From the IMG/VR virus record IMGVR_UViG_3300020454_001183, positions 2,683-66,682 of that record: a stretch of DNA of 64,000 bases; one strand, written 5' to 3'. Source of the stretch: a virus. Positions 1 to 64,000 of this stretch are shown piece after piece. The notes beneath the pieces were generated by a model. It ran no database searches. It was given only the letters and a program-made list of their open reading frames with translations, and was not told the DNA's origin. How positions within the stretch are numbered: position 1 is the first letter of the stretch; the number at the start of each line of letters is the position of its first letter. The position numbers and the translations under genes are program-made.

Positions 1-89
1 CTTGCATCAAACTCTTCAGCTAATGCCAATGGTGTTGACCACTCTTCGTTTTCATATGCGTAAATAAAAGTAATCTTAGATTGTTTCAT
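1..89 (-). CDS. Partial gene truncated at the left edge (MKQSKITFIYAYENEEWSTPLALAEEFDA...), probably a further member of the glycosyltransferase cluster
   Basis: ATG at 89-87 overlaps the end of 76..705 and the frame is open to base 1. Not in the ORF track. Function inferred from context only. Confidence 0.55.
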   Translation of the reverse strand, partial: MKQSKITFIYAYENEEWSTPLALAEEFDA

Positions 90-705
90 AAAATTCGTTT
101 TGTTTTTCTTGTCTATCAATTTGTTTTGGATGATATAAACAATATTCTTCCATAGCTGGAAAGTTAGATACCGAATCATATCCAGTAATTCTTTCGTGAA
201 CTTTGTTCATCCACATAATATCGTTTGTGTTTTTATAGATACGAGTTTGGTAATCAGGAAAATTAACCCAACCCTTATCATTTACTTGCCATCCCCATTT
301 TTTTATATGAGAATCTGTCAAACCTTCTACAGTATTTACTCTTGGAATAAAGATTACATCAACATTATTACTACTTAAAATCTCATGTAAATTATCTAAT
401 AGATATTCATTTGGTACTTCGTCCGCATCAATCTGAAATATATAATCTCCATTACAATGTGATTTAAGATTATTTTTATATGTTGAAAAATCTTTATTGA
501 GGGGAAATCCAATAACTTTTATGAAATCTTTGTGCATATTTTTCATTATGTTAAGATATTCCATAACAACATCCGTTACAGAATCCTCATCATATTGAAT
601 TACTATCTCATCACCTTCTCTTAACTTTTCTTTAAGAGTATCTACCAAGACTGCTATCTCAGTAATCTCATTACAAACTGTTATTGCGTAACTAATCGTT
701 TTCAC
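76..705 (-). CDS. Glycosyltransferase family 2 (GT-A fold)
   Basis: N-terminal ISYAITVCNE, DxD motif (IDADE), C-terminal DYQTRIY...KVHE typical of GT2/WaaE-like enzymes. Confidence 0.85.
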   Translation of the reverse strand: MKTISYAITVCNEITEIAVLVDTLKEKLREGDEIVIQYDEDSVTDVVMEYLNIMKNMHKDFIKVIGFPLNKDFSTYKNNLKSHCNGDYIFQIDADEVPNEYLLDNLHEILSSNNVDVIFIPRVNTVEGLTDSHIKKWGWQVNDKGWVNFPDYQTRIYKNTNDIMWMNKVHERITGYDSVSNFPAMEEYCLYHPKQIDRQEKQNEFYETI

Positions 706-1207
706 TTCTATCTTCTTTTATAACTTTTTGTGCACTTTCATTGAAATCTATATTTAACAACTTCCCTATCTCTTCGGTTTCTAATACAACCTCACTTACA
801 TATTGTAGTTTTTCTAAAAAATAAGTTCTATAATTACCTAATTTATAAGAGTAAACTGCTCTATTATTTTTAATAAATCCCTCAAATAATCTTTTACCTT
901 CTTTATCAAATGATTTGAGTAATGATGCTAAATCAGTATAGTCTTTTATTTTTTTTGATGTATCTCTAAGTTCCCTTAGTAAATTTATTAGAGCTGGGGG
1001 TCTTACTTCGTTAATTTTAATACAATGTATTTTAATTTGTCCTTTATCAACTACCCTTCCTATTACAAATACATATCTTGCATTTATACCTCTTGTAGTA
1101 TCACCACCATATCTAACAATTCTGTAGATATTTCCCTGCTTCATTTGAGCTTTTGGAACTCTCTTTTCAGGTTTTAAAAATTGTAAATATTGACCAATAA
1201 AACTCAT
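692..1207 (-). CDS. Hypothetical protein
   Basis: 171-aa ORF overlapping both neighbours (TAATG at 1207); no recognised motif. Confidence 0.7.
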   Translation of the reverse strand: MSFIGQYLQFLKPEKRVPKAQMKQGNIYRIVRYGGDTTRGINARYVFVIGRVVDKGQIKIHCIKINEVRPPALINLLRELRDTSKKIKDYTDLASLLKSFDKEGKRLFEGFIKNNRAVYSYKLGNYRTYFLEKLQYVSEVVLETEEIGKLLNIDFNESAQKVIKEDRSEND

Positions 1208-2469
1208 TATAACTTTTTAATTTCAGGTAATTTTAAACTTACAAATTCAGGTAATTTAACATACTCATCCATAATAACTTTAAACTTATCATGCATAGCT
1301 TTTAAAGAAAAGTTCTTTTTAGTATTTGCTATGAATCCTTTTGATTTAGATAAGTGTGTTGTGTATTTATTAAATACTTTATCTAATATACCAGCTGCAT
1401 GTGAGTAATTCACTTGAAACCACTTTGCTTCTTTTAATAAAAATTGGTCAGCTACACTTTGGTGGATTTCTTCTAATGCACCTTCTAAGAATTCAGTATT
1501 ATTTTCAGGTAGAAAATCTACATGTCCACTCCACTTAGATACTAATATGGGTTTTCCTGTAAGTGTGAACTCACATAATGGTCTCCCATATCCCTCACCT
1601 TTTGTAAATGATATCATTGCTTTTACTTTTGGATGATGGTATAGTGATGCCATTTCATCATCACTTAAATCACCAAACAAAAGATAAATAGGTGGACAGT
1701 TTTTACCAAATTCATGTGTAATACCTTTTATTTTCTGAGATATATCTTCCCTATCCATTACAGAAAATCCTGCTGATGATGTTTTAAGAATTAAACCTGG
1801 TTGTTTTTTCTTTGGTGTATTTTTAAATACAGTACAAAATGTTTTAATCATCATACCAACATCTTTTCTATCTTTACCTAAATCACCTTTTAACCAGTGA
1901 CCTGTAAAAAGATAGTTCCAGTCGGTTTGTACACCATCTAAAACATCTACTTTAGTTTTTGGTTTAAGATATGTGGATAGTTCTACACCTTCATGTAATA
2001 CTTCAATTGGTTTGGTAATTTTATGTTGCTTAATTAATTGATTTGTTCTTTTATCCTTTTCATCATAAACAGTTTGTTCTAATACCTTTTTAGAGAATTC
2101 AGATGGAACTATAATTAAATCCATTCTATTACATCCATCAATCCAATCTTTAGGTGCTAATGTAGATTCAATACCAGCCGTAATACCTATACTAAATTTC
2201 CCTTTCTTTTGGAATTCGTTTGGTACAGTCATCTGAATATGAACCTCTGCTTGTTTTGTAATCTGCTTACCAACAGTTGATAGTAATTGTTTTCCAAAAT
2301 CAGTTGATGGATTAATTTGATTTTGTGGTGTATTACCCCAACGAGTTGGAATAGTAATCACATCAAATTTATCATATTCAAAAATAGATTTTAGAACATC
2401 TCTTGCATGGTCACCATAACCACTTCTAGTTGCTACTGGCGCCTGATATATTAATAATGGTTTACTCAT
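1207..2469 (-). CDS. Glycosyltransferase family 4 (GT-B)
   Basis: RSGYG N-terminal loop, RK donor-binding motif (DRKDVG), EGYGRPLCE (ExxGxxxxE). Confidence 0.85.
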   Translation of the reverse strand: MSKPLLIYQAPVATRSGYGDHARDVLKSIFEYDKFDVITIPTRWGNTPQNQINPSTDFGKQLLSTVGKQITKQAEVHIQMTVPNEFQKKGKFSIGITAGIESTLAPKDWIDGCNRMDLIIVPSEFSKKVLEQTVYDEKDKRTNQLIKQHKITKPIEVLHEGVELSTYLKPKTKVDVLDGVQTDWNYLFTGHWLKGDLGKDRKDVGMMIKTFCTVFKNTPKKKQPGLILKTSSAGFSVMDREDISQKIKGITHEFGKNCPPIYLLFGDLSDDEMASLYHHPKVKAMISFTKGEGYGRPLCEFTLTGKPILVSKWSGHVDFLPENNTEFLEGALEEIHQSVADQFLLKEAKWFQVNYSHAAGILDKVFNKYTTHLSKSKGFIANTKKNFSLKAMHDKFKVIMDEYVKLPEFVSLKLPEIKKL

Positions 2470-3851
2470 TATGCTATTTTATATAAGTTAAATCGTTTTT
2501 TAGGTTTAAAGTTTTTGATTGCCTTTTCAATCCCATCTGCCATACATTTGTTTTGGTTATCAACACCTAAACCTATTTCATTTAAGAATGCGTTTCTACC
2601 AGCTTTACCTGCTTTATCCCTTCCCTTCTTACCTTTATCATACCAATATCTAATCGCTTCAGATGTTTCTGTTACATCTACTTTATCATCAATAATGTAA
2701 GGTGTTGGTACTGAGCCAGTCATTGTTTGAACTCTACTCCATACAGGTTTTACCCACTCACCATGTGTTACTTTATCTTCCCACTTTCTATAATCGTGAA
2801 GTGAACCGATTTCTTTGTAATCATCTGCGGTTAGATACTTACCATCTATTTTAAATCCACATTGGTCTTGTAACCCACCAGTAACATTTACGATGATTGG
2901 TGTTTCAGCCATTACTGATTCAGCAGTTGTTAACCCAAATCCTTCATTACCTGCTATGTTAATTGTACAATCTGATAAGTTGTAAAGATAGTTTAGTTGT
3001 GTTGAATCTATTCTTGATTGTGAAAATCTAACATCATAATCAGGACAAATAGCTTCCTTTACTTTAAATAAATCAGTACCATTTTGGTCAACCGCCGCAG
3101 TGTGCATTAGTAAACAACAATCTTTTCTATCTTTTTCAGGTAATCCATCTACGAACTTTTTGTAAGCCCAAATAACATCTGATGGTTGTTTTCTTCTAAT
3201 ATTTCTATTCATCCAAAACAGAACGAATTTGTAATCTTTATCACCCAAGGCTGCTTTTTTGAAATCAGCGGGTACTTCAGTTTTAAAACATTTTTTAGGA
3301 TTGATACCATGTGGTACATAATCTACCTGCCAATCTTCTAATGGTTTAATTGTTTCCGAATCTATATTACCAACTCTACTTACGATACCATAAGTTTGTC
3401 TTGATATACATCCCAACCAATCACAACTTTCATAGTAATTTCTATTATATTGTGGGTCAGGTAAATCATCCCAAATATGATAAAATAGAATTGGAATATT
3501 CTCTCTAATTTCTGCCTCTATTTCATATAACCATCTCCAATATCTTGGGTCTGTAAAGTGAAGTATCGCATCTGGTTGATGTCTCATTATAAGTTGTCTT
3601 AGTATATTAGCATCTCCATATCCAGTCCAAGGAACTATCTTTAGTGAAGCATCTGCTATTCCGGTTTCCTTCCTAGCATCTTCACCTAAATCTATTTCTC
3701 TACCTTGGTCGGGATGTTTTACTGCTGCACCTAATTGAACCCAATGAAACTTATCCATAGTACCCATAACAAATTCTTTGGATACAGTTGCGATACCTGA
3801 TGTCATCCTTAAGTCATCGGATAACAATAGAATCTTCTTTTTCTTTGCCAT
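2469..3851 (-). CDS. Glycosyltransferase family 4 (GT-B)
   Basis: TSGIATV, VPHGI, NRNIRRK, NEGFGLTTAES motifs. Confidence 0.88.
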   Translation of the reverse strand: MAKKKKILLLSDDLRMTSGIATVSKEFVMGTMDKFHWVQLGAAVKHPDQGREIDLGEDARKETGIADASLKIVPWTGYGDANILRQLIMRHQPDAILHFTDPRYWRWLYEIEAEIRENIPILFYHIWDDLPDPQYNRNYYESCDWLGCISRQTYGIVSRVGNIDSETIKPLEDWQVDYVPHGINPKKCFKTEVPADFKKAALGDKDYKFVLFWMNRNIRRKQPSDVIWAYKKFVDGLPEKDRKDCCLLMHTAAVDQNGTDLFKVKEAICPDYDVRFSQSRIDSTQLNYLYNLSDCTINIAGNEGFGLTTAESVMAETPIIVNVTGGLQDQCGFKIDGKYLTADDYKEIGSLHDYRKWEDKVTHGEWVKPVWSRVQTMTGSVPTPYIIDDKVDVTETSEAIRYWYDKGKKGRDKAGKAGRNAFLNEIGLGVDNQNKCMADGIEKAIKNFKPKKRFNLYKIA

Positions 3852-3871
3852 TAATAGTTGTTTAAATTGTT

Positions 3872-4066
3872 CTAATATTGTGAACCACTTACTTCAAGAA
3901 GTGTGTACTCATTTATTTCTTTTCTAAAATCATCATCTTCAACATATTTATCAACTGCTCTGTTGACAAGTTTTTGAAGTGTTATGTCTGATTCAAATGA
4001 TAATCTTTTAAACTTAGAATAAACATTTTTGAGTATTTTTACTGTTGTTAATTTTGTTTCTACCAT
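3872..4066 (-). CDS. Small putative ribbon-helix-helix DNA-binding protein
   Basis: 64 aa; LTTVKI strand followed by two helices (VYSKFK, TLQKLVNRAVDKY). Confidence 0.5.
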   Translation of the reverse strand: MVETKLTTVKILKNVYSKFKRLSFESDITLQKLVNRAVDKYVEDDDFRKEINEYTLLEVSGSQY

Positions 4067-4092
4067 AATCTCTTTTATTGTATATAAGTATA

Positions 4093-4102
4093 TATAAATA
4101 TA
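4093..4102 (-). promoter_or_regulatory. Class II (putative late) promoter element TATATTTATA
   Basis: Motif on the coding strand upstream of 3872..4066 and the GT cluster. Confidence 0.5.
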
Positions 4103-4119
4103 AGGAAATTACAAAAACA

Positions 4120-4980
4120 TCAATTCCAAGCAGAACAAAGTCCTCTTTGTTTAAATTCACACCAATCACATGGTTTACCTTTGTTAGTAAAGTAGTTACC
4201 ATCTAATATATGTTTACCATCTTCATCGAATACAGATTCAATGAAATTCATAAACCCATTCCATGCTTTATTGATGGAAGGTTTACCATTCGCTGGTACG
4301 AATGATGATATACGAGGAATAGGAAATTCATAATCCTCATTTATTTTTCTTTTAAGTATTTGAAACTCTACTTTAATCTTATCCATAGGTACTCCATACT
4401 TATCTGAATATATCTTTTTATATAAAAGTATTTGAGATGTTTTTATCTTATCTGCTTTTTGATATTTATTCCAACCTCTAGTAGATGTTTTTAAATCAAT
4501 AATAATAATAGAGTTATCATATAGATTCCTAAGTACAATATCAACATATCCAATGAAATGTACATTAGGTTTTATCTCAGCGTTTAAAGGTAACTCTATA
4601 GCTTCTAATTTTTGATTCTTTTTAGAGTACCATTTAGCTAATTTAGATTTGAAGAACTTTAGAATCTGTCTACCATCACCAAAGAACTCTTCTAATTCTA
4701 TTTGTGTAGTAGGTAATCTATCTCCTTGCTTTTTCTTTTCAGCATTAAATGCTTCTATGAGTTTATCTTTTAATAGTAAATCTAAATCAATTGACATAGC
4801 TTGTTTCTTTGTTACATTGTACATCACATCCAAAAAGTGTTGGATGGTTTCGTGCATTGCCGTACCAAAGATTGTGTGAATGTTACCTGAACTTTCACCT
4901 AACTTATCTATATAATTTAGTTTGTATTGTTGTGGACAAGAATTCCACATATTATATTGAGAAAAAGATACTCTACCCAT
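4120..4980 (-). CDS. Cas4/AddB-like PD-(D/E)XK exonuclease with Fe-S staple
   Basis: SFSQ..CP, FGTAMH, GYVD...IIDLKT, QxxxY (QILLY), C-terminal CDWC...C. Confidence 0.85.
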   Translation of the reverse strand: MGRVSFSQYNMWNSCPQQYKLNYIDKLGESSGNIHTIFGTAMHETIQHFLDVMYNVTKKQAMSIDLDLLLKDKLIEAFNAEKKKQGDRLPTTQIELEEFFGDGRQILKFFKSKLAKWYSKKNQKLEAIELPLNAEIKPNVHFIGYVDIVLRNLYDNSIIIIDLKTSTRGWNKYQKADKIKTSQILLYKKIYSDKYGVPMDKIKVEFQILKRKINEDYEFPIPRISSFVPANGKPSINKAWNGFMNFIESVFDEDGKHILDGNYFTNKGKPCDWCEFKQRGLCSAWN

Positions 4981-4997
4981 TTAATGATTTTACAGTA

Positions 4998-5029
4998 CTA
5001 ATATACAAAAAATATTTTAATTATCCAAG
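4998..5029 (-). promoter_or_regulatory. Bacteroidota-type -33/-7 promoter
   Basis: CTTG-N20-TATATTAG on the coding strand, upstream of the Cas4-like gene. Confidence 0.75.
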
Positions 5030-5033
5030 GATT

Positions 5034-5834
5034 TTACCAAAAAGTTTTCTCTCTATCTGCATCAGGTTCGTAAGTAGTATGATGTACTACTTCCGTATTA
5101 TATTCAGATGCTTCTTTAGGATAAGGTTTAGTCTCATGCTTTAACCTTTTTACCAAATCTCTTTTTTCTTTTTTAGATTGAGCAAGTATCTGTATGTATC
5201 TATGTTTTGGTGGCTCTTCTCTCCTCCAAAACTCTTTATAACCTTGCTTACCAATTTCTTTTCTAAGGTGTTCTAAGTTACCACTACCCCATAAATTAAA
5301 TACACTTCTACTATGAATCCAATCATGCGGGTCTTTAGTTAGTGATATACCCCAATTAGGCATTAGAGCAATATCAGTTGATAACCCTTGATATATCCAA
5401 TTGGTTGCTTTGTAAATACCACCAACATGTCCTTGTCCATTATCAGCATATGAAAGTAAAACTTTAATATTCTTATCATTTTCTTTTAACCATTGAAATG
5501 TTTTACCTAAAGCACAACTCTCAATATTAGAACCATATCCATCATCAACATATAAACGAGTCAACTCTAAAATATTATCTTTACTTAATCCCTCACATAC
5601 TGATGTAGATGCTTTTGCTCCTACTGGAAATCCATATACTGCTACTCCAATTAATTTGGAATCACCGAATTGTAATTTATCTTCAGTTTTATGATAAATA
5701 CCTAACGGGTATCTACACATAGTCCAAGCATGGGTGTAATGTTTCTTAACTATAATATCCTTTGCTATAGATTTTGCTATAGGTGCTACATACACTTTAG
5801 ATGCATCACAATAAAATTTACCCTCTTCTTTCAA
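5034..5834 (-). CDS. Mom-family (GNAT-fold) DNA adenine-modification protein, paralog 1
   Basis: KHY, GVAVYG, ELTRL, NIES, SYAD..QGHVGGIYKATNWIYQG, K.RY motifs of the phage Mu Mom family. Confidence 0.8.
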   Translation of the reverse strand: MKEEGKFYCDASKVYVAPIAKSIAKDIIVKKHYTHAWTMCRYPLGIYHKTEDKLQFGDSKLIGVAVYGFPVGAKASTSVCEGLSKDNILELTRLYVDDGYGSNIESCALGKTFQWLKENDKNIKVLLSYADNGQGHVGGIYKATNWIYQGLSTDIALMPNWGISLTKDPHDWIHSRSVFNLWGSGNLEHLRKEIGKQGYKEFWRREEPPKHRYIQILAQSKKEKRDLVKRLKHETKPYPKEASEYNTEVVHHTTYEPDADREKTFW

Positions 5835-6564
5835 TCGGTTCTAATTTTTTAATTTCTAATTCATCCGTATCATTACTTTTTGGATAAGTTTCAGTTGGAT
5901 GTTTTAATGTTTTTAATATTTTTTTTCGTTCACCACCTTTTGCTAAGATGTAAACATATCTATGTTTTCTTGGTTCTTTACGAATCCAAAATGGTTTATC
6001 AACTTGTTCTTGTATTTTCTTTGGGTCATTTGTTCCATAATAAGGAAAGATAGTTCTACCATGCTGCCACTCACCATCTTCACTAAATTTAAAACTCCAA
6101 CTATCATTATATCTAAGTGAGTTACCTTGATAAATCCAATTTGTAGCTTGGTAAATTGTACCAGCGTGTCCTTCTTTTGGGTCTGAGTATGATATTAATC
6201 CTTTAATTTGTGGTGTGTTTTCTCTTAACCATTTAAAACTTTGTCCTATAAACCAACTTTCTATATTTGAACCATAATCATCAAAGATAAAAACTCTAAC
6301 TAACTCTAATACTTCTGTTCTTTCTAATAATGGTGATATTGATTGCCCACTTAATCTTCCGATAGGGTCTCCATAACATATTACACCGATGAGTTTTTCT
6401 GATGAATTAAAGAACTGATGAGAATCATCTTCTATATATAATCCTAATGAATGTGATACTTTAGTCCAAAGATGTGAATAGTGATTCTTAACTATTATAT
6501 CTTTAGCTACCGATTTAGAAATTTTTCTTACAGATAACTTTGAAGTATCACAATATTTTTTCAT
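5818..6564 (-). CDS. Mom-family (GNAT-fold) DNA adenine-modification protein, paralog 2
   Basis: NHYSH, GVICYG, ELVRV, NIES, SYSDPKEGHAGTIYQATNWIYQG, KHRYVY; clearly homologous to the neighbouring ORF. Confidence 0.8.
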   Translation of the reverse strand: MKKYCDTSKLSVRKISKSVAKDIIVKNHYSHLWTKVSHSLGLYIEDDSHQFFNSSEKLIGVICYGDPIGRLSGQSISPLLERTEVLELVRVFIFDDYGSNIESWFIGQSFKWLRENTPQIKGLISYSDPKEGHAGTIYQATNWIYQGNSLRYNDSWSFKFSEDGEWQHGRTIFPYYGTNDPKKIQEQVDKPFWIRKEPRKHRYVYILAKGGERKKILKTLKHPTETYPKSNDTDELEIKKLEPIERRG

Positions 6565-6764
6565 AAACTACCAGACCAAAACTCATTAAGATGTTGCCAG
6601 GTCCGATTTTTTACAATTTTATTTATGTTAGCAGGTGATACCTTATTGTTACGAGCCATCACTTTTAAGTTGCGATGTCCCATTTTCCATAACCTTCTAA
6701 TTGTTAAAACTTGCTCATCCGTTAACTTTGCAGATGGATGAGTTTGACCTCTTCTTATTGGCAT
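6561..6764 (-). CDS. Stand-alone small HTH DNA-binding protein of the type usually fused to HNH homing endonucleases
   Basis: RGQTHPSAKLTDEQVLTIR...VSPANINKIVKNRTW pattern; no nuclease domain. Confidence 0.65.
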   Translation of the reverse strand: MPIRRGQTHPSAKLTDEQVLTIRRLWKMGHRNLKVMARNNKVSPANINKIVKNRTWQHLNEFWSGSL

Positions 6765-7028
6765 CTATAAATTTTCATTAATACTATTTGTATAAGCTAG
6801 TTCAGATTGTACTCCTACAAATCTTTCAACTACTACATTATCTTTTACAATTAATACAGTAGGTACTGAACGAACATGGTATTGTTGAGCTTCTTCAAAC
6901 TGCTCATCTATATCAATATACGAAAAATTTACGGTATTTCCAAATTTTTGGGAAACATTTTCAAATATTGGTTTAAGTGCTTTGCAAGGACCACACCAAC
7001 TAGCTTCAAATTTTTTTACTTCTATCAT
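6765..7028 (-). CDS. trxA: Thioredoxin
   Basis: WCGPC active site and SVPT cis-Pro motif; follows the RNR genes. Confidence 0.95.
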   Translation of the reverse strand: MIEVKKFEASWCGPCKALKPIFENVSQKFGNTVNFSYIDIDEQFEEAQQYHVRSVPTVLIVKDNVVVERFVGVQSELAYTNSINENL

Positions 7029-7639
7029 ATCAAATCTCCTTTGTTTTTTAAAATTCTTTCTTTTTTATCTTCTGATAAAAATTTATCTTTATATGTTTTA
7101 CTAATTTTAAGTTTTAAATAGTTTGATATCTTTTCCAAACCATCACCATAATATAAATCCTCATACCAAAAAATTGGTATATTATGAGTTTCTGATAACT
7201 CTTTTAGAGCTGATGAGTGATGTAAAAAATTCTTATAACATTCATTAACAACTCTTTTATCTATATTATCATATGGTTCTTTTGTACGATACTTAGAAAA
7301 ATCATCACCATACTTAATCTTTCTAAATGCCAAAGATTCTGATTGTTCTAATTTGTTTTTTCTATCAAACAAAATAACTTTATCAGATAACTTTATTATA
7401 TCATTACCAAATTCACATAAATCAGAATATCCACTTGGTAATCTGTGAATCATTAATTTATACAAATTATCTTTTTTCATTTTTAGATTTAAACTACCCT
7501 TCCAAGAAGGATTTAAACCCATATTTTCCATATCATTCCCAAAAGGTGATATGATTAAATTTTTTTCTAAAACATTTTTTAGATATAACGATAGATTAGT
7601 TGCACCGCTTCGTGCAGTACATAATATACTAACCATCAC
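7025..7639 (-). CDS. Stf0-like sulfotransferase (PAPS-dependent)
   Basis: CTARSGAT 5'-PSB-like loop, DRKNKLEQSES 3'-PB-like motif, YEDL. Confidence 0.65.
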   Translation of the reverse strand: MMVSILCTARSGATNLSLYLKNVLEKNLIISPFGNDMENMGLNPSWKGSLNLKMKKDNLYKLMIHRLPSGYSDLCEFGNDIIKLSDKVILFDRKNKLEQSESLAFRKIKYGDDFSKYRTKEPYDNIDKRVVNECYKNFLHHSSALKELSETHNIPIFWYEDLYYGDGLEKISNYLKLKISKTYKDKFLSEDKKERILKNKGDLI

Positions 7640-9413
7640 ACGCTACACAATCTGGGTCAACTGCTTTTGCTGCAATATCACCTCTGAGAACTGACTCTGT
7701 TCTCATATAGTATAATGTTTTAATACCTTGCTTCCAAGCTTCCATCGTAACTTGATTAATCCATTTAGGAGTAGCTATCGATGGGAATGCTAAGTTTAGT
7801 GAAACGGATTGGTCAATGTACTGTTGTCTAACACCAGCTTGTTTTACTAAATCCATTTGATTAATTTCTTTGAATGTTTTAAATACATCCTTTACTGGAT
7901 ATACTTTATCCCTATCACCATTAGTTATATCTTTACAAAGAACCATTTTGTTATCTAAGTAACACCATTCATCTAATTCTTTTATACCTTGCACCGAACC
8001 ACCATCTGCCATTATCTTATCCCAAGTTTCTTTGTTGTTAATTTTTAACTTTCTTAATACCTTTTCTAATTCAGGATTTTTTCTAATAAATGTTCCTTTT
8101 GAAGTTTGTTCAGTAAATACATTAGCTGCCCAAGGCTCGATACCAGGTGATGAATTACCAGCTAATTTAGAGTTACTAACTGTTGGAGCAACTGCTCTGA
8201 GGTGAGTATTTCTAAATCCAGTTTCTTTACACCAAAGTGGTTCACCATATTCTGATGCTAAGTCTCTACTAGCTCTTTCTGATTCAATCTTTAACTGAGA
8301 AAAAATCTTACGAGTTTCAAATTGAGCTTCCATACCTTCAAATGGAATACCATTTTGTTGTAGGTAAGTGTGCCATCCTAAAACTCCTAATCCCAATGCT
8401 CTACCTTTTTCTGCTGAACGAACTGAGTTTTCAAATCCTCTCATATTTTTTGCCTTTTGAATAAATTCTGAAAGTACTCCATCTAAAAACATAGTAGCTG
8501 TGTAAACTAAATCAGTATTTTTCCACTCATTGTATTTAGCCAAGTTTAATGATGATAAACAACAAACAAATGAATGTGATTCATCTGTATGTAATACTAT
8601 TTCAGAACAGATATTAGTCATAAAAACTTTTAATCCATTCTTTTTGTACATTTCAGGATTGTTTTTATTAGTATTACCTTTAAACATAATATAAGGTTCG
8701 CCCGTTGCTTTTCTTTTTTGTAGTAACTTTCCCCATTTTCTTCTAGCGTTTACCTCACCATCTTCTACCTTCCTCATAAACTTATCACCAACAACAGCAC
8801 ATTGATGAAGATTTAGAGATTGTCTGTTTACATCTCCCTTTGGTTCTCTAATTTCTAACCAATCTTCAAAATCATCGTGTTCAATGTTAAGGTTTACGGA
8901 TGCTGCTCCTCTTCTTACTGAGCCTTGGTTAGTAGCAAGAATTGTAGAATCATAAATTTTAGCGAATGGTACTACACCATCAGATGTTCCATTACCAGTA
9001 ATGTTAGAACCTGCTGGTCTAATTTGATTAATACCAATACCAACTCCACCGCCGTGTTTAGCAAGTAACATTAGTTCTAAGTTCTTTTTACCAATATCGT
9101 AAATGGAATCTGCCACATCTATACCGAAACAAGAAATAGGTAATCCTCTATCAGTACCAGTGTTAGAAAGTACTGGTGTTGCTAAGTTTAACCAACCTTT
9201 CCATATATAATCAAAAAACTTCGTTGCTAAAGCTGGTTTACCTAATCTCCTTGCAACAGTTGTTGCTACTCTCCAATAAGCATCTTTTGGCTTTTCACCT
9301 TCTAATAGATATCCTTTAGATATTGTTTTTACATATATTTCTGTGTTTGCCCAAGATGGAAAATCTACATCTAGTACCCAATCTAATTCAGCTCCGTAAT
9401 TTGTTTTTGCCAT
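7629..9413 (-). CDS. nrdA: Ribonucleotide reductase class I alpha subunit (short, no evident ATP cone)
   Basis: ATPVLSN, PISCF, GGGVG, TNICSEI, APTVS, KTLYYMR, C-terminal CVAC. Confidence 0.95.
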   Translation of the reverse strand: MAKTNYGAELDWVLDVDFPSWANTEIYVKTISKGYLLEGEKPKDAYWRVATTVARRLGKPALATKFFDYIWKGWLNLATPVLSNTGTDRGLPISCFGIDVADSIYDIGKKNLELMLLAKHGGGVGIGINQIRPAGSNITGNGTSDGVVPFAKIYDSTILATNQGSVRRGAASVNLNIEHDDFEDWLEIREPKGDVNRQSLNLHQCAVVGDKFMRKVEDGEVNARRKWGKLLQKRKATGEPYIMFKGNTNKNNPEMYKKNGLKVFMTNICSEIVLHTDESHSFVCCLSSLNLAKYNEWKNTDLVYTATMFLDGVLSEFIQKAKNMRGFENSVRSAEKGRALGLGVLGWHTYLQQNGIPFEGMEAQFETRKIFSQLKIESERASRDLASEYGEPLWCKETGFRNTHLRAVAPTVSNSKLAGNSSPGIEPWAANVFTEQTSKGTFIRKNPELEKVLRKLKINNKETWDKIMADGGSVQGIKELDEWCYLDNKMVLCKDITNGDRDKVYPVKDVFKTFKEINQMDLVKQAGVRQQYIDQSVSLNLAFPSIATPKWINQVTMEAWKQGIKTLYYMRTESVLRGDIAAKAVDPDCVACDG

Positions 9414-9414
9414 T

Positions 9415-10530
9415 TTATATTAAATTTTTTTCTAAGTCTTTATTTTTTACTACAACCAATATTTGGTATTTTTTATTTTTGTTAACTTTCTTATAAGTTA
9501 CATGCTGATAAGGTTTATAAATCAAACACTCACCAACTTTTGGTTTTACGATTGAAAATGTTTTTCTATCATTCTTAAACCATTCATCATAAATTTCAAC
9601 TTCACCACCTTCATAATCATCATTTAATGTGAAATCATAAATCTGTTTAAATTGCTCATCATCACTAATAGGTAATCCTTTTATAGTTTCTATATGCCTA
9701 TCATAACCATCACCCTCATTATATTCGAAAAACCCACACCATACTTTTTTTAAATCAACAGCTTTGAAACTTAAAAATATAGTATCATTTAATAGTTTTT
9801 CAAATTCCTTATTATACTTTAGTTTGGTAAAATTAAATTTACGCTTATGTGATATTCCATCAATCTCTTTCTCAGCTTCGTAGTAATTTAAATTATTTTT
9901 ATTATCAAAAATTATTTTATTACATAGTTTTTTATTCAAAAGGGATTTTGATTCAAAATATTTTTCCTTTCTGAACTCATTAGCTACAAAGTATGTCCAA
10001 CCTATTTTATGCGTTTTTGGTATTCTATAATCATTGCCCCAATAAACTTGAACTTCTTCTTTATTTAGATTAGTTCTAAATTTAGTGTATTCGAAAATAC
10101 TTAAAACACAATTTTCATTTGCAATAAGTTTTGCATACTTTTCAAAAGATTGATACTTGTCCCATTCATCAACTGATGGTGATGTGTGAAAATATTCCCA
10201 TAATTTTTCATACTCTTCAAAAGTTTTTTTAGTACTAAAGTTTTCATCTTCAGGTGAAAAAGTATCCATATAGATACCATCAAATTTTTTACCTAATGAT
10301 GGAATGATATCAATCCAATCTCCAAAATGTAAATGAACATTTGGTTTATCCTTCGCCCATTCTTTGGCTCTTTGATAAACATCTTTTCTTTTTTCAATTA
10401 TGGTTAACGATTTAACTCCCTTACTATAAAAGTACTTAGAGCTAATTCCCCATCCATAACCAACATCTAAAACATCTCCCCTCGTTTTCGAAATAATATC
10501 AAAAACAATTGGATTAAAATTTTTTTCCAT
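9415..10530 (-). CDS. Fusion of a class I SAM methyltransferase (GAMT/Rmt2-like) and a 2OG-Fe(II) oxygenase-like domain
   Basis: N-half: DVLDVGYGWG, IIE, FDGIYMDTF. C-half: YNEGDGYDRHIE, LNDDYEGGE, distal QH. Confidence 0.7.
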   Translation of the reverse strand: MEKNFNPIVFDIISKTRGDVLDVGYGWGISSKYFYSKGVKSLTIIEKRKDVYQRAKEWAKDKPNVHLHFGDWIDIIPSLGKKFDGIYMDTFSPEDENFSTKKTFEEYEKLWEYFHTSPSVDEWDKYQSFEKYAKLIANENCVLSIFEYTKFRTNLNKEEVQVYWGNDYRIPKTHKIGWTYFVANEFRKEKYFESKSLLNKKLCNKIIFDNKNNLNYYEAEKEIDGISHKRKFNFTKLKYNKEFEKLLNDTIFLSFKAVDLKKVWCGFFEYNEGDGYDRHIETIKGLPISDDEQFKQIYDFTLNDDYEGGEVEIYDEWFKNDRKTFSIVKPKVGECLIYKPYQHVTYKKVNKNKKYQILVVVKNKDLEKNLI

Positions 10531-10534
10531 TTAC

Positions 10535-11530
10535 CTAAAATAAATCATCCCAGTCCTCACCTTCATTTGCTTTTGAATAATCAGTAGGTCTGATAGCGAA
10601 GAAATCAGTATGAGTGTGTCCACCTGTAAGATGGTAGAACCAGTCTAAATTAGATGCTTTATCTTTATCAAAATCAAAAATAGCAGTATATCCTAATTCT
10701 TTTAATTTTTGATTTGTTCTATCTTTTATAAATTCTTTTAAATCATCTGCTTTTAAATTTTCTAAATCACCCATCTCAAACATTTTATCAATAAATTTAA
10801 GTTCAAGTTCAACGATTAGATTAGCAGCTTCTTCTATGGAATCTTTACATTGTTCCTTTAGTTCGGGATATTCCTCACACATATGTCTGAACAATTGACA
10901 ACCCATTCTACTGTGAAGTGATTCATCTCTTACACTCCACTTCATTTGTTGTCCAATTCCTTTTAATTTGTTTCTCATTTGAAATGAGTAAAGAACAGCA
11001 AAGGAAGAGTAGAGCGATACTCCTTCAGCAAATGCCGAAAATATCGCTAAGCTCCTACCAACTTCCTGTCTTGCTTTCTCATTAGTTTCTAAATCTGTGT
11101 GTTTCCACTCTGCAGAAGTTTGTGTTAGTAGCTCAAACTTTTCAGCTACCGCAGGTTCATGTAAGAACGCTGAGAAATCATCCAATCCTAAAGTTTCATT
11201 TAAATAAGAATAAGCAGTAGCATGAATGGTTTCTTGTGAACCAAACATCATTGCCATTTGTCTTATCTCATGTTTAGGAAACCAATCAGTTACCATATTA
11301 GTCCAATAGTCAGAAACTGCGCATTCTGTTTGTGCAAATCCTAATAGGATATTACCAACTAAATTCTTTTCAGCTTCTGTTAAAGTTTCATTCCAATCTT
11401 TAACATCCATCTGCATTGGAATCTCTGTATGTAACCAAAATGCTTGTGCTTGCTTTAACCAACCCTCATTGTAGTATATTGGGTATTCGAATGGTTTGAA
11501 CGGTACTCGTTCTTTGAATAATTTACTCAT
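10535..11530 (-). CDS. nrdB: Ribonucleotide reductase class I beta subunit
   Basis: FW..EI, QETIHATAY (ExxH plus Tyr), EGVSLYSSF, RDESLH, DFF. Confidence 0.95.
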   Translation of the reverse strand: MSKLFKERVPFKPFEYPIYYNEGWLKQAQAFWLHTEIPMQMDVKDWNETLTEAEKNLVGNILLGFAQTECAVSDYWTNMVTDWFPKHEIRQMAMMFGSQETIHATAYSYLNETLGLDDFSAFLHEPAVAEKFELLTQTSAEWKHTDLETNEKARQEVGRSLAIFSAFAEGVSLYSSFAVLYSFQMRNKLKGIGQQMKWSVRDESLHSRMGCQLFRHMCEEYPELKEQCKDSIEEAANLIVELELKFIDKMFEMGDLENLKADDLKEFIKDRTNQKLKELGYTAIFDFDKDKASNLDWFYHLTGGHTHTDFFAIRPTDYSKANEGEDWDDLF

Positions 11531-11545
11531 GTCTTATAACCTTTA

Positions 11546-11716
11546 TTATTTGTTTTCTTCTACAGATGCTTTTCTATAATCTGTAACTAATTTTTTAATT
11601 TCCCCAATAGCTTTTCTAGCTCTACTTTTAGATGCTTTAGAAGTTCCATTGTGTTCTGTTTCAAATTGTAAATACAATTCTTTGATTTGTTCGAAAAGTT
11701 CATCTGATTTTGCCAT
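11546..11716 (-). CDS. Hc1-like (histone H1-like) nucleoid protein, 56 aa, missed by the ORF track
   Basis: Translates MAKSDELFEQIKELYLQFETEHNGTSKASKSRARKAIGEIKKLVTDYRKASVEENK; KA..RARK...E..K....RK.S pattern; AAGGA upstream. Confidence 0.8.
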   Translation of the reverse strand: MAKSDELFEQIKELYLQFETEHNGTSKASKSRARKAIGEIKKLVTDYRKASVEENK

Positions 11717-11809
11717 AATTTTTTCCTTTTGTTTTTAAGTGTTCGTAGATATAACTATTGTATATATTAGAAAAGATACACCTACATAAGTTAAATTTTT
11801 ATCTTTCTT

Positions 11810-13171
11810 CTAAAAGTTCATACTCTCCACATATTTTTTATGTAATAATTGCTTTCTTTCAATATTGCCACTAGCGGATTCTTTAGTTGAAAGTATCCCT
11901 TCGGTTGATGTTCCATCATAAACTTCAATGAATCCAGTATTAGTATCCATTTTACAAGGAAATGTAATACCATCAGGTCCAAATCTATTTTTCATAATGT
12001 GGCATCTTGCAGTATTATTGAGTTTATCTTTACTCTTTCTACTCCAACTCATAATGAAATCAGCATTCATTACTTTTGCGTAAGAATCTGAAATTTTATC
12101 GGCTTCTATAACCTCTGAATCTATAGCTGAACGATTGGTTTGTGATGCAGTCCATATGGGAATACCATACTCACCACTCAAACCTCTCAAGTCGATGTAA
12201 ACACCACCTTGCTCAGCATATGTTGAATCAGTTTTGTTTGAATGTGATAGTAATAAATCTGCATAATCAATTAAGATTAAATCAGGTTTGTTATCATTAG
12301 CTATCATCTTATCAATATGTTGTGCAACCTTTTTTGAAGATACTCCCTTTGGTGGAAAATACTTAATTAAAAGATTACCTTTTAATGATTTAATTTTTTC
12401 TATTACTTCATCTTTTCTTTCCTTTACATTGGCAGATGGTATTTTTGAGAATACTGTATCGTATCTTTGCCCTACATAGTGCTCAGAGAGTTCTAATGAG
12501 TAGTGAACAACACTCAACCCCTGTCTTACTGCAGATGCTCCTAAAGCCGTTAGAATCCAAGTTTTACCAACACCTGATGGGGCTACTACAACACCTAACT
12601 CACCCGGCCCAAGTCCACCATCCATTAAATCATTTACAGGTTGCCAATCAGAAGGTACTGTATCTCTTTTTACATCCTCTATACGAGATAAAAAATCATC
12701 TTTATAATCATGTCCTAAATCAGTTTCAGTACCAACTTTCATAGCTTTATCCACCAAGTCTTTGATTCTATCAAAATTACCAGCTTTCAATAAATCAACG
12801 GATTGAAGGATTACTCCTTTTAAATTTTGGTTTCTACAAAATGCAGTAAATTCTTTTTTAATATAATCTAAATCTACATTACCAATCTGAGTATATACAT
12901 GTCTAAGTTGTTCAACAACTGTAGTTTTAAGAATCTCATTATCTAGTTTTGTTAACTTATGTTTGAAAACATCCATAGTTGGTGGTTTTCTAAACTCCTC
13001 ATTATAATCTATGATTTCATCAATAATCCACTTATTAGCCTCTGATTCAAAAAACTTTGGGGATAATATTTCGGAAAGTTTCTCTAAAAACTTACCATCG
13101 GTGAGTAATGCTGATACTACTTTTGATTGAAATGAGTTACCAAATTTTGATAAATTATCTATTTCCTGCAT
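11810..13171 (-). CDS. Replicative DnaB-family helicase (T4 gp41-like)
   Basis: Walker A APSGVGKT, SLE, LIDYADL, TASQTNR, KNRFG. Confidence 0.92.
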   Translation of the reverse strand: MQEIDNLSKFGNSFQSKVVSALLTDGKFLEKLSEILSPKFFESEANKWIIDEIIDYNEEFRKPPTMDVFKHKLTKLDNEILKTTVVEQLRHVYTQIGNVDLDYIKKEFTAFCRNQNLKGVILQSVDLLKAGNFDRIKDLVDKAMKVGTETDLGHDYKDDFLSRIEDVKRDTVPSDWQPVNDLMDGGLGPGELGVVVAPSGVGKTWILTALGASAVRQGLSVVHYSLELSEHYVGQRYDTVFSKIPSANVKERKDEVIEKIKSLKGNLLIKYFPPKGVSSKKVAQHIDKMIANDNKPDLILIDYADLLLSHSNKTDSTYAEQGGVYIDLRGLSGEYGIPIWTASQTNRSAIDSEVIEADKISDSYAKVMNADFIMSWSRKSKDKLNNTARCHIMKNRFGPDGITFPCKMDTNTGFIEVYDGTSTEGILSTKESASGNIERKQLLHKKYVESMNF

Positions 13172-13191
13172 TTATAACTTTTATATTGTAA

Positions 13192-13223
13192 CAAATATAC
13201 TAAAAATATTTGATATATCCAAA
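13192..13223 (-). promoter_or_regulatory. Bacteroidota-type -33/-7 promoter (exact consensus)
   Basis: TTTG-N20-TATATTTG matches TTTG...TAnnTTTG; upstream of the helicase. Confidence 0.85.
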
Positions 13224-13226
13224 TAT

Positions 13227-13676
13227 TTATACCTTTAATTTTAATTTGGTTATTTGTTTTTTCTCTGTTCCATATTTTTCACAAACATATTTAATGTGTT
13301 CTCTACCTTCTCTACTATTGTATAGAATTTCTAAATACTCATTTGCTTCTTTCTTTGAACATTGGTAATCTGTAGTTATTAAATCTACTAACCAATCTTC
13401 ATACTTATCTGTTTTCTTCCCTTTAACATATCTGAGATAATGTCTACCTTTTGGTAAAATACCAATATATGCCAAATATAACGCTTTAGGTGGAAGTGAT
13501 TGTGTGTAAGGTTGTAACTCTGCTATCAAATCTATCCAATCAGGATTCATCGAAAGGAATCTATGAATCATATAATTAGACCAAGTCTTCATATCCGCTT
13601 CTTCCAATGTATCAAAGTACTTTGGATTCTGTTCATTTGTGATTGCCTTTATGTGGTCGAATAATGATTTAGCCAT
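13227..13676 (-). CDS. Clamp loader small subunit (T4 gp62-like)
   Basis: SLFDHIKAI...NYMIHRFLS pattern; position downstream of the gp44-like gene. Confidence 0.75.
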   Translation of the reverse strand: MAKSLFDHIKAITNEQNPKYFDTLEEADMKTWSNYMIHRFLSMNPDWIDLIAELQPYTQSLPPKALYLAYIGILPKGRHYLRYVKGKKTDKYEDWLVDLITTDYQCSKKEANEYLEILYNSREGREHIKYVCEKYGTEKKQITKLKLKV

Positions 13677-13941
13677 TTTTCTTATCTAATTTTTTTACCT
13701 CAGGAGGTAATAAATCCTCATTAACTGCTCCACATTCACCACATAGATAAACTTCTATAGGTATCATTACATCTTGCGGAGTACCCGCTGCTAATCTTGA
13801 TATTGTTCTAAACTTAGCTCCACTTATAAACACATCATAACCACAATGTTTACATACCATTGGTTTTGAGTTGTTCATATCTAATTTTGGTTGCTGAGGT
13901 GGTTGATTTCCCACACCTCCAGCTCCTATAATTTTTGCCAT
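13669..13941 (-). CDS. Small zinc-ribbon protein
   Basis: CKHCG...CGECG; lies between the two clamp-loader genes. Confidence 0.65.
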   Translation of the reverse strand: MAKIIGAGGVGNQPPQQPKLDMNNSKPMVCKHCGYDVFISGAKFRTISRLAAGTPQDVMIPIEVYLCGECGAVNEDLLPPEVKKLDKKNG

Positions 13942-13942
13942 A

Positions 13943-14893
13943 TTATTTGTTTATTGTTGATAAAATGTTTAGTATTGTAGCCATAAAGGGTATTTCCTTA
14001 TCGACTGCTAACGCATCTCTATGTTGACCTTCTGCTAATACTAAAATAACTCCACTAACCTTACCTGAAGCATATTCATCTACTTTATCATATAGAAGAG
14101 AATACATTTCAGTAAAATCTTGCACCTTTGAATCAGCTACAGTTTGTCTAACTTTTACATATTTGTTTCTACTATCATCTGATGATTTTAATATTTCTAA
14201 TATCTTAGTTTTAAAATCAGAATCTAACAAATCATTCTTTGAAAGTTTTAATGTTCCCTTAACTGAATTTAGTTGACAAGTATTTATAACTTTTCTAATA
14301 TCAGGATAAGATGAATCTATAATTGGAACTAAATCATTTACATCATATTTTATATCTTCTGATTTTAGAATCTTATCTAATTGTACTGCTACCTCTTTTT
14401 TGGATGGTGGTACAATTTGAAAGGTTTGACATCTACTTTGAATAGGGTCAATAATCTTTTCAACATAATTACAGGTCAAAATAAACCTACAATGTTTAGA
14501 AAAAGTTTCCATTAAGTTTCTAAGTATCGCTTGTGCGTTTGGTGTCATATAATCAAACTCATCTAAGATGATAATCTTATATTTCTTAAAACCTTGCGAT
14601 GATGCAAAGTTTTTAACTTTATTTCTAACTGTATCTACATTGTTTTCATCGGATGCGTTTATAATCATATAATCACACTCTATTGATTTAACAATAAGTT
14701 TAGCTAATGTTGTTTTACCAGTACCAGCTCTACCAAATAGTAAAAGATGGGGAACATCTTTTGATTCGATATAACCACTTACTTTCTCTTTTAGATGTTC
14801 GTTACCAACATAATCATCTAATTTTATCGGTCTATATTTTTCAACCCAAAGTGAGTTGTCAACCATTTCTTCTTTTTGTTCAAAAAAACTCAT
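13943..14893 (-). CDS. Clamp loader ATPase (T4 gp44 / RFC small-subunit-like)
   Basis: LWVEKYRP, GRAGTGKT, NASDE, ILDEFD, SRC. Confidence 0.95.
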   Translation of the reverse strand: MSFFEQKEEMVDNSLWVEKYRPIKLDDYVGNEHLKEKVSGYIESKDVPHLLLFGRAGTGKTTLAKLIVKSIECDYMIINASDENNVDTVRNKVKNFASSQGFKKYKIIILDEFDYMTPNAQAILRNLMETFSKHCRFILTCNYVEKIIDPIQSRCQTFQIVPPSKKEVAVQLDKILKSEDIKYDVNDLVPIIDSSYPDIRKVINTCQLNSVKGTLKLSKNDLLDSDFKTKILEILKSSDDSRNKYVKVRQTVADSKVQDFTEMYSLLYDKVDEYASGKVSGVILVLAEGQHRDALAVDKEIPFMATILNILSTINK

Positions 14894-14894
14894 A

Positions 14895-16106
14895 TTATCT
14901 TCCTACTTCTTTTAAGTAATTATTTTTCATTTTATCCCAATCCATACCAATAGCATCTATATAGTATAAATGTTCTGGCTTTAATCTATTGGAATCATAT
15001 AACTTAGTGTATCTTTTAATAGCTTGTCTTTTCCACCACTTATTAATGTAATCAATACCCTCAGTAAATTTCTTCTTCATCTTTAAATCTTTTTCTTCGA
15101 TTTGTGAACGAAGGAACTCAGGTCCGTTTTCATACATCATAGCAAGATACACTCCTCTTTTAAATCCATGATGATAACTAGATTGTTTGATACCACACTC
15201 TTTAAAGATTTGTCCTAAAATCTTTTGTTTGATACCACTAACAGGTCCGTTTCTTTCATAACCCATACTCTTACCATTTCTTTCTCTTTCTTCGGTAATA
15301 TGTTTCTTATACCAATCTTCTCTGTTTTCTTTCAACCATTGGTGCCACGGGTCATAAAACTCATCATCTGGTTTGATTGATATCTTTCCAGCTGATTCAC
15401 CTAAAGTTTTAAAATGTGGGATACCATTATACTGAGAATGAATACCATATAAAGAAGTTGTACCAACTGCTATAAGAGTTTGTCCATATTTCTTTTTCCA
15501 ATATTCTCTAACCTCAGGTACAGTAGTCATCATAGCAGTAAGTTTACCTCCTAAGAAATTATATCCCAAAGGTTGTGTACAAACAATCGTTGATGCGATT
15601 GTTGTAAAGTTTAGTTTACCTTTTTTGAATTTATCTTCCTTAGTCCAACCAATATATTTATCCCTCACACCCATTGATGTAACATCAGATGCAAGTGATA
15701 CCATACCTAAAAGTTTACCACTCTTTTTATCTTTAATAAATAACTTAACATTTCGACCAGGATTAGCTGTCCAGCTCATTGTATGAATCATTCTTCTAAG
15801 ATGAGTCCACTTTGTAGATTCATTCTTATCTTCAACGATTTCAACATATGGTTCTAATTCCTCAATCTCTTTAATTGTAAGTTCTTTATTATTAATATCT
15901 GTAGGTTTCCACTGCCAATCATAATAAGATGCTATAGTAGATTTATCTCTAAGCATAGAATCTTCTTGCAACTCTACCCACTTTTTGTACAGAGTTTGTT
16001 CCTCTACACTCATCTGCATGAGGTAATCCATATTTTCAATGAGTTTTCGTTTCTCATCTTCAAATACAAATTGAGGTTTGGCTGGTTCTGTATCCCAAAA
16101 ACTCAT
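14895..16106 (-). CDS. DUF4338 / DruA-like protein
   Basis: PGRNVKLFIKD...GKLLG, RDKYIGW, QPLGYNFLGGKL, TTSLYG..SQYN motifs recalled from DUF4338 (Druantia DruA). Confidence 0.7.
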   Translation of the reverse strand: MSFWDTEPAKPQFVFEDEKRKLIENMDYLMQMSVEEQTLYKKWVELQEDSMLRDKSTIASYYDWQWKPTDINNKELTIKEIEELEPYVEIVEDKNESTKWTHLRRMIHTMSWTANPGRNVKLFIKDKKSGKLLGMVSLASDVTSMGVRDKYIGWTKEDKFKKGKLNFTTIASTIVCTQPLGYNFLGGKLTAMMTTVPEVREYWKKKYGQTLIAVGTTSLYGIHSQYNGIPHFKTLGESAGKISIKPDDEFYDPWHQWLKENREDWYKKHITEERERNGKSMGYERNGPVSGIKQKILGQIFKECGIKQSSYHHGFKRGVYLAMMYENGPEFLRSQIEEKDLKMKKKFTEGIDYINKWWKRQAIKRYTKLYDSNRLKPEHLYYIDAIGMDWDKMKNNYLKEVGR

Positions 16107-16801
16107 TACTTAATCTCCACCAAGTAATAGTTAGAAGTATAATCACCATCTTCGAAAGCTACATGCGCTAATCCTTTTGATGAAATTTTAAGTGATGATT
16201 TATTTGAACCTTTGTTTGCAGTTAATATTTCTTTTAAATATTTAGCTGAAAATGCTATAGGGTCTATATCATTATCACAACTACAATTTACAGAAATAGA
16301 AATTCTGTTTGAATTGATTGATGAATATCCTAAGATGATTTCACCTTTGTTGTTTTTACAAGTAAATGTAAATGTATCTGCATCTGCTAATGCTCCTTTT
16401 GATTTGATGTATTTATTAATAAACTCATCATCTAAAGTGATATCAGCATCAAACGGAGGAAGTTCTTTTAAATCAGGTACTGCTGGGATAACAGATGGTG
16501 CAGCTAACATATACTGTACCTTTGTTCCATTATCACTAAATTTTATAGCGCCTGTTGTTTCTTCTACTTTTATTGATGAATCTAATACACTTAATAATCC
16601 TTTTAGTTGAGAAGTGGTATATATACCAAACTCACCTGTTGGGAAGTCCTTTTCAGATACAGTAACATCACCTAATAAAGTTTTGTCATCTGAAATCATT
16701 TTAACCGATACTGAATCATCGGTTGAGTTTAACATTACAGATTCAACCTCACCACCGAGATTGTATCTATTAATGAAGCCATTTAATTTTGCTTTTTCCA
16801 T
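16106..16801 (-). CDS. Sliding clamp (T4 gp45-like)
   Basis: 231 aa, FGIY...L...LS motif, C-terminal YYLV; next to PolB and the clamp loader. Confidence 0.8.
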   Translation of the reverse strand: MEKAKLNGFINRYNLGGEVESVMLNSTDDSVSVKMISDDKTLLGDVTVSEKDFPTGEFGIYTTSQLKGLLSVLDSSIKVEETTGAIKFSDNGTKVQYMLAAPSVIPAVPDLKELPPFDADITLDDEFINKYIKSKGALADADTFTFTCKNNKGEIILGYSSINSNRISISVNCSCDNDIDPIAFSAKYLKEILTANKGSNKSSLKISSKGLAHVAFEDGDYTSNYYLVEIK

Positions 16802-16834
16802 AATTATCCTTTTACTAATTTTAATTTATTTATA

Positions 16835-16866
16835 CTAATATACGAAAAATTTTCCACATTTCCAAA
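16835..16866 (-). promoter_or_regulatory. Bacteroidota-type -33/-7 promoter
   Basis: TTTG-N20-TATATTAG immediately after the PolB stop, upstream of the clamp gene. Confidence 0.8.
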
Positions 16867-19386
16867 TTAAAATGAAAAAAACTTTTCTGCTGTTTTGGTT
16901 GAGGATAAAACTTCACCCCAATCCATTGCGTTATAAAAATCTTCTAACTTTTTTAATAATTCTCTTTCGAAGATTTTATCATAATCAATGTATGTATTGA
17001 CTAATTCCATTATTTCCTTTGGGTCATCGTAACCTTTAAATGCTACTCCATCTAATCCCATTGGATTTTGTTTCAAATAAACCCACTTTACTTTATCACC
17101 ATTTTTCATAGGTTCATATTTCATCTCACATTTAAAATGAGATAATAATTGATTGAAAGCAATAGCTGCTTTTACATGCGCTGGTGTTCCCAACTTAAAT
17201 TGAAACATTCTTTGTTGTTTACCTTTGGGTAAATACTTTGTTAGATTTTTAACTGATGTATTTTTTGCTATTTGTACAACATTCATTTCGGATAAACCTT
17301 TTTTGAATCCCCAAATTTTATCAGTTAACTCATTCTCTGTATTACCTTTTAGAATATCGATAAGTACTTCACTCATAAACTTCCTAAAAGCCGCTGGATA
17401 AGATGACCTAACAACATCTAATCCCTTTACATCTAACTTGTCAACAGCTACCCCATTATCAGAAATAATCCACTGTGCGTACCGTTTCTTTGCTATCCAT
17501 ATTCCACTCTTTGAAACATATTCTTTTTTAATTTCAAATCGATGTTTATCTTTATCAACATTAAAAACCTTTTCGGATAAAATATCATAGAATCCATTTA
17601 GATAATCTTGCATTTCTTCAGCTATCTCATTTACGAAACCAGCTATTGTATCTTGCTCATTATCTTTCCAATCGGGTATTCTCTTATCTAATAAAGGTAC
17701 TGCTGAAAAGAATACAGAATCAGTATCGATGTATATGTTAGAATCCAAAGTACTATCACCAAGCTCCTTATTGTACTTGATGTTAGCCATATCAGCAGTT
17801 GATTTAATAACTGTCTGTCCTGTCGTGGTAACAGCGGTAGCATTATCAACATCATAGAACCGAAAGGCAGGAAGACCAAGCACCCCATATAAAGAGTTAA
17901 GTAGAATCTTCTGTACCAACTGACGTTTTTTATACCATTCGTATTTAGCTTTGTTTCCAGCTTTTCCATATTTTTTCATTTCGTTTTTGAACTCTACCCT
18001 CTGATTAAACCAAATATCTAAGATATCAGGTATACAACCAACTGTATCTGTTCTATATAATACACCATTTGATGCTACTGAAAACTTTGATTTATCAAAA
18101 AACTTTTTAAGGTTCTCTTGAGTAATCGTATCTCCATTGATAATCCATTTATCTCTTTTATTTTTTACAAATTCTTCTGCACTCCAATCTTGGATTTTAC
18201 CAACTTTAGTTTCAGGTGAAATATTAATACTCATAATAATAGAGGGATATAGAGAAGTTAAATCCAAATCATAAATCCATTCGTACTTACCAACAATAGG
18301 TGCCTTCACATATGCTCCAATGAATTTTTCTTCATTATTATCCCTAAGAGCTTGCATTCTTTCTTGTCTATCAGCAGGTTTGTTCGGTGCTACGATACCT
18401 TTCCTCTTTAGGTAACATAGTAATGCTCCCTCTAAGTATTTTGAAGAATAAACAAAATCCTCATATGGAACGTGGCCTGCATGACAGATACCTCTAGCAG
18501 TGTCGATGAATTGCAACTTCTTATCCATATCTACAACTAATTCAACATCTACTAAGTTGTACTCAATGAACTTCTCTATATCATCTCTGAATAGTTGGTC
18601 TAAGTTACCTTGATATTCTATTTTACCTCTACCAACTTCTTTTTTTGCAATAGAATCCAATCGGTAATTATCCAACTCTGTATAAGTAAAGTTTTTATAA
18701 AGTGCTAAATAATCTAAATATGATACACCAGCCATAAAGAATCTTTTTCTATAAGGTGACCAGAAACATTCACCAATAGGTGATAACCTATTTGCTTGTC
18801 TCTTACCTAATAGATTTTTAATTCTATTGTAAAGATATGGTGTATCAAAGTAATCAATATTCCAACCCGTAACAATTGATGGGTTGATATATTCATATAG
18901 TTCTAAATATTTTTCTAAGAGTTCAGCTTCACTTCTAAATGGTAAAACAATTGCTTTATCAGTTTTCTTATTTGATAAACCACCCTCCTTATCTAAAACT
19001 AAAACATAATACTGATTGGTTGCCGAATCATGCAAAGCAATAGAGGTTATCTCATTCTTAGCTTCTTGCATATCGGGCAAACCAGTTTCCATTTCAACCT
19101 CAATATCATATGTAAGGGTAACATGACCGATTGATGGTTCATCTGATTCAGTATAAGTATCTACCAAAACTCTAGTGGTTTCGGGTACATCGGATTCAAA
19201 TAAATTATGATTATCTTTTTGGAATTTATAGATTTTAGTTAATCTATCTCCATACAAAGATATATGTTCCCCATTCTGTGCTTTCTCATAAGCATATCTT
19301 GTGTAAGGAAAAGTTCTATATCCTAATTTATCATCCCATAAATGGATGAGATTTTTTTCTCTCTGATAATATACATTTTGGTACAT
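16867..19386 (-). CDS. polB: Family B DNA polymerase (T4 gp43-like) with proofreading exonuclease
   Basis: ExoI YDIE, ExoII GWNIDYFD, ExoIII YNLVD, DLTSLYPS, KILLNSLYG, YIDTDS, KKRY; C-terminal EKFFSF. Confidence 0.96.
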   Translation of the reverse strand: MYQNVYYQREKNLIHLWDDKLGYRTFPYTRYAYEKAQNGEHISLYGDRLTKIYKFQKDNHNLFESDVPETTRVLVDTYTESDEPSIGHVTLTYDIEVEMETGLPDMQEAKNEITSIALHDSATNQYYVLVLDKEGGLSNKKTDKAIVLPFRSEAELLEKYLELYEYINPSIVTGWNIDYFDTPYLYNRIKNLLGKRQANRLSPIGECFWSPYRKRFFMAGVSYLDYLALYKNFTYTELDNYRLDSIAKKEVGRGKIEYQGNLDQLFRDDIEKFIEYNLVDVELVVDMDKKLQFIDTARGICHAGHVPYEDFVYSSKYLEGALLCYLKRKGIVAPNKPADRQERMQALRDNNEEKFIGAYVKAPIVGKYEWIYDLDLTSLYPSIIMSINISPETKVGKIQDWSAEEFVKNKRDKWIINGDTITQENLKKFFDKSKFSVASNGVLYRTDTVGCIPDILDIWFNQRVEFKNEMKKYGKAGNKAKYEWYKKRQLVQKILLNSLYGVLGLPAFRFYDVDNATAVTTTGQTVIKSTADMANIKYNKELGDSTLDSNIYIDTDSVFFSAVPLLDKRIPDWKDNEQDTIAGFVNEIAEEMQDYLNGFYDILSEKVFNVDKDKHRFEIKKEYVSKSGIWIAKKRYAQWIISDNGVAVDKLDVKGLDVVRSSYPAAFRKFMSEVLIDILKGNTENELTDKIWGFKKGLSEMNVVQIAKNTSVKNLTKYLPKGKQQRMFQFKLGTPAHVKAAIAFNQLLSHFKCEMKYEPMKNGDKVKWVYLKQNPMGLDGVAFKGYDDPKEIMELVNTYIDYDKIFERELLKKLEDFYNAMDWGEVLSSTKTAEKFFSF

Positions 19387-20513
19387 TAAGTATTTAATTG
19401 TTTATGAAGTTCTTTAATCATTTTACCTTCGTTTGTAGATAATTCTTTTGCTCTTTCTAAAGAACGAAGTTCGTGGGTAAATCTAAATATATCATCATCC
19501 AACATTTTATCTAATAAATCGAAAAATTCTTTTTTCTTTGTAAAAAATAAACCATTTGGGTCTATCTCTCTATAACATAATGAGTCTTGGAATATCATCG
19601 GAGTACCATTCATCATACAATCAGTACCACTAACACTCCAACCATAGTTTGTTTGTCTCATCTGAACACCAACTTTACAATTTTGTAACCTTTCATAATA
19701 TTCGTGCTTTGGTACTTTTGTATTATCAATCCAATTTTCAGGTGATTTACCAGCTAATTGTGGCACCCAAACTACAAAATCCTCTCTTTGTTTTCTGTAC
19801 TCTCTCATTAACTTTATAAAAGCTGGATATCCTTTATAACCAGCTGCTCTATGATTGAATACAATAATATTTCTTTTTTCATCTGATGGTTTCTCAATTA
19901 TCTTAGATTTATCTACACCTAAATTCCAAACCTTTAGAATATTATCTAAATCAGAAACAACCTCTTTACTAAAGGTTTCACTAGCTTCTTCCAATACTCT
20001 GTTCTTTTGGTCTTGTGTATTAAGATAACAAGTATCCATTTGTGATACTCCTAATAATTCTATAGGTAACCACATCCATTTTGCTTTACCTGCTCTTCTA
20101 TCAACCCCATTAGCAGATTTCATTTCCCACCAATGACAGTATCCAATTATTTTTGTATCAATTTTATTTCTATATCTACCAACTTGAACCCAATCTGGTA
20201 AGTGTGAATAGATAACATCGTAATCAACATCCTTCATTATTTTAATTAAATCAGGTGGGAATGCTCTTTGATTCATCATATCACCTGAGAATGGTAGGAT
20301 GTGTTGTTTTACATTTTCTAAGTTTAGTTTCCTAACGGGTTTTGGTAAGATTACATTCCAATAGTATTCTCCCTCTCTATCGAGTGCGATAATGTGATTA
20401 TACAGAACATCTACGAAAGAATCCTTTTCAATGCTACCAGCATTGGTGATATTTGGTATCACCAACACCTTTCTAGCATCTTTGTAATCTATTTTAGTTT
20501 CCCAGAAACTCAT
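19386..20513 (-). CDS. GT-B glycosyltransferase, candidate DNA glycosyltransferase
   Basis: IVFNHR...YKG, YGWSVSGTD..MNGTP GT-B motifs; TAATG-coupled to PolB. The DNA substrate is inferred from context. Confidence 0.65.
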   Translation of the reverse strand: MSFWETKIDYKDARKVLVIPNITNAGSIEKDSFVDVLYNHIIALDREGEYYWNVILPKPVRKLNLENVKQHILPFSGDMMNQRAFPPDLIKIMKDVDYDVIYSHLPDWVQVGRYRNKIDTKIIGYCHWWEMKSANGVDRRAGKAKWMWLPIELLGVSQMDTCYLNTQDQKNRVLEEASETFSKEVVSDLDNILKVWNLGVDKSKIIEKPSDEKRNIIVFNHRAAGYKGYPAFIKLMREYRKQREDFVVWVPQLAGKSPENWIDNTKVPKHEYYERLQNCKVGVQMRQTNYGWSVSGTDCMMNGTPMIFQDSLCYREIDPNGLFFTKKKEFFDLLDKMLDDDIFRFTHELRSLERAKELSTNEGKMIKELHKQLNT

Positions 20514-22213
20514 TATCCAATAACCATTTCTTTAACATTTTTAATTTGAGATTCACTTAAAGTAATCGAACCTTTTAAAATGTACTTAGATAATCCATCG
20601 AAATCTTCATAGCCATATTTTTCACATAAGTACTCAACATCATTAATATCCATTCCACTTGATTTCATATCATTTGCAGATTTGGATAAAATCTGTCCAT
20701 TTTTAACATCGGTAGGTCCACCAAATGCGTATGGTAAAATATGGTCTACCGCATATTCGGTTTTATTTAAATCAACTCCTGTCTGTTTACATTTACCATC
20801 TTGTTCAGCCCATAAATAGTCAAATTGCTTTTGACTGAATGTTCTAGCATCATCTTTAGAATTTGTTTTCAAACCAAAAGTATTTGAACCTTTAGTAAGA
20901 AAATGATAATAGATGTATTGAAGGTCATCAACTCTCGCTCCCCCAGTAAATACTGATGGGAACATATGAGTTTCATGATACTTTACATTAGTTGGTTGTT
21001 CTGATTTTGGAAGAGGGACAACCTTACCATTATCTAATTTATAAAGTTGATGTGGATTGTGCTTTACCTTTGATTTCAAAAGTTCAGTATAAGCTTGTTT
21101 TAATTCTTTATAGAATTTTTTTGCATTTGGATTGTATTTACTAAATCCTCCTGCATTTTTAGCTGATTCTGCTATCAACATTATCAACTTTTTGATAGCT
21201 CCTTTACCCCATGTTCCGTTTCTTTTTTCGGATAATCTACCACATTTAATAACATCATTTAGTATAGTAAGTAGTTTATCCAAATCACTTGATAAAGAAT
21301 CATCTTCATTCTTTAATCGTTTGATAAGATTTTCATCACGATACATTTTATTCAATTCAGGTTGAGATTCCAAACCTATAAATCCATCGGTGAAAATACC
21401 ACCGTTATATAGATAGTAAAGAGCGAATGATATCATTTCATCAGTTGCTCTTCTAGTGATAGGAACTGAAACATTAGCTAATGTTTTACCTTTTGAATTT
21501 GTTAAAATTTCTTTAAATATACTGAGTGCATGTTTAGAATCAACTGCTCCTTTATTTCTACAAATATCAGCTACTATATTATCAATAGCGTTTCTTTTAT
21601 CAGCATGAGACATATCATGCAAATCATTCAACTTCAGAAATAAATCCTCAGCTTCTTTATCAGTAATACCTCTGTATTCATATATTTCAAATTTTAGATT
21701 CCAAATATATGTTTCTAAAAATGGATAGTTTACAATAATATCCTTAAATGTCATATTAGATAAATCAAAATGTTTACCATTTACATCGGTTAAAATAGTA
21801 CCCTCTGGTAATCTAACATATCCATTTAAGAATTTATATACTGTACGAGTTCTGTGTCCTCCATCAACAATTTCCCAAATTCCATCTTTTAATCTTAAAT
21901 GGACTGGTTGGAATGGATTATCCATAAGGATATCCCTCATCAAATTCTTTTGCCATTGGTTACCCTCTCCAAAGAGTAACATAGTACCATCAACATCTGG
22001 TCTTTGATACTTAGGTTTATCATTTACAGTTTTGTTACCAAATGATTGGTACATTTTAGTAAAAGTCCAATCATTATGATTTGGAGTAACTTTACTTTTC
22101 ATTGGTACAAACACATACTTTACTTCAGTATTTGTACTTTCATCCACTACTATAGTGGGATTTTTAATTGTTCGGCGAGTTTTACGATTTGCCGAAATCT
22201 CAATTGTGTTCAT
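20513..22213 (-). CDS. DUF262 (ParB-like NTPase) + HNH nuclease, GmrSD/SspE-like
   Basis: PKYQR, IVDGGHR (variant of DGQQR), LFLKLN (FxxxN), C-terminal VDHILP..GG....NGQIL....N. Confidence 0.8.
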   Translation of the reverse strand: MNTIEISANRKTRRTIKNPTIVVDESTNTEVKYVFVPMKSKVTPNHNDWTFTKMYQSFGNKTVNDKPKYQRPDVDGTMLLFGEGNQWQKNLMRDILMDNPFQPVHLRLKDGIWEIVDGGHRTRTVYKFLNGYVRLPEGTILTDVNGKHFDLSNMTFKDIIVNYPFLETYIWNLKFEIYEYRGITDKEAEDLFLKLNDLHDMSHADKRNAIDNIVADICRNKGAVDSKHALSIFKEILTNSKGKTLANVSVPITRRATDEMISFALYYLYNGGIFTDGFIGLESQPELNKMYRDENLIKRLKNEDDSLSSDLDKLLTILNDVIKCGRLSEKRNGTWGKGAIKKLIMLIAESAKNAGGFSKYNPNAKKFYKELKQAYTELLKSKVKHNPHQLYKLDNGKVVPLPKSEQPTNVKYHETHMFPSVFTGGARVDDLQYIYYHFLTKGSNTFGLKTNSKDDARTFSQKQFDYLWAEQDGKCKQTGVDLNKTEYAVDHILPYAFGGPTDVKNGQILSKSANDMKSSGMDINDVEYLCEKYGYEDFDGLSKYILKGSITLSESQIKNVKEMVIG

Positions 22214-22291
22214 ATAAATTTATTTATGCCCGTTAATTATTTTATAGTATCAGAACTTGGGCTAGTTCTTCAACCTTTTTTAAATCTACTA

Positions 22292-22323
22292 CTAATATAC
22301 GAAAAATATTTGAAACTACCAAA
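22292..22323 (-). promoter_or_regulatory. Bacteroidota-type -33/-7 promoter
   Basis: TTTG-N20-TATATTAG; positioned to drive DUF262-HNH, GT and PolB. Confidence 0.8.
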
Positions 22324-23370
22324 TTATTTTGTAATAATATTTCCAAATGTATCTCGTAACCAATCATTAAAGTTTTTTCCGAATGCATCAGTAACTTTAT
22401 ATTTCACTAATACTTTCATAATATTTAACTTATTGACTGGATTTATTTCTTCATCGTATCTACCCAAAATACTCATCTTAATGTTACCACTAATGTCTGG
22501 GTCATCTAATTGCATTAGTTCTCTATTCATTAAGATTTGTTCTTTAGATTTTAGTATATCATCATAAATTTTAATCTTTCCTTTCTTTTCTTCAGCTAAG
22601 CTGAGTAAATCATCTACCGAAAGTTTTTTATTTTCGGTGATTTCAGGAAATCTTTTAACTAATGTTTTTATACCACATCCATGAACTCCTGGTATATTAT
22701 CTGATTTATCTCCATCTAAAACTCTGTATAGAAGTAGATTCTTAGATTCAATACCATACTCTTCTTTTACTAACTCTTTATTATAAAGTTTCTTTTTGGT
22801 AGGAGACCAAACGATGGTCGTATCATCTACTAATTGTAGGAAATCCTTATCAGTAGACATGACCACCGCTTGTTCGTTCTCTTTTAATAATTGTGTACTG
22901 ATGTATGCCATGACATCATCAGCTTCACAACCATCATAAATCATCGTTGTCATAGGTAGGTAATTCATAATGTCAGCCAACCAAACAAATTGTCTTTTCA
23001 TGCTTTCTCTTTCATCCTCTTCGTTCATTAAATCAGCGTATTGTCTATTGACTCTTAACTTATTCTTTGAACGCTCAGATTTATACCCACTAAAACGCTT
23101 CTTTCTTTTTTGAGAACCTCCCTTACCATCAAAAACTACAATGACTCTCGTCGGTTGAGTATTTCTAATTGCGTAACCTATTGATTTCAGAACACCAGTT
23201 ACACCACCGACATGGTCACCATCATCATTCATTGTAGGAATGGATGACCAACATCTGATAAATGTATTTAAACCATCGATAATTAGAACTCGGTCATTTC
23301 GTTTCCTATCGATATTTTGGTCGTGTGCTCTCTCAACCGAATTGAGAATATCTTTGTAGAGTTTCTTCAT
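22324..23370 (-). CDS. 5'-3' exonuclease / flap endonuclease (T4 RNase H-like)
   Basis: IIDGLN, VFDG, YK..R, EADD, STDKDFLQL, GDKSDNIPG. Start placed at the second Met (MKKLYKD, 23370) to avoid overlap. Confidence 0.92.
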   Translation of the reverse strand: MKKLYKDILNSVERAHDQNIDRKRNDRVLIIDGLNTFIRCWSSIPTMNDDGDHVGGVTGVLKSIGYAIRNTQPTRVIVVFDGKGGSQKRKKRFSGYKSERSKNKLRVNRQYADLMNEEDERESMKRQFVWLADIMNYLPMTTMIYDGCEADDVMAYISTQLLKENEQAVVMSTDKDFLQLVDDTTIVWSPTKKKLYNKELVKEEYGIESKNLLLYRVLDGDKSDNIPGVHGCGIKTLVKRFPEITENKKLSVDDLLSLAEEKKGKIKIYDDILKSKEQILMNRELMQLDDPDISGNIKMSILGRYDEEINPVNKLNIMKVLVKYKVTDAFGKNFNDWLRDTFGNIITK

Positions 23371-23371
23371 A

Positions 23372-23632
23372 CTAAGTAGTTGTAGTTGTATAGGTTGGAC
23401 CTTCATTTAAAGTATCTTTACCACTAAAGTACTTTTCTAAAGTTTCTAACCTCTCATCAGCAGATGCTAATAATTTTAAAGATTCCGTTGCGTTATCCCA
23501 AAAATCCTTTGTGGAGTGGTCTCCAATTCCAGCAGGGAAACTACCAAGTAGTTCTAACGATAATAGAGCTTTATTCTTATCAGCTATTGCTTCTGATTTT
23601 AACATTTCATAAATTTTCTTATCTATTTTCAT
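23372..23632 (-). CDS. Conserved phage hypothetical protein
   Basis: 86-aa helical protein with a GIGDH motif like small T4-like phage proteins. Confidence 0.65.
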   Translation of the reverse strand: MKIDKKIYEMLKSEAIADKNKALLSLELLGSFPAGIGDHSTKDFWDNATESLKLLASADERLETLEKYFSGKDTLNEGPTYTTTTT

Positions 23633-23647
23633 AATTATTTTTAAAAT

Positions 23648-24766
23648 TTAATCATTTTCTCCAGCCAACTCAGTATCAATTTCCATAGCTTCGATATCTA
23701 AAGTATCTGATTTGTATTGTAAGATAGTTGATTCACAAATCTTTTTGTAAATCTGTTCTCTTACATCAACTCTATCATCCATTAATAAGATAAAATCTTT
23801 TGATTGGAATTTGAGTTCTTCACCAGTTTCAGTATCAACATATGTGTACCAAGCGCCAGCTTGTTTTACCAATTTGTTATCTTTCATAACTCGTAACCAA
23901 GAACCATAGTTATCTATACCCCTATCGAAGTAGATTTCAAAATCTGCTGCTCTTAGTGGTGGTCCCATTCTATTCTTAATTACTTGGCATCTCACTTTCA
24001 TACCCACAACCTTATCCAATCCATTCACTTTCATTTTGATTTGCCCCATACCTTTCAATCTCAGTCTAACTGAAGAGTGGAAAGCAAGTGCTTTACCACC
24101 TGAAGTAGTCCAAGGGTCACCAAACATAGCGTTCATTTTTTGTCTAAGTTGATTTGTAAATACTAATGAGATTTTCTGTCTACCAATCATATTGGTAATC
24201 TTTCTCATCGCCTTAGAAATAATAATAGCTTTATCGGTAGCATATCCATCTTTATTGTAATCAGCTGCTAACTCATTCTTAGTTGAAGCTGCTGCTACTG
24301 AATCTACTACGATTGTAACTAATTTATCTCTTGAGGTTTGTCTAACCTTTTCAATGATAGTTTCTGTAAAATCAAAGATTTGTTCTACAGAGTCTGCCGA
24401 TACATAAAGAAGTTTAGAAACATCAACACCGATAGCTTCTAAAAATTCTCTACTTACTGCAGTTTCAGTATCTATTAATACAGCCACACCACCTTGCTTT
24501 TGTGTTTCAGCAAGTAAGTGAGCAGATACTAATGATTTACCACTCTGTTCCAAACCAGTAATTTCTGTGATTCTACCAACAGGTAATCCACCATACGGGC
24601 GATTAGAAATTGCTACATCCAACATAGCACATCCAGTCGAAATCCAACCTTCAACATTTGTTGGGGCTTCATCCGAATCTAAGAAGAATGCTACTTTCTG
24701 GTCTTTTGCTGTTTTATTCAGCTCGCCAGCTAGGATATCTGCTAAATCTAAATCTTTCTTTGCCAT
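23648..24766 (-). CDS. uvsX: RecA/UvsX recombinase
   Basis: ISTG...LD, GLEQSGKS, IDTE, VVDSVAA, NQLR, SGGKALAF, KNR. Confidence 0.95.
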   Translation of the reverse strand: MAKKDLDLADILAGELNKTAKDQKVAFFLDSDEAPTNVEGWISTGCAMLDVAISNRPYGGLPVGRITEITGLEQSGKSLVSAHLLAETQKQGGVAVLIDTETAVSREFLEAIGVDVSKLLYVSADSVEQIFDFTETIIEKVRQTSRDKLVTIVVDSVAAASTKNELAADYNKDGYATDKAIIISKAMRKITNMIGRQKISLVFTNQLRQKMNAMFGDPWTTSGGKALAFHSSVRLRLKGMGQIKMKVNGLDKVVGMKVRCQVIKNRMGPPLRAADFEIYFDRGIDNYGSWLRVMKDNKLVKQAGAWYTYVDTETGEELKFQSKDFILLMDDRVDVREQIYKKICESTILQYKSDTLDIEAMEIDTELAGEND

Positions 24767-24778
24767 ATAGGGGTTTTA

Positions 24779-25609
24779 TTAGTTGTTAAACAAATCATCA
24801 AATGCCGCTGCAACATCATCTGTTTTCTTAGTTGCTTTTGGCTTATCTTCATCTACATCAAAAGGTAAATCATTAGGTTTTTCTTCTGATTTAACTTCTT
24901 TCTTAGATAATGTTTCTTCTGCTACAGAAGGTTCACCATCTTCATTTTTTTCTGAAGTAGGATTTAACCATCCTTCTAACACTCCTTTTAATTCATCATA
25001 AGATAATTCAGAATAAAGGTCTGTGATTTCAGTTTGGCCTTCTAAGAACTTAGTAACATCATCTGCAGTTTCAGATAATGGTGTCTGATTTGGTTTAACT
25101 CTAATAGTTGTAACAGGATATGAAGTTCCTGCTTCTTCAGCGGATTGATACTCTATTGTAATATCTCTACCACTCTTCGGGTCTGTAATATCACCATAAT
25201 CTGGGTCAGCTATGTAACCTAAGATTTCTTGATATACAGTCTTACCAAATCCCCAAAATTTAACTCCTTCACCTTCTTGTCCTCTCACTAAGATAGGAAC
25301 GAAAGTTCTAAGTTTCGGCTCCATCTGCTTTGCAGCTTTCCAATCTTCCTTATCACCCATTCTTTTTAATCTATCAGCGAACTCAACTATAGGGTCAGGT
25401 CTACCAAATGATTGTGGTGAGAGATAAGTTTTATTGTTAATGTTGTAGTGAAAATACAATTCGATGAAAGGATTATCTTTGTCGAATTTGTAAGGAACGA
25501 TTCTGACTTGATGTTTACCAGGTGTTGGTTTCCATAAATTGTCAGACTTCTTTTGTGTGTTTTGTAGTTTGTTCAGTCTACCTCTGATTGCGTCAATATT
25601 AATTGCCAT
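24779..25609 (-). CDS. Single-stranded DNA-binding protein (T4 gp32-like)
   Basis: WKP...VRIVP, WGFGKTVY, DITDP..GRD, acidic tail ending AFDDLFNN. Confidence 0.85.
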   Translation of the reverse strand: MAINIDAIRGRLNKLQNTQKKSDNLWKPTPGKHQVRIVPYKFDKDNPFIELYFHYNINNKTYLSPQSFGRPDPIVEFADRLKRMGDKEDWKAAKQMEPKLRTFVPILVRGQEGEGVKFWGFGKTVYQEILGYIADPDYGDITDPKSGRDITIEYQSAEEAGTSYPVTTIRVKPNQTPLSETADDVTKFLEGQTEITDLYSELSYDELKGVLEGWLNPTSEKNEDGEPSVAEETLSKKEVKSEEKPNDLPFDVDEDKPKATKKTDDVAAAFDDLFNN

Positions 25610-25685
25610 AATTTACTCCTTTAAGTTATTAAAATTTAAGTTTTATAGTTTAGTTTAACATGCGTTTCTTACATGCGGTGTTATA

Positions 25686-25695
25686 TATAAATATA
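25686..25695 (-). promoter_or_regulatory. Class II promoter element TATATTTATA
   Basis: Intergenic, upstream of the SSB gene. Confidence 0.55.
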
Positions 25696-25718
25696 GTGTT
25701 TTTACAAAAACATAACAT

Positions 25719-26066
25719 TTATTTTGCCCATTTATTTCTGGACACAATTTGTGATATCACACCATAAACAGACAGGTCTTGATAGGTATCTTCTATTGCT
25801 TCACCTACCTCATCTGGCTGTCCTTTTACCACTAATTGTAATAATCTTTGAATCTTGTCATTCTTTCTGAACCAAAGTCCAGTAAGTGCTATATTTCTAT
25901 CTTCATCAGTTTCCAAACTTGAACCTACTGATATATTACCAGGTCCATAGTTTCTCTGTTTCTTACAGAAAGTTTCATACATTTCATCAAGGATTTCTTT
26001 AAATTCGGTTGTAGTTTGTGGGAACTTTTCCTCACAATACTGGATTGCAGTTTGTTCTTTTGCCAT
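25719..26066 (-). CDS. DUF1599 / nucleotide-modification-associated domain protein (MazG-like all-alpha)
   Basis: F.KK..NYG..N, R.NDK..RL, E.IEDT..DL..Y. Confidence 0.75.
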   Translation of the reverse strand: MAKEQTAIQYCEEKFPQTTTEFKEILDEMYETFCKKQRNYGPGNISVGSSLETDEDRNIALTGLWFRKNDKIQRLLQLVVKGQPDEVGEAIEDTYQDLSVYGVISQIVSRNKWAK

Positions 26067-26086
26067 AACTTTTTAAAATATTTGTA

Positions 26087-26118
26087 CTAATATACGAAAA
26101 AGATTTCATATATCCAAG
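26087..26118 (-). promoter_or_regulatory. Bacteroidota-type -33/-7 promoter
   Basis: CTTG-N20-TATATTAG. Confidence 0.78.
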
Positions 26119-26135
26119 GAAAAATTAAATTATTT

Positions 26136-26531
26136 TTAAGAAAATTTAATTACATCAAATACTCTCGTATTTATTTTTTTTGTTCCTTCAACATTGGTTA
26201 CTATAATTGAGTTTTTAAATTTATCCCAATCTATGGAAAATGATTTATCCAATACACCATTGTTTTCTTCTTTTACTAATTCATTAAGAGCGTTTATAGT
26301 GTATAGAGTATTAGATTGTTTTTTTCTATGTACCAATATTGTATCGCTTAATGGTTTTTCTGGCTTAAATGCCGTATCTATATTATAAGTTACAAACAAT
26401 TCATCTAAATCAGACTTATTCTGAAGAACATAAATATAGTTATAAACTATATGATATGTTTCTCTTATCTGTTGTAGAGTTGTTTGTAATTTTTCTTTTG
26501 TTGTGAATGTGCACAATAATTGTGTTTTCAT
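26136..26531 (-). CDS. Hypothetical protein
   Basis: 131 aa with LLCTF and HRKK..NTLYTINALN; preceded by a class II motif at 26561-26570. Confidence 0.7.
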   Translation of the reverse strand: MKTQLLCTFTTKEKLQTTLQQIRETYHIVYNYIYVLQNKSDLDELFVTYNIDTAFKPEKPLSDTILVHRKKQSNTLYTINALNELVKEENNGVLDKSFSIDWDKFKNSIIVTNVEGTKKINTRVFDVIKFS

Positions 26532-26583
26532 CTAATCTCTCTAACTTATATTTATTCATCTATAAATATAGAATTTGAAAAGA

Positions 26584-28455
26584 TTAATCAGATTCTATCT
26601 CTTCGATATCCTTTTTGAACCTTTCTAAAGATTTTTCATCCCACTCATCAGTATTAAATGTTCCCATCTTCAAAGCGTGTGCCATAAATGGTGTCTGCAA
26701 CATTTCCATAGTAGGTGAAGCACCTATACCTCTAGCTCTACCTTGTAATTTAAATAAAGGAAACTTTTTATTTGATTCATGTCTGAATAAAATTTCACCT
26801 GATTCGTAATCGATTTCAATTGAATCTGAAATAAATTGTTCTAACTCAGAATATTCTTTGTTACCATCTCTTACTTCTTGTATCTGTTCTTGTAACATAG
26901 ATTGGAAATTAGAACCAAACAAACTTACTAATGTTTGTTCATTCAATACAGCTCCATCTGGCTCTATACCATACATTGTTTGGAATCCATCTACACCACC
27001 CTCTTTTACTCTTTGATTTAATCCTAATGTTTCGGATATGTGCATTGATTTAATAATATGTTTATTCATACCATTTTTTGCTTCTGTATCACTATTCAAT
27101 ACATCAAATGTTCTTTGTGTTAGTGCCCCTTCAGATTTTCTCAGATGGTCATATTCTTCTTTATGATAAGATTGTGTTAGTTTAGCTACTACCTTTTGGT
27201 CATACTTACTCATAGTACCATTAATCATTCTTTCATATAATGCTTTTGGATTTTCTAAAATTCTGAAATAAGTTGGTTGATTAGAACCTCCGAAATATTT
27301 CTTTATCATTACCTCATCATTTTTAAGTTTTTCAAAATCCTCTCTAATAACATCTTCAGTAATAGTACCTCCAACAAATTTAAATCTTTCAGTTAAATCA
27401 TCATCATATGCTTTAATTGACATTGCTTCAGATAATCTTGTATGTGATTCTTCACCCATTTGTTCCTTCAAATCACCTAATAGTATTTTTGATTGTTTAG
27501 CCCAACCACCATTATTTAAGAATACATTTCCATCTTTTTTCAAAGATAATCCTAAGTTTTTACCATCTTTTGTTCTTACAAACATATCAGATGAAGTTTC
27601 TAAGTTAGGGTCTACTCCTATCGCCATTCTACCAGCATCAGTATCCCATGCAACAGTTTCGATATTTTCTGTACCAATTGTTTCTTCAATCTTTTTAATT
27701 GATGACATTGTTGCTCCTACCCACTTTTTACCTGTTTTAGAATTTAATATATGGTCATCTGAATTTACTAATTTATTAAACTCAGCTTCAATTTCATCTA
27801 ACGATTTACCTTCTTGTATTAACCTTAAACCTTTATGAACCATAGCTTCACCAGCTCTTGATTCTGCAGTACCAGCCCCTACATTTTGTATTTCACCAGC
27901 TTTTGTTCTTTTAGCTTGAGCTTTAGCTTCTGTTTTAGTTATCATAAGAGACTTATCAGCTGAATTGTGGTCTATTTTGGTTTTTTCTTCTTTAGGTAAT
28001 CCTTCAAACCTTTTTAACTTTTCATCTCTAGTTTCTTTTGTTTTATCTACTTCTTTTTCCTTTTTCTTATCCTTAGTATAATCAAAATCTTTAGATGTTA
28101 ATTTTGTTGTATCTTTTTCAGGTTCTTCTTTACTATCCTTATCAACTTTTACTAACTTACCATCAACATTTTTGTGAGTTATACCTTTACCATCATCTTT
28201 TCCATATCCCTTACCCAACCATTTGAGACCCATTTTTTCTGCTTTTTCTTTTTCTCTAGCATCTAATGGTTTTTCATCTTCTTCTTTTAATAGATTTTTG
28301 ATTAGTTCAAATTTAACATCAGTCAGTCCCCAATCAGTAAGTATCTCACTTAATAATGTGATATGTTCGGGTTTACTGAGATTAGGATATCCTTCTTTTG
28401 AACGATATGATAATTCGTTAAGTATATCTTCGAAAAATTGATTACTATCTGCCAT
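26584..28455 (-). CDS. Large hypothetical protein with a possible PD-(D/E)XK-type nuclease core
   Basis: Start reassigned to the ATG at 28455 (MADSNQ), just after a class II motif at 28459-28467. Charged linker, then SRAGE...TSSDM...GLSLK resembling an E...D...SxK restriction-fold motif. Confidence 0.55.
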   Translation of the reverse strand: MADSNQFFEDILNELSYRSKEGYPNLSKPEHITLLSEILTDWGLTDVKFELIKNLLKEEDEKPLDAREKEKAEKMGLKWLGKGYGKDDGKGITHKNVDGKLVKVDKDSKEEPEKDTTKLTSKDFDYTKDKKKEKEVDKTKETRDEKLKRFEGLPKEEKTKIDHNSADKSLMITKTEAKAQAKRTKAGEIQNVGAGTAESRAGEAMVHKGLRLIQEGKSLDEIEAEFNKLVNSDDHILNSKTGKKWVGATMSSIKKIEETIGTENIETVAWDTDAGRMAIGVDPNLETSSDMFVRTKDGKNLGLSLKKDGNVFLNNGGWAKQSKILLGDLKEQMGEESHTRLSEAMSIKAYDDDLTERFKFVGGTITEDVIREDFEKLKNDEVMIKKYFGGSNQPTYFRILENPKALYERMINGTMSKYDQKVVAKLTQSYHKEEYDHLRKSEGALTQRTFDVLNSDTEAKNGMNKHIIKSMHISETLGLNQRVKEGGVDGFQTMYGIEPDGAVLNEQTLVSLFGSNFQSMLQEQIQEVRDGNKEYSELEQFISDSIEIDYESGEILFRHESNKKFPLFKLQGRARGIGASPTMEMLQTPFMAHALKMGTFNTDEWDEKSLERFKKDIEEIESD

Positions 28456-28469
28456 ACTTATAAGTATCT

Positions 28470-29096
28470 TTAAAAAAGAGTTTTCTCTCTCTTTATTTGA
28501 CATTGGATTTCATATTCACTCCAATGTTTTGTCGGAACTGAATTAGGAAAATAAAAACATTCTTTTCTTCCATTAGGAAATGTTATATACTTCCAATATC
28601 CATTTGGTACATGCCCACCAGTTTCTAAAACTAAATGATTCTGTTCAAAATGTAAAACCACTCTTACTTTTAAAGTACCATATTTTTTAGCCCATGCTCT
28701 TTCTTGAGCTTCTAACTCTCTCCATGCTCCTCTATTTAGTTTATCAAATTGTAAAGAGCAATTTAAATAAGAGAATGTTGTTTTTAACTTTTCTTTGGTA
28801 TCTGTAAAAGCAGCGGCTGGTGCCATATGCCCTTTATCCCAAACATTATTTTTATAATCATTGTTATCTGATGTATAAACTCCTTTTGGTGTATAGAAAT
28901 CCATACTACCTCTATCAAACTTTTTAATGATATTTCTAACTTCATACTCTAACCAATTTGGTTGTTCCAATGTTTCGTTATACGAAACACTAAATACATC
29001 ATTTTCAACTCTTACATCTGTTCTATCTTGTCCAAAGCTACTTTGAAACACTCCTACGCATAATAGTAGGGATAAGCTTACAATAAATTTATTCAT
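28470..29096 (-). CDS. Sugar-nonspecific DNA/RNA endonuclease (NucA/EndoG family) with N-terminal signal peptide
   Basis: DKGHMAPAA, Q...LNRGAW..LE, VP..YWK; hydrophobic N-terminus MNKFIVSLSLLLCVGVFQSSFG/Q. Confidence 0.88.
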   Translation of the reverse strand: MNKFIVSLSLLLCVGVFQSSFGQDRTDVRVENDVFSVSYNETLEQPNWLEYEVRNIIKKFDRGSMDFYTPKGVYTSDNNDYKNNVWDKGHMAPAAAFTDTKEKLKTTFSYLNCSLQFDKLNRGAWRELEAQERAWAKKYGTLKVRVVLHFEQNHLVLETGGHVPNGYWKYITFPNGRKECFYFPNSVPTKHWSEYEIQCQIKREKTLF

Positions 29097-29107
29097 ATAT
29101 ATAAATA

Positions 29108-30364
29108 TTATAGTTTTGAGTAATCGTTACCAAATTCAACTTTAGTCGGATATCCAAAACTTTCGAGAACGGATTTCACTTCCTTAACTATATTCTTTTC
29201 CTCAGGTGAAAACTCAAAGAGAAACGAATCGTATGTATATAGAATCGGAAGAGGTAAGTCGTTTTCTTTTAATCTTTTCATAGCTTCAATGTTAAGTTCA
29301 GTTTCAGTTGCTTGTAAAAGATAATTGAAGTACTTCTGTCCTGTCGGTTGTTCAATCCAACCTATGGGTATCTTTCTACCTTTTGGTGTTTTGATATAAC
29401 CATTCTTTACTGCTTCTTCTTGCATCTTTACAATAAACCTATCAACCTTATCAAAGAATGGAATCTTTCTATCTTCCTCACTTACCCCACCATAAAGAAT
29501 TCTAAATGTTCTTCCTTTTGATTCGTCGTATTCACAATTATATTGATTAGCAAGCCATTGATGTACCGATGTTTCCGGCAAATCATATTTAATCATCTTA
29601 CCAATTAATCTAACATGATATGCATCGTAATCGAATTGTACGAATGATTTACCCTTTTGTGGAACGAATACCTCCCTACTACCATCTTTCTTATTAAGAG
29701 CACTATAATTAATCCCTAAGTGCCTATTGGAAGGTCTGCTTGTTATAGTATATGGATGGTATTCTGTAAATGTTCGAGAGAACCAAAGTGATTTCTTATT
29801 ATCTTTCCATCTATCAAGAAATTTTTCCCTATCGACTTGAATCCCCTTTCGTTCTACATCTGAAAGGATAGGAATCATAGTATCATCTATCCAACCGAAA
29901 GTAGGAGTAAGTTCTCCAAATTCATCTACAATACCCTCTAATACTTCCATAAACTTCATTATAGGAATAGATTTTCCTAAATCATCCTTTCTACCCAATC
30001 GTTTGTAAAAGTTCGTTAAAACCTCTATTTTATCACGCATTGGATATGATTTATTATGATTAAAGAAAAGAGATGTTTGTATATCCTTTTGATTTTGTAT
30101 TCCTAAATCAGTTTGAAGTAATGCTTTTTTATTCCATACCCATTTTTCTTGCTTTGATTTAGATAAGTCTATATCAATTGATTCACAATCATTATGCTTA
30201 TATGGAATAACAAAATGTATATTTTTAAATGCTACATACAAAAAAGACAAATCACAAGTCATCGGGTGCCTTTCCAAATCTTCCCAAATAGGTATAACTA
30301 TTGAGGATTCATTACCCCAATAGTCAAGAAATTGTTCTTTCTCACTATGTGATTCAACAATCAT
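29108..30364 (-). CDS. Truncated family A DNA polymerase-like protein (no recognisable exonuclease domains)
   Basis: TITSRPSN (TGRLSS-like), motif A FDYDAYHVRL, motif B SKGRTFRILYG, NYLLQ, motif C YTYDSFLF. Confidence 0.8.
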   Translation of the reverse strand: MIVESHSEKEQFLDYWGNESSIVIPIWEDLERHPMTCDLSFLYVAFKNIHFVIPYKHNDCESIDIDLSKSKQEKWVWNKKALLQTDLGIQNQKDIQTSLFFNHNKSYPMRDKIEVLTNFYKRLGRKDDLGKSIPIMKFMEVLEGIVDEFGELTPTFGWIDDTMIPILSDVERKGIQVDREKFLDRWKDNKKSLWFSRTFTEYHPYTITSRPSNRHLGINYSALNKKDGSREVFVPQKGKSFVQFDYDAYHVRLIGKMIKYDLPETSVHQWLANQYNCEYDESKGRTFRILYGGVSEEDRKIPFFDKVDRFIVKMQEEAVKNGYIKTPKGRKIPIGWIEQPTGQKYFNYLLQATETELNIEAMKRLKENDLPLPILYTYDSFLFEFSPEEKNIVKEVKSVLESFGYPTKVEFGNDYSKL

Positions 30365-30368
30365 ATTA

Positions 30369-30400
30369 CTAATATACGAAAATTATTTTAATTATCCAAA
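30369..30400 (-). promoter_or_regulatory. Bacteroidota-type -33/-7 promoter, probably giving a leaderless mRNA
   Basis: TTTG-N20-TATATTAG ends 4 nt before the PolA-like ATG; the -33 box lies in the last codons of the upstream gene. Confidence 0.78.
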
Positions 30401-30631
30401 TCTTTTATCAGAAATTTCATAATTGTAAAGTGCTCCACAATCATCATCATCATCTACAAGATTTTCTGTAACTGTTAAATAATCTGGCAATAGTTTTTTC
30501 AATCCATCTAAATTAACAGAATTCCAATATCCAAATCTTATTGTTAGTGCATTTGTATCATATCCGATTTCGAAATCAGATGAACCATACCATTTTTTAA
30601 TTTCTTTAAATTTTTTATATCCTAATCTCAT
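30392..30631 (-). CDS. Hypothetical protein
   Basis: 79-aa ORF coupled (ATGA) to the upstream gene. Confidence 0.65.
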   Translation of the reverse strand: MRLGYKKFKEIKKWYGSSDFEIGYDTNALTIRFGYWNSVNLDGLKKLLPDYLTVTENLVDDDDDCGALYNYEISDKRFG

Positions 30632-31164
30632 ATTCCGTTTGATATTGCTAATTTAACTTTATCTTCAATTCCTTTACCCATATAGGTAATATTATCTTCT
30701 AATTTTTCACCAAGCGTTACAATCTTATCATACCAATACTCAACTGAATCCCACTTAGGTTTATTCTCAATAAATATATAAGAAGGGAAATACTTTAATG
30801 GAGTTCCATTATCAGTAGTAGGTTTATCTTCTCTACTTTCGTACATATCAATCATACCATTGAAAGAACCACCTTTCAATACATACTCCCACTCTTTGAT
30901 ATTATCATAGATAATAGAATCAACAGATGAACCATCTTTGTTAGAAACATTAACTCTTACAGAAGAACCACCACTATAAACATCAGAACCAGCCCATACT
31001 TTAATATCAGGATAATATTGTTTTACATATTGTTTGATTACTGAAGCCGCTGATTTAGCGTTCATATAGATATATTTCCCACCATCATAAGAGTCATCTC
31101 TTATTTGAGCGATAGGAAGTTGGAACTCAGTTCCTTTAATTGAAAATTTAAATTTTTTACTCAT
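30628..31164 (-). CDS. LPD29 (large polyvalent protein-associated domain 29)-like protein
   Basis: A..IKQYVK..YP.IKVW....YSGGSSV.V...DG....FNGMID pattern. Confidence 0.65.
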   Translation of the reverse strand: MSKKFKFSIKGTEFQLPIAQIRDDSYDGGKYIYMNAKSAASVIKQYVKQYYPDIKVWAGSDVYSGGSSVRVNVSNKDGSSVDSIIYDNIKEWEYVLKGGSFNGMIDMYESREDKPTTDNGTPLKYFPSYIFIENKPKWDSVEYWYDKIVTLGEKLEDNITYMGKGIEDKVKLAISNGI

Positions 31165-31200
31165 AGTTTTAAGGTTTATTGTTTTAACTTATTTACATAG

Positions 31201-31232
31201 TAAATATACGAAAAATTCCTGAGAAATCCAAG
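31201..31232 (-). promoter_or_regulatory. Bacteroidota-type -33/-7 promoter
   Basis: CTTG-N20-TATATTTA; shares a 27-nt direct repeat (31189-31215 and 31598-31624) with the next promoter. Confidence 0.75.
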
Positions 31233-31248
31233 GTTTTTCGTAATTTTT

Positions 31249-31590
31249 TTACACATATGAACTCAAATCTTTGTATCCTACAAATTTATAGGGAACATCA
31301 TCTACCAAGCCATCTTTTACTGCGAATGGATAATTATCATTTAACCAATAGTTCTGAACATTATCAACTTCGGATAAAGTATCCTTATATAGTTCAGATA
31401 TATCATATCCATCACCATATTTGATACCTCCACATAAATCCATTAGTTCATTAAGGTTATCCCAATTATTTTTATTTTTATTAATAGATTTGATGATATT
31501 GTTTTTCATCATATCTGCTACCTTATCATTGTAATCGTACATATCTTTTGACCAAGGTTTTGTTACTTTAGGTTTTATTAGAACTTTCAT
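31249..31590 (-). CDS. Hypothetical protein
   Basis: 113-aa ORF with its own promoter. Confidence 0.7.
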   Translation of the reverse strand: MKVLIKPKVTKPWSKDMYDYNDKVADMMKNNIIKSINKNKNNWDNLNELMDLCGGIKYGDGYDISELYKDTLSEVDNVQNYWLNDNYPFAVKDGLVDDVPYKFVGYKDLSSYV

Positions 31591-31609
31591 ATATCAATTA
31601 TTTACATAG

Positions 31610-31641
31610 TAAATATACGAAAAAAAATTGAATTATCCAAG
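31610..31641 (-). promoter_or_regulatory. Bacteroidota-type -33/-7 promoter
   Basis: CTTG-N20-TATATTTA. Confidence 0.75.
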
Positions 31642-31658
31642 GAAAAAGTGAATTATTT

Positions 31659-32048
31659 TTAAAGTTTTTTTGAATATGTGTGGAGTGATTCATTTTGAAC
31701 TTTAACCCAATCTTCAATCTTTACCTTAATACCCAATTCATTAGCGAATAGTAATCCCTTTTCCCAAGCATTGATTTCGTTAATATATTGGTGAAACTTA
31801 AACTTTTTAGGTTCTTTATCCTCATCTATGGTTTTAAAGTAATTATCTTCATCAGTTTGAAGAACATGTCCTACTTCATGTAAAAGAGAATATAATCCGT
31901 TTTTTTCTAAATTGTGATTATGGTGAATAAATATCTTTTTATTCTTATGCCCCATAAAAGCAGTTATTTGTCCAAGTAATACATCTATTTCAAATTTCTC
32001 TTTGAGATAATCTGAAACTTTCTTAAATTGTTTAGGGTATTTTTTCAT
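31659..32048 (-). CDS. Small zincin metallopeptidase (ImmA/IrrE-like)
   Basis: LLHEVGH (HExxH) and downstream EINAW (ExxA). Confidence 0.75.
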   Translation of the reverse strand: MKKYPKQFKKVSDYLKEKFEIDVLLGQITAFMGHKNKKIFIHHNHNLEKNGLYSLLHEVGHVLQTDEDNYFKTIDEDKEPKKFKFHQYINEINAWEKGLLFANELGIKVKIEDWVKVQNESLHTYSKKL

Positions 32049-32060
32049 AACTTTCTACCC

Positions 32061-32092
32061 TAAATATAAGTAATTTCTTTTACAAATCCAAG
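32061..32092 (-). promoter_or_regulatory. Bacteroidota-type -33/-7 promoter
   Basis: CTTG-N20-TATATTTA, overlapping the end of the PhyH gene. Confidence 0.7.
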
Positions 32093-32853
32093 GAAAGTTG
32101 AGATAATTTTGCTGAACCCACATCTATTGGTTCTCTTTTCATATGATTACCTTTAGCAAAATTAGCACCTTCTTTTATATAACCTGTTAGGAATGCTCTT
32201 CTGAATCTTTGGGATTTATTTTCTTCAGAACCATGTATTACATTGGAATGAAGTAATGCAACCTGTCCTTTTCTTAAATACCCATCTATATGTGGAAAGT
32301 TATGGTCATCTGGTAATACACAAGGTTTTCCTCTTTCGTTTCTCCAATTCTTAGGATTTGAACCTGCTCTCATTTCATCTACTTCAATAGGTAATTTTCC
32401 TAATCTATGTGAACCTTCTAAATACCAAACAGAACCATTATTAGGGTCGTGATTATCTAAAGCAATTGAAACATTTATTATTTCATTTGATTTACATTGT
32501 GTATAAAATATGTTTTGATGCATATCCCTACCTAATTGACCAGGTGGTTTAAAATATGCCCAAGTTTGTACACCAAAAACTTTTCCACTCATAAGAAGTT
32601 CACAAGCTTCTACAACTTTTGGATGTTTCATTAAACCAGTAAGCTTTTTTGATTCTTTATGTGGATACATAAATGGGTCATATTCACCCCATTCACCATT
32701 TGAATCATTTTCTTGTCTTTTAACTCTGATTCGTTCTAATTCATCTCCCATAGAATCAGCTTCTGAATCTGTTAGGAGGTTTAATATAGATACTCCTTTG
32801 TATCTCCAATCAAATATTAATTGTTGTTTTTCTAAATCGGTAAGGTAACTCAT
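32080..32853 (-). CDS. PhyH-family 2OG-Fe(II) dioxygenase
   Basis: YFKPPG, MHQN (HxD position), IALD...NG...Y.EGSH, HGS..N.S.RFRR. Confidence 0.85.
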   Translation of the reverse strand: MSYLTDLEKQQLIFDWRYKGVSILNLLTDSEADSMGDELERIRVKRQENDSNGEWGEYDPFMYPHKESKKLTGLMKHPKVVEACELLMSGKVFGVQTWAYFKPPGQLGRDMHQNIFYTQCKSNEIINVSIALDNHDPNNGSVWYLEGSHRLGKLPIEVDEMRAGSNPKNWRNERGKPCVLPDDHNFPHIDGYLRKGQVALLHSNVIHGSEENKSQRFRRAFLTGYIKEGANFAKGNHMKREPIDVGSAKLSQLSLDL

Positions 32854-32880
32854 TATAACTTATTTATTTACTTATATATA

Positions 32881-33243
32881 TTACTTTTTTGAATATTCTA
32901 CTAAATTTACTAGTCTATTTTTTAATTGTGGCATTGGTTTTAACTTTTCAGAAATACTTGTCCTATTAGAGTTCTTTATTTCTTCAGTTGTACCAGTTAA
33001 TCTCCATCTAAGTGATATATTTCTATAAAGAGGATTAGTTCTAATTCTATTTAAACCACTTTGGGATATTTCAATAATAGGTGAAAAATCATCATTTACT
33101 TTTTGTGCAAAGTGTCTAACTATATATCCTCTATTAAAATCTTTTTTATCTAATTTTGGTTTATATGGTAAAGGAGTACCTATTATTCTTGAGTCTCTTT
33201 TTCCTTTTTTAGCTTTATTATATTGTTTTATTATATCTTCCAT
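32881..33243 (-). CDS. Hypothetical protein (end of baseplate operon)
   Basis: 120-aa ORF directly downstream of the baseplate genes. Confidence 0.6.
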   Translation of the reverse strand: MEDIIKQYNKAKKGKRDSRIIGTPLPYKPKLDKKDFNRGYIVRHFAQKVNDDFSPIIEISQSGLNRIRTNPLYRNISLRWRLTGTTEEIKNSNRTSISEKLKPMPQLKNRLVNLVEYSKK

Positions 33244-33245
33244 AA

Positions 33246-35615
33246 TTATTCTTCACTATCAGCACCAGCTTCAGTAGTAGCACCTGACCTATATTGACCT
33301 TCTATAGATGTTGTCCAAACCATTTGATTAACGGAATGTTCTACATTTGTAACTTGGAAAAATCCTGTTTTTGAATATACACTTGGTATTCCAATAATAT
33401 TAAAAGTATCACCATGCGTAATTCCACTATTACCATGTATTTCAAAGTTATATTTTAGCATCCCAATTAAAACACCAGCTCCCTTTGGTTTTTTATCATC
33501 ACCAGCTTTTAAGTTTGGATTATCCTCTGACATTAACCTTTTAAATAAACCTTGGTCATCATATGTTGGATAAAACAATATTTCTTGTGCACCAACAGTT
33601 TCACCCGAATCAAAGGTTCTTTGCCAAAAATTATCATCTAAGTTAAACTCACCATCTTTACGAAGTGGATAACATCCGACTTTATTTAAAAATGAATTAT
33701 AAATAGCTGCTATTACATCTTCTTCATCTGCAACTTCTTTTTGTGTTGCTATTTTATTAGTACCTGTTTTCTTTTCTTTATCTTCCTTTTTGACTCTAGC
33801 TTCTTCATTTAGTGTATCCAATACACTATCTCTTATTTCTTCTTTATTTATTGGGAATCCACCTGCATCAGCTCCTTCGGGTGATACATCAACACTTCCA
33901 CCACCATCTAATTTTTTTCTATCAGCTATAATTGAATTCATCATTTCACCAGGTAAATCAATATCTAATGTTCCATTTAAAAAAAATGAACCTTCACCAT
34001 TATGTACTAATTTTTTAGATGATAATTTTTTTTCAGTTGTACAATTCATCTCAACTATTTGTGAAATATTCTCACCTTTTTTTAAACCATATTTTGTTGC
34101 CATAGCTTGAGAGCATGCTTTTTCTACTATTTGAAATTCCCATATTGAATTAACTGCAGTTGATAATCCATTACACAATTCTAAGATAGCATCAGCATAG
34201 GTTAAATTTTCGGCTTCTATTATAGATGTTGCAAAATCGAAATTAATATATAAATCATCTAAAAATCCCCAACTTCCAGCTGAACGACTTAATCCTTCAA
34301 ATCCGTTACTTTTAGGTTCATTTAATGCTTCTTGTTTTGGAAATTGAACTTTTTCACCACCTGCTGTTAATTGACTACAATCATTATTACCAATTTCAAA
34401 ACTAGCAGCTTCACCTTTTAGTGCTTTTAAAAATCCAAAATCTGGAGTATTTGGGTTTGGTATAACTAATCTATCTTTTGCAGTTGAAAAAATTCTATTA
34501 AATGCATTACATATAGTTTCATCTGTATAAATTTTTATTGGTAAGGAATTTCCACCTACTGAATTTGCGTTATCCGTTTCAATAATATCATTTGTATCAA
34601 TTATTTTTTTAAATGTACCAAATCTAATAAATCGTTCATCACCTATTAATTTAGTTCCCTTTGGTATAGCTATCCTTTCACTCTCAATATCTATTTTATT
34701 CTGACCACTATCCTGTCCTTCAGTTTCATCAGCTATAGATTGTTTTGTTTTTTCATTAAAATTGATAAAGTTTTCTTCTTTACCCAATTCATCAATTAAT
34801 TTTTTTACAGATGCTATTTGTTTATGGCTCGGCAATTCATTAAACATATACTTAAAGTTTTTCTTACCAATATCTTCTTCCTTTAAAATATCTGTAGGAC
34901 TATATGTTAAACTTGTTTGTGATTCTGTTTTATTATTTCCATCATTATCATCTTCCACATGCTTATGTATTTTTAGTGTTGATGGTATTTCACCTAAACC
35001 TTTAAGGGTTATATCTAATTTATACTTATCACCATCACTACCAACTTTAAAACCAGTTATAAATCCAAAGAAATTAGCATAATCACCTTTTGAGTTTTTT
35101 CGTTTCTTTAAAACATTAGAAAAATTATTTAATCCGGCAATTGATGGTGCATTTAAAGGAACTTTTTCATTGTGAGCTCGTTCTAAATCCCAACCAAATT
35201 CTACTAAAGCAGTAAAACCAGGTTGACCAAAATACAGTTGTAAAACATCTACTTGACCAGGTGTAAAAGCGGTTATTGAAAAATTACATTCTCTTGTAAT
35301 TCCCATTGTACCATTTTTTACACTTAACCCTTCAATGATAGGTGAAGGTCTTAATCCTCTATCATCACCAGTAACTTTTACAAATTCACCATCCCAATTC
35401 TTTCCAACAATACCAGGTAATGATGCATTACCATAAACACTACTTTCTCCCACAATTGGAACATCTGGATTACTTTGAAGTACTAATCCAGCACCAGCAT
35501 TACCTGTTACTCTAATCCATGAATTTAATCGTGAAGTATAAATCTGATTTTTTTTAAGATTCAGATTATCTATTACATATTGTTGTATGGGTCTATATCT
35601 TGGAAACTCACTCAT
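33246..35615 (-). CDS. Baseplate hub-like protein (gp27/gpD-like)
   Basis: C-terminal G.SGI..GDTF.I...P.....FQVTNVEHSV....WTTSIEG hub-type beta barrel; position after the TMP. Confidence 0.6.
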   Translation of the reverse strand: MSEFPRYRPIQQYVIDNLNLKKNQIYTSRLNSWIRVTGNAGAGLVLQSNPDVPIVGESSVYGNASLPGIVGKNWDGEFVKVTGDDRGLRPSPIIEGLSVKNGTMGITRECNFSITAFTPGQVDVLQLYFGQPGFTALVEFGWDLERAHNEKVPLNAPSIAGLNNFSNVLKKRKNSKGDYANFFGFITGFKVGSDGDKYKLDITLKGLGEIPSTLKIHKHVEDDNDGNNKTESQTSLTYSPTDILKEEDIGKKNFKYMFNELPSHKQIASVKKLIDELGKEENFINFNEKTKQSIADETEGQDSGQNKIDIESERIAIPKGTKLIGDERFIRFGTFKKIIDTNDIIETDNANSVGGNSLPIKIYTDETICNAFNRIFSTAKDRLVIPNPNTPDFGFLKALKGEAASFEIGNNDCSQLTAGGEKVQFPKQEALNEPKSNGFEGLSRSAGSWGFLDDLYINFDFATSIIEAENLTYADAILELCNGLSTAVNSIWEFQIVEKACSQAMATKYGLKKGENISQIVEMNCTTEKKLSSKKLVHNGEGSFFLNGTLDIDLPGEMMNSIIADRKKLDGGGSVDVSPEGADAGGFPINKEEIRDSVLDTLNEEARVKKEDKEKKTGTNKIATQKEVADEEDVIAAIYNSFLNKVGCYPLRKDGEFNLDDNFWQRTFDSGETVGAQEILFYPTYDDQGLFKRLMSEDNPNLKAGDDKKPKGAGVLIGMLKYNFEIHGNSGITHGDTFNIIGIPSVYSKTGFFQVTNVEHSVNQMVWTTSIEGQYRSGATTEAGADSEE

Positions 35616-35904
35616 TGGTCTCTATTCTTATTATCTCCGTATGGTCTTTGGGGATTCTAAGAATTGTACCATCTTCTAATCCCAACTTACCATCATGTAT
35701 GTTATTAGCATTAGCAATAATCCACCAATAAGCTGGCGAACCATAGTATTGGTTGGCAAGTAAATCTAATCTATCACCAGTTTGAGTTGCAACATATATA
35801 TCATCATTTTTTAAAGGTATTTTTTTTAACCTTTTAGTTTTATATACAGTTGTACCCTCTCCTGTTTTTTTCTTTTCGTTATTTAAATATCTACTTACAG
35901 CCAT
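35608..35904 (-). CDS. LysM-like baseplate protein (tail X / gp53-like)
   Basis: GDRLDLLANQYYG...WWIIA.AN.......GTILRIP. Confidence 0.85.
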   Translation of the reverse strand: MAVSRYLNNEKKKTGEGTTVYKTKRLKKIPLKNDDIYVATQTGDRLDLLANQYYGSPAYWWIIANANNIHDGKLGLEDGTILRIPKDHTEIIRIETNE

Positions 35905-35905
35905 C

Positions 35906-37492
35906 TTAATATGTTATTGATTTAAAACTATATAACTTTGTTCTATCTTCTGTATTATTTCTTTGTTCTAAGAACTTCAATGATATCGCAACTTCTACTA
36001 AATGAGGTAATTTATATCCTTTATCTACATCTACTTTTGTACCACCATTTTCACTAAAAAATGCTTCTGAACTTTCATAATCTTTTTGTTTTCCATCTAA
36101 CTGCCAATTTGAATTATCAGGTATTGTATATTGTAGTGAATCTATAAAAGAAACCCTATCTTTATATAAATCACCCATAGTAAAATATACGATTGGTGCT
36201 CTTACTGAACCAATATCTCCACTCTGATATCCCAATGGATATGCTAACGATGTTAAAAATTCTATTTTAGTCCAATTGTTTGCTAACTCAGCTGAGTTCA
36301 TTGGATAAATTGTAAAGTTAAAAGTTACACTTCGTTCAATACCCGTATAAGTGTAAAAATTAAATGGATTACCAGCAAACTTAGCTGAATCCCAAGTTGG
36401 TGATACAGTTTCAGAAAGTCCAGTTATTGTTCCTCTAAAGTGTACAGTTTCACCCGTTACTATGTTTCTAAAATAAAGTGGTATAAAATCTTTAGTATCT
36501 AATTCATGCTTTATAGCTGTTTCTTTATCAGTACCACCTTTGTAAATACCACTTTGATTTATTACATCATCTGTATTTGAGAATCCTTTAGCTACTGATA
36601 ATTCATCCTTAGCATCTCTTATTCTTTCATCTCTATCTTTTACTATATCTACTGTTAAATCTTCTTTACTAGTGACATTTCTCTCAACTTTATTTGTTAT
36701 TTTTAGTTTATTGTTAAATCCAACTTTTAAAGCTGCTACTCTATCACCTAAACTTGCATATTTTGATAAATTAGTTTCTTCTGAACCATCACCTGTTAAG
36801 CCATCTGAGTTTTCATCATTTACTTGTGTATAACTTCCAATACCAGGATTATAAGTCTTTGTAAATTCTGAATCAGGATTATTTGTTCCCATCCCAGCAG
36901 GCGAACCAAATAAAGCTCCTCTTATTTCACTTTTTACTTTATCTAATACTTTACCAGCTGCTTGTTGAGCTGCTGTTCTTGGATTTCCTGTAGGTAAACC
37001 TGATTGTAATAATCCACTACCACCTAAATCACCTTTTAAATCAGAAAGTGCTTTAGGATATCCTAATTGTATATTATCAATTGATTTAAGTTCTTCTAAA
37101 ATAGATGATGGGTTGGTATCACCTGGTGGTTTACCAACAATCTTCGATAAATTTTGTCCTACTTTAGATTCTTTAAATTTATTAAACTTATCTTTTACTT
37201 TTCCAGCAAACTTAGATTTCCCTAAACTTTTTATTCCTTTTTGAATTGCACCATCTGTTGCATCAGTACCACCATCAGCTCCCACATTACGAAGTTCAAT
37301 CATCTTATCTTTCATCTTCGTACTACGATTAGCTATTCTGAAAGTATCCGTCCCATAAATAAGTGGATTGTTTATTTCTACCGCAGATTTAATTCTAATA
37401 CCAGTAACTTCTTGTTCAACGCCAGTTAACCTATCTGGTTTAACTTGTCCACTTAAAGTACTATTCTGAAATAATTCTAATATTGTTGGCAT
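35906..37492 (-). CDS. Tail-tube initiator / baseplate protein (gp48/gp54-like C-terminal domain)
   Basis: FRG.ITG.SE...P.W....G.P..FY.Y.G.ERS..FNF...AP.V..T.GDLY; directly after the TMP. Confidence 0.65.
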   Translation of the reverse strand: MPTILELFQNSTLSGQVKPDRLTGVEQEVTGIRIKSAVEINNPLIYGTDTFRIANRSTKMKDKMIELRNVGADGGTDATDGAIQKGIKSLGKSKFAGKVKDKFNKFKESKVGQNLSKIVGKPPGDTNPSSILEELKSIDNIQLGYPKALSDLKGDLGGSGLLQSGLPTGNPRTAAQQAAGKVLDKVKSEIRGALFGSPAGMGTNNPDSEFTKTYNPGIGSYTQVNDENSDGLTGDGSEETNLSKYASLGDRVAALKVGFNNKLKITNKVERNVTSKEDLTVDIVKDRDERIRDAKDELSVAKGFSNTDDVINQSGIYKGGTDKETAIKHELDTKDFIPLYFRNIVTGETVHFRGTITGLSETVSPTWDSAKFAGNPFNFYTYTGIERSVTFNFTIYPMNSAELANNWTKIEFLTSLAYPLGYQSGDIGSVRAPIVYFTMGDLYKDRVSFIDSLQYTIPDNSNWQLDGKQKDYESSEAFFSENGGTKVDVDKGYKLPHLVEVAISLKFLEQRNNTEDRTKLYSFKSITY

Positions 37493-37495
37493 ATC

Positions 37496-39856
37496 TTATA
37501 CTGCTACTCCGAAATCGTTTGTATTACTTCTTTGATTAACTTTTGTAACCCCTTCTGCTAGTTTTCTTCCATCTAAATTAACAACAATTTGTAATGCTTG
37601 AATATCAGCACTTAATTTTTCTATAGCGGATACTACTGCTCCACTTCCACCACCACCCATAAGGTTAGTTCCAGCTACAACATCATCTTGATTATTTAAT
37701 GCTAATGTACCAGCTGCACTTGTAATCGTTCTACTTCCATATCCACTAGCTCCTCCACCCGGTGAAAACATATCATCTGCTTTTCCAACATATCCCATAC
37801 CTAAAGCGAGTGCAGCAGCAGCGGCTGCAGCACCTAATATAGGTCCTATGAATGGAATTTTTGCTGCGGATGCGAATGCACTTGATGCCATTTCATAAAC
37901 CGATGCAAGTAATCCCTGTCTTTTCTTTGCATTACCAAGTGATATTAAACCATTATAAACAGCAGTTACAGCGTTTTTTGCCGTTTCATATCCTAATTGT
38001 AGTTTGGATTGTATCACACTAGCTTTTTGTATCCCAAGAATTGTTGTGAATCCAACTGCAGCGGCTGCAGCCACATCTTTAAACTCTGTCATAAACTCAA
38101 CTAATCTTCCTAATTGGGTTGCTAAGAATGTTACTGGTGATAGGATTAATTTAAATAAACCAACTATACCTTTTAGAACAGGTATTGTTAATTTAATTAA
38201 TGGTGCTAAAGCCATACCTATCTCAGTACCTAATGCACCAAATTGATTTTTTATTTGGTCAACTTGAGATTGGAATTCCTGTTGTTTAGCTACTCTAGCC
38301 GTTTCTGATGCTAATTGGTCTTTACTAATATTTTTTATTTCATTACCTTTGGCTGCTAATGATTCTAAAGCTTTTTGTTGAGTTGCATTAAGACCACCAA
38401 ACTTTTTTCTAATTTCTAATTGTTTCTGAAGTTCTCCTACTTCCATTCCACTAGCTTTAGCTATACTTTGTAATTGGAATGTATTTAATCTATTTAAATC
38501 TACATTTTTTTCTAAGTTATCTAATACCGATTGCTGAGCTCCTAATATATCACCATTAGCGGCTAATTCTCTTGCTTTGTTAAAGTTAATAGATTGACCC
38601 AACATCGAAGAAGCTTCCAATTCAGCATTGATACTACTTTCAAAATCTAATAAGTTATTTGCTACTGCAGCTGCTTGTGTAAGTGATGTACCTAATCTAG
38701 CTGCTTCTACCGCTGCTTTTGCCAAATCACCAACCGAACCTTGAAAGAACATAGCAGCTGTTTCAGCGTTTTCAGCTAAATCTTTTATTACTTTATCAGG
38801 TGATACTCCTACTAATTTTGCTGCTTCAGCAGTTGATGTTATAAGTGATTGTGCAGCTTCTTCTGATAATCCACCAATACTTTGGAACATTAAGTTTACC
38901 TTAGCTGCTCCATCAGCTGCTACACCAAAGTTTTTTTCTAAAGCTACTACATTAGCTAATGTTTCTTTTGATGGCTGTACAACCCCCTCAAACACATTGG
39001 TAAACGATGCTGCTGCTTGTGCTACATCTTCAGCCGATGCTCCTAATGCAGCCGTTTCCATAGTAACTTTTCTAATGTTACTTTGTAATTCTTGTGTTTG
39101 TGAATTTAAGAGACCTGTTTCATTTCTGAAAGATTTACCAGCTTCATCTAATTTAATAAATGAACCTACAAGTGCTATAATACCCGCCGCAACCGCAGCT
39201 ACTGCAATTCCTGCTAACACCATTGGATTGGCAAGAGCTGCCATTACACTACCTCCAAATGTTTTCATAGAGGCGGTCATATTTTTAAGACTCATATTAC
39301 CTCCAGCAAATTGAGTCACCATTTCTTTTCCAGCATCTGTTACTTTACTTCTTAAACCATCAAATGCCCCACCAAATACTTGTGAAAATAATCCTCCAAC
39401 AATCGGTATATTACTTCCAAACTCCTCTATTGCATCAATTTGATTTAATATACCACCAGCAACACCTTTTTGAACTTTATCAAGCTCTTCAGCAGCCGCT
39501 ATTCTTTCATACTCTAACTTTAATCCTTCTATTGCAAAATTGTTATTTTTAATTTTTGCATCAACTTCCTTTTTATTAAATCCATTTTTAGATTTTGAAA
39601 GAATTACATTTTGTTTTTCAATTTTAACTATTTCTTTTGCTGCATCTTCTGATGATTGGATATTAGATAATGATGATGTTAATTCTTTATTGTATTCTCT
39701 AATTGATTTACCAATCTTTGTTCTAGCATCTACACCTTTATTTATTTCTTTATTTATATCCCTTTGAATTTGGGCAGAAAAACTTGTCGCTTGTTGATAT
39801 TCCTTCTCCAAACGAATAGATTCTTTTTGTCTATTTAATTGGTCTTTACTAGCCAT
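37496..39856 (-). CDS. Tail tape measure protein
   Basis: 786 aa, Ala/Gly-rich helical with hydrophobic segments, LLDFESSI.AE.EA motif; canonical position after tube and chaperones. Confidence 0.85.
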   Translation of the reverse strand: MASKDQLNRQKESIRLEKEYQQATSFSAQIQRDINKEINKGVDARTKIGKSIREYNKELTSSLSNIQSSEDAAKEIVKIEKQNVILSKSKNGFNKKEVDAKIKNNNFAIEGLKLEYERIAAAEELDKVQKGVAGGILNQIDAIEEFGSNIPIVGGLFSQVFGGAFDGLRSKVTDAGKEMVTQFAGGNMSLKNMTASMKTFGGSVMAALANPMVLAGIAVAAVAAGIIALVGSFIKLDEAGKSFRNETGLLNSQTQELQSNIRKVTMETAALGASAEDVAQAAASFTNVFEGVVQPSKETLANVVALEKNFGVAADGAAKVNLMFQSIGGLSEEAAQSLITSTAEAAKLVGVSPDKVIKDLAENAETAAMFFQGSVGDLAKAAVEAARLGTSLTQAAAVANNLLDFESSINAELEASSMLGQSINFNKARELAANGDILGAQQSVLDNLEKNVDLNRLNTFQLQSIAKASGMEVGELQKQLEIRKKFGGLNATQQKALESLAAKGNEIKNISKDQLASETARVAKQQEFQSQVDQIKNQFGALGTEIGMALAPLIKLTIPVLKGIVGLFKLILSPVTFLATQLGRLVEFMTEFKDVAAAAAVGFTTILGIQKASVIQSKLQLGYETAKNAVTAVYNGLISLGNAKKRQGLLASVYEMASSAFASAAKIPFIGPILGAAAAAAALALGMGYVGKADDMFSPGGGASGYGSRTITSAAGTLALNNQDDVVAGTNLMGGGGSGAVVSAIEKLSADIQALQIVVNLDGRKLAEGVTKVNQRSNTNDFGVAV

Positions 39857-39867
39857 TGGTTAATTTT

Positions 39868-40122
39868 TTATCTTTTTCCTTTTAGATAATTTTTATATAA
39901 ATCAGGTACTTCTTCACCCCTAGCTTCCATATCTTTCACCTTTTTAGCTATTCTTTCCATTGATGAATCAACTTGTTTAGCTAATTTTACAAATTCTTTA
40001 TCTTTTAGTGCTTTTCTAAACATGGCTTGTTTTACTAAAGATTTGAAAAAACCAAATTCGTTTAGGTTATGCTTTCTAGCAATTTCCTTTACTATATTTT
40101 GAGTCTCTTTACTTAGTTTCAT
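39868..40122 (-). CDS. Hypothetical protein
   Basis: Start reassigned to ATG 40122 (MKLSKETQ), which is preceded by AGGAG; class II motif at 40157-40166. Confidence 0.65.
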   Translation of the reverse strand: MKLSKETQNIVKEIARKHNLNEFGFFKSLVKQAMFRKALKDKEFVKLAKQVDSSMERIAKKVKDMEARGEEVPDLYKNYLKGKR

Positions 40123-40170
40123 AATTTTTTCTCCTTTATGGATATTATTGTACAACTATAAATATAAGGT

Positions 40171-40200
40171 AAAAAAAAAGTGAGGAATTATTTCCTCACT
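40171..40200 (-). terminator. Intrinsic terminator
   Basis: AGTGAGGAA-ATAA-TTCCTCACT stem-loop containing the stop codon, followed by a T run. Confidence 0.85.
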
Positions 40201-40427
40201 CTCACGTTTGGTTTACCAACTGATGGTGATGATTTCTTCATCGCCTTATCGTGTGCTTCCTGTTCTTTTTTCTTAGCTTCCATTAATTTTTTGAAGTGGA
40301 ATAACCTAATGTGAACAGGCATCTGATATACATCTTTAAATGTGAACCCATTTCCATAGTAACACATTTCAAATATCTGATTATGTATTTCAGCTGAATA
40401 GTTATTCGGAAGGGTAAAAAAACCCAA
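40188..40427 (-). CDS. Tail assembly chaperone C-terminal part (T4 gp51 / lambda gpT-like), probably reached by frameshift
   Basis: Only a TTG start, overlapping the slippery GGGTTTTTTT at the end of the upstream gene; IF.M.Y....F....VY.MP...R pattern. Confidence 0.7.
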   Translation of the reverse strand: MGFFTLPNNYSAEIHNQIFEMCYYGNGFTFKDVYQMPVHIRLFHFKKLMEAKKKEQEAHDKAMKKSSPSVGKPNVRVRK

Positions 40428-41169
40428 CCCCCATCGGGATTGTCATTCTCTCCTTCTCTCCACTTTCAGGGTTATCGTATTCGAAACTCATATCCATATC
40501 AGGTTGGAGGTCTGATAAATGATTTCTAAACGCTCTAGTATCCCTAGATAAAAATTTGTTATTGATAAAATTTACAATTGATTTGGTATCTTCTTTACCA
40601 TCTACAGATTTAATCATATATCTGTATCTTGTGGTTAGTTCTTGAGATACACCACCTTTGTTTAATCTATCTAAAGCTCTTACATCTGTATCAACTTTTT
40701 TCTCATCACCATGCGTAAGTAATTTAAATTTTAAAACATTTTTACCTGTAGGAGTTACAAACTCATATAAATTATCTCTTTTTAATTGCTTATAATCAAT
40801 ATCTTTTGTTTGTACTTTAGATAAATCAATAATAATATCTTCATTTTCACCAAATTCGTTTGGCATTTGAATTTTGTATTCAGGCCCATAACCTAAAATA
40901 CGAGTTGCTAATACAATAGCATTTTTATCACCAATAACGATATCATCTATTTTAAGTGTTTTATCAGCTATAATAGATTCAAATAACATATCTAAAACTA
41001 CACCTTTTTTTATTAAGTTTTGAGAAGATAAAATTTCTTCTTCTTTAGCTGTCATATACTTAATTTCTACTTCACCACTTGCTAATGGGTGTCCTTCTGG
41101 ATAACATTTACCTTGTGATGGAAGTGTGATTACTTCCGTTGGAAAGTCATATTTTTTATTTTCTGCCAT
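40402..41169 (-). CDS. Tail/baseplate assembly chaperone (T4 gp26 / lambda gpG-like)
   Basis: LPS.G..Y, MTAKEE.IL, GD..AI....RI..YG, C-terminal GFF; lies between tube and TMP. Confidence 0.8.
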   Translation of the reverse strand: MAENKKYDFPTEVITLPSQGKCYPEGHPLASGEVEIKYMTAKEEEILSSQNLIKKGVVLDMLFESIIADKTLKIDDIVIGDKNAIVLATRILGYGPEYKIQMPNEFGENEDIIIDLSKVQTKDIDYKQLKRDNLYEFVTPTGKNVLKFKLLTHGDEKKVDTDVRALDRLNKGGVSQELTTRYRYMIKSVDGKEDTKSIVNFINNKFLSRDTRAFRNHLSDLQPDMDMSFEYDNPESGEKERMTIPMGVGFFYPSE

Positions 41170-41191
41170 AATTAACCTTTATTTGTTTGTA

Positions 41192-41201
41192 TATAAATAT
41201 A
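41192..41201 (-). promoter_or_regulatory. Class II (late) promoter element TATATTTATA
   Basis: Between a terminator and the chaperone start. Confidence 0.65.
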
Positions 41202-41229
41202 TAAGAATGAAAAAATTAGAAATTAGAGC

Positions 41230-41258
41230 AAAAAAAAAGTTCTCACATAGAGAACTTT
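41230..41258 (-). terminator. Intrinsic terminator after the tail tube gene
   Basis: AAAGTTCTC-N5-GAGAACTTT stem-loop followed by a T run on the coding strand. Confidence 0.8.
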
Positions 41259-41278
41259 CTTTCTTCAGTATTTATTTT

Positions 41279-41767
41279 TTAGAATTCAAGTATTGCGTAA
41301 TCGTAAGATAACGTCAAAGTAATTTCAGCTGGGTCATTTGAAGCCCAATCTAAATCATTAAATGCAGCTGATGTTATAAATGCACCTTTAAGAGTCCATT
41401 GTTCTATTTTATCACCTACAGGCCCTAACATAAAGAAGTTTACATCTTTCTTATAGAAATCTGCGTATCCATCTCTACCAGTTAGTGATTCATGTGAAGT
41501 TCTCACCCACTCCATCACTTGTTGTGCTCCTGAAGGAACAATCGGGTCATATAGAGTAATCTCTACATCTTGCCACTCACCTTTACCTTTTAGTTTTCTC
41601 TTAACATTGATATGGTCTAATGTTACAGGTTCAAACTGAATAGTAGGTCTGTTGGCTGTTTTAATTAAATATGAGTCTATACCATCGATGTTCATGATGA
41701 ATCTGTTCTTCATCTTCGGTTCGAAGTTGGTATAAAACATTTCGTTGAATTCTAATACTTCTGCCAT
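41279..41767 (-). CDS. Tail tube protein (T4 gp19-like)
   Basis: EPK..NRF, GK.EW..V.ITLYD, YKKD, W.LKGAF, LSYD. Confidence 0.92.
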   Translation of the reverse strand: MAEVLEFNEMFYTNFEPKMKNRFIMNIDGIDSYLIKTANRPTIQFEPVTLDHINVKRKLKGKGEWQDVEITLYDPIVPSGAQQVMEWVRTSHESLTGRDGYADFYKKDVNFFMLGPVGDKIEQWTLKGAFITSAAFNDLDWASNDPAEITLTLSYDYAILEF

Positions 41768-41787
41768 TTTTTTTCTCCTATTACTAT

Positions 41788-41797
41788 TATAAATATA
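41788..41797 (-). promoter_or_regulatory. Class II (late) promoter element TATATTTATA
   Basis: Upstream of the tube gene, followed by AGGAG. Confidence 0.65.
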
Positions 41798-41814
41798 TAG
41801 TTTCTAAATTTTCA

Positions 41815-44160
41815 TTATGCTGAGAACGATGCACCTGTTGGTAGAATGTTGAAATCAATTACTATGAATTCAGCCGTCTTAGTAGGTTGTAAAAATATTT
41901 GACCTGCTAAGATGTTTCTATCAATTACATCAGGAGTGTTGTTTGTCTCGTCCATCACCACTTTGAATGCGTATAACCCTTGTCTTTGTTGTACACCTTC
42001 TAAATAAGGTTGTACAGTGTTTATAAATCTGTTTCTAGTCTGTGCCGTATTTTGTTCGAATACTAAGAATCTTGAAGTACTTGCTACAAACTTTTTAACT
42101 TTAATCAACAATCTACGAACATTGATTCTATCTAAAGCGGATGCTTTATCTTGCAATGTCTTTTGTCCAAATGCTACAATACCTTCACCAGGGAATGATG
42201 CGATTGGATTAACTTTGTTTTCATAAAGTGTATCTCTTTCAGCGTGCGTTAATCTGTTTAATACTGAAACTGCTCCTACGATTCCACCTCTGTTTAAACC
42301 AGCAGGTGCGAACCACTCAGCTGCTAATCTATCGTTAGCTGCAAATATACCTGGCATCAATACTGATGGTGGTACTGCGGTTAGTTTGTTTGTATTAATA
42401 TCGATTGTTTTAACCCAAGGATAGTAAGAACCAACATAGTTAGAATCTACTGCATCTGCTTGAGTTGTTGCTTGTGCTATTGTATCATTTACTGAAGTTA
42501 TATCTCCAATAAAGAATGCATCTTGTCTATCCTCTACCATATCAACAACTTTACCAAACACATAAGAGTGTAATCTTCTGATAACACCCGGTGCTGATAC
42601 TAAGTTGATATCAAAGTCATCAGGATTAGATACTGCGTTAATTGCTTTCACATATGCTACTGAACCACTAGCGGTTGAAGAAGATAAGTTAAATCCTTGC
42701 GAGTTACCTGCTGAGATATTTGAACCTAATTTCTTTCTAATCGTTGGTGATACACCATCAAATCCACTTTGGAATGCCACAGTGAATTGTCTTTTTGCTA
42801 TATCAACTGCAGATGAACCAGTCATTTCATAAGATAGTTGTGAATCAAATGCGAATACTGAGTTTGAACCCGTTCCAGCGTTAGTAGGAATAGGTGATAA
42901 GTAATTAACATTATCAATCTTAACAGTTGTTGTTTCCACATCTATACCAGAGTAATTTATCTTATTAGATGAAGTGTTAGAATCAGAACCACTCTTAAAT
43001 GTTACAGGTGGTACGATTTTTTCTTCTGGTGAAAGTGAACTTACAACTGCTATTGGATTAACATATGCAGAGTGTCCAAATGGTGCTGCTGTAATTGGGA
43101 ACGAACCTTCTTCACTACATTCTACATAGATGTATGAAGAGTAGTTAGCGTAATCACCAGTTTCAGTTTGTTTACCATTTGCATCAATACTTACAACTCT
43201 ATCACCGATTACTTTCTTAATGTAATTAGGTGAAGCTGGGTCTAAGTTAACATTGTTGAATGTTTCTAATACATTCTTTCTCTTATCAGTATCACTAAAT
43301 TTTCTAATCGCTACTGAGAATGTTGCGTAATCTGTAGCTGCTGAACTTCCTGCAGGTTTTACATTAAAGATAGAAATCTTAAACTCTTGGTTCGTATCAG
43401 TACCATGAGCTAATGTATGGAATCTAAATAGATTGTGTCTTTCACCTGAGATAAGTTGTGATTGAATGTAAGGAGTAGTTGCTCTAGTAGTATCGAAATT
43501 CAATGCTTGGTCAGCTAATGAAACTAATTCTACTTTAGAACCACTTTCTAAGAAGTATCCTGTTGCATCTGTAGCTCCTTGCTCAAAGTATTTATAAACA
43601 TATGCGTTTTTACTTCCAAGCGGTGAGTCACCAAATACATCTGATATATCACTACCTGATGATGGTACAACTGATGCTGATACTGCAGTTCCTAATTCAG
43701 AACCACTAATGTTAAAAGTAGAAGAAGAAAGTTGACAACTGATTGAGTTTGTTGCTGATGGAAATCCAGTTGATTCAGTACCATTTTCAGTAGCAAATAA
43801 TGCTCCTAATAATTGTCTACCACCTCCACTACCAGATGCGTTACCTGATAATGAACCCGATACAACAATACCGACTGGGTCAACGTGAGTATATCCTCCA
43901 ACATGTCCAACTCTAACAATTGTTACAGTTCCTGCTTCTCTTAAATAATTTTGTACGGTATATCCTGTATAGTATGTTCCATCAGGTGTACCGAATATTT
44001 CTTCAAATTCTGATTGGGTATTTACGATTGTGGGTACAAATGCTGGTCCTTTCTTAAAAGGTCCAATCACTGCGGCTCCGATTTCTCCTATTCCTTGTGA
44101 AATAAAAGATAAATCATTCTCTCTTGTAAATACGCCAGGTGATACGATTTTTTCTGCCAT
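41815..44160 (-). CDS. Tail sheath protein (T4 gp18-like)
   Basis: SPGVFTRE.D, GPF.KGP, YYPWV, WFAPAG..RG, NPI, GQKT, RINVRRL, FE.N, P.K.AEFI. Confidence 0.96.
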   Translation of the reverse strand: MAEKIVSPGVFTRENDLSFISQGIGEIGAAVIGPFKKGPAFVPTIVNTQSEFEEIFGTPDGTYYTGYTVQNYLREAGTVTIVRVGHVGGYTHVDPVGIVVSGSLSGNASGSGGGRQLLGALFATENGTESTGFPSATNSISCQLSSSTFNISGSELGTAVSASVVPSSGSDISDVFGDSPLGSKNAYVYKYFEQGATDATGYFLESGSKVELVSLADQALNFDTTRATTPYIQSQLISGERHNLFRFHTLAHGTDTNQEFKISIFNVKPAGSSAATDYATFSVAIRKFSDTDKRKNVLETFNNVNLDPASPNYIKKVIGDRVVSIDANGKQTETGDYANYSSYIYVECSEEGSFPITAAPFGHSAYVNPIAVVSSLSPEEKIVPPVTFKSGSDSNTSSNKINYSGIDVETTTVKIDNVNYLSPIPTNAGTGSNSVFAFDSQLSYEMTGSSAVDIAKRQFTVAFQSGFDGVSPTIRKKLGSNISAGNSQGFNLSSSTASGSVAYVKAINAVSNPDDFDINLVSAPGVIRRLHSYVFGKVVDMVEDRQDAFFIGDITSVNDTIAQATTQADAVDSNYVGSYYPWVKTIDINTNKLTAVPPSVLMPGIFAANDRLAAEWFAPAGLNRGGIVGAVSVLNRLTHAERDTLYENKVNPIASFPGEGIVAFGQKTLQDKASALDRINVRRLLIKVKKFVASTSRFLVFEQNTAQTRNRFINTVQPYLEGVQQRQGLYAFKVVMDETNNTPDVIDRNILAGQIFLQPTKTAEFIVIDFNILPTGASFSA

Positions 44161-44199
44161 TTTTTATTCTCCTTTAGTGATAATGTAATATTATACACA

Positions 44200-44208
44200 T
44201 ATAAGTAT
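44200..44208 (-). promoter_or_regulatory. Class II (late) promoter variant ATACTTATA
   Basis: Upstream of the sheath gene, followed by AGGAG. Confidence 0.55.
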
Positions 44209-44227
44209 TAAATTCTTTTTCAAAAAC

Positions 44228-44503
44228 TTATTTTTTTTCTTCTGTAGATGGTATAAATTCACCAGTTGTAGGTTCTATAGTGCCATCTCCATACTTTTCA
44301 TTCAATTTTTTATATAACTCATTTTCTTTTTCAACTAAGTTATCATGTTGTTCTTCTAACTTCTCTTCATCTAAATCAATTTGTGCATTTGCATTTCTTC
44401 TTCTGATTGCAATTCTACCCAAATCAAAGAAAATTTGAGATGCTTCATTTCTAATTGAACTAATTTGTTCTAATTCTTCTTTACTTAACTTTTTGTTTGC
44501 CAT
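44228..44503 (-). CDS. Small coiled-coil protein
   Basis: 91 aa ending KYG.G.I...TGEF; class II motif at 44539-44548. Confidence 0.7.
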   Translation of the reverse strand: MANKKLSKEELEQISSIRNEASQIFFDLGRIAIRRRNANAQIDLDEEKLEEQHDNLVEKENELYKKLNEKYGDGTIEPTTGEFIPSTEEKK

Positions 44504-44575
44504 TTTTGTAAAATTTAATATAACATTGTTTTTATATATATAAATATATAGTTTTTTTCGAAACAGTCATTTTTT

Positions 44576-45889
44576 CTATGGTTCAGAGAATGTAAATGTC
44601 AATGTTCCATAAGTTCCAGCTAAACCTTGGTCAATAGCTCTTACTCTGAAATAATAAGTACCATTACTTAAAGTAATACCTTGTCCAGGTAAACTGATAC
44701 TGGTTGCTGACCATTCTGTTTCGTTTCCATTGGTTACAGGTGAGCTAAAATCAGAATTATTATCAATAGCCCAATCATAAGCCGTAATACCACCTGTTCC
44801 AACTGATGATGGTGCTGTCCAACTTAATACAAATGTACTATTATTCCATGTTATACTTGTTGGTGCACCAGGTGCTGCTAAATCAGTAAACGAATTAGTA
44901 CCCTTATTGTGAGTTACATATCCATTAACTAAATAAGTATCTTGCTCTTCTACATCTAAAGATACTATTTCAACATCAGATGATTCTAAATTTATAGATA
45001 CTACATCTATTTCACTTAAAGAACCATCAACTTTCTTTATAAGTTTATCACCAATTTCTAACAACATTAATTCCTTAAACCTATATAACCCATCCGTAGC
45101 ATCTTTAATTAACATAGGATGCTCTCCAGTACCTTTTATTTCACCATCATTAATATTGTATATCTTATTACTAAATGAATAAGTTAAATTTACTACTTTT
45201 ACATCTTTTTCTGTTTCTCCTATAGTATTTGATGACCATTCTAAGAAGTTTGAGTCTGAATCTTCCGATAAACCTGCTAATGAATAGCCCTTCAGTACAT
45301 CTCCTTCATTTAAATCACCAACTTCAACCATTGTTCCATCTGCTTTTTCTATAGGTGAATCAGACACCAAACAAAGTGCAGCTGCGTTTCCATCATATGA
45401 ATCAACAGAATATACTGTTTTAGTTCTACTACTATTATAATTTGTAGCGTGGTCATTAAATCCATCTGCAAACTTAACACCTAATGTGTGAGATGTAGCA
45501 CCAATTAATGCTGTTTGAGTACCAGCATTTTTCATTTCTCCAGCAGATATAGTTAATGAACCACTACCAGCTGCTGCTTGTGAATAGGATGCAGAGGTAA
45601 AATAAATAGTACCCCCACCAGTTATACTCCAATCAAAATTTCTTTTTTTCTCTCTAATCTTTACAAATCTTCCACCATCCCCTCCAAATCCTAAAACATA
45701 ATCCTCTGATGTGTTTTCAACAACATATGTAAATCCAGTAACTGCTCCTACACTATCTATTGCGAATGCTGACATCGATATTGGAGTTGCTGTACTACCT
45801 GCTACCGTACCCATTGATTTGGTACTTTGGTCTGTAGCCGTTGCTAAATTGTTTAAAGATAAAGTATCTCCTGATGATAGTGTTGCCAT
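44576..45889 (-). CDS. Virion/adhesin-like protein with an internal Hint (intein-like) domain and a C-terminal FN3 domain
   Basis: Hint: C173 (CLVSDS), TGEHP block B, LDVE...YLVNG..THN328. FN3: PGAPT...LSWTAP...Y....YYFRVRA. Class II motif at 45905-45913. Confidence 0.85.
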   Translation of the reverse strand: MATLSSGDTLSLNNLATATDQSTKSMGTVAGSTATPISMSAFAIDSVGAVTGFTYVVENTSEDYVLGFGGDGGRFVKIREKKRNFDWSITGGGTIYFTSASYSQAAAGSGSLTISAGEMKNAGTQTALIGATSHTLGVKFADGFNDHATNYNSSRTKTVYSVDSYDGNAAALCLVSDSPIEKADGTMVEVGDLNEGDVLKGYSLAGLSEDSDSNFLEWSSNTIGETEKDVKVVNLTYSFSNKIYNINDGEIKGTGEHPMLIKDATDGLYRFKELMLLEIGDKLIKKVDGSLSEIDVVSINLESSDVEIVSLDVEEQDTYLVNGYVTHNKGTNSFTDLAAPGAPTSITWNNSTFVLSWTAPSSVGTGGITAYDWAIDNNSDFSSPVTNGNETEWSATSISLPGQGITLSNGTYYFRVRAIDQGLAGTYGTLTFTFSEP

Positions 45890-45896
45890 AATTCTC

Positions 45897-46892
45897 CTAT
45901 ATGTTATAAATATTCAATAATGAATCAATCCACAATTGTTTATCAGAATAATTATCAATCATATAGCTTTTAATTTTTTTGAACCAATGATTTTTTGTTT
46001 CGTATGTATCACTACATATCTTATTATAAATATCTACAAATTCATTTTTAGATGAAACTCTGTATGGATATTCAAAATCTTTACACCAAGTTGTGTGTAA
46101 AATAGGTAGTTTTCCTTTATCTACTGCTTCAAAAATACCATATCCAAATGGTTCTGATGTAAATGCTGAATGTGATACTCCCCAATCCATATTATAAAAT
46201 TTATCTTTAAAGTTACCATAATAATGATAAATTTTTGCTTTATCATAATTTCCACCAACCGCATTTTTCCAAAATGTGTTAAACTCAAAAGAGTTTGTAA
46301 AAATAAAACAATCTAAATTTTCTAAATAATGTGGGTTTTTTCTACCTTCACATCTAGCAGCAAATCCTAATCTGTTTGATTTACTTAAAGGTAAATTGTG
46401 TTTAAATTCATAATAATTATTTATTACTTCATTCTTTATCAGAATATCAAATAATCCCACCCATATAGAATGAGTTGCCCATTCATTTACTTCCTTTTCC
46501 CATTTTGAATCCAACCACGGATGCCAACCAATTCTAGCATCTGTAACAACTTGTGATTTTAAAATATGGTCTACTGAGTTGTGTAATATATTTGAGTGAA
46601 TTTTATCTTTGTTATTTACTATAGCTTTCATTGGAGTATAATGTCCATGTAATATATTGATTCTTCTAGCTCCATCACATATCTTTTCAAATTCACCAAC
46701 ATTATCACCTTGCCAATGAGTTTCTATTGGAAATTCAAAATCTTCAAATCCTTTTGGTTTGTTTCGGTGGATTAGTAAAACTGGTCTTACTTTTAAATGT
46801 GGTACAATATTTTCTAAAAAATCATTTACCCACAAATCAGTTCCAGCGTTGACCCAAGGACCACCACCAGTTGTGTAATAAACATCGTACAT
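45897..46892 (-). CDS. Glycosyltransferase (GT4-like) within the tail-fibre operon
   Basis: FAAR.EGRKN and EPFGYGIFEA..GKLPI motifs. Confidence 0.75.
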   Translation of the reverse strand: MYDVYYTTGGGPWVNAGTDLWVNDFLENIVPHLKVRPVLLIHRNKPKGFEDFEFPIETHWQGDNVGEFEKICDGARRINILHGHYTPMKAIVNNKDKIHSNILHNSVDHILKSQVVTDARIGWHPWLDSKWEKEVNEWATHSIWVGLFDILIKNEVINNYYEFKHNLPLSKSNRLGFAARCEGRKNPHYLENLDCFIFTNSFEFNTFWKNAVGGNYDKAKIYHYYGNFKDKFYNMDWGVSHSAFTSEPFGYGIFEAVDKGKLPILHTTWCKDFEYPYRVSSKNEFVDIYNKICSDTYETKNHWFKKIKSYMIDNYSDKQLWIDSLLNIYNI

Positions 46893-49800
46893 TTATTTGA
46901 TTTTTGATTCTAACTCTTCTACTCTTTTGATAAGTTCTTTGTTTGATTCAATAAGTAGAGCTACTATCTTTTCGTATTTTACGGCTTTATATCCGTTATC
47001 TCTTGTTTCTACAATCTCTGGTAAAACTTTTTCTACCTCTTGTGCAATTACACCGATATCTTTTTTACCTTTGAATACTTCGTGCTTATCATTCCATACG
47101 AATGTGTTACCACTTAGTAATTTAATTTTTTCATTTGGATTCTCAATTGGTGTTATTAAATCCTTATATCTCTCATCCGAAGAAGCATATGCTACAACAT
47201 CTTCACCAACATTAAGTGTTTTTGCGATACCAACACCACCATCTATTACTACAGTACCACTTGTTTTGGAAGTTGATTGTGTAGTACCATTAAAGTTAAC
47301 TGTTCCAGCCATATCAGAACCACCAGATGTTGTTTTGATTCTTTCAACATTATTGTACCTAAGTTCTGCATAGGTTGCTGATGTATTTCCCGTATCTGTA
47401 CCTAATATTAATGTATTTTGGTTTGTACCACTTCCGTTTTCGTTTTGGAAATAAACTTCCCCACCATGTCTTGTTGATTTGAATAAAGTATCTGAACCGT
47501 CATCTTCAATTATAAAATCAGCTCCAGTACCTAATTTTATAGTATCACTATCATTAAGTTGAATACCTGCGGTAAAAGTAGCTTCAGAACTAAATGTTTT
47601 AGCCCCACTAAATGTTTGAGTTCCACTTAAATGTGCTGTATCTGAATCTAAATTAGCTGATGGTAACACACCTGTTACATCTGCTGTTAAATCAATTTGA
47701 TTTCTTGTAATTGTTTGTCCACTAATTGTTATATAATCAGGTGTACCACTTAAACTTACATTAGTTGAATTATCAGTTCCTGCAGCATCTACTCCTAAGT
47801 TTGTTCTTGCCCCAGCTGCATCTGTTGCACCAGTACCTCCTTTATTTACTGCTAAAGTACCAGTTGTTGAACCAATTGAAACTTGTGATGAACCCGATAC
47901 TACCCCTCCAATCAATTCAGCTGAAATAGTATCACCAGTTAAAATCATATTAACTTCTGATGTATCGGATACTGCTAAGTTTGTATTACTACTTATATCA
48001 ATAGATGATAAAGTTGCTAATGAACCCAATCCTAAATTATCCCTTGCATCACTTACAGAGTCTACATCATCTAAATTCTGTGCTGGTCTTAAAAAGTTAC
48101 TTTGTAATTGAGTTGAACCTGATATTACACCAGTTCCTCCGAATAGAGTTTCATCAGTTATACTACTACCCAATGATACAGATGTTCCACTAATTGTAAT
48201 TGCTGAATTTGCTAATTTACCATTTGCTATTGAACCTGCTAATTGTGAGTTAGTTATTGTACCACTTAAATTAGAAGTTTGATATCCTGTAGCGTCTGCT
48301 AAGTTGAAAGCTGGTGTAGAATCAGATGAACCTAAGTTTACGGATACTCCACCAAATGATACTGATTTATTAGAAATACTTGAACCATCAATTTGAGATG
48401 AACCAGAAACTACTCCATTTGTAGCTGCTATTGAACCAGTAATACTAAAACCTGTTATACTACCTCCAGTAGTTGCGGCGATAATACTTCCACCACTATA
48501 AACAGTAAAGTCACCAGTTAAATCTCCACCAGCCGAAGTAGTTACTACTCTATTGTTACCTGCATATTTTAATCCAGCTGCGTTACTATTTGCGAATATT
48601 TTTTCTGTATTGTTTGTGTTGACTTTAAAAACATCATTTCCATTAAATCCAAAATTTGTGTTCGTATCACCTTGATGAAAAATAAATGAATCTAATTCTA
48701 CATTTCCACTACCTTGATTTAGAATAATATCTTCTAAAGTTAAACCACTAATTTGAGCCGCACCTGATATTATTCCACTACCTACCTGTTCAAATGCTGA
48801 AGTAAGTTGTGCTGAACCAGTTACTACACCAACTCCCCCAAATAAAGTTTCATCGGTGATTGAACCACCAAGTGATACAGATGTTCCACTAATGGTAATT
48901 GCTGAATTTGCTAATTTACCATTTGCTATTGAACCAGCAAGTTGTGAATTAGTTATTGTACCATCTAATTCACTTGTTAAATATCCAGTTGCATCTGACA
49001 AATCAAATGCTGGTGTTGCATCTGAAGCTCCTAAAGCCACACTTACACCACCAAATGATACTGAACTATTACTAAGTTTAGAATTTGCTATTGAACCAGC
49101 TAAATCAGAATTTGTAATAGAGCCAGATTGAATTCCACTACCACCAGTTACAGTTTCTAAAGATATTTGTGAAGAACCTGATACAACCCCACCGATTAGT
49201 TCAGCAGAAAGTGTATCTCCACTAAGAATCATATTTACTTCTGATGTATCTGATACTGCTAAGTTTGTATCATCACCAATATCAATAGTATTTCTTGTAA
49301 TTTCTTGTCCACTAATTGTTATATAATTAGGTGTACCTGCTAAGGTTACATTTGTTGAATTATCAGTTCCTGCTGCATCTACACCTAAATTACTTCTTGC
49401 AGTTGATGCATTTGATAAATCGGATAAGTTACTTGTTTTAGCTAACTTTCCAGCTACTACTGTTGTTAAAGAATCAAGTGCACCACTATCAGCGGCTAAC
49501 GAAGCAGATATTTCACCAAGAGTATCAAATGCTGCTGGAGCATTTCCAACTAAATCAGTAAGTTCTGTTTGAACATAAGCCGTAGTTGCTATTTTTGTTG
49601 AATTATCATTTGAACTTGGTGTTGGTGCTGCTGTTGTTCCTGTAAATGTAGGGTCAGTAAACATTGTTGCTTTTGATTCATTTGTTACATTACCTAAACT
49701 TAAATTAGCTGCGGTTAGTGTTCTTGTTGAAACACTACCATTTGCATCTGTTACAAGTCCACTTGTATTTGTTGTTATATTGAAATCTAAATCAGAGATT

Positions 49801-51368
49801 ACAGTAGCTCCAGTTAATGCACCTGTATCAACATCTATATCATCACCAGCTAAGTTAGTTGGTAAAGTATAATTTACTGTTCCTGCTGCATCTACTCCAA
49901 GTGTTGTTCTAACTGCAGCTGCATCTGCATCATCTAATATTGTTTGTGCGAATGTTGTAGCAATTTGGTCTGAACCAGATACTACACCCTGTCCTAATTT
50001 TTTTGTAAATAAAGTATCTGATTCTGTTTCAGTATAATATCTACCATCTAAATTTACTGTACCAGCAGTAGCAGTAGTTACATGACCATTTGAGTCTAAT
50101 TGAATATCTAAATCTTGTAATACAGTTCCATTTGAGTTATCTTGTGATATATCTGAACCTGCACTTATGTTTGGGTGAGCGGTTAAATATGAACCAGTTG
50201 CTGCATTTAGTGATGTATTAGCATTTGATGCAGTAAATGTGTTTAATGATGTATTAGCATTTGATGCCGTAAATGTGTTTAATGAAGTATTTTTATAATC
50301 ATCATCCACATTTAAAGTTCTTGTTGAAGCTATAGTACCACCACCATTTAAACCAGTACCAGCAGTTATAGAAACTGAGGAGTGGTCTATGTGTTCATTT
50401 GCTACGAACCCACTTAGATTATCGTGAACAATTTCTGAATCAGTAGTTGATAAAGTATCACCAGTCAATGTAATACCAGTTCCACCAGCTAAGTTTGTAT
50501 CATCAGATATATCTACTGTTGTTAAGTAAGAACCAGTTGCTGCGTTTAGTGATGTATTAGCATTTGATGCAGTAAATGAGTTTAGTGATGTATTTTTATA
50601 ATCGGAATCAACATTTAAAGTTCTTGTAGATACTATTGTTCCACCACCATTAAGTCCTGTACCAGCAGTTATACTTACTCCACTATGGTCAATGTGTTCG
50701 TTTGCTACAAATCCACTTAGGTTATCGTGAACAATTGCACTATCATCAGTAGATATTGTGGCTGTACCTGAACCATCGAATGAGAAGTCAGCTATACCAG
50801 TTCCATCGGTAAGTGCATTTGAAGTTGTACCAATTGTTGTGGATGTAAATGCGTTTGAACCTAATTCTCTTGTTCCAACTACATTTGAACCATTTATCAT
50901 TAATGCGGTTGCTTCTGAGTTTTGTGCTGATAAATTAGTAAATTTTAAGTTTGTCGGTCCAATATTAACATTAGTACCTCTTTCTGTTGTGTCTGGGTCA
51001 GCTTCACCAATTTTAATAGTTGGTGAATTTATATGTAATGTTTGAGATTGTCCACCAACTAAGGCAGTTTTATTAAAGATAAAAAAGTTATCGTTAGCAC
51101 TATCACCTACTATTTGTAAACTTCCCGTACCACTACCTAATACTACTTTAGAACCAGCTGAAGTTCCATCATTATCACTTAGTTGGATTGAACCTGTAGT
51201 TATAGAATCAGTAGTTACTATATGTTGTATGGTAGCCGAACCATCGTTCTTTTCAAAGAATACTCTACCATCGTTTGTGTTTATTGCTATTTCACCTAAA
51301 GCAAGTTGTGAAGTAGTGGGTACTTTACCACTGGTTGATGAGCGTTTTAACTTTATTGTCTGTGCCAT
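46893..51368 (-). CDS. Long tail fibre with C-terminal peptidase S74 intramolecular chaperone
   Basis: N-terminal TIKLKRS...P...L.LGE.A.N..DG; Ser/Thr/Gly-rich duplicated modules; SSDERYKD, GVIAQEV, VKYEK and terminal coiled coil. Confidence 0.88.
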   Translation of the reverse strand: MAQTIKLKRSSTSGKVPTTSQLALGEIAINTNDGRVFFEKNDGSATIQHIVTTDSITTGSIQLSDNDGTSAGSKVVLGSGTGSLQIVGDSANDNFFIFNKTALVGGQSQTLHINSPTIKIGEADPDTTERGTNVNIGPTNLKFTNLSAQNSEATALMINGSNVVGTRELGSNAFTSTTIGTTSNALTDGTGIADFSFDGSGTATISTDDSAIVHDNLSGFVANEHIDHSGVSITAGTGLNGGGTIVSTRTLNVDSDYKNTSLNSFTASNANTSLNAATGSYLTTVDISDDTNLAGGTGITLTGDTLSTTDSEIVHDNLSGFVANEHIDHSSVSITAGTGLNGGGTIASTRTLNVDDDYKNTSLNTFTASNANTSLNTFTASNANTSLNAATGSYLTAHPNISAGSDISQDNSNGTVLQDLDIQLDSNGHVTTATAGTVNLDGRYYTETESDTLFTKKLGQGVVSGSDQIATTFAQTILDDADAAAVRTTLGVDAAGTVNYTLPTNLAGDDIDVDTGALTGATVISDLDFNITTNTSGLVTDANGSVSTRTLTAANLSLGNVTNESKATMFTDPTFTGTTAAPTPSSNDNSTKIATTAYVQTELTDLVGNAPAAFDTLGEISASLAADSGALDSLTTVVAGKLAKTSNLSDLSNASTARSNLGVDAAGTDNSTNVTLAGTPNYITISGQEITRNTIDIGDDTNLAVSDTSEVNMILSGDTLSAELIGGVVSGSSQISLETVTGGSGIQSGSITNSDLAGSIANSKLSNSSVSFGGVSVALGASDATPAFDLSDATGYLTSELDGTITNSQLAGSIANGKLANSAITISGTSVSLGGSITDETLFGGVGVVTGSAQLTSAFEQVGSGIISGAAQISGLTLEDIILNQGSGNVELDSFIFHQGDTNTNFGFNGNDVFKVNTNNTEKIFANSNAAGLKYAGNNRVVTTSAGGDLTGDFTVYSGGSIIAATTGGSITGFSITGSIAATNGVVSGSSQIDGSSISNKSVSFGGVSVNLGSSDSTPAFNLADATGYQTSNLSGTITNSQLAGSIANGKLANSAITISGTSVSLGSSITDETLFGGTGVISGSTQLQSNFLRPAQNLDDVDSVSDARDNLGLGSLATLSSIDISSNTNLAVSDTSEVNMILTGDTISAELIGGVVSGSSQVSIGSTTGTLAVNKGGTGATDAAGARTNLGVDAAGTDNSTNVSLSGTPDYITISGQTITRNQIDLTADVTGVLPSANLDSDTAHLSGTQTFSGAKTFSSEATFTAGIQLNDSDTIKLGTGADFIIEDDGSDTLFKSTRHGGEVYFQNENGSGTNQNTLILGTDTGNTSATYAELRYNNVERIKTTSGGSDMAGTVNFNGTTQSTSKTSGTVVIDGGVGIAKTLNVGEDVVAYASSDERYKDLITPIENPNEKIKLLSGNTFVWNDKHEVFKGKKDIGVIAQEVEKVLPEIVETRDNGYKAVKYEKIVALLIESNKELIKRVEELESKIK
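50181..50735. repeat. Intragenic duplication (about 215-250 bp) containing a 36-bp tandem unit
   Basis: HDNLSGFVANEHIDHS...GSYLT encoded twice (about 50521-50735 and 50181-50432); the second copy has an extra NTFTASNANTSL unit. Confidence 0.85.
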
Positions 51369-51382
51369 ATTAAACTAAAATT

Positions 51383-54300
51383 CTATTTAGATTTCAGTTC
51401 CTCAATTTCTTTTTTCAACTCTTTTATTGATTCAATCAGTAAAGGAACAATTTTATCATATTTAACTGCTAAGTATCCGTTTTCTCTTGTATCTACAAGT
51501 TCAGGCATCACTTTTTGGATTTCCTGTGCGATTACTCCGTAGTCTTTTCCATTATAAATATTCTGTTTTTCACTATTCCAATCAAAAGTGTTACCACTTA
51601 TTTGAGAAACTTTATCTAAAGCTCCTTCGATTGGTTTAATATTATCTTTTAATCTTTCATCTGATGATGCGAATGCGATTACATCACCACCAGCATTTAT
51701 TGTATTTAATACACCTAAACCACCAGCCACAACTAATGCTCCAGTAGTTTTAGATGTTGAATCAGTACCAGCCCCAACTCCTATATCATTTGTTGTATTT
51801 GAGCCACTATCAGTAACTTGCTGAAGTGTACCAACTCCACCACCTCCTCCACCTCCAGAGGAATTAATTGTTAAGGTATTACTTCCAGAACTAATTGTTA
51901 TATTAGTACCAGGTACTAAATTAGAAGCTATCCAATTTGGATGTTTAGTTGCATCACTAGCAGTTATAAATCCTAATCCACCTATTTGTGATGAACCACT
52001 TACTATTCCATGTCCATCTAATAATGTTAAAATTTCATTTGATTCAATACCACTTCCTAATGATGCCGTTATACCACTTGAAACAATCGCTGGTCTTTCA
52101 TAATTTTCCGTTAGTTGTACATCTACTTGCGTAGAACCACTTATCACTCCATTAGTTGCTAATATATGTCCAGAAACTCTTCCGAATGAACCTGTTTCAT
52201 GTACAGTTAAATCACCAAATTTAATTTCTTGAGTACCACTTACTATCAAACTTCCACTAACATCCAATACTGCATGTGGGATTGTATGATTACTACCGAT
52301 TGCTACTTTCTCATTATTATCAATGTGAATAGCCATTTCATTGTGGGTATTACTTTGACCTATACCAATAGTATCTGTACTTCCTAAGTAAGAGAATCTA
52401 GCTCCCTCACCATTTACATCTTTTAGAACTATTTTAGCTGCTGCATCTGTAGATTCAAATGTTGCTAAAATGTTTTCACTACTTGTTACATTTAATCTCT
52501 CAGCTCTTACTACACCATCTACAGTTACATTATCAGTTACCTTTACATCTTTAAATGAACCACTAGCAGTTGCAGTAATACTCTGAACACCAGTAATATT
52601 ATTACTATTTAAATTTAGCGTATCATCTATCGTTAGAGGTGAACCACCAGGTGCTAATATTGAAGAAGCTGATATAAGAATATTACCAACTGAAAGAGAG
52701 TTCGATGCATTTACATTTAAAAATGAACCACTAGCTGAACCACTAACATTAGAGGTAAAATGACCTCCCGAACCAGATATATTTCCAGTAGCGAAAACAA
52801 CACCTGTAACATCAATACCACCATTTGTAGTTATTAGTTTTGTATTGTTTTGGAAATCTAAATAAGTACCACCATCACCCCCACCTAATAAAGTTCCATT
52901 AGTATTTTGGAATATAAAGTTTTCTGCATCTATATTAAGATTAGCATTTGCTTGAATTCTTAAAGTTCCACCACTAGTATCGGTGTACATTCTATTATCG
53001 TTAGTTCCAAAATATAAAACACCTACACCACTTGGTGTACCTGAATTTGTACCTGTTTTAGGTATAGTAATATTTCCACCAACATCTAAGTCATCAGCTA
53101 CACTTACATCTTTAAATGAACCTGATGCTGAACCACTTAAATTACCAGTAATTTCTTGTGTACCAGTTATTCTTAATATTGAACCATCGAATGTTAAGTT
53201 TGCTGATGAATCTACTCCATGTGTACCTGTAAATGTTGTGATTTGATTATTTGTACCACTACCACTAATTATAGAATCACCATTATTTAGTAATATAGTT
53301 TGTTCTGAACCACTTTGTCCAGCAATCCATCTATCAGTTGTTCCATTCCAAAGGATTGAACCTGATAATACATTTGGTGCAGTTACATCATTAGCGTAAA
53401 GTCCAGCATATACAGATGAACCTCCGTAGTTAATGTTTATAATATTATCTGCTACATCTAATGTAGCTGTATTTGTAAATGTTCTAGTTCCATTTACTGT
53501 TAAGTCACCAGTAATAATTGTATTATCATCAATGGTAACAGTACCTCCAGCTGAATCTATAGTTAGATTTCCACTATCGGTATCAATTTCGTTATCACCC
53601 GTAATACCAACATTGATATTACCAGCATTTAAACCTGATGTTGTTATATCAGCACTTGAGGATATTTCTCCAGAAGAACTTAAAGCTCCTTGGATGAAAC
53701 CACCGTGTTCTCCGAGTTTTAAATATCCGATTATATCAACATCTGGGTCAAGCTTACTACCACCCTCTTGTGGAAAACTCACATCTTGATTTGCATCAAC
53801 ATTTATGGCTACCACACCACTTTCTTCTAATGAAATTCCATTATTAGATTTTAATCTTATCCCATCAGTTGAATCTACATCAAATGTAGTAGAATCTATA
53901 TTAACTGGCTTGTCTGAAGTTGTACCAATATTGATTGATGTTTCAGAATCTATACTTAAAGCGCCTGATGAGGAAATAGCGGTTGAACCTTCACCATTAA
54001 TTGTAATGTTTCCACTAGCATCTATATCTAAAGTGGTTGAATCAATGTCTATAGGTTTATCAGCGTTTGTACCAATTCCAATTGAAGTAGCTGAATCAAT
54101 AGTTAATGCTCCACTTGCATCCACATCGAATGTACTAGCATCTATATCGATTGGTACATCTTGAGCAGTTCCAATAAACATACCTGTACCGGCATCTACT
54201 CTAATATTACCACCAGCATCAATATCAATATTACTAGCACCACTACCACTAATTGTAATGTGACTACTTGCATCTATATCTAAAGTAGAGGAGTCTATAT

Positions 54301-55393
54301 CTATTGGTTTATCATTATCAGTACCGATTGAGATTGATGTATCTGAATCTAATGTTAATGCTCCAGCAGCGTTTACATCAAATACACCACTACCACTAAT
54401 AGTGATTGCACCACTTGCATCTATATCTAAAGTTGATGAATCTACATCAATTGGTACATCAGCTTCTACACCGATATCAATACCTGTAGAACCATCTAAT
54501 GTTAATTTTCCTCCATCTGCATCTACATCTACATTTTGTGAACCATTTACATTTACTGAAGTACCTTCTATTCTTACTGGTACTCTTTCTTCTAATCCTA
54601 TATGAATACCTTCTTCTGCATCTATCGATGCCGTAGTACCAGCAGTTATTGCTATTTTAGAATTTGTTGCATCTATAGTAATATCGCCTGTTGTATCGAT
54701 ATCTAAAGTACTAGCATCTACATCTATTGGTTTATCTGTTGTAGTACCAATATTAATTTGTGTTTGTGAATCTAAGGTAAGTGCGCCAGATGATGATATA
54801 TGTGTAGTACTTTCACCATTTAGTGTTATAGCGCCTGTAACATCAACATCTAAGTAGCTACCAACTTTTAAATGTGTAAATGTACCAGCTGATGCTGATA
54901 TATATGTATCTGAATGTAAATCAATTGGTCCACCATCTACGAAAAGTGAACCCGATAAGTTTAAGTTGGATAAATATCCATTTTGCCATCTTTGTGAATT
55001 CGAACCTAAATCAAATGAATCATCATTGTTTGGTATGAATGATGAACTTATATCAGCTTTAAATACAACATTATCATCGGATGCATCACCAAAATCGAGT
55101 CCACTACCACCCATTGTGATGTTTCCTCTTACTGTTGCGTTACCATCTAAAAATAAGTTAGATGCACTTACATCACCCGATACTAAGAATGAACCTGTGT
55201 TAATTGAATCAATCGTTGCTATCCTATAACCTACATTTCCAGCTGAAATACTGGGTGTAACTTCAGTATTTGTATATGTACTAACTCCACCACTTATGAT
55301 TAAAGTGTTAGCGTCAGTAAAGAAAATTGGTTCTGCGTATGCTAACGAGCCCGTTTCGGTATAATTACCCTGTTTGAATATCAGTACTGCCAT
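51383..55393 (-). CDS. Tail fibre/spike with central beta-helix-like repeats and C-terminal peptidase S74 chaperone
   Basis: Repeated PIDID(A/S)STLDIDA.G.ITI units; SSDERLKDNI, GVIAQEI, VKYDK. Confidence 0.85.
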   Translation of the reverse strand: MAVLIFKQGNYTETGSLAYAEPIFFTDANTLIISGGVSTYTNTEVTPSISAGNVGYRIATIDSINTGSFLVSGDVSASNLFLDGNATVRGNITMGGSGLDFGDASDDNVVFKADISSSFIPNNDDSFDLGSNSQRWQNGYLSNLNLSGSLFVDGGPIDLHSDTYISASAGTFTHLKVGSYLDVDVTGAITLNGESTTHISSSGALTLDSQTQINIGTTTDKPIDVDASTLDIDTTGDITIDATNSKIAITAGTTASIDAEEGIHIGLEERVPVRIEGTSVNVNGSQNVDVDADGGKLTLDGSTGIDIGVEADVPIDVDSSTLDIDASGAITISGSGVFDVNAAGALTLDSDTSISIGTDNDKPIDIDSSTLDIDASSHITISGSGASNIDIDAGGNIRVDAGTGMFIGTAQDVPIDIDASTFDVDASGALTIDSATSIGIGTNADKPIDIDSTTLDIDASGNITINGEGSTAISSSGALSIDSETSINIGTTSDKPVNIDSTTFDVDSTDGIRLKSNNGISLEESGVVAINVDANQDVSFPQEGGSKLDPDVDIIGYLKLGEHGGFIQGALSSSGEISSSADITTSGLNAGNINVGITGDNEIDTDSGNLTIDSAGGTVTIDDNTIITGDLTVNGTRTFTNTATLDVADNIININYGGSSVYAGLYANDVTAPNVLSGSILWNGTTDRWIAGQSGSEQTILLNNGDSIISGSGTNNQITTFTGTHGVDSSANLTFDGSILRITGTQEITGNLSGSASGSFKDVSVADDLDVGGNITIPKTGTNSGTPSGVGVLYFGTNDNRMYTDTSGGTLRIQANANLNIDAENFIFQNTNGTLLGGGDGGTYLDFQNNTKLITTNGGIDVTGVVFATGNISGSGGHFTSNVSGSASGSFLNVNASNSLSVGNILISASSILAPGGSPLTIDDTLNLNSNNITGVQSITATASGSFKDVKVTDNVTVDGVVRAERLNVTSSENILATFESTDAAAKIVLKDVNGEGARFSYLGSTDTIGIGQSNTHNEMAIHIDNNEKVAIGSNHTIPHAVLDVSGSLIVSGTQEIKFGDLTVHETGSFGRVSGHILATNGVISGSTQVDVQLTENYERPAIVSSGITASLGSGIESNEILTLLDGHGIVSGSSQIGGLGFITASDATKHPNWIASNLVPGTNITISSGSNTLTINSSGGGGGGGVGTLQQVTDSGSNTTNDIGVGAGTDSTSKTTGALVVAGGLGVLNTINAGGDVIAFASSDERLKDNIKPIEGALDKVSQISGNTFDWNSEKQNIYNGKDYGVIAQEIQKVMPELVDTRENGYLAVKYDKIVPLLIESIKELKKEIEELKSK

Positions 55394-55450
55394 TTATTTG
55401 TAAACCCCTATAAGTTCTATAGTAATAAATATATAGAATATAAATTAACC

Positions 55451-55483
55451 AAAAAAAATCCCCAATCTTTCGAAAGGGGATTT
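55451..55483 (-). terminator. Intrinsic terminator
   Basis: AAATCCCC...GGGGATTT stem followed by a T run on the coding strand; a class II motif follows at 55425-55433. Confidence 0.75.
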
Positions 55484-55505
55484 CTTATTATTATCATTTT
55501 ACTGA

Positions 55506-57227
55506 TTAAAACTCACCACCATCTAAGGTTAATGTTAGAGATGATATGTCTGTTGATGATACTAATTGTTTAGAACCATTAGTAACAACTAACTGAGAAG
55601 CGGTTAATCCACTTAGTACTAAATCATTTGCGATTGTTACAGTTGTACCACTTTCAGTAATAATAGAGTCGGTAATTACACCATCAGCTGAAAACTTAGT
55701 AATCGTTCCAGCAGTATCAGTACCATTTCCTAAAATTACTCTAGCTTCTGAACCTAATGCTCCAGCAATCCAATAATCTGCGGATGCATCCCATACTAAT
55801 GAACCTGAAGTTCCTGTACCTACTGCATCTTTTACTAAAATACCAGCATCAGCCGCAGTACCAGCGTAGTTCAACTCTAATATATTATCACCAATGTTTA
55901 GATTGGATGATGAAATATAAGTTGTTGTCCCATTTACAGTTAAATCACCAGCAACTGTTACTCCACCACTAAATGTAGCGGTATCAGATGATTGGTTACC
56001 AATTGTAAAGTTACCACCTAAGTCAGCGTTTAATGCAGTTGCTATTTCTGCACCTGTTTGGTCTGCAGTTGCTCCATCTTCTACATTTATAATAGTTCTA
56101 ACTTGTGTTGCAGTTAATGCTTGAGGTGCACCTGCACCACCACCATTTGCTCTACCTTGAATTCTATCAGCGGCCATATTAGCTTGTTTTGCTAATGTAA
56201 TACCAGCATCTTTTACTCTAAGTGCATCAGAGTTGGTTTCGATTGTTGAATCATCAACTTCAACTGTTAATGTTACTGCTCCACTTGAACCACCACCAGA
56301 TAAACCATCACCAGCAGTTACACCAGTAATATCACCAGCAACTCCTACTAATTGATTCGAGGATACTGATAAGTTAGCACCTGCTATAGCAGTTAAGAAA
56401 TCACCAATTGCTTCTCTTTTAACACCACTATCAGTGCCATCAAAGAATACAAGTGAATCTTCACCTTCTGCGATAGCCGTATCTGATATTCCAGCTGCGG
56501 TTAAAAATGAACCAGTTGCTGAGTTAAGAGATGTATTAGCGTTACTCGCTGTAAATGAGTTTAATGATGTATTTAAAAGTGCATCACCTGCTTTAAGTCC
56601 ACTAGCACCTACTGATAAGGTTGAACCATCTAAATCAATGGATAACGCTGAACCAGCACCACCAGTTAAACCATTACCAGCTGCAGCCGCTGCGATTCTT
56701 AAATTTTCTGAACCATCAGCTTCTAAACCAGTTCCTGCAAAGTCTGATGCATCAATATCAAAAGTTATTGTTGAATCACCAGAAGCGTTCAATGTAAATG
56801 AACCACCAGTTTTTAAACCATCACCAGCAGTTAATGTTATTGTTGAATCATTAACACTTGCTAATTCAGAAACCTGTGAAGATGAGGATACAATACCTGA
56901 ACCTCTCAAGTCTAATGAATTAGTTGTAAATTCTACATTTGTGTTACCTCCGTGCCCAAGAATATGTAATTTCTTAGCATCGGTTTCATAGTACGGAATA
57001 CCATCGACTGAGTGGTCAAAAGAACCACCTGTTACATCTAAGGTTGCCGAACCTGTTAATATTTTGTTAGAGGGAGTTAATACATTTCCTTCAACCCCAA
57101 CAAATAGTAAACCCTCTTGGTGTACTGATAAGTCAGAACCCGAAGCGATGATTAACTCACCATTAATCGGGGTTATGCTTGCTATACTCTCGAGTTTACC
57201 TCTTCTATGTTTAATAGTTTGAGCCAT
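55506..57227 (-). CDS. Tail fibre-like structural protein
   Basis: MAQTIKHRRG start, AGDGL repeats, GDLTVNGTTT...I.DN.LELN module, C-terminal LDGGEF. Confidence 0.8.
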   Translation of the reverse strand: MAQTIKHRRGKLESIASITPINGELIIASGSDLSVHQEGLLFVGVEGNVLTPSNKILTGSATLDVTGGSFDHSVDGIPYYETDAKKLHILGHGGNTNVEFTTNSLDLRGSGIVSSSSQVSELASVNDSTITLTAGDGLKTGGSFTLNASGDSTITFDIDASDFAGTGLEADGSENLRIAAAAAGNGLTGGAGSALSIDLDGSTLSVGASGLKAGDALLNTSLNSFTASNANTSLNSATGSFLTAAGISDTAIAEGEDSLVFFDGTDSGVKREAIGDFLTAIAGANLSVSSNQLVGVAGDITGVTAGDGLSGGGSSGAVTLTVEVDDSTIETNSDALRVKDAGITLAKQANMAADRIQGRANGGGAGAPQALTATQVRTIINVEDGATADQTGAEIATALNADLGGNFTIGNQSSDTATFSGGVTVAGDLTVNGTTTYISSSNLNIGDNILELNYAGTAADAGILVKDAVGTGTSGSLVWDASADYWIAGALGSEARVILGNGTDTAGTITKFSADGVITDSIITESGTTVTIANDLVLSGLTASQLVVTNGSKQLVSSTDISSLTLTLDGGEF

Positions 57228-57319
57228 AATTTTTATTTTCCTTTTTTAATAATTAAATCGTAACATTTTTTAAAGAGTATATACCCCGATTAAAAACTCT
57301 ATATAGAGTCCATATTTAA

Positions 57320-57329
57320 TATAAATATA
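57320..57329 (-). promoter_or_regulatory. Class II (late) promoter element TATATTTATA
   Basis: Directly after the stop of 57331..57930. Confidence 0.6.
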
Positions 57330-57330
57330 A

Positions 57331-57930
57331 CTAAAATTCAGAACCATCTAAATCAGAGCTCTGAACTCCACCTTGGAAGTGTGTTGAACCAGTATCTAAA
57401 CCAATATTTCCACTTCCTGTTGTTAATCCTAATCCAGCTAATGAACCACTATCAACACCAATTACTACATCACCACTAGCTCCTCCGCCTAAAATTCCAC
57501 TACCTGCAGTTACTGCAGTTATATCTCCACTACCTCCACCTCCTCCAGAACCAGTCAACGCTGATAAATCAACAGACATTGATATTTGTTCTGAACCTGA
57601 TAATTCTTGTCCAAATAATGTTAAGGTATTAGTACCATCAAATGATGCTGATACAAATGAACCTGTTACATAACTAAATGGTTTAAAGGTTACAGTATCA
57701 ACAAAAGAGTTTGGTGGGTCTGCTGGAGTCACTGTTGCTTGAAATAAAGAACCACTATCTTCTACATAAACAATTTGCCCATCCGAAAAATAATTTACAG
57801 ATGTTGCATTCATTGTTGATGCTGATACATAAGTTTTAAATGCACCTTTTATTCTATCTACATCAGCAAGCACTATATTGTTACTCTGTGCAGTTGATGA
57901 TAATTGTAATTTTGAACTAAACGATGGCAT
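57331..57930 (-). CDS. Short fibre-like structural protein
   Basis: GDITAVTAGSG module shared with the neighbour, C-terminal LDGSEF; class II motif at 57951-57959. Confidence 0.7.
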   Translation of the reverse strand: MPSFSSKLQLSSTAQSNNIVLADVDRIKGAFKTYVSASTMNATSVNYFSDGQIVYVEDSGSLFQATVTPADPPNSFVDTVTFKPFSYVTGSFVSASFDGTNTLTLFGQELSGSEQISMSVDLSALTGSGGGGGSGDITAVTAGSGILGGGASGDVVIGVDSGSLAGLGLTTGSGNIGLDTGSTHFQGGVQSSDLDGSEF

Positions 57931-57958
57931 TTTATCTTTTTCCTTTTATATATAAATA

Positions 57959-60900
57959 TTAAGCTCCTCCAGAACCTGATGATGGGTTTAATCCTAAATT
58001 AAAGTTTGTTGAACTTGCAATTTGATTTGCTGCCCCCACCATAAACCATTTTGTATAACCTACATGAGATGTTGCTAGTGTCATCTGATTTATTTCTGAT
58101 GATTCTAATGTATTTGAACCATCAATCGTACTACCGTCAGTACCTACCTCTAAAACATATTCGCCAGTAGTTGAACCACCATATGAATCTGTTGTTGTTG
58201 TTGGAATTCCTCCCATATCTGAACCACTTGGGAATAAAATCACAAAGTGTTTAGATGAATTTCTTGATATAGTTCCACTACTACCCATACTTCTTAATAC
58301 AGTATGTAAGTTAGAACCACTTGCTTCTGCTAATTTTGTTGCAGTTTGTGAACCACCATAAGAATATGTAAATGTTGAATCACCAATTACATCATCATCT
58401 ATAATTTTATCTAAGAATCCAATATCCGTAAATGGAGTTGCAACTGGTGGAGTTGAACCATCCTCACTTGTAATACCAACTGCGGTATTATAAGTTGCGT
58501 TGTTAAATCCAACATCGTAAACAAATACTCTACCATAATCAGCCGATGTTGCTACAGTGAAACTCCTATCACTATAAGTTTGTGATTTACCAAATTGGTC
58601 TGTAATTGTTACACTATAGAAATATTCTCTAGCAGTTGCGTTTTCAGTTAAATGTAATCCAATTGATGATGAATTAGCGTTTGAATATACTAATTGTAAA
58701 TCAGAACCACTTAATGATGCACTAAATGGAGTATCAGATTCATCATCACTTACACTCATACTTACCATACACACACCATTTAATGCTAAATCAGTTTCAA
58801 ATTTAGCCGTTTGGTTTGTAAATGCTATTGATGGTGCTTGGTTAGCTGCTACACTTGCTGTAAATGCGGTTTCTGTAGTCGTACCGAATGTATTAGTTGC
58901 TATTGAACTTCCACTTAATAAAGCTCCACTTGATGTTGTAGAACCACTTAAATCAGTTTTTATAGATAATCTACCATTTGAAGAATTTATATCAAATACT
59001 CCACTACCACTATTTAAAGTCCAAGTTACTGATTGATTCGCTGAAAATGCTGCTATCGTACCACTTCTACCATTTGAACTAATATAAACACTTGCTCCAC
59101 TTACTGCTGATTCGATAACATATGGAGTAGTCCAGTTATCACTAACAGTCGGAGGTGTATCATCTGAAATTGGAATTGTAACTATTGCTTCGTTAGATGC
59201 GGTATTGTATGAATCTCTAATTCTTACTGTATATTGATATTCATTTATTAAATCAGAATTTATATATACACCATTTTTTCTTGTTACTTGCCCAGTACCA
59301 CTACATTGGAATGCGTTATTTGTTGGGTCACTTTGTGATGTTCCACCATATGAACTACTTGCAACATTTGCATCATCTAATTCTAATTTATATAATGTGA
59401 AATCACTAAATGTTATTGTATCTCCTTCATTATCTGTAGCTGATATTGTTGCTACTACTGCTCCATTTGAACTATTTTCACTTATTGATGAAAGAGTTTG
59501 ATTATTTATTGTTGGGTGAACATTATCAGTTACACTTACAGATACAGGTAAAATAGTTTGTCCAACTGTACCTTGCGATGCTGATAAGAAATGTTCATCA
59601 GATGCAGTTACTGCGAAAGTGTATAATGATTGAGATTCATAATCTAATGAAGCTGTATTTTGTCTAATATCAAAGTAGTTTGAAGAAACTGTAATATCAA
59701 AGTGTTCACCATCAATAGAACTTGATGTAATTGTTATTGTATCAGTTTCATCATCCGTAAAGTAAACTCTTTTTACTAAAGTATCATCTGATGAATTTTC
59801 ATTGAAACTTGCAGTTACGGATGTAATTACAGTTCCTCCAGCAGAACCTTCTCTAAATTTAGGTGCGGTATTAGGTGTTACTCTAATATGAATTGTTTTA
59901 TTTGTTGTCCCACCAAATGTATCAGTAGCTTTTATTAAGAATGGATGCGCTCCACCAGCGTAAACAGATGTATCTGTATTTATAGATGATGTTGTTCTCG
60001 CTCTTGCAGTAATAACTGCAGTTGATGAATTTATTGCGAATTTATCTGAGCTATATCCACTTTGAGTAGCGTATGTTATTGTTTGTCCTTCTGAATCTGT
60101 AGCAGAAACAGTTCCTACAATAGAATCTATATCTTCAAATTCATCTATACTAAATGATACTGAATTAATTACAGGTGCTGTATTTGGGAAAAATACTGAT
60201 TCTAAGAAATTTTGTATTGAACCAGATGTTCCAAAGTTGTTGTTATAAACTCCACTTGGTAAATCAGTATTTGATACAGTTCTATTACCATCAAATCCTA
60301 TTGATGATGAAACTTGTGATGCACTAATGTATCCTAAAGCTCCAATCTGACCTGCTCCACTAACTATACCACTATCTAAACTAGTCAAATATGAACCACT
60401 TACTGATTCAATACTACCAACTCTTTGATTTAACGATGCGGTAGTAGAATGTATATTTGTAATATTAATATCATTAGAAGAAGTGTATGTGTTCAATGAT
60501 GAAATATCAGTTGAACCACCACTACTACCAGATACATGCGAAACGAATATCGCACCTCCCATATTACCATGTGCAGTACATTGGTAATAAAGAACATCAG
60601 GTGCTTCCATTGGTACATCAAAGATAAGAGTACCATTTGAAACATCATTATTTGTAATACCATTACTATATGCAGTACCAGCTGAACCATTCGCAGTTGT
60701 TTGGATTCGGAATGGATGGGCACCCATATTATTGGTAAATTTATATTTTTGTCCTCTAACTAAGTAAATGTTAGGGTCTGATGCTGAACCAGTAAATCCT
60801 GGTCCTTGAAATACATAATGATTTGAACCATCTGCGGTTAGATTCCATTCAGATGTATATTCAGCTATTGAAGCTGAATTAACTGCCATCGATGCCGTAT

Positions 60901-63900
60901 CTGAGTTTGATATATACGAACCACTTTCTGATTCAATACTATCTAATCTTTGGTCTAATGAAGAAGTTGTTGATTCTAAATTAGTTAATCTAATGTTAGC
61001 TGATGATGTATATGTATTTAATGATGTTGTTGAGTCTGATGATGAAATGAATCCAAAATCAGTAATCTGTTCTGAACCACTAATAGTTCCACTTGGTGTA
61101 CTACTTTCAGAAACAAAACCTAATGCGGTTATTTGAGCTGAAGAACTAAGTAATACTGAACCTGTAAATGTTTCTAAATTTGTTAGTTGAACCGTAGCCG
61201 AAGATGTAAATGCATTTAAAGATGAATTTTCACCTCCACTTTCTGATACAAATCCAAACGCTGTTATCTGTGCCGATGAACTAATAGTACCAGCATCTGA
61301 TTGAGATACAAATCCTAATGATGTTAATTGACCAGAACCACTTATAGTTCCAGCAGGTACACCTGATTCAGAAACAAAACCTAATGCGGTAATTTGTTGA
61401 GAACCACTTAGAACACCTAATGTATTTAATCTAGCATTTACATCGGAATCAGTATAGTGAGATAAATCACTAATTTGTGATTGTGCTATTGTTATTTGAG
61501 AAGAACCACTTATTACACCACTTGGTAATGAGCTTACTACTTGTGATGAACCACTTATAATACCCCTACCAGTTGTTTCGTATGATGAGGTTGCTTCTTC
61601 TATACTATCTAACCTTGCATCAACCGATGATGAAAAAGATGCCGTAAATGAACTAAAATCACCTAATCGTAAATCTGTTGAAGATGTATAATTGTGAATA
61701 GATGATGTAAATTGATTTAGTGATGCATTTGTTCCACTTTCAGATACAAACCCAAACGCTGTTACTTGAGCTGAAGAACTAAGTAAGTTTTGTGGTACAT
61801 TTGTTAATTCAGTAAATGCTGTTGCAACACCACTACTTATTAAAAATACTGATACAGTTGAACGACCACCTTCACTATCTGAGTTATGAAGTGATATTGG
61901 TTCAGATGTTGTTGCATCAATCTTACCAACTATTCTAATATAAGAACCACTTTCAATTTGTGCAGTAGATGTTCCACCACCAAATGAATAATCAGGTTCC
62001 ATAGACGGAGACCCAATACCAAATGTTGAACCACTTATTTCACCCCAATCACTACCATTCGAACTTCTTTGCCATTTAAAGTTAGCGTATCTATCATTAT
62101 CATCAGCTTTATATAATGTAAAGTTAGCTGTAAGAACATATGTACCTGTTGTACCGATTTGAACTTTTGAACCATCATCTATAGTAAAATTACTACTACC
62201 CGTTGAAAATAAAGGTGTGGTAATAAACTCTAATGTTTGATATGAGGTAGATAATTCTTTTCTTTTGTAAGAACCACTACCACTCATTTCTAATTCTAAA
62301 TTAGCTACATCACCAGTAACTAAACTTCCACTTCTAAATCCTAAGTCGTTTAATTGACCCGAGCCTGATAGTATATCAGTACCTCCCAACACTTGGATTG
62401 AACTCGATACCACTCCCGATGGGAATTGTTGTGATGAACTTATTATGTTATCAGGTAAGTTTGCTAATTGTTCATAATTAACTTGTATTGATTCACTAAA
62501 TATTGTTTTTCCTGCTGTAGCTCTTTGTTCATACCTTTCATCATAAGATGATGTAAGTTGTGATGAACCACTTATAATACTTCTTCCAGTTGTTTCATAA
62601 GATGAAGTAGCTGCTTCTACATTATCTAGTCTACTATCTAATGAGGCAGTTGTAGTTTCTACATTTACCAATCGAGCATCCAATGATGCAGTTGTAGTTT
62701 CTACATTTGTTAATCTATCTTTTAAAGAACCAGATTCTACTTCTAATCTACCTGCTCTTTGTTGTAAAGATGAACTTACAACTTCTATTTGTGATATCCT
62801 ATCTGCTTGAGAAGAAGTATCAGCTGATAATTGATTTAATCTTGTATTTACTGAAGATGTGAATGCGTTTGTACCTTCAATGGATGAAGTAAATGTTTCT
62901 AAGTTACTTAATTGTATTGTTGCTGAAGATGTAAAATTATTTAAATGACTTACAGATGCTTCAGAAGATGAAGATACAAATCCAAATGCTGTAATTTGTG
63001 CTGAACTACTAACAAGTGTACTTCCAGTAAATGCATTGATTGAAGCCGTTGCACTTGCTAAATCATCAACTCTAGTTTCTAATGAAGATGAAGTAACTTC
63101 AATTCTTTCTAATCTTTGGTCTGTTGATGATGTATATGTATTAAACCCATCTAATCTTGTATCGGTAGATGATGTGTAAGTATTTAGTGAAGTTATTACT
63201 GTTTGGTCATTGTATGAACCAGTATTTGCTTCAATTTCACCAACTCTCTGTTCTAATGATGAAGTTGTAGATTCTACATTTGTTAATCTAATAGAAGTGG
63301 ATGCGGTATAAGCATTTAAAGATGAATTCTCACCCCCACTCTCAGATACGAATCCTAATGCCGTTATTTGTTGTGAACCTGATATTGTACCAGCTGATAT
63401 TGATGAACTTTCAGATACGAATCCTAATGCTGTTATTTGAGCTGAACCACTTACTATATCAGTTGGTAGTTGTTCAGATGAACTAATTATACCACTTGTT
63501 AATGATGTTAAGTAAGATGATGTTGCTGCAGATAATCCATCAACTTCTGTTTTAATTGATGATGTAAATGTATTTAAAGATGTAATAACTGTTTGGTCAT
63601 CATATGAACCAGTATTTGATTCAATTTGCCCAACTCTTTGTTCTAAAGAAGAAGTTGTTGATTCAATATTTGAAATATTGATATCATTTGATGATGTATA
63701 TAAATTTAGTGAAGTTATATTAGTTTTAGAACCACTAAGTATATCAGTTCCACCTAATATTTGTATTCCACCACTTACTATTCCTGCAGGTAAATTATCT
63801 AAATCATTATAATCTACTTGTGATGAACCTGATATAACCCCATCACCACCTGGTCTTAAAACTGAACCACTTACAATTCCTTCACCTAAATCAGTTGCAT

Positions 63901-64000
63901 ATCTACTATCTAAATCTGAATGAAGTTGTGCGGATGATGAAATTATTCCTGCGGGTAATTGTTCAGATGATGATAAAATTCCACTTCCACCTAATATCTG
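57959..64000 (-). CDS. Giant (>2000 aa, N-terminus outside window) fibre/adhesin with Ser-rich and coiled-coil repeats, a cupredoxin-like domain and tandem cadherin-like domains
   Basis: The frame read upstream of the track's TTG start (62683) showed no stop and the same repeats up to the right edge. Cadherin motifs N.AP, VSATD.EG, LDYE, V.ASD. HPF...YYQCTAHGNM. Confidence 0.85.
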   Translation of the reverse strand, partial: QILGGSGILSSSEQLPAGIISSSAQLHSDLDSRYATDLGEGIVSGSVLRPGGDGVISGSSQVDYNDLDNLPAGIVSGGIQILGGTDILSGSKTNITSLNLYTSSNDINISNIESTTSSLEQRVGQIESNTGSYDDQTVITSLNTFTSSIKTEVDGLSAATSSYLTSLTSGIISSSEQLPTDIVSGSAQITALGFVSESSSISAGTISGSQQITALGFVSESGGENSSLNAYTASTSIRLTNVESTTSSLEQRVGEIEANTGSYNDQTVITSLNTYTSSTDTRLDGFNTYTSSTDQRLERIEVTSSSLETRVDDLASATASINAFTGSTLVSSSAQITAFGFVSSSSEASVSHLNNFTSSATIQLSNLETFTSSIEGTNAFTSSVNTRLNQLSADTSSQADRISQIEVVSSSLQQRAGRLEVESGSLKDRLTNVETTTASLDARLVNVETTTASLDSRLDNVEAATSSYETTGRSIISGSSQLTSSYDERYEQRATAGKTIFSESIQVNYEQLANLPDNIISSSQQFPSGVVSSSIQVLGGTDILSGSGQLNDLGFRSGSLVTGDVANLELEMSGSGSYKRKELSTSYQTLEFITTPLFSTGSSNFTIDDGSKVQIGTTGTYVLTANFTLYKADDNDRYANFKWQRSSNGSDWGEISGSTFGIGSPSMEPDYSFGGGTSTAQIESGSYIRIVGKIDATTSEPISLHNSDSEGGRSTVSVFLISSGVATAFTELTNVPQNLLSSSAQVTAFGFVSESGTNASLNQFTSSIHNYTSSTDLRLGDFSSFTASFSSSVDARLDSIEEATSSYETTGRGIISGSSQVVSSLPSGVISGSSQITIAQSQISDLSHYTDSDVNARLNTLGVLSGSQQITALGFVSESGVPAGTISGSGQLTSLGFVSQSDAGTISSSAQITAFGFVSESGGENSSLNAFTSSATVQLTNLETFTGSVLLSSSAQITALGFVSESSTPSGTISGSEQITDFGFISSSDSTTSLNTYTSSANIRLTNLESTTSSLDQRLDSIESESGSYISNSDTASMAVNSASIAEYTSEWNLTADGSNHYVFQGPGFTGSASDPNIYLVRGQKYKFTNNMGAHPFRIQTTANGSAGTAYSNGITNNDVSNGTLIFDVPMEAPDVLYYQCTAHGNMGGAIFVSHVSGSSGGSTDISSLNTYTSSNDINITNIHSTTASLNQRVGSIESVSGSYLTSLDSGIVSGAGQIGALGYISASQVSSSIGFDGNRTVSNTDLPSGVYNNNFGTSGSIQNFLESVFFPNTAPVINSVSFSIDEFEDIDSIVGTVSATDSEGQTITYATQSGYSSDKFAINSSTAVITARARTTSSINTDTSVYAGGAHPFLIKATDTFGGTTNKTIHIRVTPNTAPKFREGSAGGTVITSVTASFNENSSDDTLVKRVYFTDDETDTITITSSSIDGEHFDITVSSNYFDIRQNTASLDYESQSLYTFAVTASDEHFLSASQGTVGQTILPVSVSVTDNVHPTINNQTLSSISENSSNGAVVATISATDNEGDTITFSDFTLYKLELDDANVASSSYGGTSQSDPTNNAFQCSGTGQVTRKNGVYINSDLINEYQYTVRIRDSYNTASNEAIVTIPISDDTPPTVSDNWTTPYVIESAVSGASVYISSNGRSGTIAAFSANQSVTWTLNSGSGVFDINSSNGRLSIKTDLSGSTTSSGALLSGSSIATNTFGTTTETAFTASVAANQAPSIAFTNQTAKFETDLALNGVCMVSMSVSDDESDTPFSASLSGSDLQLVYSNANSSSIGLHLTENATAREYFYSVTITDQFGKSQTYSDRSFTVATSADYGRVFVYDVGFNNATYNTAVGITSEDGSTPPVATPFTDIGFLDKIIDDDVIGDSTFTYSYGGSQTATKLAEASGSNLHTVLRSMGSSGTISRNSSKHFVILFPSGSDMGGIPTTTTDSYGGSTTGEYVLEVGTDGSTIDGSNTLESSEINQMTLATSHVGYTKWFMVGAANQIASSTNFNLGLNPSSGSGGA

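What the first reader, a model, noticed from the sequence alone, without database searches (positions are those of the whole stretch)
5034..26066. Candidate replisome-coupled DNA modification and counter-defence system dispersed through the replication operon
Seen in sequence: the T4-type replisome is interleaved with two tandem Mom-like genes, a DUF4338/DruA-like gene between clamp and clamp loader, a GT-B gene TAATG-coupled to PolB, a DUF262-HNH nuclease coupled to that GT, and a DUF1599 gene. Established: Mu Mom modifies adenine, T-even GT-B enzymes glucosylate DNA, GmrSD cuts modified DNA, and DUF1599 co-occurs with nucleotide-modification genes. Inference: the phage may install one or more uncharacterised DNA marks during replication and pair them with a nuclease that distinguishes self from non-self. 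I know no described system with this combination.
Basis: partly seen in the sequence, partly recalled or inferred. Interest (0 to 1): 0.85.

Follow-up and report, generated by a model that had tools for sequence, protein, structure and literature searches.

The report
Mom–DruA–glycosyltransferase DNA-modification module in replisome
A large marine T4-like phage carries two Mom-type adenine modifiers, a DruA-type acyltransferase, a glycosyltransferase and a swappable nuclease inside its DNA-replication operons; related phages keep or lose these genes together, so they probably form one undescribed DNA-marking pathway.

Summary
At the stated coordinates, all on the minus strand, lie two tandem Mom genes, a DUF4338/DruA gene between clamp and clamp loader, a GT4 GT-B glycosyltransferase start/stop-coupled to PolB, and a DUF262–HNH (GmrSD-like) gene coupled to that GT. 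The DUF1599 match is below Pfam's cut-off.

In 80 related IMG/VR loci the Mom pair, the DruA-like gene and the GT upstream of PolB are all present or all absent: 0 discordant of 43, 49 and 53 informative loci. The PolB tree needs at least 4 switches. Where they are absent, the same two slots hold other DNA-modification genes: three DNA methylases, a TET-associated GT, or a thymidylate-synthase-like/Asn-synthase/PLP set. More distant phages place Mom, GT and DruA side by side, or Mom and DruA on either side of PolB.

The nuclease sits in a hypervariable slot, and DUF1599 is not tied to the module.

Clamp tethering is suggested but not shown. DruA and GT share an N-terminal FW[D/E] peptide with the clamp loader, Mom1 ends like PolB, and the DruA–clamp fold gave weak support only.

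Best reading: a co-inherited DNA hypermodification module built on Mom chemistry. The mark itself is unknown. Interpretation partly supported.

The parts
5818..6564 (-). Mom2: Mom-family GNAT. It keeps the Mu Mom residues H58, Y59, R111, S124, D149, Y159 and W181, and has K at the R151 position.
   Evidence: Pfam Mom E 4.1e-46. PDB 8bv8 (Mu Mom) E 3.2e-12, aligned over chain residues 29-232. Ortholog alignment A2. Residue roles from PMC13219725, section 13.
5034..5834 (-). Mom1: the second Mom paralog, with a TTG start overlapping the end of Mom2. The R151 position is G. D149 is N in 2 of 8 Mom1 orthologs aligned. It has a conserved C-terminal aromatic tail (..EKTFW) resembling the PolB tail (..EKFFSF).
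   Evidence: Pfam Mom E 1.1e-46. 45% identical to Mom2. Alignment A2. Only Mom1 and PolB end in such a tail among minus-strand ORFs of 80 aa or more.
14895..16106 (-). DruA-like DUF4338 protein, a GNAT-fold acyltransferase. It is TAATG-coupled to the clamp gene and carries a disordered N-terminal MSFWDTEP peptide.
   Evidence: Pfam DruA E 6.4e-21. PADLOC DruA1 E 1.2e-19. AF2 pLDDT 93.1, pTM 0.90. The Foldseek PDB rows listed (ranks 1-50) are GNAT-type proteins, but weak, E 0.012-0.2. 76-99% identical across relatives. N-terminal motif present in 51 of 51 orthologs.
19386..20513 (-). GT4-type GT-B glycosyltransferase, stop/start-coupled to PolB downstream and to the nuclease upstream. It has an N-terminal MSFWET extension.
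   Evidence: Sub-threshold Pfam GT4/GT1 hits. AF2 model plus Foldseek: MshA E 7.6e-12, TM 0.72; 368 PDB matches at E <= 0.001. Two allelic classes about 32% identical occupy the same site. Present in 43 of 43 informative loci that carry the module and in 0 of 16 that lack it.
20513..22213 (-). DUF262-HNH (GmrSD-like) nuclease in the hypervariable 'X' slot upstream of the GT.
   Evidence: Pfam GmrSD_N E 1.4e-8, HNH_4 weak. PADLOC NsnA E 2.2e-8. The alignment consensus has the DGxHR and HNH motifs. Homologs 21-37% identical sit at the same site in L005, L062, L064, L078 and L079, and other relatives hold unrelated proteins there.
16106..16801 (-). Sliding clamp (gp45-like): context gene and candidate docking platform.
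   Evidence: Weak Pfam Rad1 hit. Orthologs annotated as clamp in Mel-JY01, S-CAM9 and HTVC008M contexts. Complex prediction with DruA gave weak support.
16867..19386 (-). Family-B DNA polymerase (gp43-like): context gene flanked by the two modification slots. Its C-terminal tail is ..AEKFFSF.
   Evidence: Pfam DNA_pol_B E 5.6e-40. Termini printed.
13943..14893 (-). Clamp-loader AAA+ subunit (gp44-like): context gene. Its N-terminus MSFFEQ shares the F-[WF]-[DE] start with DruA and the GT.
   Evidence: Pfam AAA and DNA_pol3_delta2. Only these three ORFs of 145 match the N-terminal pattern.
22290..22305 (-). Promoter-like motif TTTTCGTATATTAGTA upstream of the GmrSD-GT-PolB unit. An identical copy at 16833-16848 precedes clamp-DruA-clamp loader.
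   Evidence: Four exact copies on the minus strand at 16833, 22290, 26085 and 30367. Nine matches at up to 3 mismatches against 2.78 expected; 1 of 100 shuffles reached 9.

Best explanation
The window belongs to an abundant aquatic clade of large T4-like phages (three relatives' records of 207-253 kb are rated 100% complete). It encodes one co-inherited DNA-hypermodification module inserted at two hot spots that flank PolB and the clamp.

The fixed components are:
- two Mom-family GNATs;
- a DUF4338/DruA-type GNAT;
- a GT4 GT-B glycosyltransferase.

A fifth, exchangeable gene sits just upstream of the GT. In this window it is a DUF262-HNH (GmrSD-like) nuclease.

Most likely mechanism (inferred):
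1. The Mom paralogs, possibly as a heterodimer in which Mom2 is the better-preserved catalyst, transfer an aminoacyl group from charged tRNA to N6 of adenine in phage double-stranded DNA, as Mu Mom does with Gly-tRNA(Gly).
2. The DruA-like GNAT and the GT add or elaborate further groups on the same or another base.
3. The resulting mark protects phage DNA from restriction.
4. The nuclease cuts DNA that lacks the mark or carries a foreign one.

The genes are transcribed and translationally coupled with PolB, clamp and clamp loader, so the mark would be written while DNA is being replicated.

Shown here: gene identities, folds, co-inheritance, replacement by other DNA-modification cassettes, and conserved neighbourhood in distant phages.

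Inferred: DNA as the substrate of DruA and the GT, the chemistry, the role of the nuclease, and any clamp tethering.
For: 1. Family and fold assignments.

2. Co-inheritance in the 80 loci kept of 327 PolB relatives, counted:
- DruA against Mom: 36 both present, 7 both absent, 0 discordant, of 43 loci covering both sites.
- DruA against GT: 41, 8 and 0, of 49.
- Mom against GT: 38, 15 and 0, of 53.
- The PolB ML tree of 81 rows needs at least 4 label changes. The shuffled mean is 14, and 0 of 500 shuffles were as low. In three of those switches both sites are seen to change together: L013/L016, L036/L038 and the 17-row clade.

3. Whole-record checks:
- 0 of 5 records have Mom and 0 of 5 have DruA among four contigs that lack the module plus the complete 190-kb Mel-JY01 genome.
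- 5 of 5 contigs that carry the module, three rated 100% complete, have exactly two adjacent Mom genes.

4. What fills the slots when the module is absent:
- L013: three tandem N6_N4 DNA methylases, E 2e-43 to 4e-45.
- L036: TET-associated glycosyltransferase, E 4.6e-32, in the clamp slot.
- L059/L082: a thymidylate-synthase-like protein, an Asn-synthase/GATase, a PLP enzyme and a DNA-MTase-like protein upstream of PolB. A paralogous MTase-like 544-aa protein sits in the clamp slot.

5. Neighbourhood in more distant viruses, from 120 IMG/VR loci holding the DruA motif:
- L108: Mom2-Mom1-X-GT-DruA-PolB.
- L139: Mom-Mom1-GT-DruA.
- L150 and L197: Mom1-DruA adjacent.
- L134, L188 and L191 (DruA 44-48%): Mom within about 5-6 kb.
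- L117 and L159 (PolB only 29-31%, DruA 25%): Mom (E 7e-52 and 2e-51) directly upstream of PolB, and DruA-like one DNA-methylase gene downstream of it.

6. DNA context of the DruA domain. Homologs are fused to ParB_N (2), UDG (1) and DUF3102 (2), among 10 long homologs scanned. The Aravind group calls DUF4338 a GNAT (PMC10853773, passage read).

7. Mu Mom chemistry and key residues come from PMC13219725. The residues are mapped onto Mom1 and Mom2.

8. Expression units: promoter-like motifs and TAATG couplings.
Against: - No chemistry is measured, and there is no isolate of this clade.
- DruA-like genes stand without any Mom gene in 4 of 4 cultured phages checked: HTVC008M, Mosig, S-CAM9 and S-SCSM2R. 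Only 2 of 15 distant loci (DruA 37% or less) among L088-L167 that include PolB have Mom. DruA therefore does not need Mom.
- hhalign finds no homology between the DruA and Mom profiles, probability 1.2%.
- Foldseek support for the GNAT fold of DruA is weak: no PDB match at E <= 0.001, and Mu Mom 8bv8 is not among the rows listed.
- The GT resembles small-molecule GT4 enzymes best (MshA, BshA). No T-even DNA glucosyltransferase appears in the rows listed (ranks 1-50).
- Mom1 lacks the R151 equivalent that is essential in Mu.
- Many of the 80 loci are near-copies, and the slots are physically close, so part of the co-occurrence is linkage.
- Genomes with the module also carry a canonical-looking ThyA, E about 1e-93 to 1e-98. 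That gives no sign of a hydroxymethyl-pyrimidine route for the GT.
Confidence: 0.6

Rival explanations
1. Only the Mom genes act on DNA. The DruA-like GNAT acylates a protein (a replisome or host protein) or a small molecule. The GT glycosylates a small molecule, a lipid or a virion protein. They travel with Mom because all sit in the same hyperplastic region.
For: - DruA-like genes occur without Mom in 4 of 4 cultured phages checked.
- The GT's best structural matches are small-molecule GT4 enzymes.
- Other GT genes (2469-3851 and neighbours) are conserved in every relative, including Mel-JY01. Glycosylation of non-DNA targets therefore exists in this clade.
- Foldseek places DruA nearest to protein and small-molecule acetyltransferases as much as to TmcA.
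Against: - Association is perfect in 49 and 53 informative loci, across at least 4 switches.
- The slot between clamp and clamp loader is otherwise filled by DNA enzymes: TAGT or an MTase-like protein.
- DruA homologs are fused to ParB_N and UDG.
- Mom, GT and DruA are directly adjacent in L108, L139 and L197.
Confidence: 0.2
2. There is no functional unit. These are independent accessory genes that accumulated in two insertion hot spots of the replication region. Their joint presence or absence reflects shared ancestry and block recombination.
For: - The regions s67-to-PolB and clamp-to-clamp-loader are clearly hypervariable: many unrelated occupants, a TonB-receptor gene in L059 and a GroEL-like start in L082.
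- Many loci are near-identical, which inflates the counts.
- The MTase-2OG gene between the RNR subunits comes and goes independently.
Against: - The two slots are separated by conserved PolB and clamp, yet they switch together in three independent places on the PolB tree.
- The pairing of Mom with DruA reappears in lineages whose PolB is only 29-31% identical, and with a different gene order.
- DruA is as conserved as PolB, 76-99%. That is unlike drifting cargo.
Confidence: 0.15
3. The phage DruA-like protein is a decoy or inhibitor aimed at a host Druantia type I system, not an enzyme of a modification pathway.
For: Family membership with DruA of Druantia. Phages often carry homologs of defence proteins. 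The Phold preprint lists DruA-like proteins in six Synechococcus phages as defence look-alikes (10.1101/2025.08.05.668817, passages read).
Against: - Nearly invariant residues cluster in short sequence motifs (around Q178-K188 and T216-G221), as expected of a working enzyme.
- High conservation, replisome-operon position and co-inheritance with Mom and the GT.
- No evidence that the unknown hosts carry Druantia I.
Confidence: 0.03

Closest known systems
Bacteriophage Mu Mom (PF25680; PDB 8bv8), which writes N6-carbamoylmethyl-adenine from Gly-tRNA(Gly)
   Same: Both window genes are full-length Mom-family members, profile positions 2-202 of 202. They keep H58, Y59, R111, S124, D149, Y159 and W181.
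   Different: - Mu has one gene acting as a homodimer and expressed late.
- Here there are two 45%-identical paralogs, fixed as a pair in 5 of 5 whole records carrying the module.
- The dimer residue W48 is replaced by S in both. R151 is K in Mom2 and G in Mom1.
- The pair is co-inherited with a second GNAT family and a GT, and sits in early/replication operons.
Mom-REase fusions of jumbo phages (Iyer et al. 2021, PMC7824862, passage read)
   Same: Momylation paired with a nuclease predicted to attack host or competitor DNA.
   Different: Here the nuclease is a separate DUF262-HNH gene in a slot that holds unrelated proteins in other relatives. The module also contains DruA and a GT.
DruA of Druantia type I (PF14236/DUF4338)
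   Same: Pfam and PADLOC matches above threshold. The fold is GNAT-like (PMC10853773).
   Different: No DruB-E-type genes (for example a large helicase) among the 42 window ORFs between 692 and 41,767 that were scanned. The gene is phage-encoded and lies between clamp and clamp loader. It carries an N-terminal FW[DE] peptide that the cyanophage and pelagiphage homologs lack.
DruA-like genes of T4-like cyanophages and pelagiphages (S-PRM1 and others in the Phold preprint; Mosig EXVC030M 'DUF4338'; S-SCSM2R ORF152 annotated 'methylcarbamoylase mom')
   Same: Homologous, 24-31% identity, in 31 phage records. They also lie in the clamp-loader region, between gp44 and gp62 in S-CAM9 and S-SCSM2R.
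   Different: Those phages have no PF25680 Mom, 0 of 4. No coupled GT was looked for there. Their function is equally unknown.
T-even DNA glucosyltransferases; the phage HY126 glycosyltransferase (PDB 9iqz). HY126 DNA carries arabinosylated 5-hydroxycytosine (PMC13326640, passages read)
   Same: GT-B fold. 9iqz is a structural match at E 9e-10, TM 0.61.
   Different: The best matches are GT4 small-molecule enzymes. No pyrimidine hydroxylase or hydroxymethylase partner was seen in the window, and genomes with the module carry a canonical-scoring ThyA. The acceptor is unknown.
GmrSD / BrxU / SspE-type DUF262 nucleases (type IV restriction)
   Same: N-terminal DUF262 with a DGxxR motif and a C-terminal His-Me/HNH nuclease.
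   Different: Phage-encoded, translationally coupled to a GT, and 21-37% identical to its positional homologs. The C-terminal domain hits HNH_4 only weakly, not DUF1524.

Membership tests
Mom family (PF25680) | Full-length match to the family profile above the curated cut-off | tested here: met
   159.5 and 157.6 bits against a cut-off of 27.1, profile positions 2-202 of 202. phrog_1384 'Mom-like' E 2.7e-46 and 2.4e-52.
Mom family (PF25680) | Residues essential in Mu Mom: R111, S124, D149 and R151, plus H58, Y59, Y159 and W181 | tested here: inconclusive
   R111, S124, H58, Y59, Y159 and W181 are kept in both. D149 is kept in both window copies but is N in 2 of 8 Mom1 orthologs. R151 is K in Mom2 and G in Mom1. 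W48 is S in both (residue roles from PMC13219725 section 13).
Mom family (PF25680) | tRNA-dependent aminoacyl transfer to N6-dA in double-stranded DNA | not testable with these tools
   Needs biochemistry.
DruA / DUF4338 (PF14236) | Match to the family profile above the cut-off | tested here: met
   75.2 bits against 27. PADLOC DruA1 E 1.2e-19. 1069 representatives at E <= 0.001.
DruA / DUF4338 (PF14236) | GNAT fold | tested here: inconclusive
   AF2 pLDDT 93.1. The listed PDB matches are GNAT-type proteins (GCN5, TmcA, malonyl-CoA decarboxylase), but at E 0.012-0.2, none at E <= 0.001.
Druantia type I system | druA encoded with druB-E, including the large DruE helicase | tested here: not met
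   No such genes among the 42 window ORFs between 692 and 41,767 that were scanned against Pfam. The neighbours of the DruA-like gene are clamp and clamp loader. ORFs beyond 41,767 were not scanned.
GT-B / GT4 glycosyltransferases | Two-Rossmann GT-B fold resembling GT4 enzymes | tested here: met
   Foldseek: MshA E 7.6e-12, TM 0.72; 368 matches at E <= 0.001. Pfam GT4/GT1 hits are below the cut-offs. Atlas neighbours are GT4 clusters.
Phage DNA base glycosyltransferases | DNA base as the acceptor | not testable with these tools
   Indirect only: co-inheritance with Mom and DruA, and a structural match to the phage HY126 GT.
GmrSD-type DUF262 nucleases | N-terminal DUF262 domain with a DGQQR-type motif | tested here: met
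   GmrSD_N 35.5 bits against 33.2. DGGHR in the window protein and IDGQHR in the consensus.
GmrSD-type DUF262 nucleases | C-terminal His-Me (DUF1524/HNH) nuclease domain | tested here: inconclusive
   HNH_4 18 bits against a cut-off of 22. phrog_6050 HNH E 9.2e-6. An HNH-like motif is in the alignment consensus.
DUF1599 (PF07659) | Match above the curated cut-off, and linkage to the module | tested here: not met
   17.6 bits against 25. An ortholog (51%) is present in Mel-JY01, which lacks Mom and DruA.
Clamp-binding (PIP-box type) clients of gp45 | Terminal peptide with an aromatic pair that docks on the clamp (Qxxhxxaa; PMC3012046, passages read) | tested here: inconclusive
   - Only the aromatic pair plus an acidic residue is present, not a full PIP box.
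- Complex prediction, clamp with DruA: weak support, score 0.44, best of 3 controls 0.00.

The most novel reading that the evidence does not exclude
The modification enzymes ride on the phage sliding clamp.
- Mom1 carries a C-terminal tail that copies the cognate PolB clamp-binding tail: ..EKTFW against ..EKFFSF here, and ..NLSEFL against ..NLEAFF in a lineage with only about 30% PolB identity.
- DruA and the GT carry an N-terminal F-W-[D/E] peptide shared with the clamp loader.

Together they would write, co-replicatively, a composite adenine mark not yet described. One possibility is an N6-aminoacyl group placed by the Mom pair, then capped by the DruA GNAT and/or glycosylated by the GT.

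By extension, DruA of Druantia type I would be a DNA-acylating enzyme.
Probability: 0.2. Interest if true: 0.9.

Novelty: new variant of a known kind. Interest (0 to 1): 0.74.

Why it matters
- Mom was thought to be a single-enzyme system. A fixed Mom pair working with a DUF4338 GNAT and a glycosyltransferase would be a new multi-step purine hypermodification pathway. It would occur in a phage clade frequent in marine and freshwater metagenomes: 327 PolB relatives in IMG/VR, and thousands of DruA and Mom cluster members.
- It gives the first functional handle on DUF4338/DruA, the unexplained core protein of Druantia type I. It points to cultured phages (HTVC008M, Mosig, S-CAM9 and other cyanophages) in which a DruA-only mark could be looked for.
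- Two recombination slots flank PolB and the clamp and swap whole DNA-modification regimes. That makes a natural experiment for how phages exchange epigenetic identities.
- If the terminal peptides do bind the clamp, this would be a case of DNA-modifying enzymes tethered to a viral sliding clamp.

Tried and rejected
**DruA as a distant Mom paralog.** hhalign of the DruA profile (A1, 46 sequences) against the Mom profile (A2, 16 sequences) gave probability 1.2%. BLASTP found nothing. Not supported by sequence.

**Solved relatives of DruA.** phmmer against PDB sequences gave 0 hits at E <= 1. Foldseek against the PDB gave no match at E <= 0.001.

**The X slot as one family.** Ten X proteins gave 0 Pfam hits. 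BLAST clustering gave two large clusters plus singletons. hhalign of cluster a (GmrSD-like) against cluster b gave probability 0.1%. The slot holds unrelated proteins, and four loci (L056, L057, L060, L061) have none.

**A hydroxymethyl-pyrimidine route for the GT.** Genomes with the module carry one ThyA-like gene scoring as a canonical enzyme, E 2e-93 to 8e-98. No support. A divergent TS-like gene appears only in the clade that lacks the module.

**tRNA genes in the window.** None.

**Wider search for DruA contexts.**
- The single protein P0139 found no confirmed locus.

**Literature.**
- 'DUF4338' anywhere: 4 papers, none linking it to Mom.
- 'DruA' plus 'acetyltransferase' as whole words: 2 papers held the terms and 1 was listed, the Phold preprint.
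- One search was a false lead, because word-start matching hit 'Druantia'.
- Supplements are closed. The supplementary similarity network and homolog tables of PMC13219725 might already show tandem Moms or their neighbours.

**Other points.**
- The MTase/2OG-oxygenase gene (9415-10530) was considered as a module member and rejected. It is present in L004, partial in L007, present in L059 (which lacks the module), and absent in L005.
- One homologous-protein search, one Pfam-type search, the look-up of sequencing runs and read laying were left unused.

Full report
**What is there.** The window is bases 2683-66682 of a 66.7-kb IMG/VR virus contig that CheckV rates 32% complete. It has about 31% G+C, and every gene in the first 30 kb is on the minus strand. 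Pfam, PHROGs and PADLOC scans give a T4-type replication region:
- RNR subunits and thioredoxin;
- gp41 helicase;
- clamp loader gp62 (13227-13676) and gp44 (13943-14893);
- clamp (16106-16801);
- family-B polymerase (16867-19386);
- FEN/RNase H, UvsX and gp32.

- Mom1 at 5034-5834 and Mom2 at 5818-6564 (E about 1e-46 each, 45% identical);
- a DruA/DUF4338 protein at 14895-16106 (E 6.4e-21);
- a glycosyltransferase at 19386-20513;
- a DUF262-HNH protein at 20513-22213.

The TAATG overlaps clamp/DruA, nuclease/GT and GT/PolB are real. The DUF1599 match at 25719-26066 is below Pfam's cut-off. The nearest isolate is Microcystis phage Mel-JY01, with PolB 53.7% identical.

**Co-inheritance.** A scan of IMG/VR with PolB found 327 relatives, and 80 loci with up to 10 kb of flank were kept. 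I mapped 30 window proteins onto them with tblastn. The commonest order is gp41-RNR-Trx-s67-Mom2-Mom1-X-GT-PolB-clamp-DruA-gp44-zn-gp62-PD(D/E)XK-GT. In most relatives the genes are therefore one block, and the dispersal seen in this window comes from a rearrangement.

Counting only loci that cover the relevant sites:

| Pair | Both present | Both absent | Discordant | Loci |
|---|---|---|---|---|
| DruA and Mom | 36 | 7 | 0 | 43 |
| DruA and GT | 41 | 8 | 0 | 49 |
| Mom and GT | 38 | 15 | 0 | 53 |

Many loci are near-copies, so I built a PolB tree of 81 rows (IQ-TREE quick mode, SH-aLRT support only). The present/absent label needs at least 4 changes. The shuffled mean is 14, and 0 of 500 shuffles were as low. 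The changes are:
- L013/L016, nested beside L012;
- L036/L038, nested beside L022;
- a 17-row clade that mostly lacks the module;
- L046, which carries DruA inside that clade.

In the first three, both slots are observed to switch while PolB and clamp between them stay in place.

Whole-record searches agree. Four contigs that lack the module, plus the complete Mel-JY01 genome, have 0 of 5 Mom and 0 of 5 DruA. Five contigs that carry it, three rated 100% complete, each have exactly two adjacent Mom genes.

**What replaces the module.** This is the most telling result.
- In L013 the Mom/X/GT slot holds three tandem N6/N4 DNA methylases, E 2e-43 to 4e-45.
- In L036 the clamp slot holds a 224-aa protein and a TET-associated glycosyltransferase, E 4.6e-32.
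- In the large clade that lacks the module (L059, L082), the slot upstream of PolB holds four genes: a divergent thymidylate-synthase-like gene, an asparagine-synthase/amidotransferase (E 1.9e-42), a PLP enzyme and a DNA-methylase-like protein.
- In that same clade the clamp slot holds a 544-aa paralog of the methylase-like protein: 30% identity over 246 residues, PADLOC MTase_II E 6.9e-9.
- L082 also has a GmrSD_N+HNH gene directly upstream of PolB.

Both slots are thus DNA-modification cassettes that are exchanged as regimes.

**Deeper neighbourhood.** I scanned IMG/VR with a degenerate pattern for the conserved DruA motif. All 120 contain a DruA-profile hit, and 11 contain a Mom-profile hit.
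- In lineages with 63-67% DruA identity the genes become adjacent: L108 is Mom2-Mom1-X-GT-DruA-PolB, L139 is Mom-Mom1-GT-DruA, and L150 and L197 have Mom1-DruA.
- In a 44-48% lineage (L134, L188, L191) Mom lies about 5-6 kb away.
- In two cyanophage-like contigs (L117, L159; PolB 29-31%, DruA 25%) a bona fide Mom (Pfam E 7e-52 and 2e-51) overlaps the start of PolB. A DruA-like gene lies one DNA-methylase gene downstream of PolB.

The association is not obligatory, however. Thirty-one phage records carry DruA-like genes. The four checked (HTVC008M, Mosig, S-CAM9, S-SCSM2R) have no Mom. Only 2 of 15 distant loci (DruA 37% or less) among L088-L167 that include PolB have one. In S-CAM9 and S-SCSM2R the DruA-like gene lies between gp44 and gp62. 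A place in the clamp-loader operon is therefore recurrent.

**What the proteins are.** Mu Mom is a GNAT that transfers glycine from Gly-tRNA(Gly) to N6 of dA in double-stranded DNA, after which the group rearranges to carbamoylmethyl. It is a tight homodimer. R111, S124, D149 and R151 are essential or nearly so (PMC13219725; abstract and sections 13 and 14 read).
- Aligned to PDB 8bv8, both window proteins keep H58, Y59, R111, S124, D149, Y159 and W181.
- R151 is K in Mom2 and G in Mom1. D149 is N in 2 of 8 Mom1 orthologs. The dimer residue W48 is S in both.
- A heterodimer with Mom2 as the main catalyst is a reasonable guess. It was not tested.

The DruA-like protein gave a confident model, pLDDT 93.1 and pTM 0.90.
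- The PDB matches listed (ranks 1-50 of 372 at E <= 10) are GNAT-type proteins (GCN5/PCAF, TmcA, malonyl-CoA decarboxylase), but weak at E 0.012-0.2.
- This agrees with the Aravind group's statement that DUF4338 is a GNAT (PMC10853773, passage).
- Profile comparison does not link it to Mom.
- Of 10 long homologs scanned, 2 carry ParB_N, 1 UDG, 2 DUF3102 and 1 a LAGLIDADG insert. This points to DNA as the working surface.

The GT model (pLDDT 78.9) is a GT4-type GT-B. Its best match is MshA at E 7.6e-12. It also matches the GT of phage HY126 at E 9e-10; that phage's DNA carries arabinosyl-5-hydroxycytosine. The GT comes in two classes about 32% identical at the same site.

The X slot holds a GmrSD-like cluster (window, L005, L017, L028, L040, L062, L064, L078, L079), a second unrelated cluster, singletons, or nothing.

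**Replisome coupling.**
- An exact 16-base promoter-like motif precedes clamp-DruA-clamp loader and also nuclease-GT-PolB.
- DruA orthologs all start with an F-W-[D/E] peptide after one to three residues, 50 of 51 as M-S-F-W-[D/E] (51 of 51 with the motif). GT orthologs of the window's class start M-x(0-2)-F-W-[D/E] (18 of 18). The other GT class lacks this 15-residue extension, and gp44 starts M-x-F-F-E.
- Of 145 ORFs of 50 aa or more in the window, only gp44, DruA and the GT match this pattern. Among minus-strand ORFs of 80 aa or more, only Mom1 and PolB end in an aromatic pair.
- The N-terminal motif persists in the 48-67% lineages. In L117 and L159 the Mom tail (..NLSEFL) resembles their PolB tail (..NLEAFF).
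- In T4, the gp43 C-terminal tail and an N-terminal peptide of RNase H bind gp45 (PMC3012046, passages).
- A fold of clamp plus DruA gave weak support only. The score was 0.44, and the best of 3 controls was 0.00.
- The tool's calibration for that mark: it was reached by 58 of 80 solved complexes and 2 of 110 mismatched pairs. At 0.60 or under, it was reached by only 7 of those 80 solved complexes and by both mismatches that passed.
- The three runs agree in at least 33% of contacts, and the partner's pLDDT is at least 83. My own alignments were used, so these counts hold only roughly.

I treat tethering as an open and attractive hypothesis.

**Verdict.**
- A DNA-modification system in the replication operons is well supported by co-inheritance, cassette replacement and conserved neighbourhood.
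- The nuclease is an exchangeable add-on.
- DUF1599 is unrelated to the module.
- The chemistry is unknown.

Known precedents cover the parts: Mu Mom, Mom-REase fusions, DruA look-alikes in cyanophages and GmrSD. None covers the combination. My searches of the held library found no paper linking DUF4338 with Mom. I rate it a new variant of a known kind, phage DNA hypermodification clusters, with interest 0.74.

Noticed in passing
L087 (Synechococcus phage S-SCSM2R) 6707-7828: ORF152 is annotated 'methylcarbamoylase mom' and discussed as the first cyanophage Mom (PMC12801897). It is a DUF4338/DruA-like protein, matching residues 116-376 of the window's DruA-like protein. The whole genome has no PF25680 Mom hit.
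   Followed up: partly
window 9415-10530 (-): A gene fusing a SAM-methyltransferase-like N-half to a 2OG-Fe(II)-oxygenase-like C-half (all hits sub-threshold) is inserted between the two RNR subunit genes. It is present in L004 (90%) and L059 (53%), partial in L007, and absent in L005. It varies independently of the Mom/DruA module.
   Followed up: partly
window 16833-16848, 22290-22305, 26085-26100, 30367-30382 (-); near-copies at 4996, 6911, 13190: A conserved 16-base promoter-like motif lies upstream of the clamp, nuclease, DUF1599, PD-(D/E)XK and gp41 units. It is probably the early/middle promoter of this phage clade.
   Followed up: partly
L059 15158-17866: A TonB-dependent receptor gene with a CarboxypepD_reg N-domain (SusC-like) lies between clamp and clamp loader in a relative that lacks the module. 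It may be an auxiliary gene and a hint at a Bacteroidota-type host. The best isolate match of Mom2 is a Polaribacter phage (46%).
   Followed up: no
window 28470-29096 (-): A DNA/RNA non-specific endonuclease (Endonuclease_NS, E 6e-27) with a hydrophobic, signal-peptide-like N-terminus. It is followed by a weak PolA-like ORF at 29108-30364.
   Followed up: no
BFVD hits to the DruA model: Giant-virus proteins (Faunusvirus, Yasminevirus, Dasosvirus) match the DruA-like model at E 8e-19 to 7e-10. The domain therefore also occurs in Nucleocytoviricota metagenome bins.
   Followed up: no
P0270 (DruA homolog, 708 aa): The protein carries LAGLIDADG endonuclease domains after the DruA domain, possibly an intein or a homing-endonuclease fusion.
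   Followed up: no
window 2469-3851, 1207-2469, 692-1207 (-): A second glycosyltransferase cluster (GT1/GT4-conflict-like plus two unknown proteins) is conserved in all relatives, including Mel-JY01, whether or not Mom/DruA is present. It is likely a separate, non-DNA glycosylation function.
   Followed up: partly
window 46893-51368, 51383-55393, 57959-64000 (-): Three very large ORFs (1491 aa, 1336 aa, and at least 2013 aa running off the window) lie in the structural region downstream of the gp19-like tail tube gene. They were not analysed.
   Followed up: no
window 32080-32853 (-): A PhyH-family dioxygenase (E 4.5e-21). Mosig EXVC030M carries an annotated phytanoyl-CoA dioxygenase gene two genes upstream of its DUF4338 gene, and both pelagiphages carry several 2OG-Fe(II) oxygenase genes in that region.
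   Followed up: no
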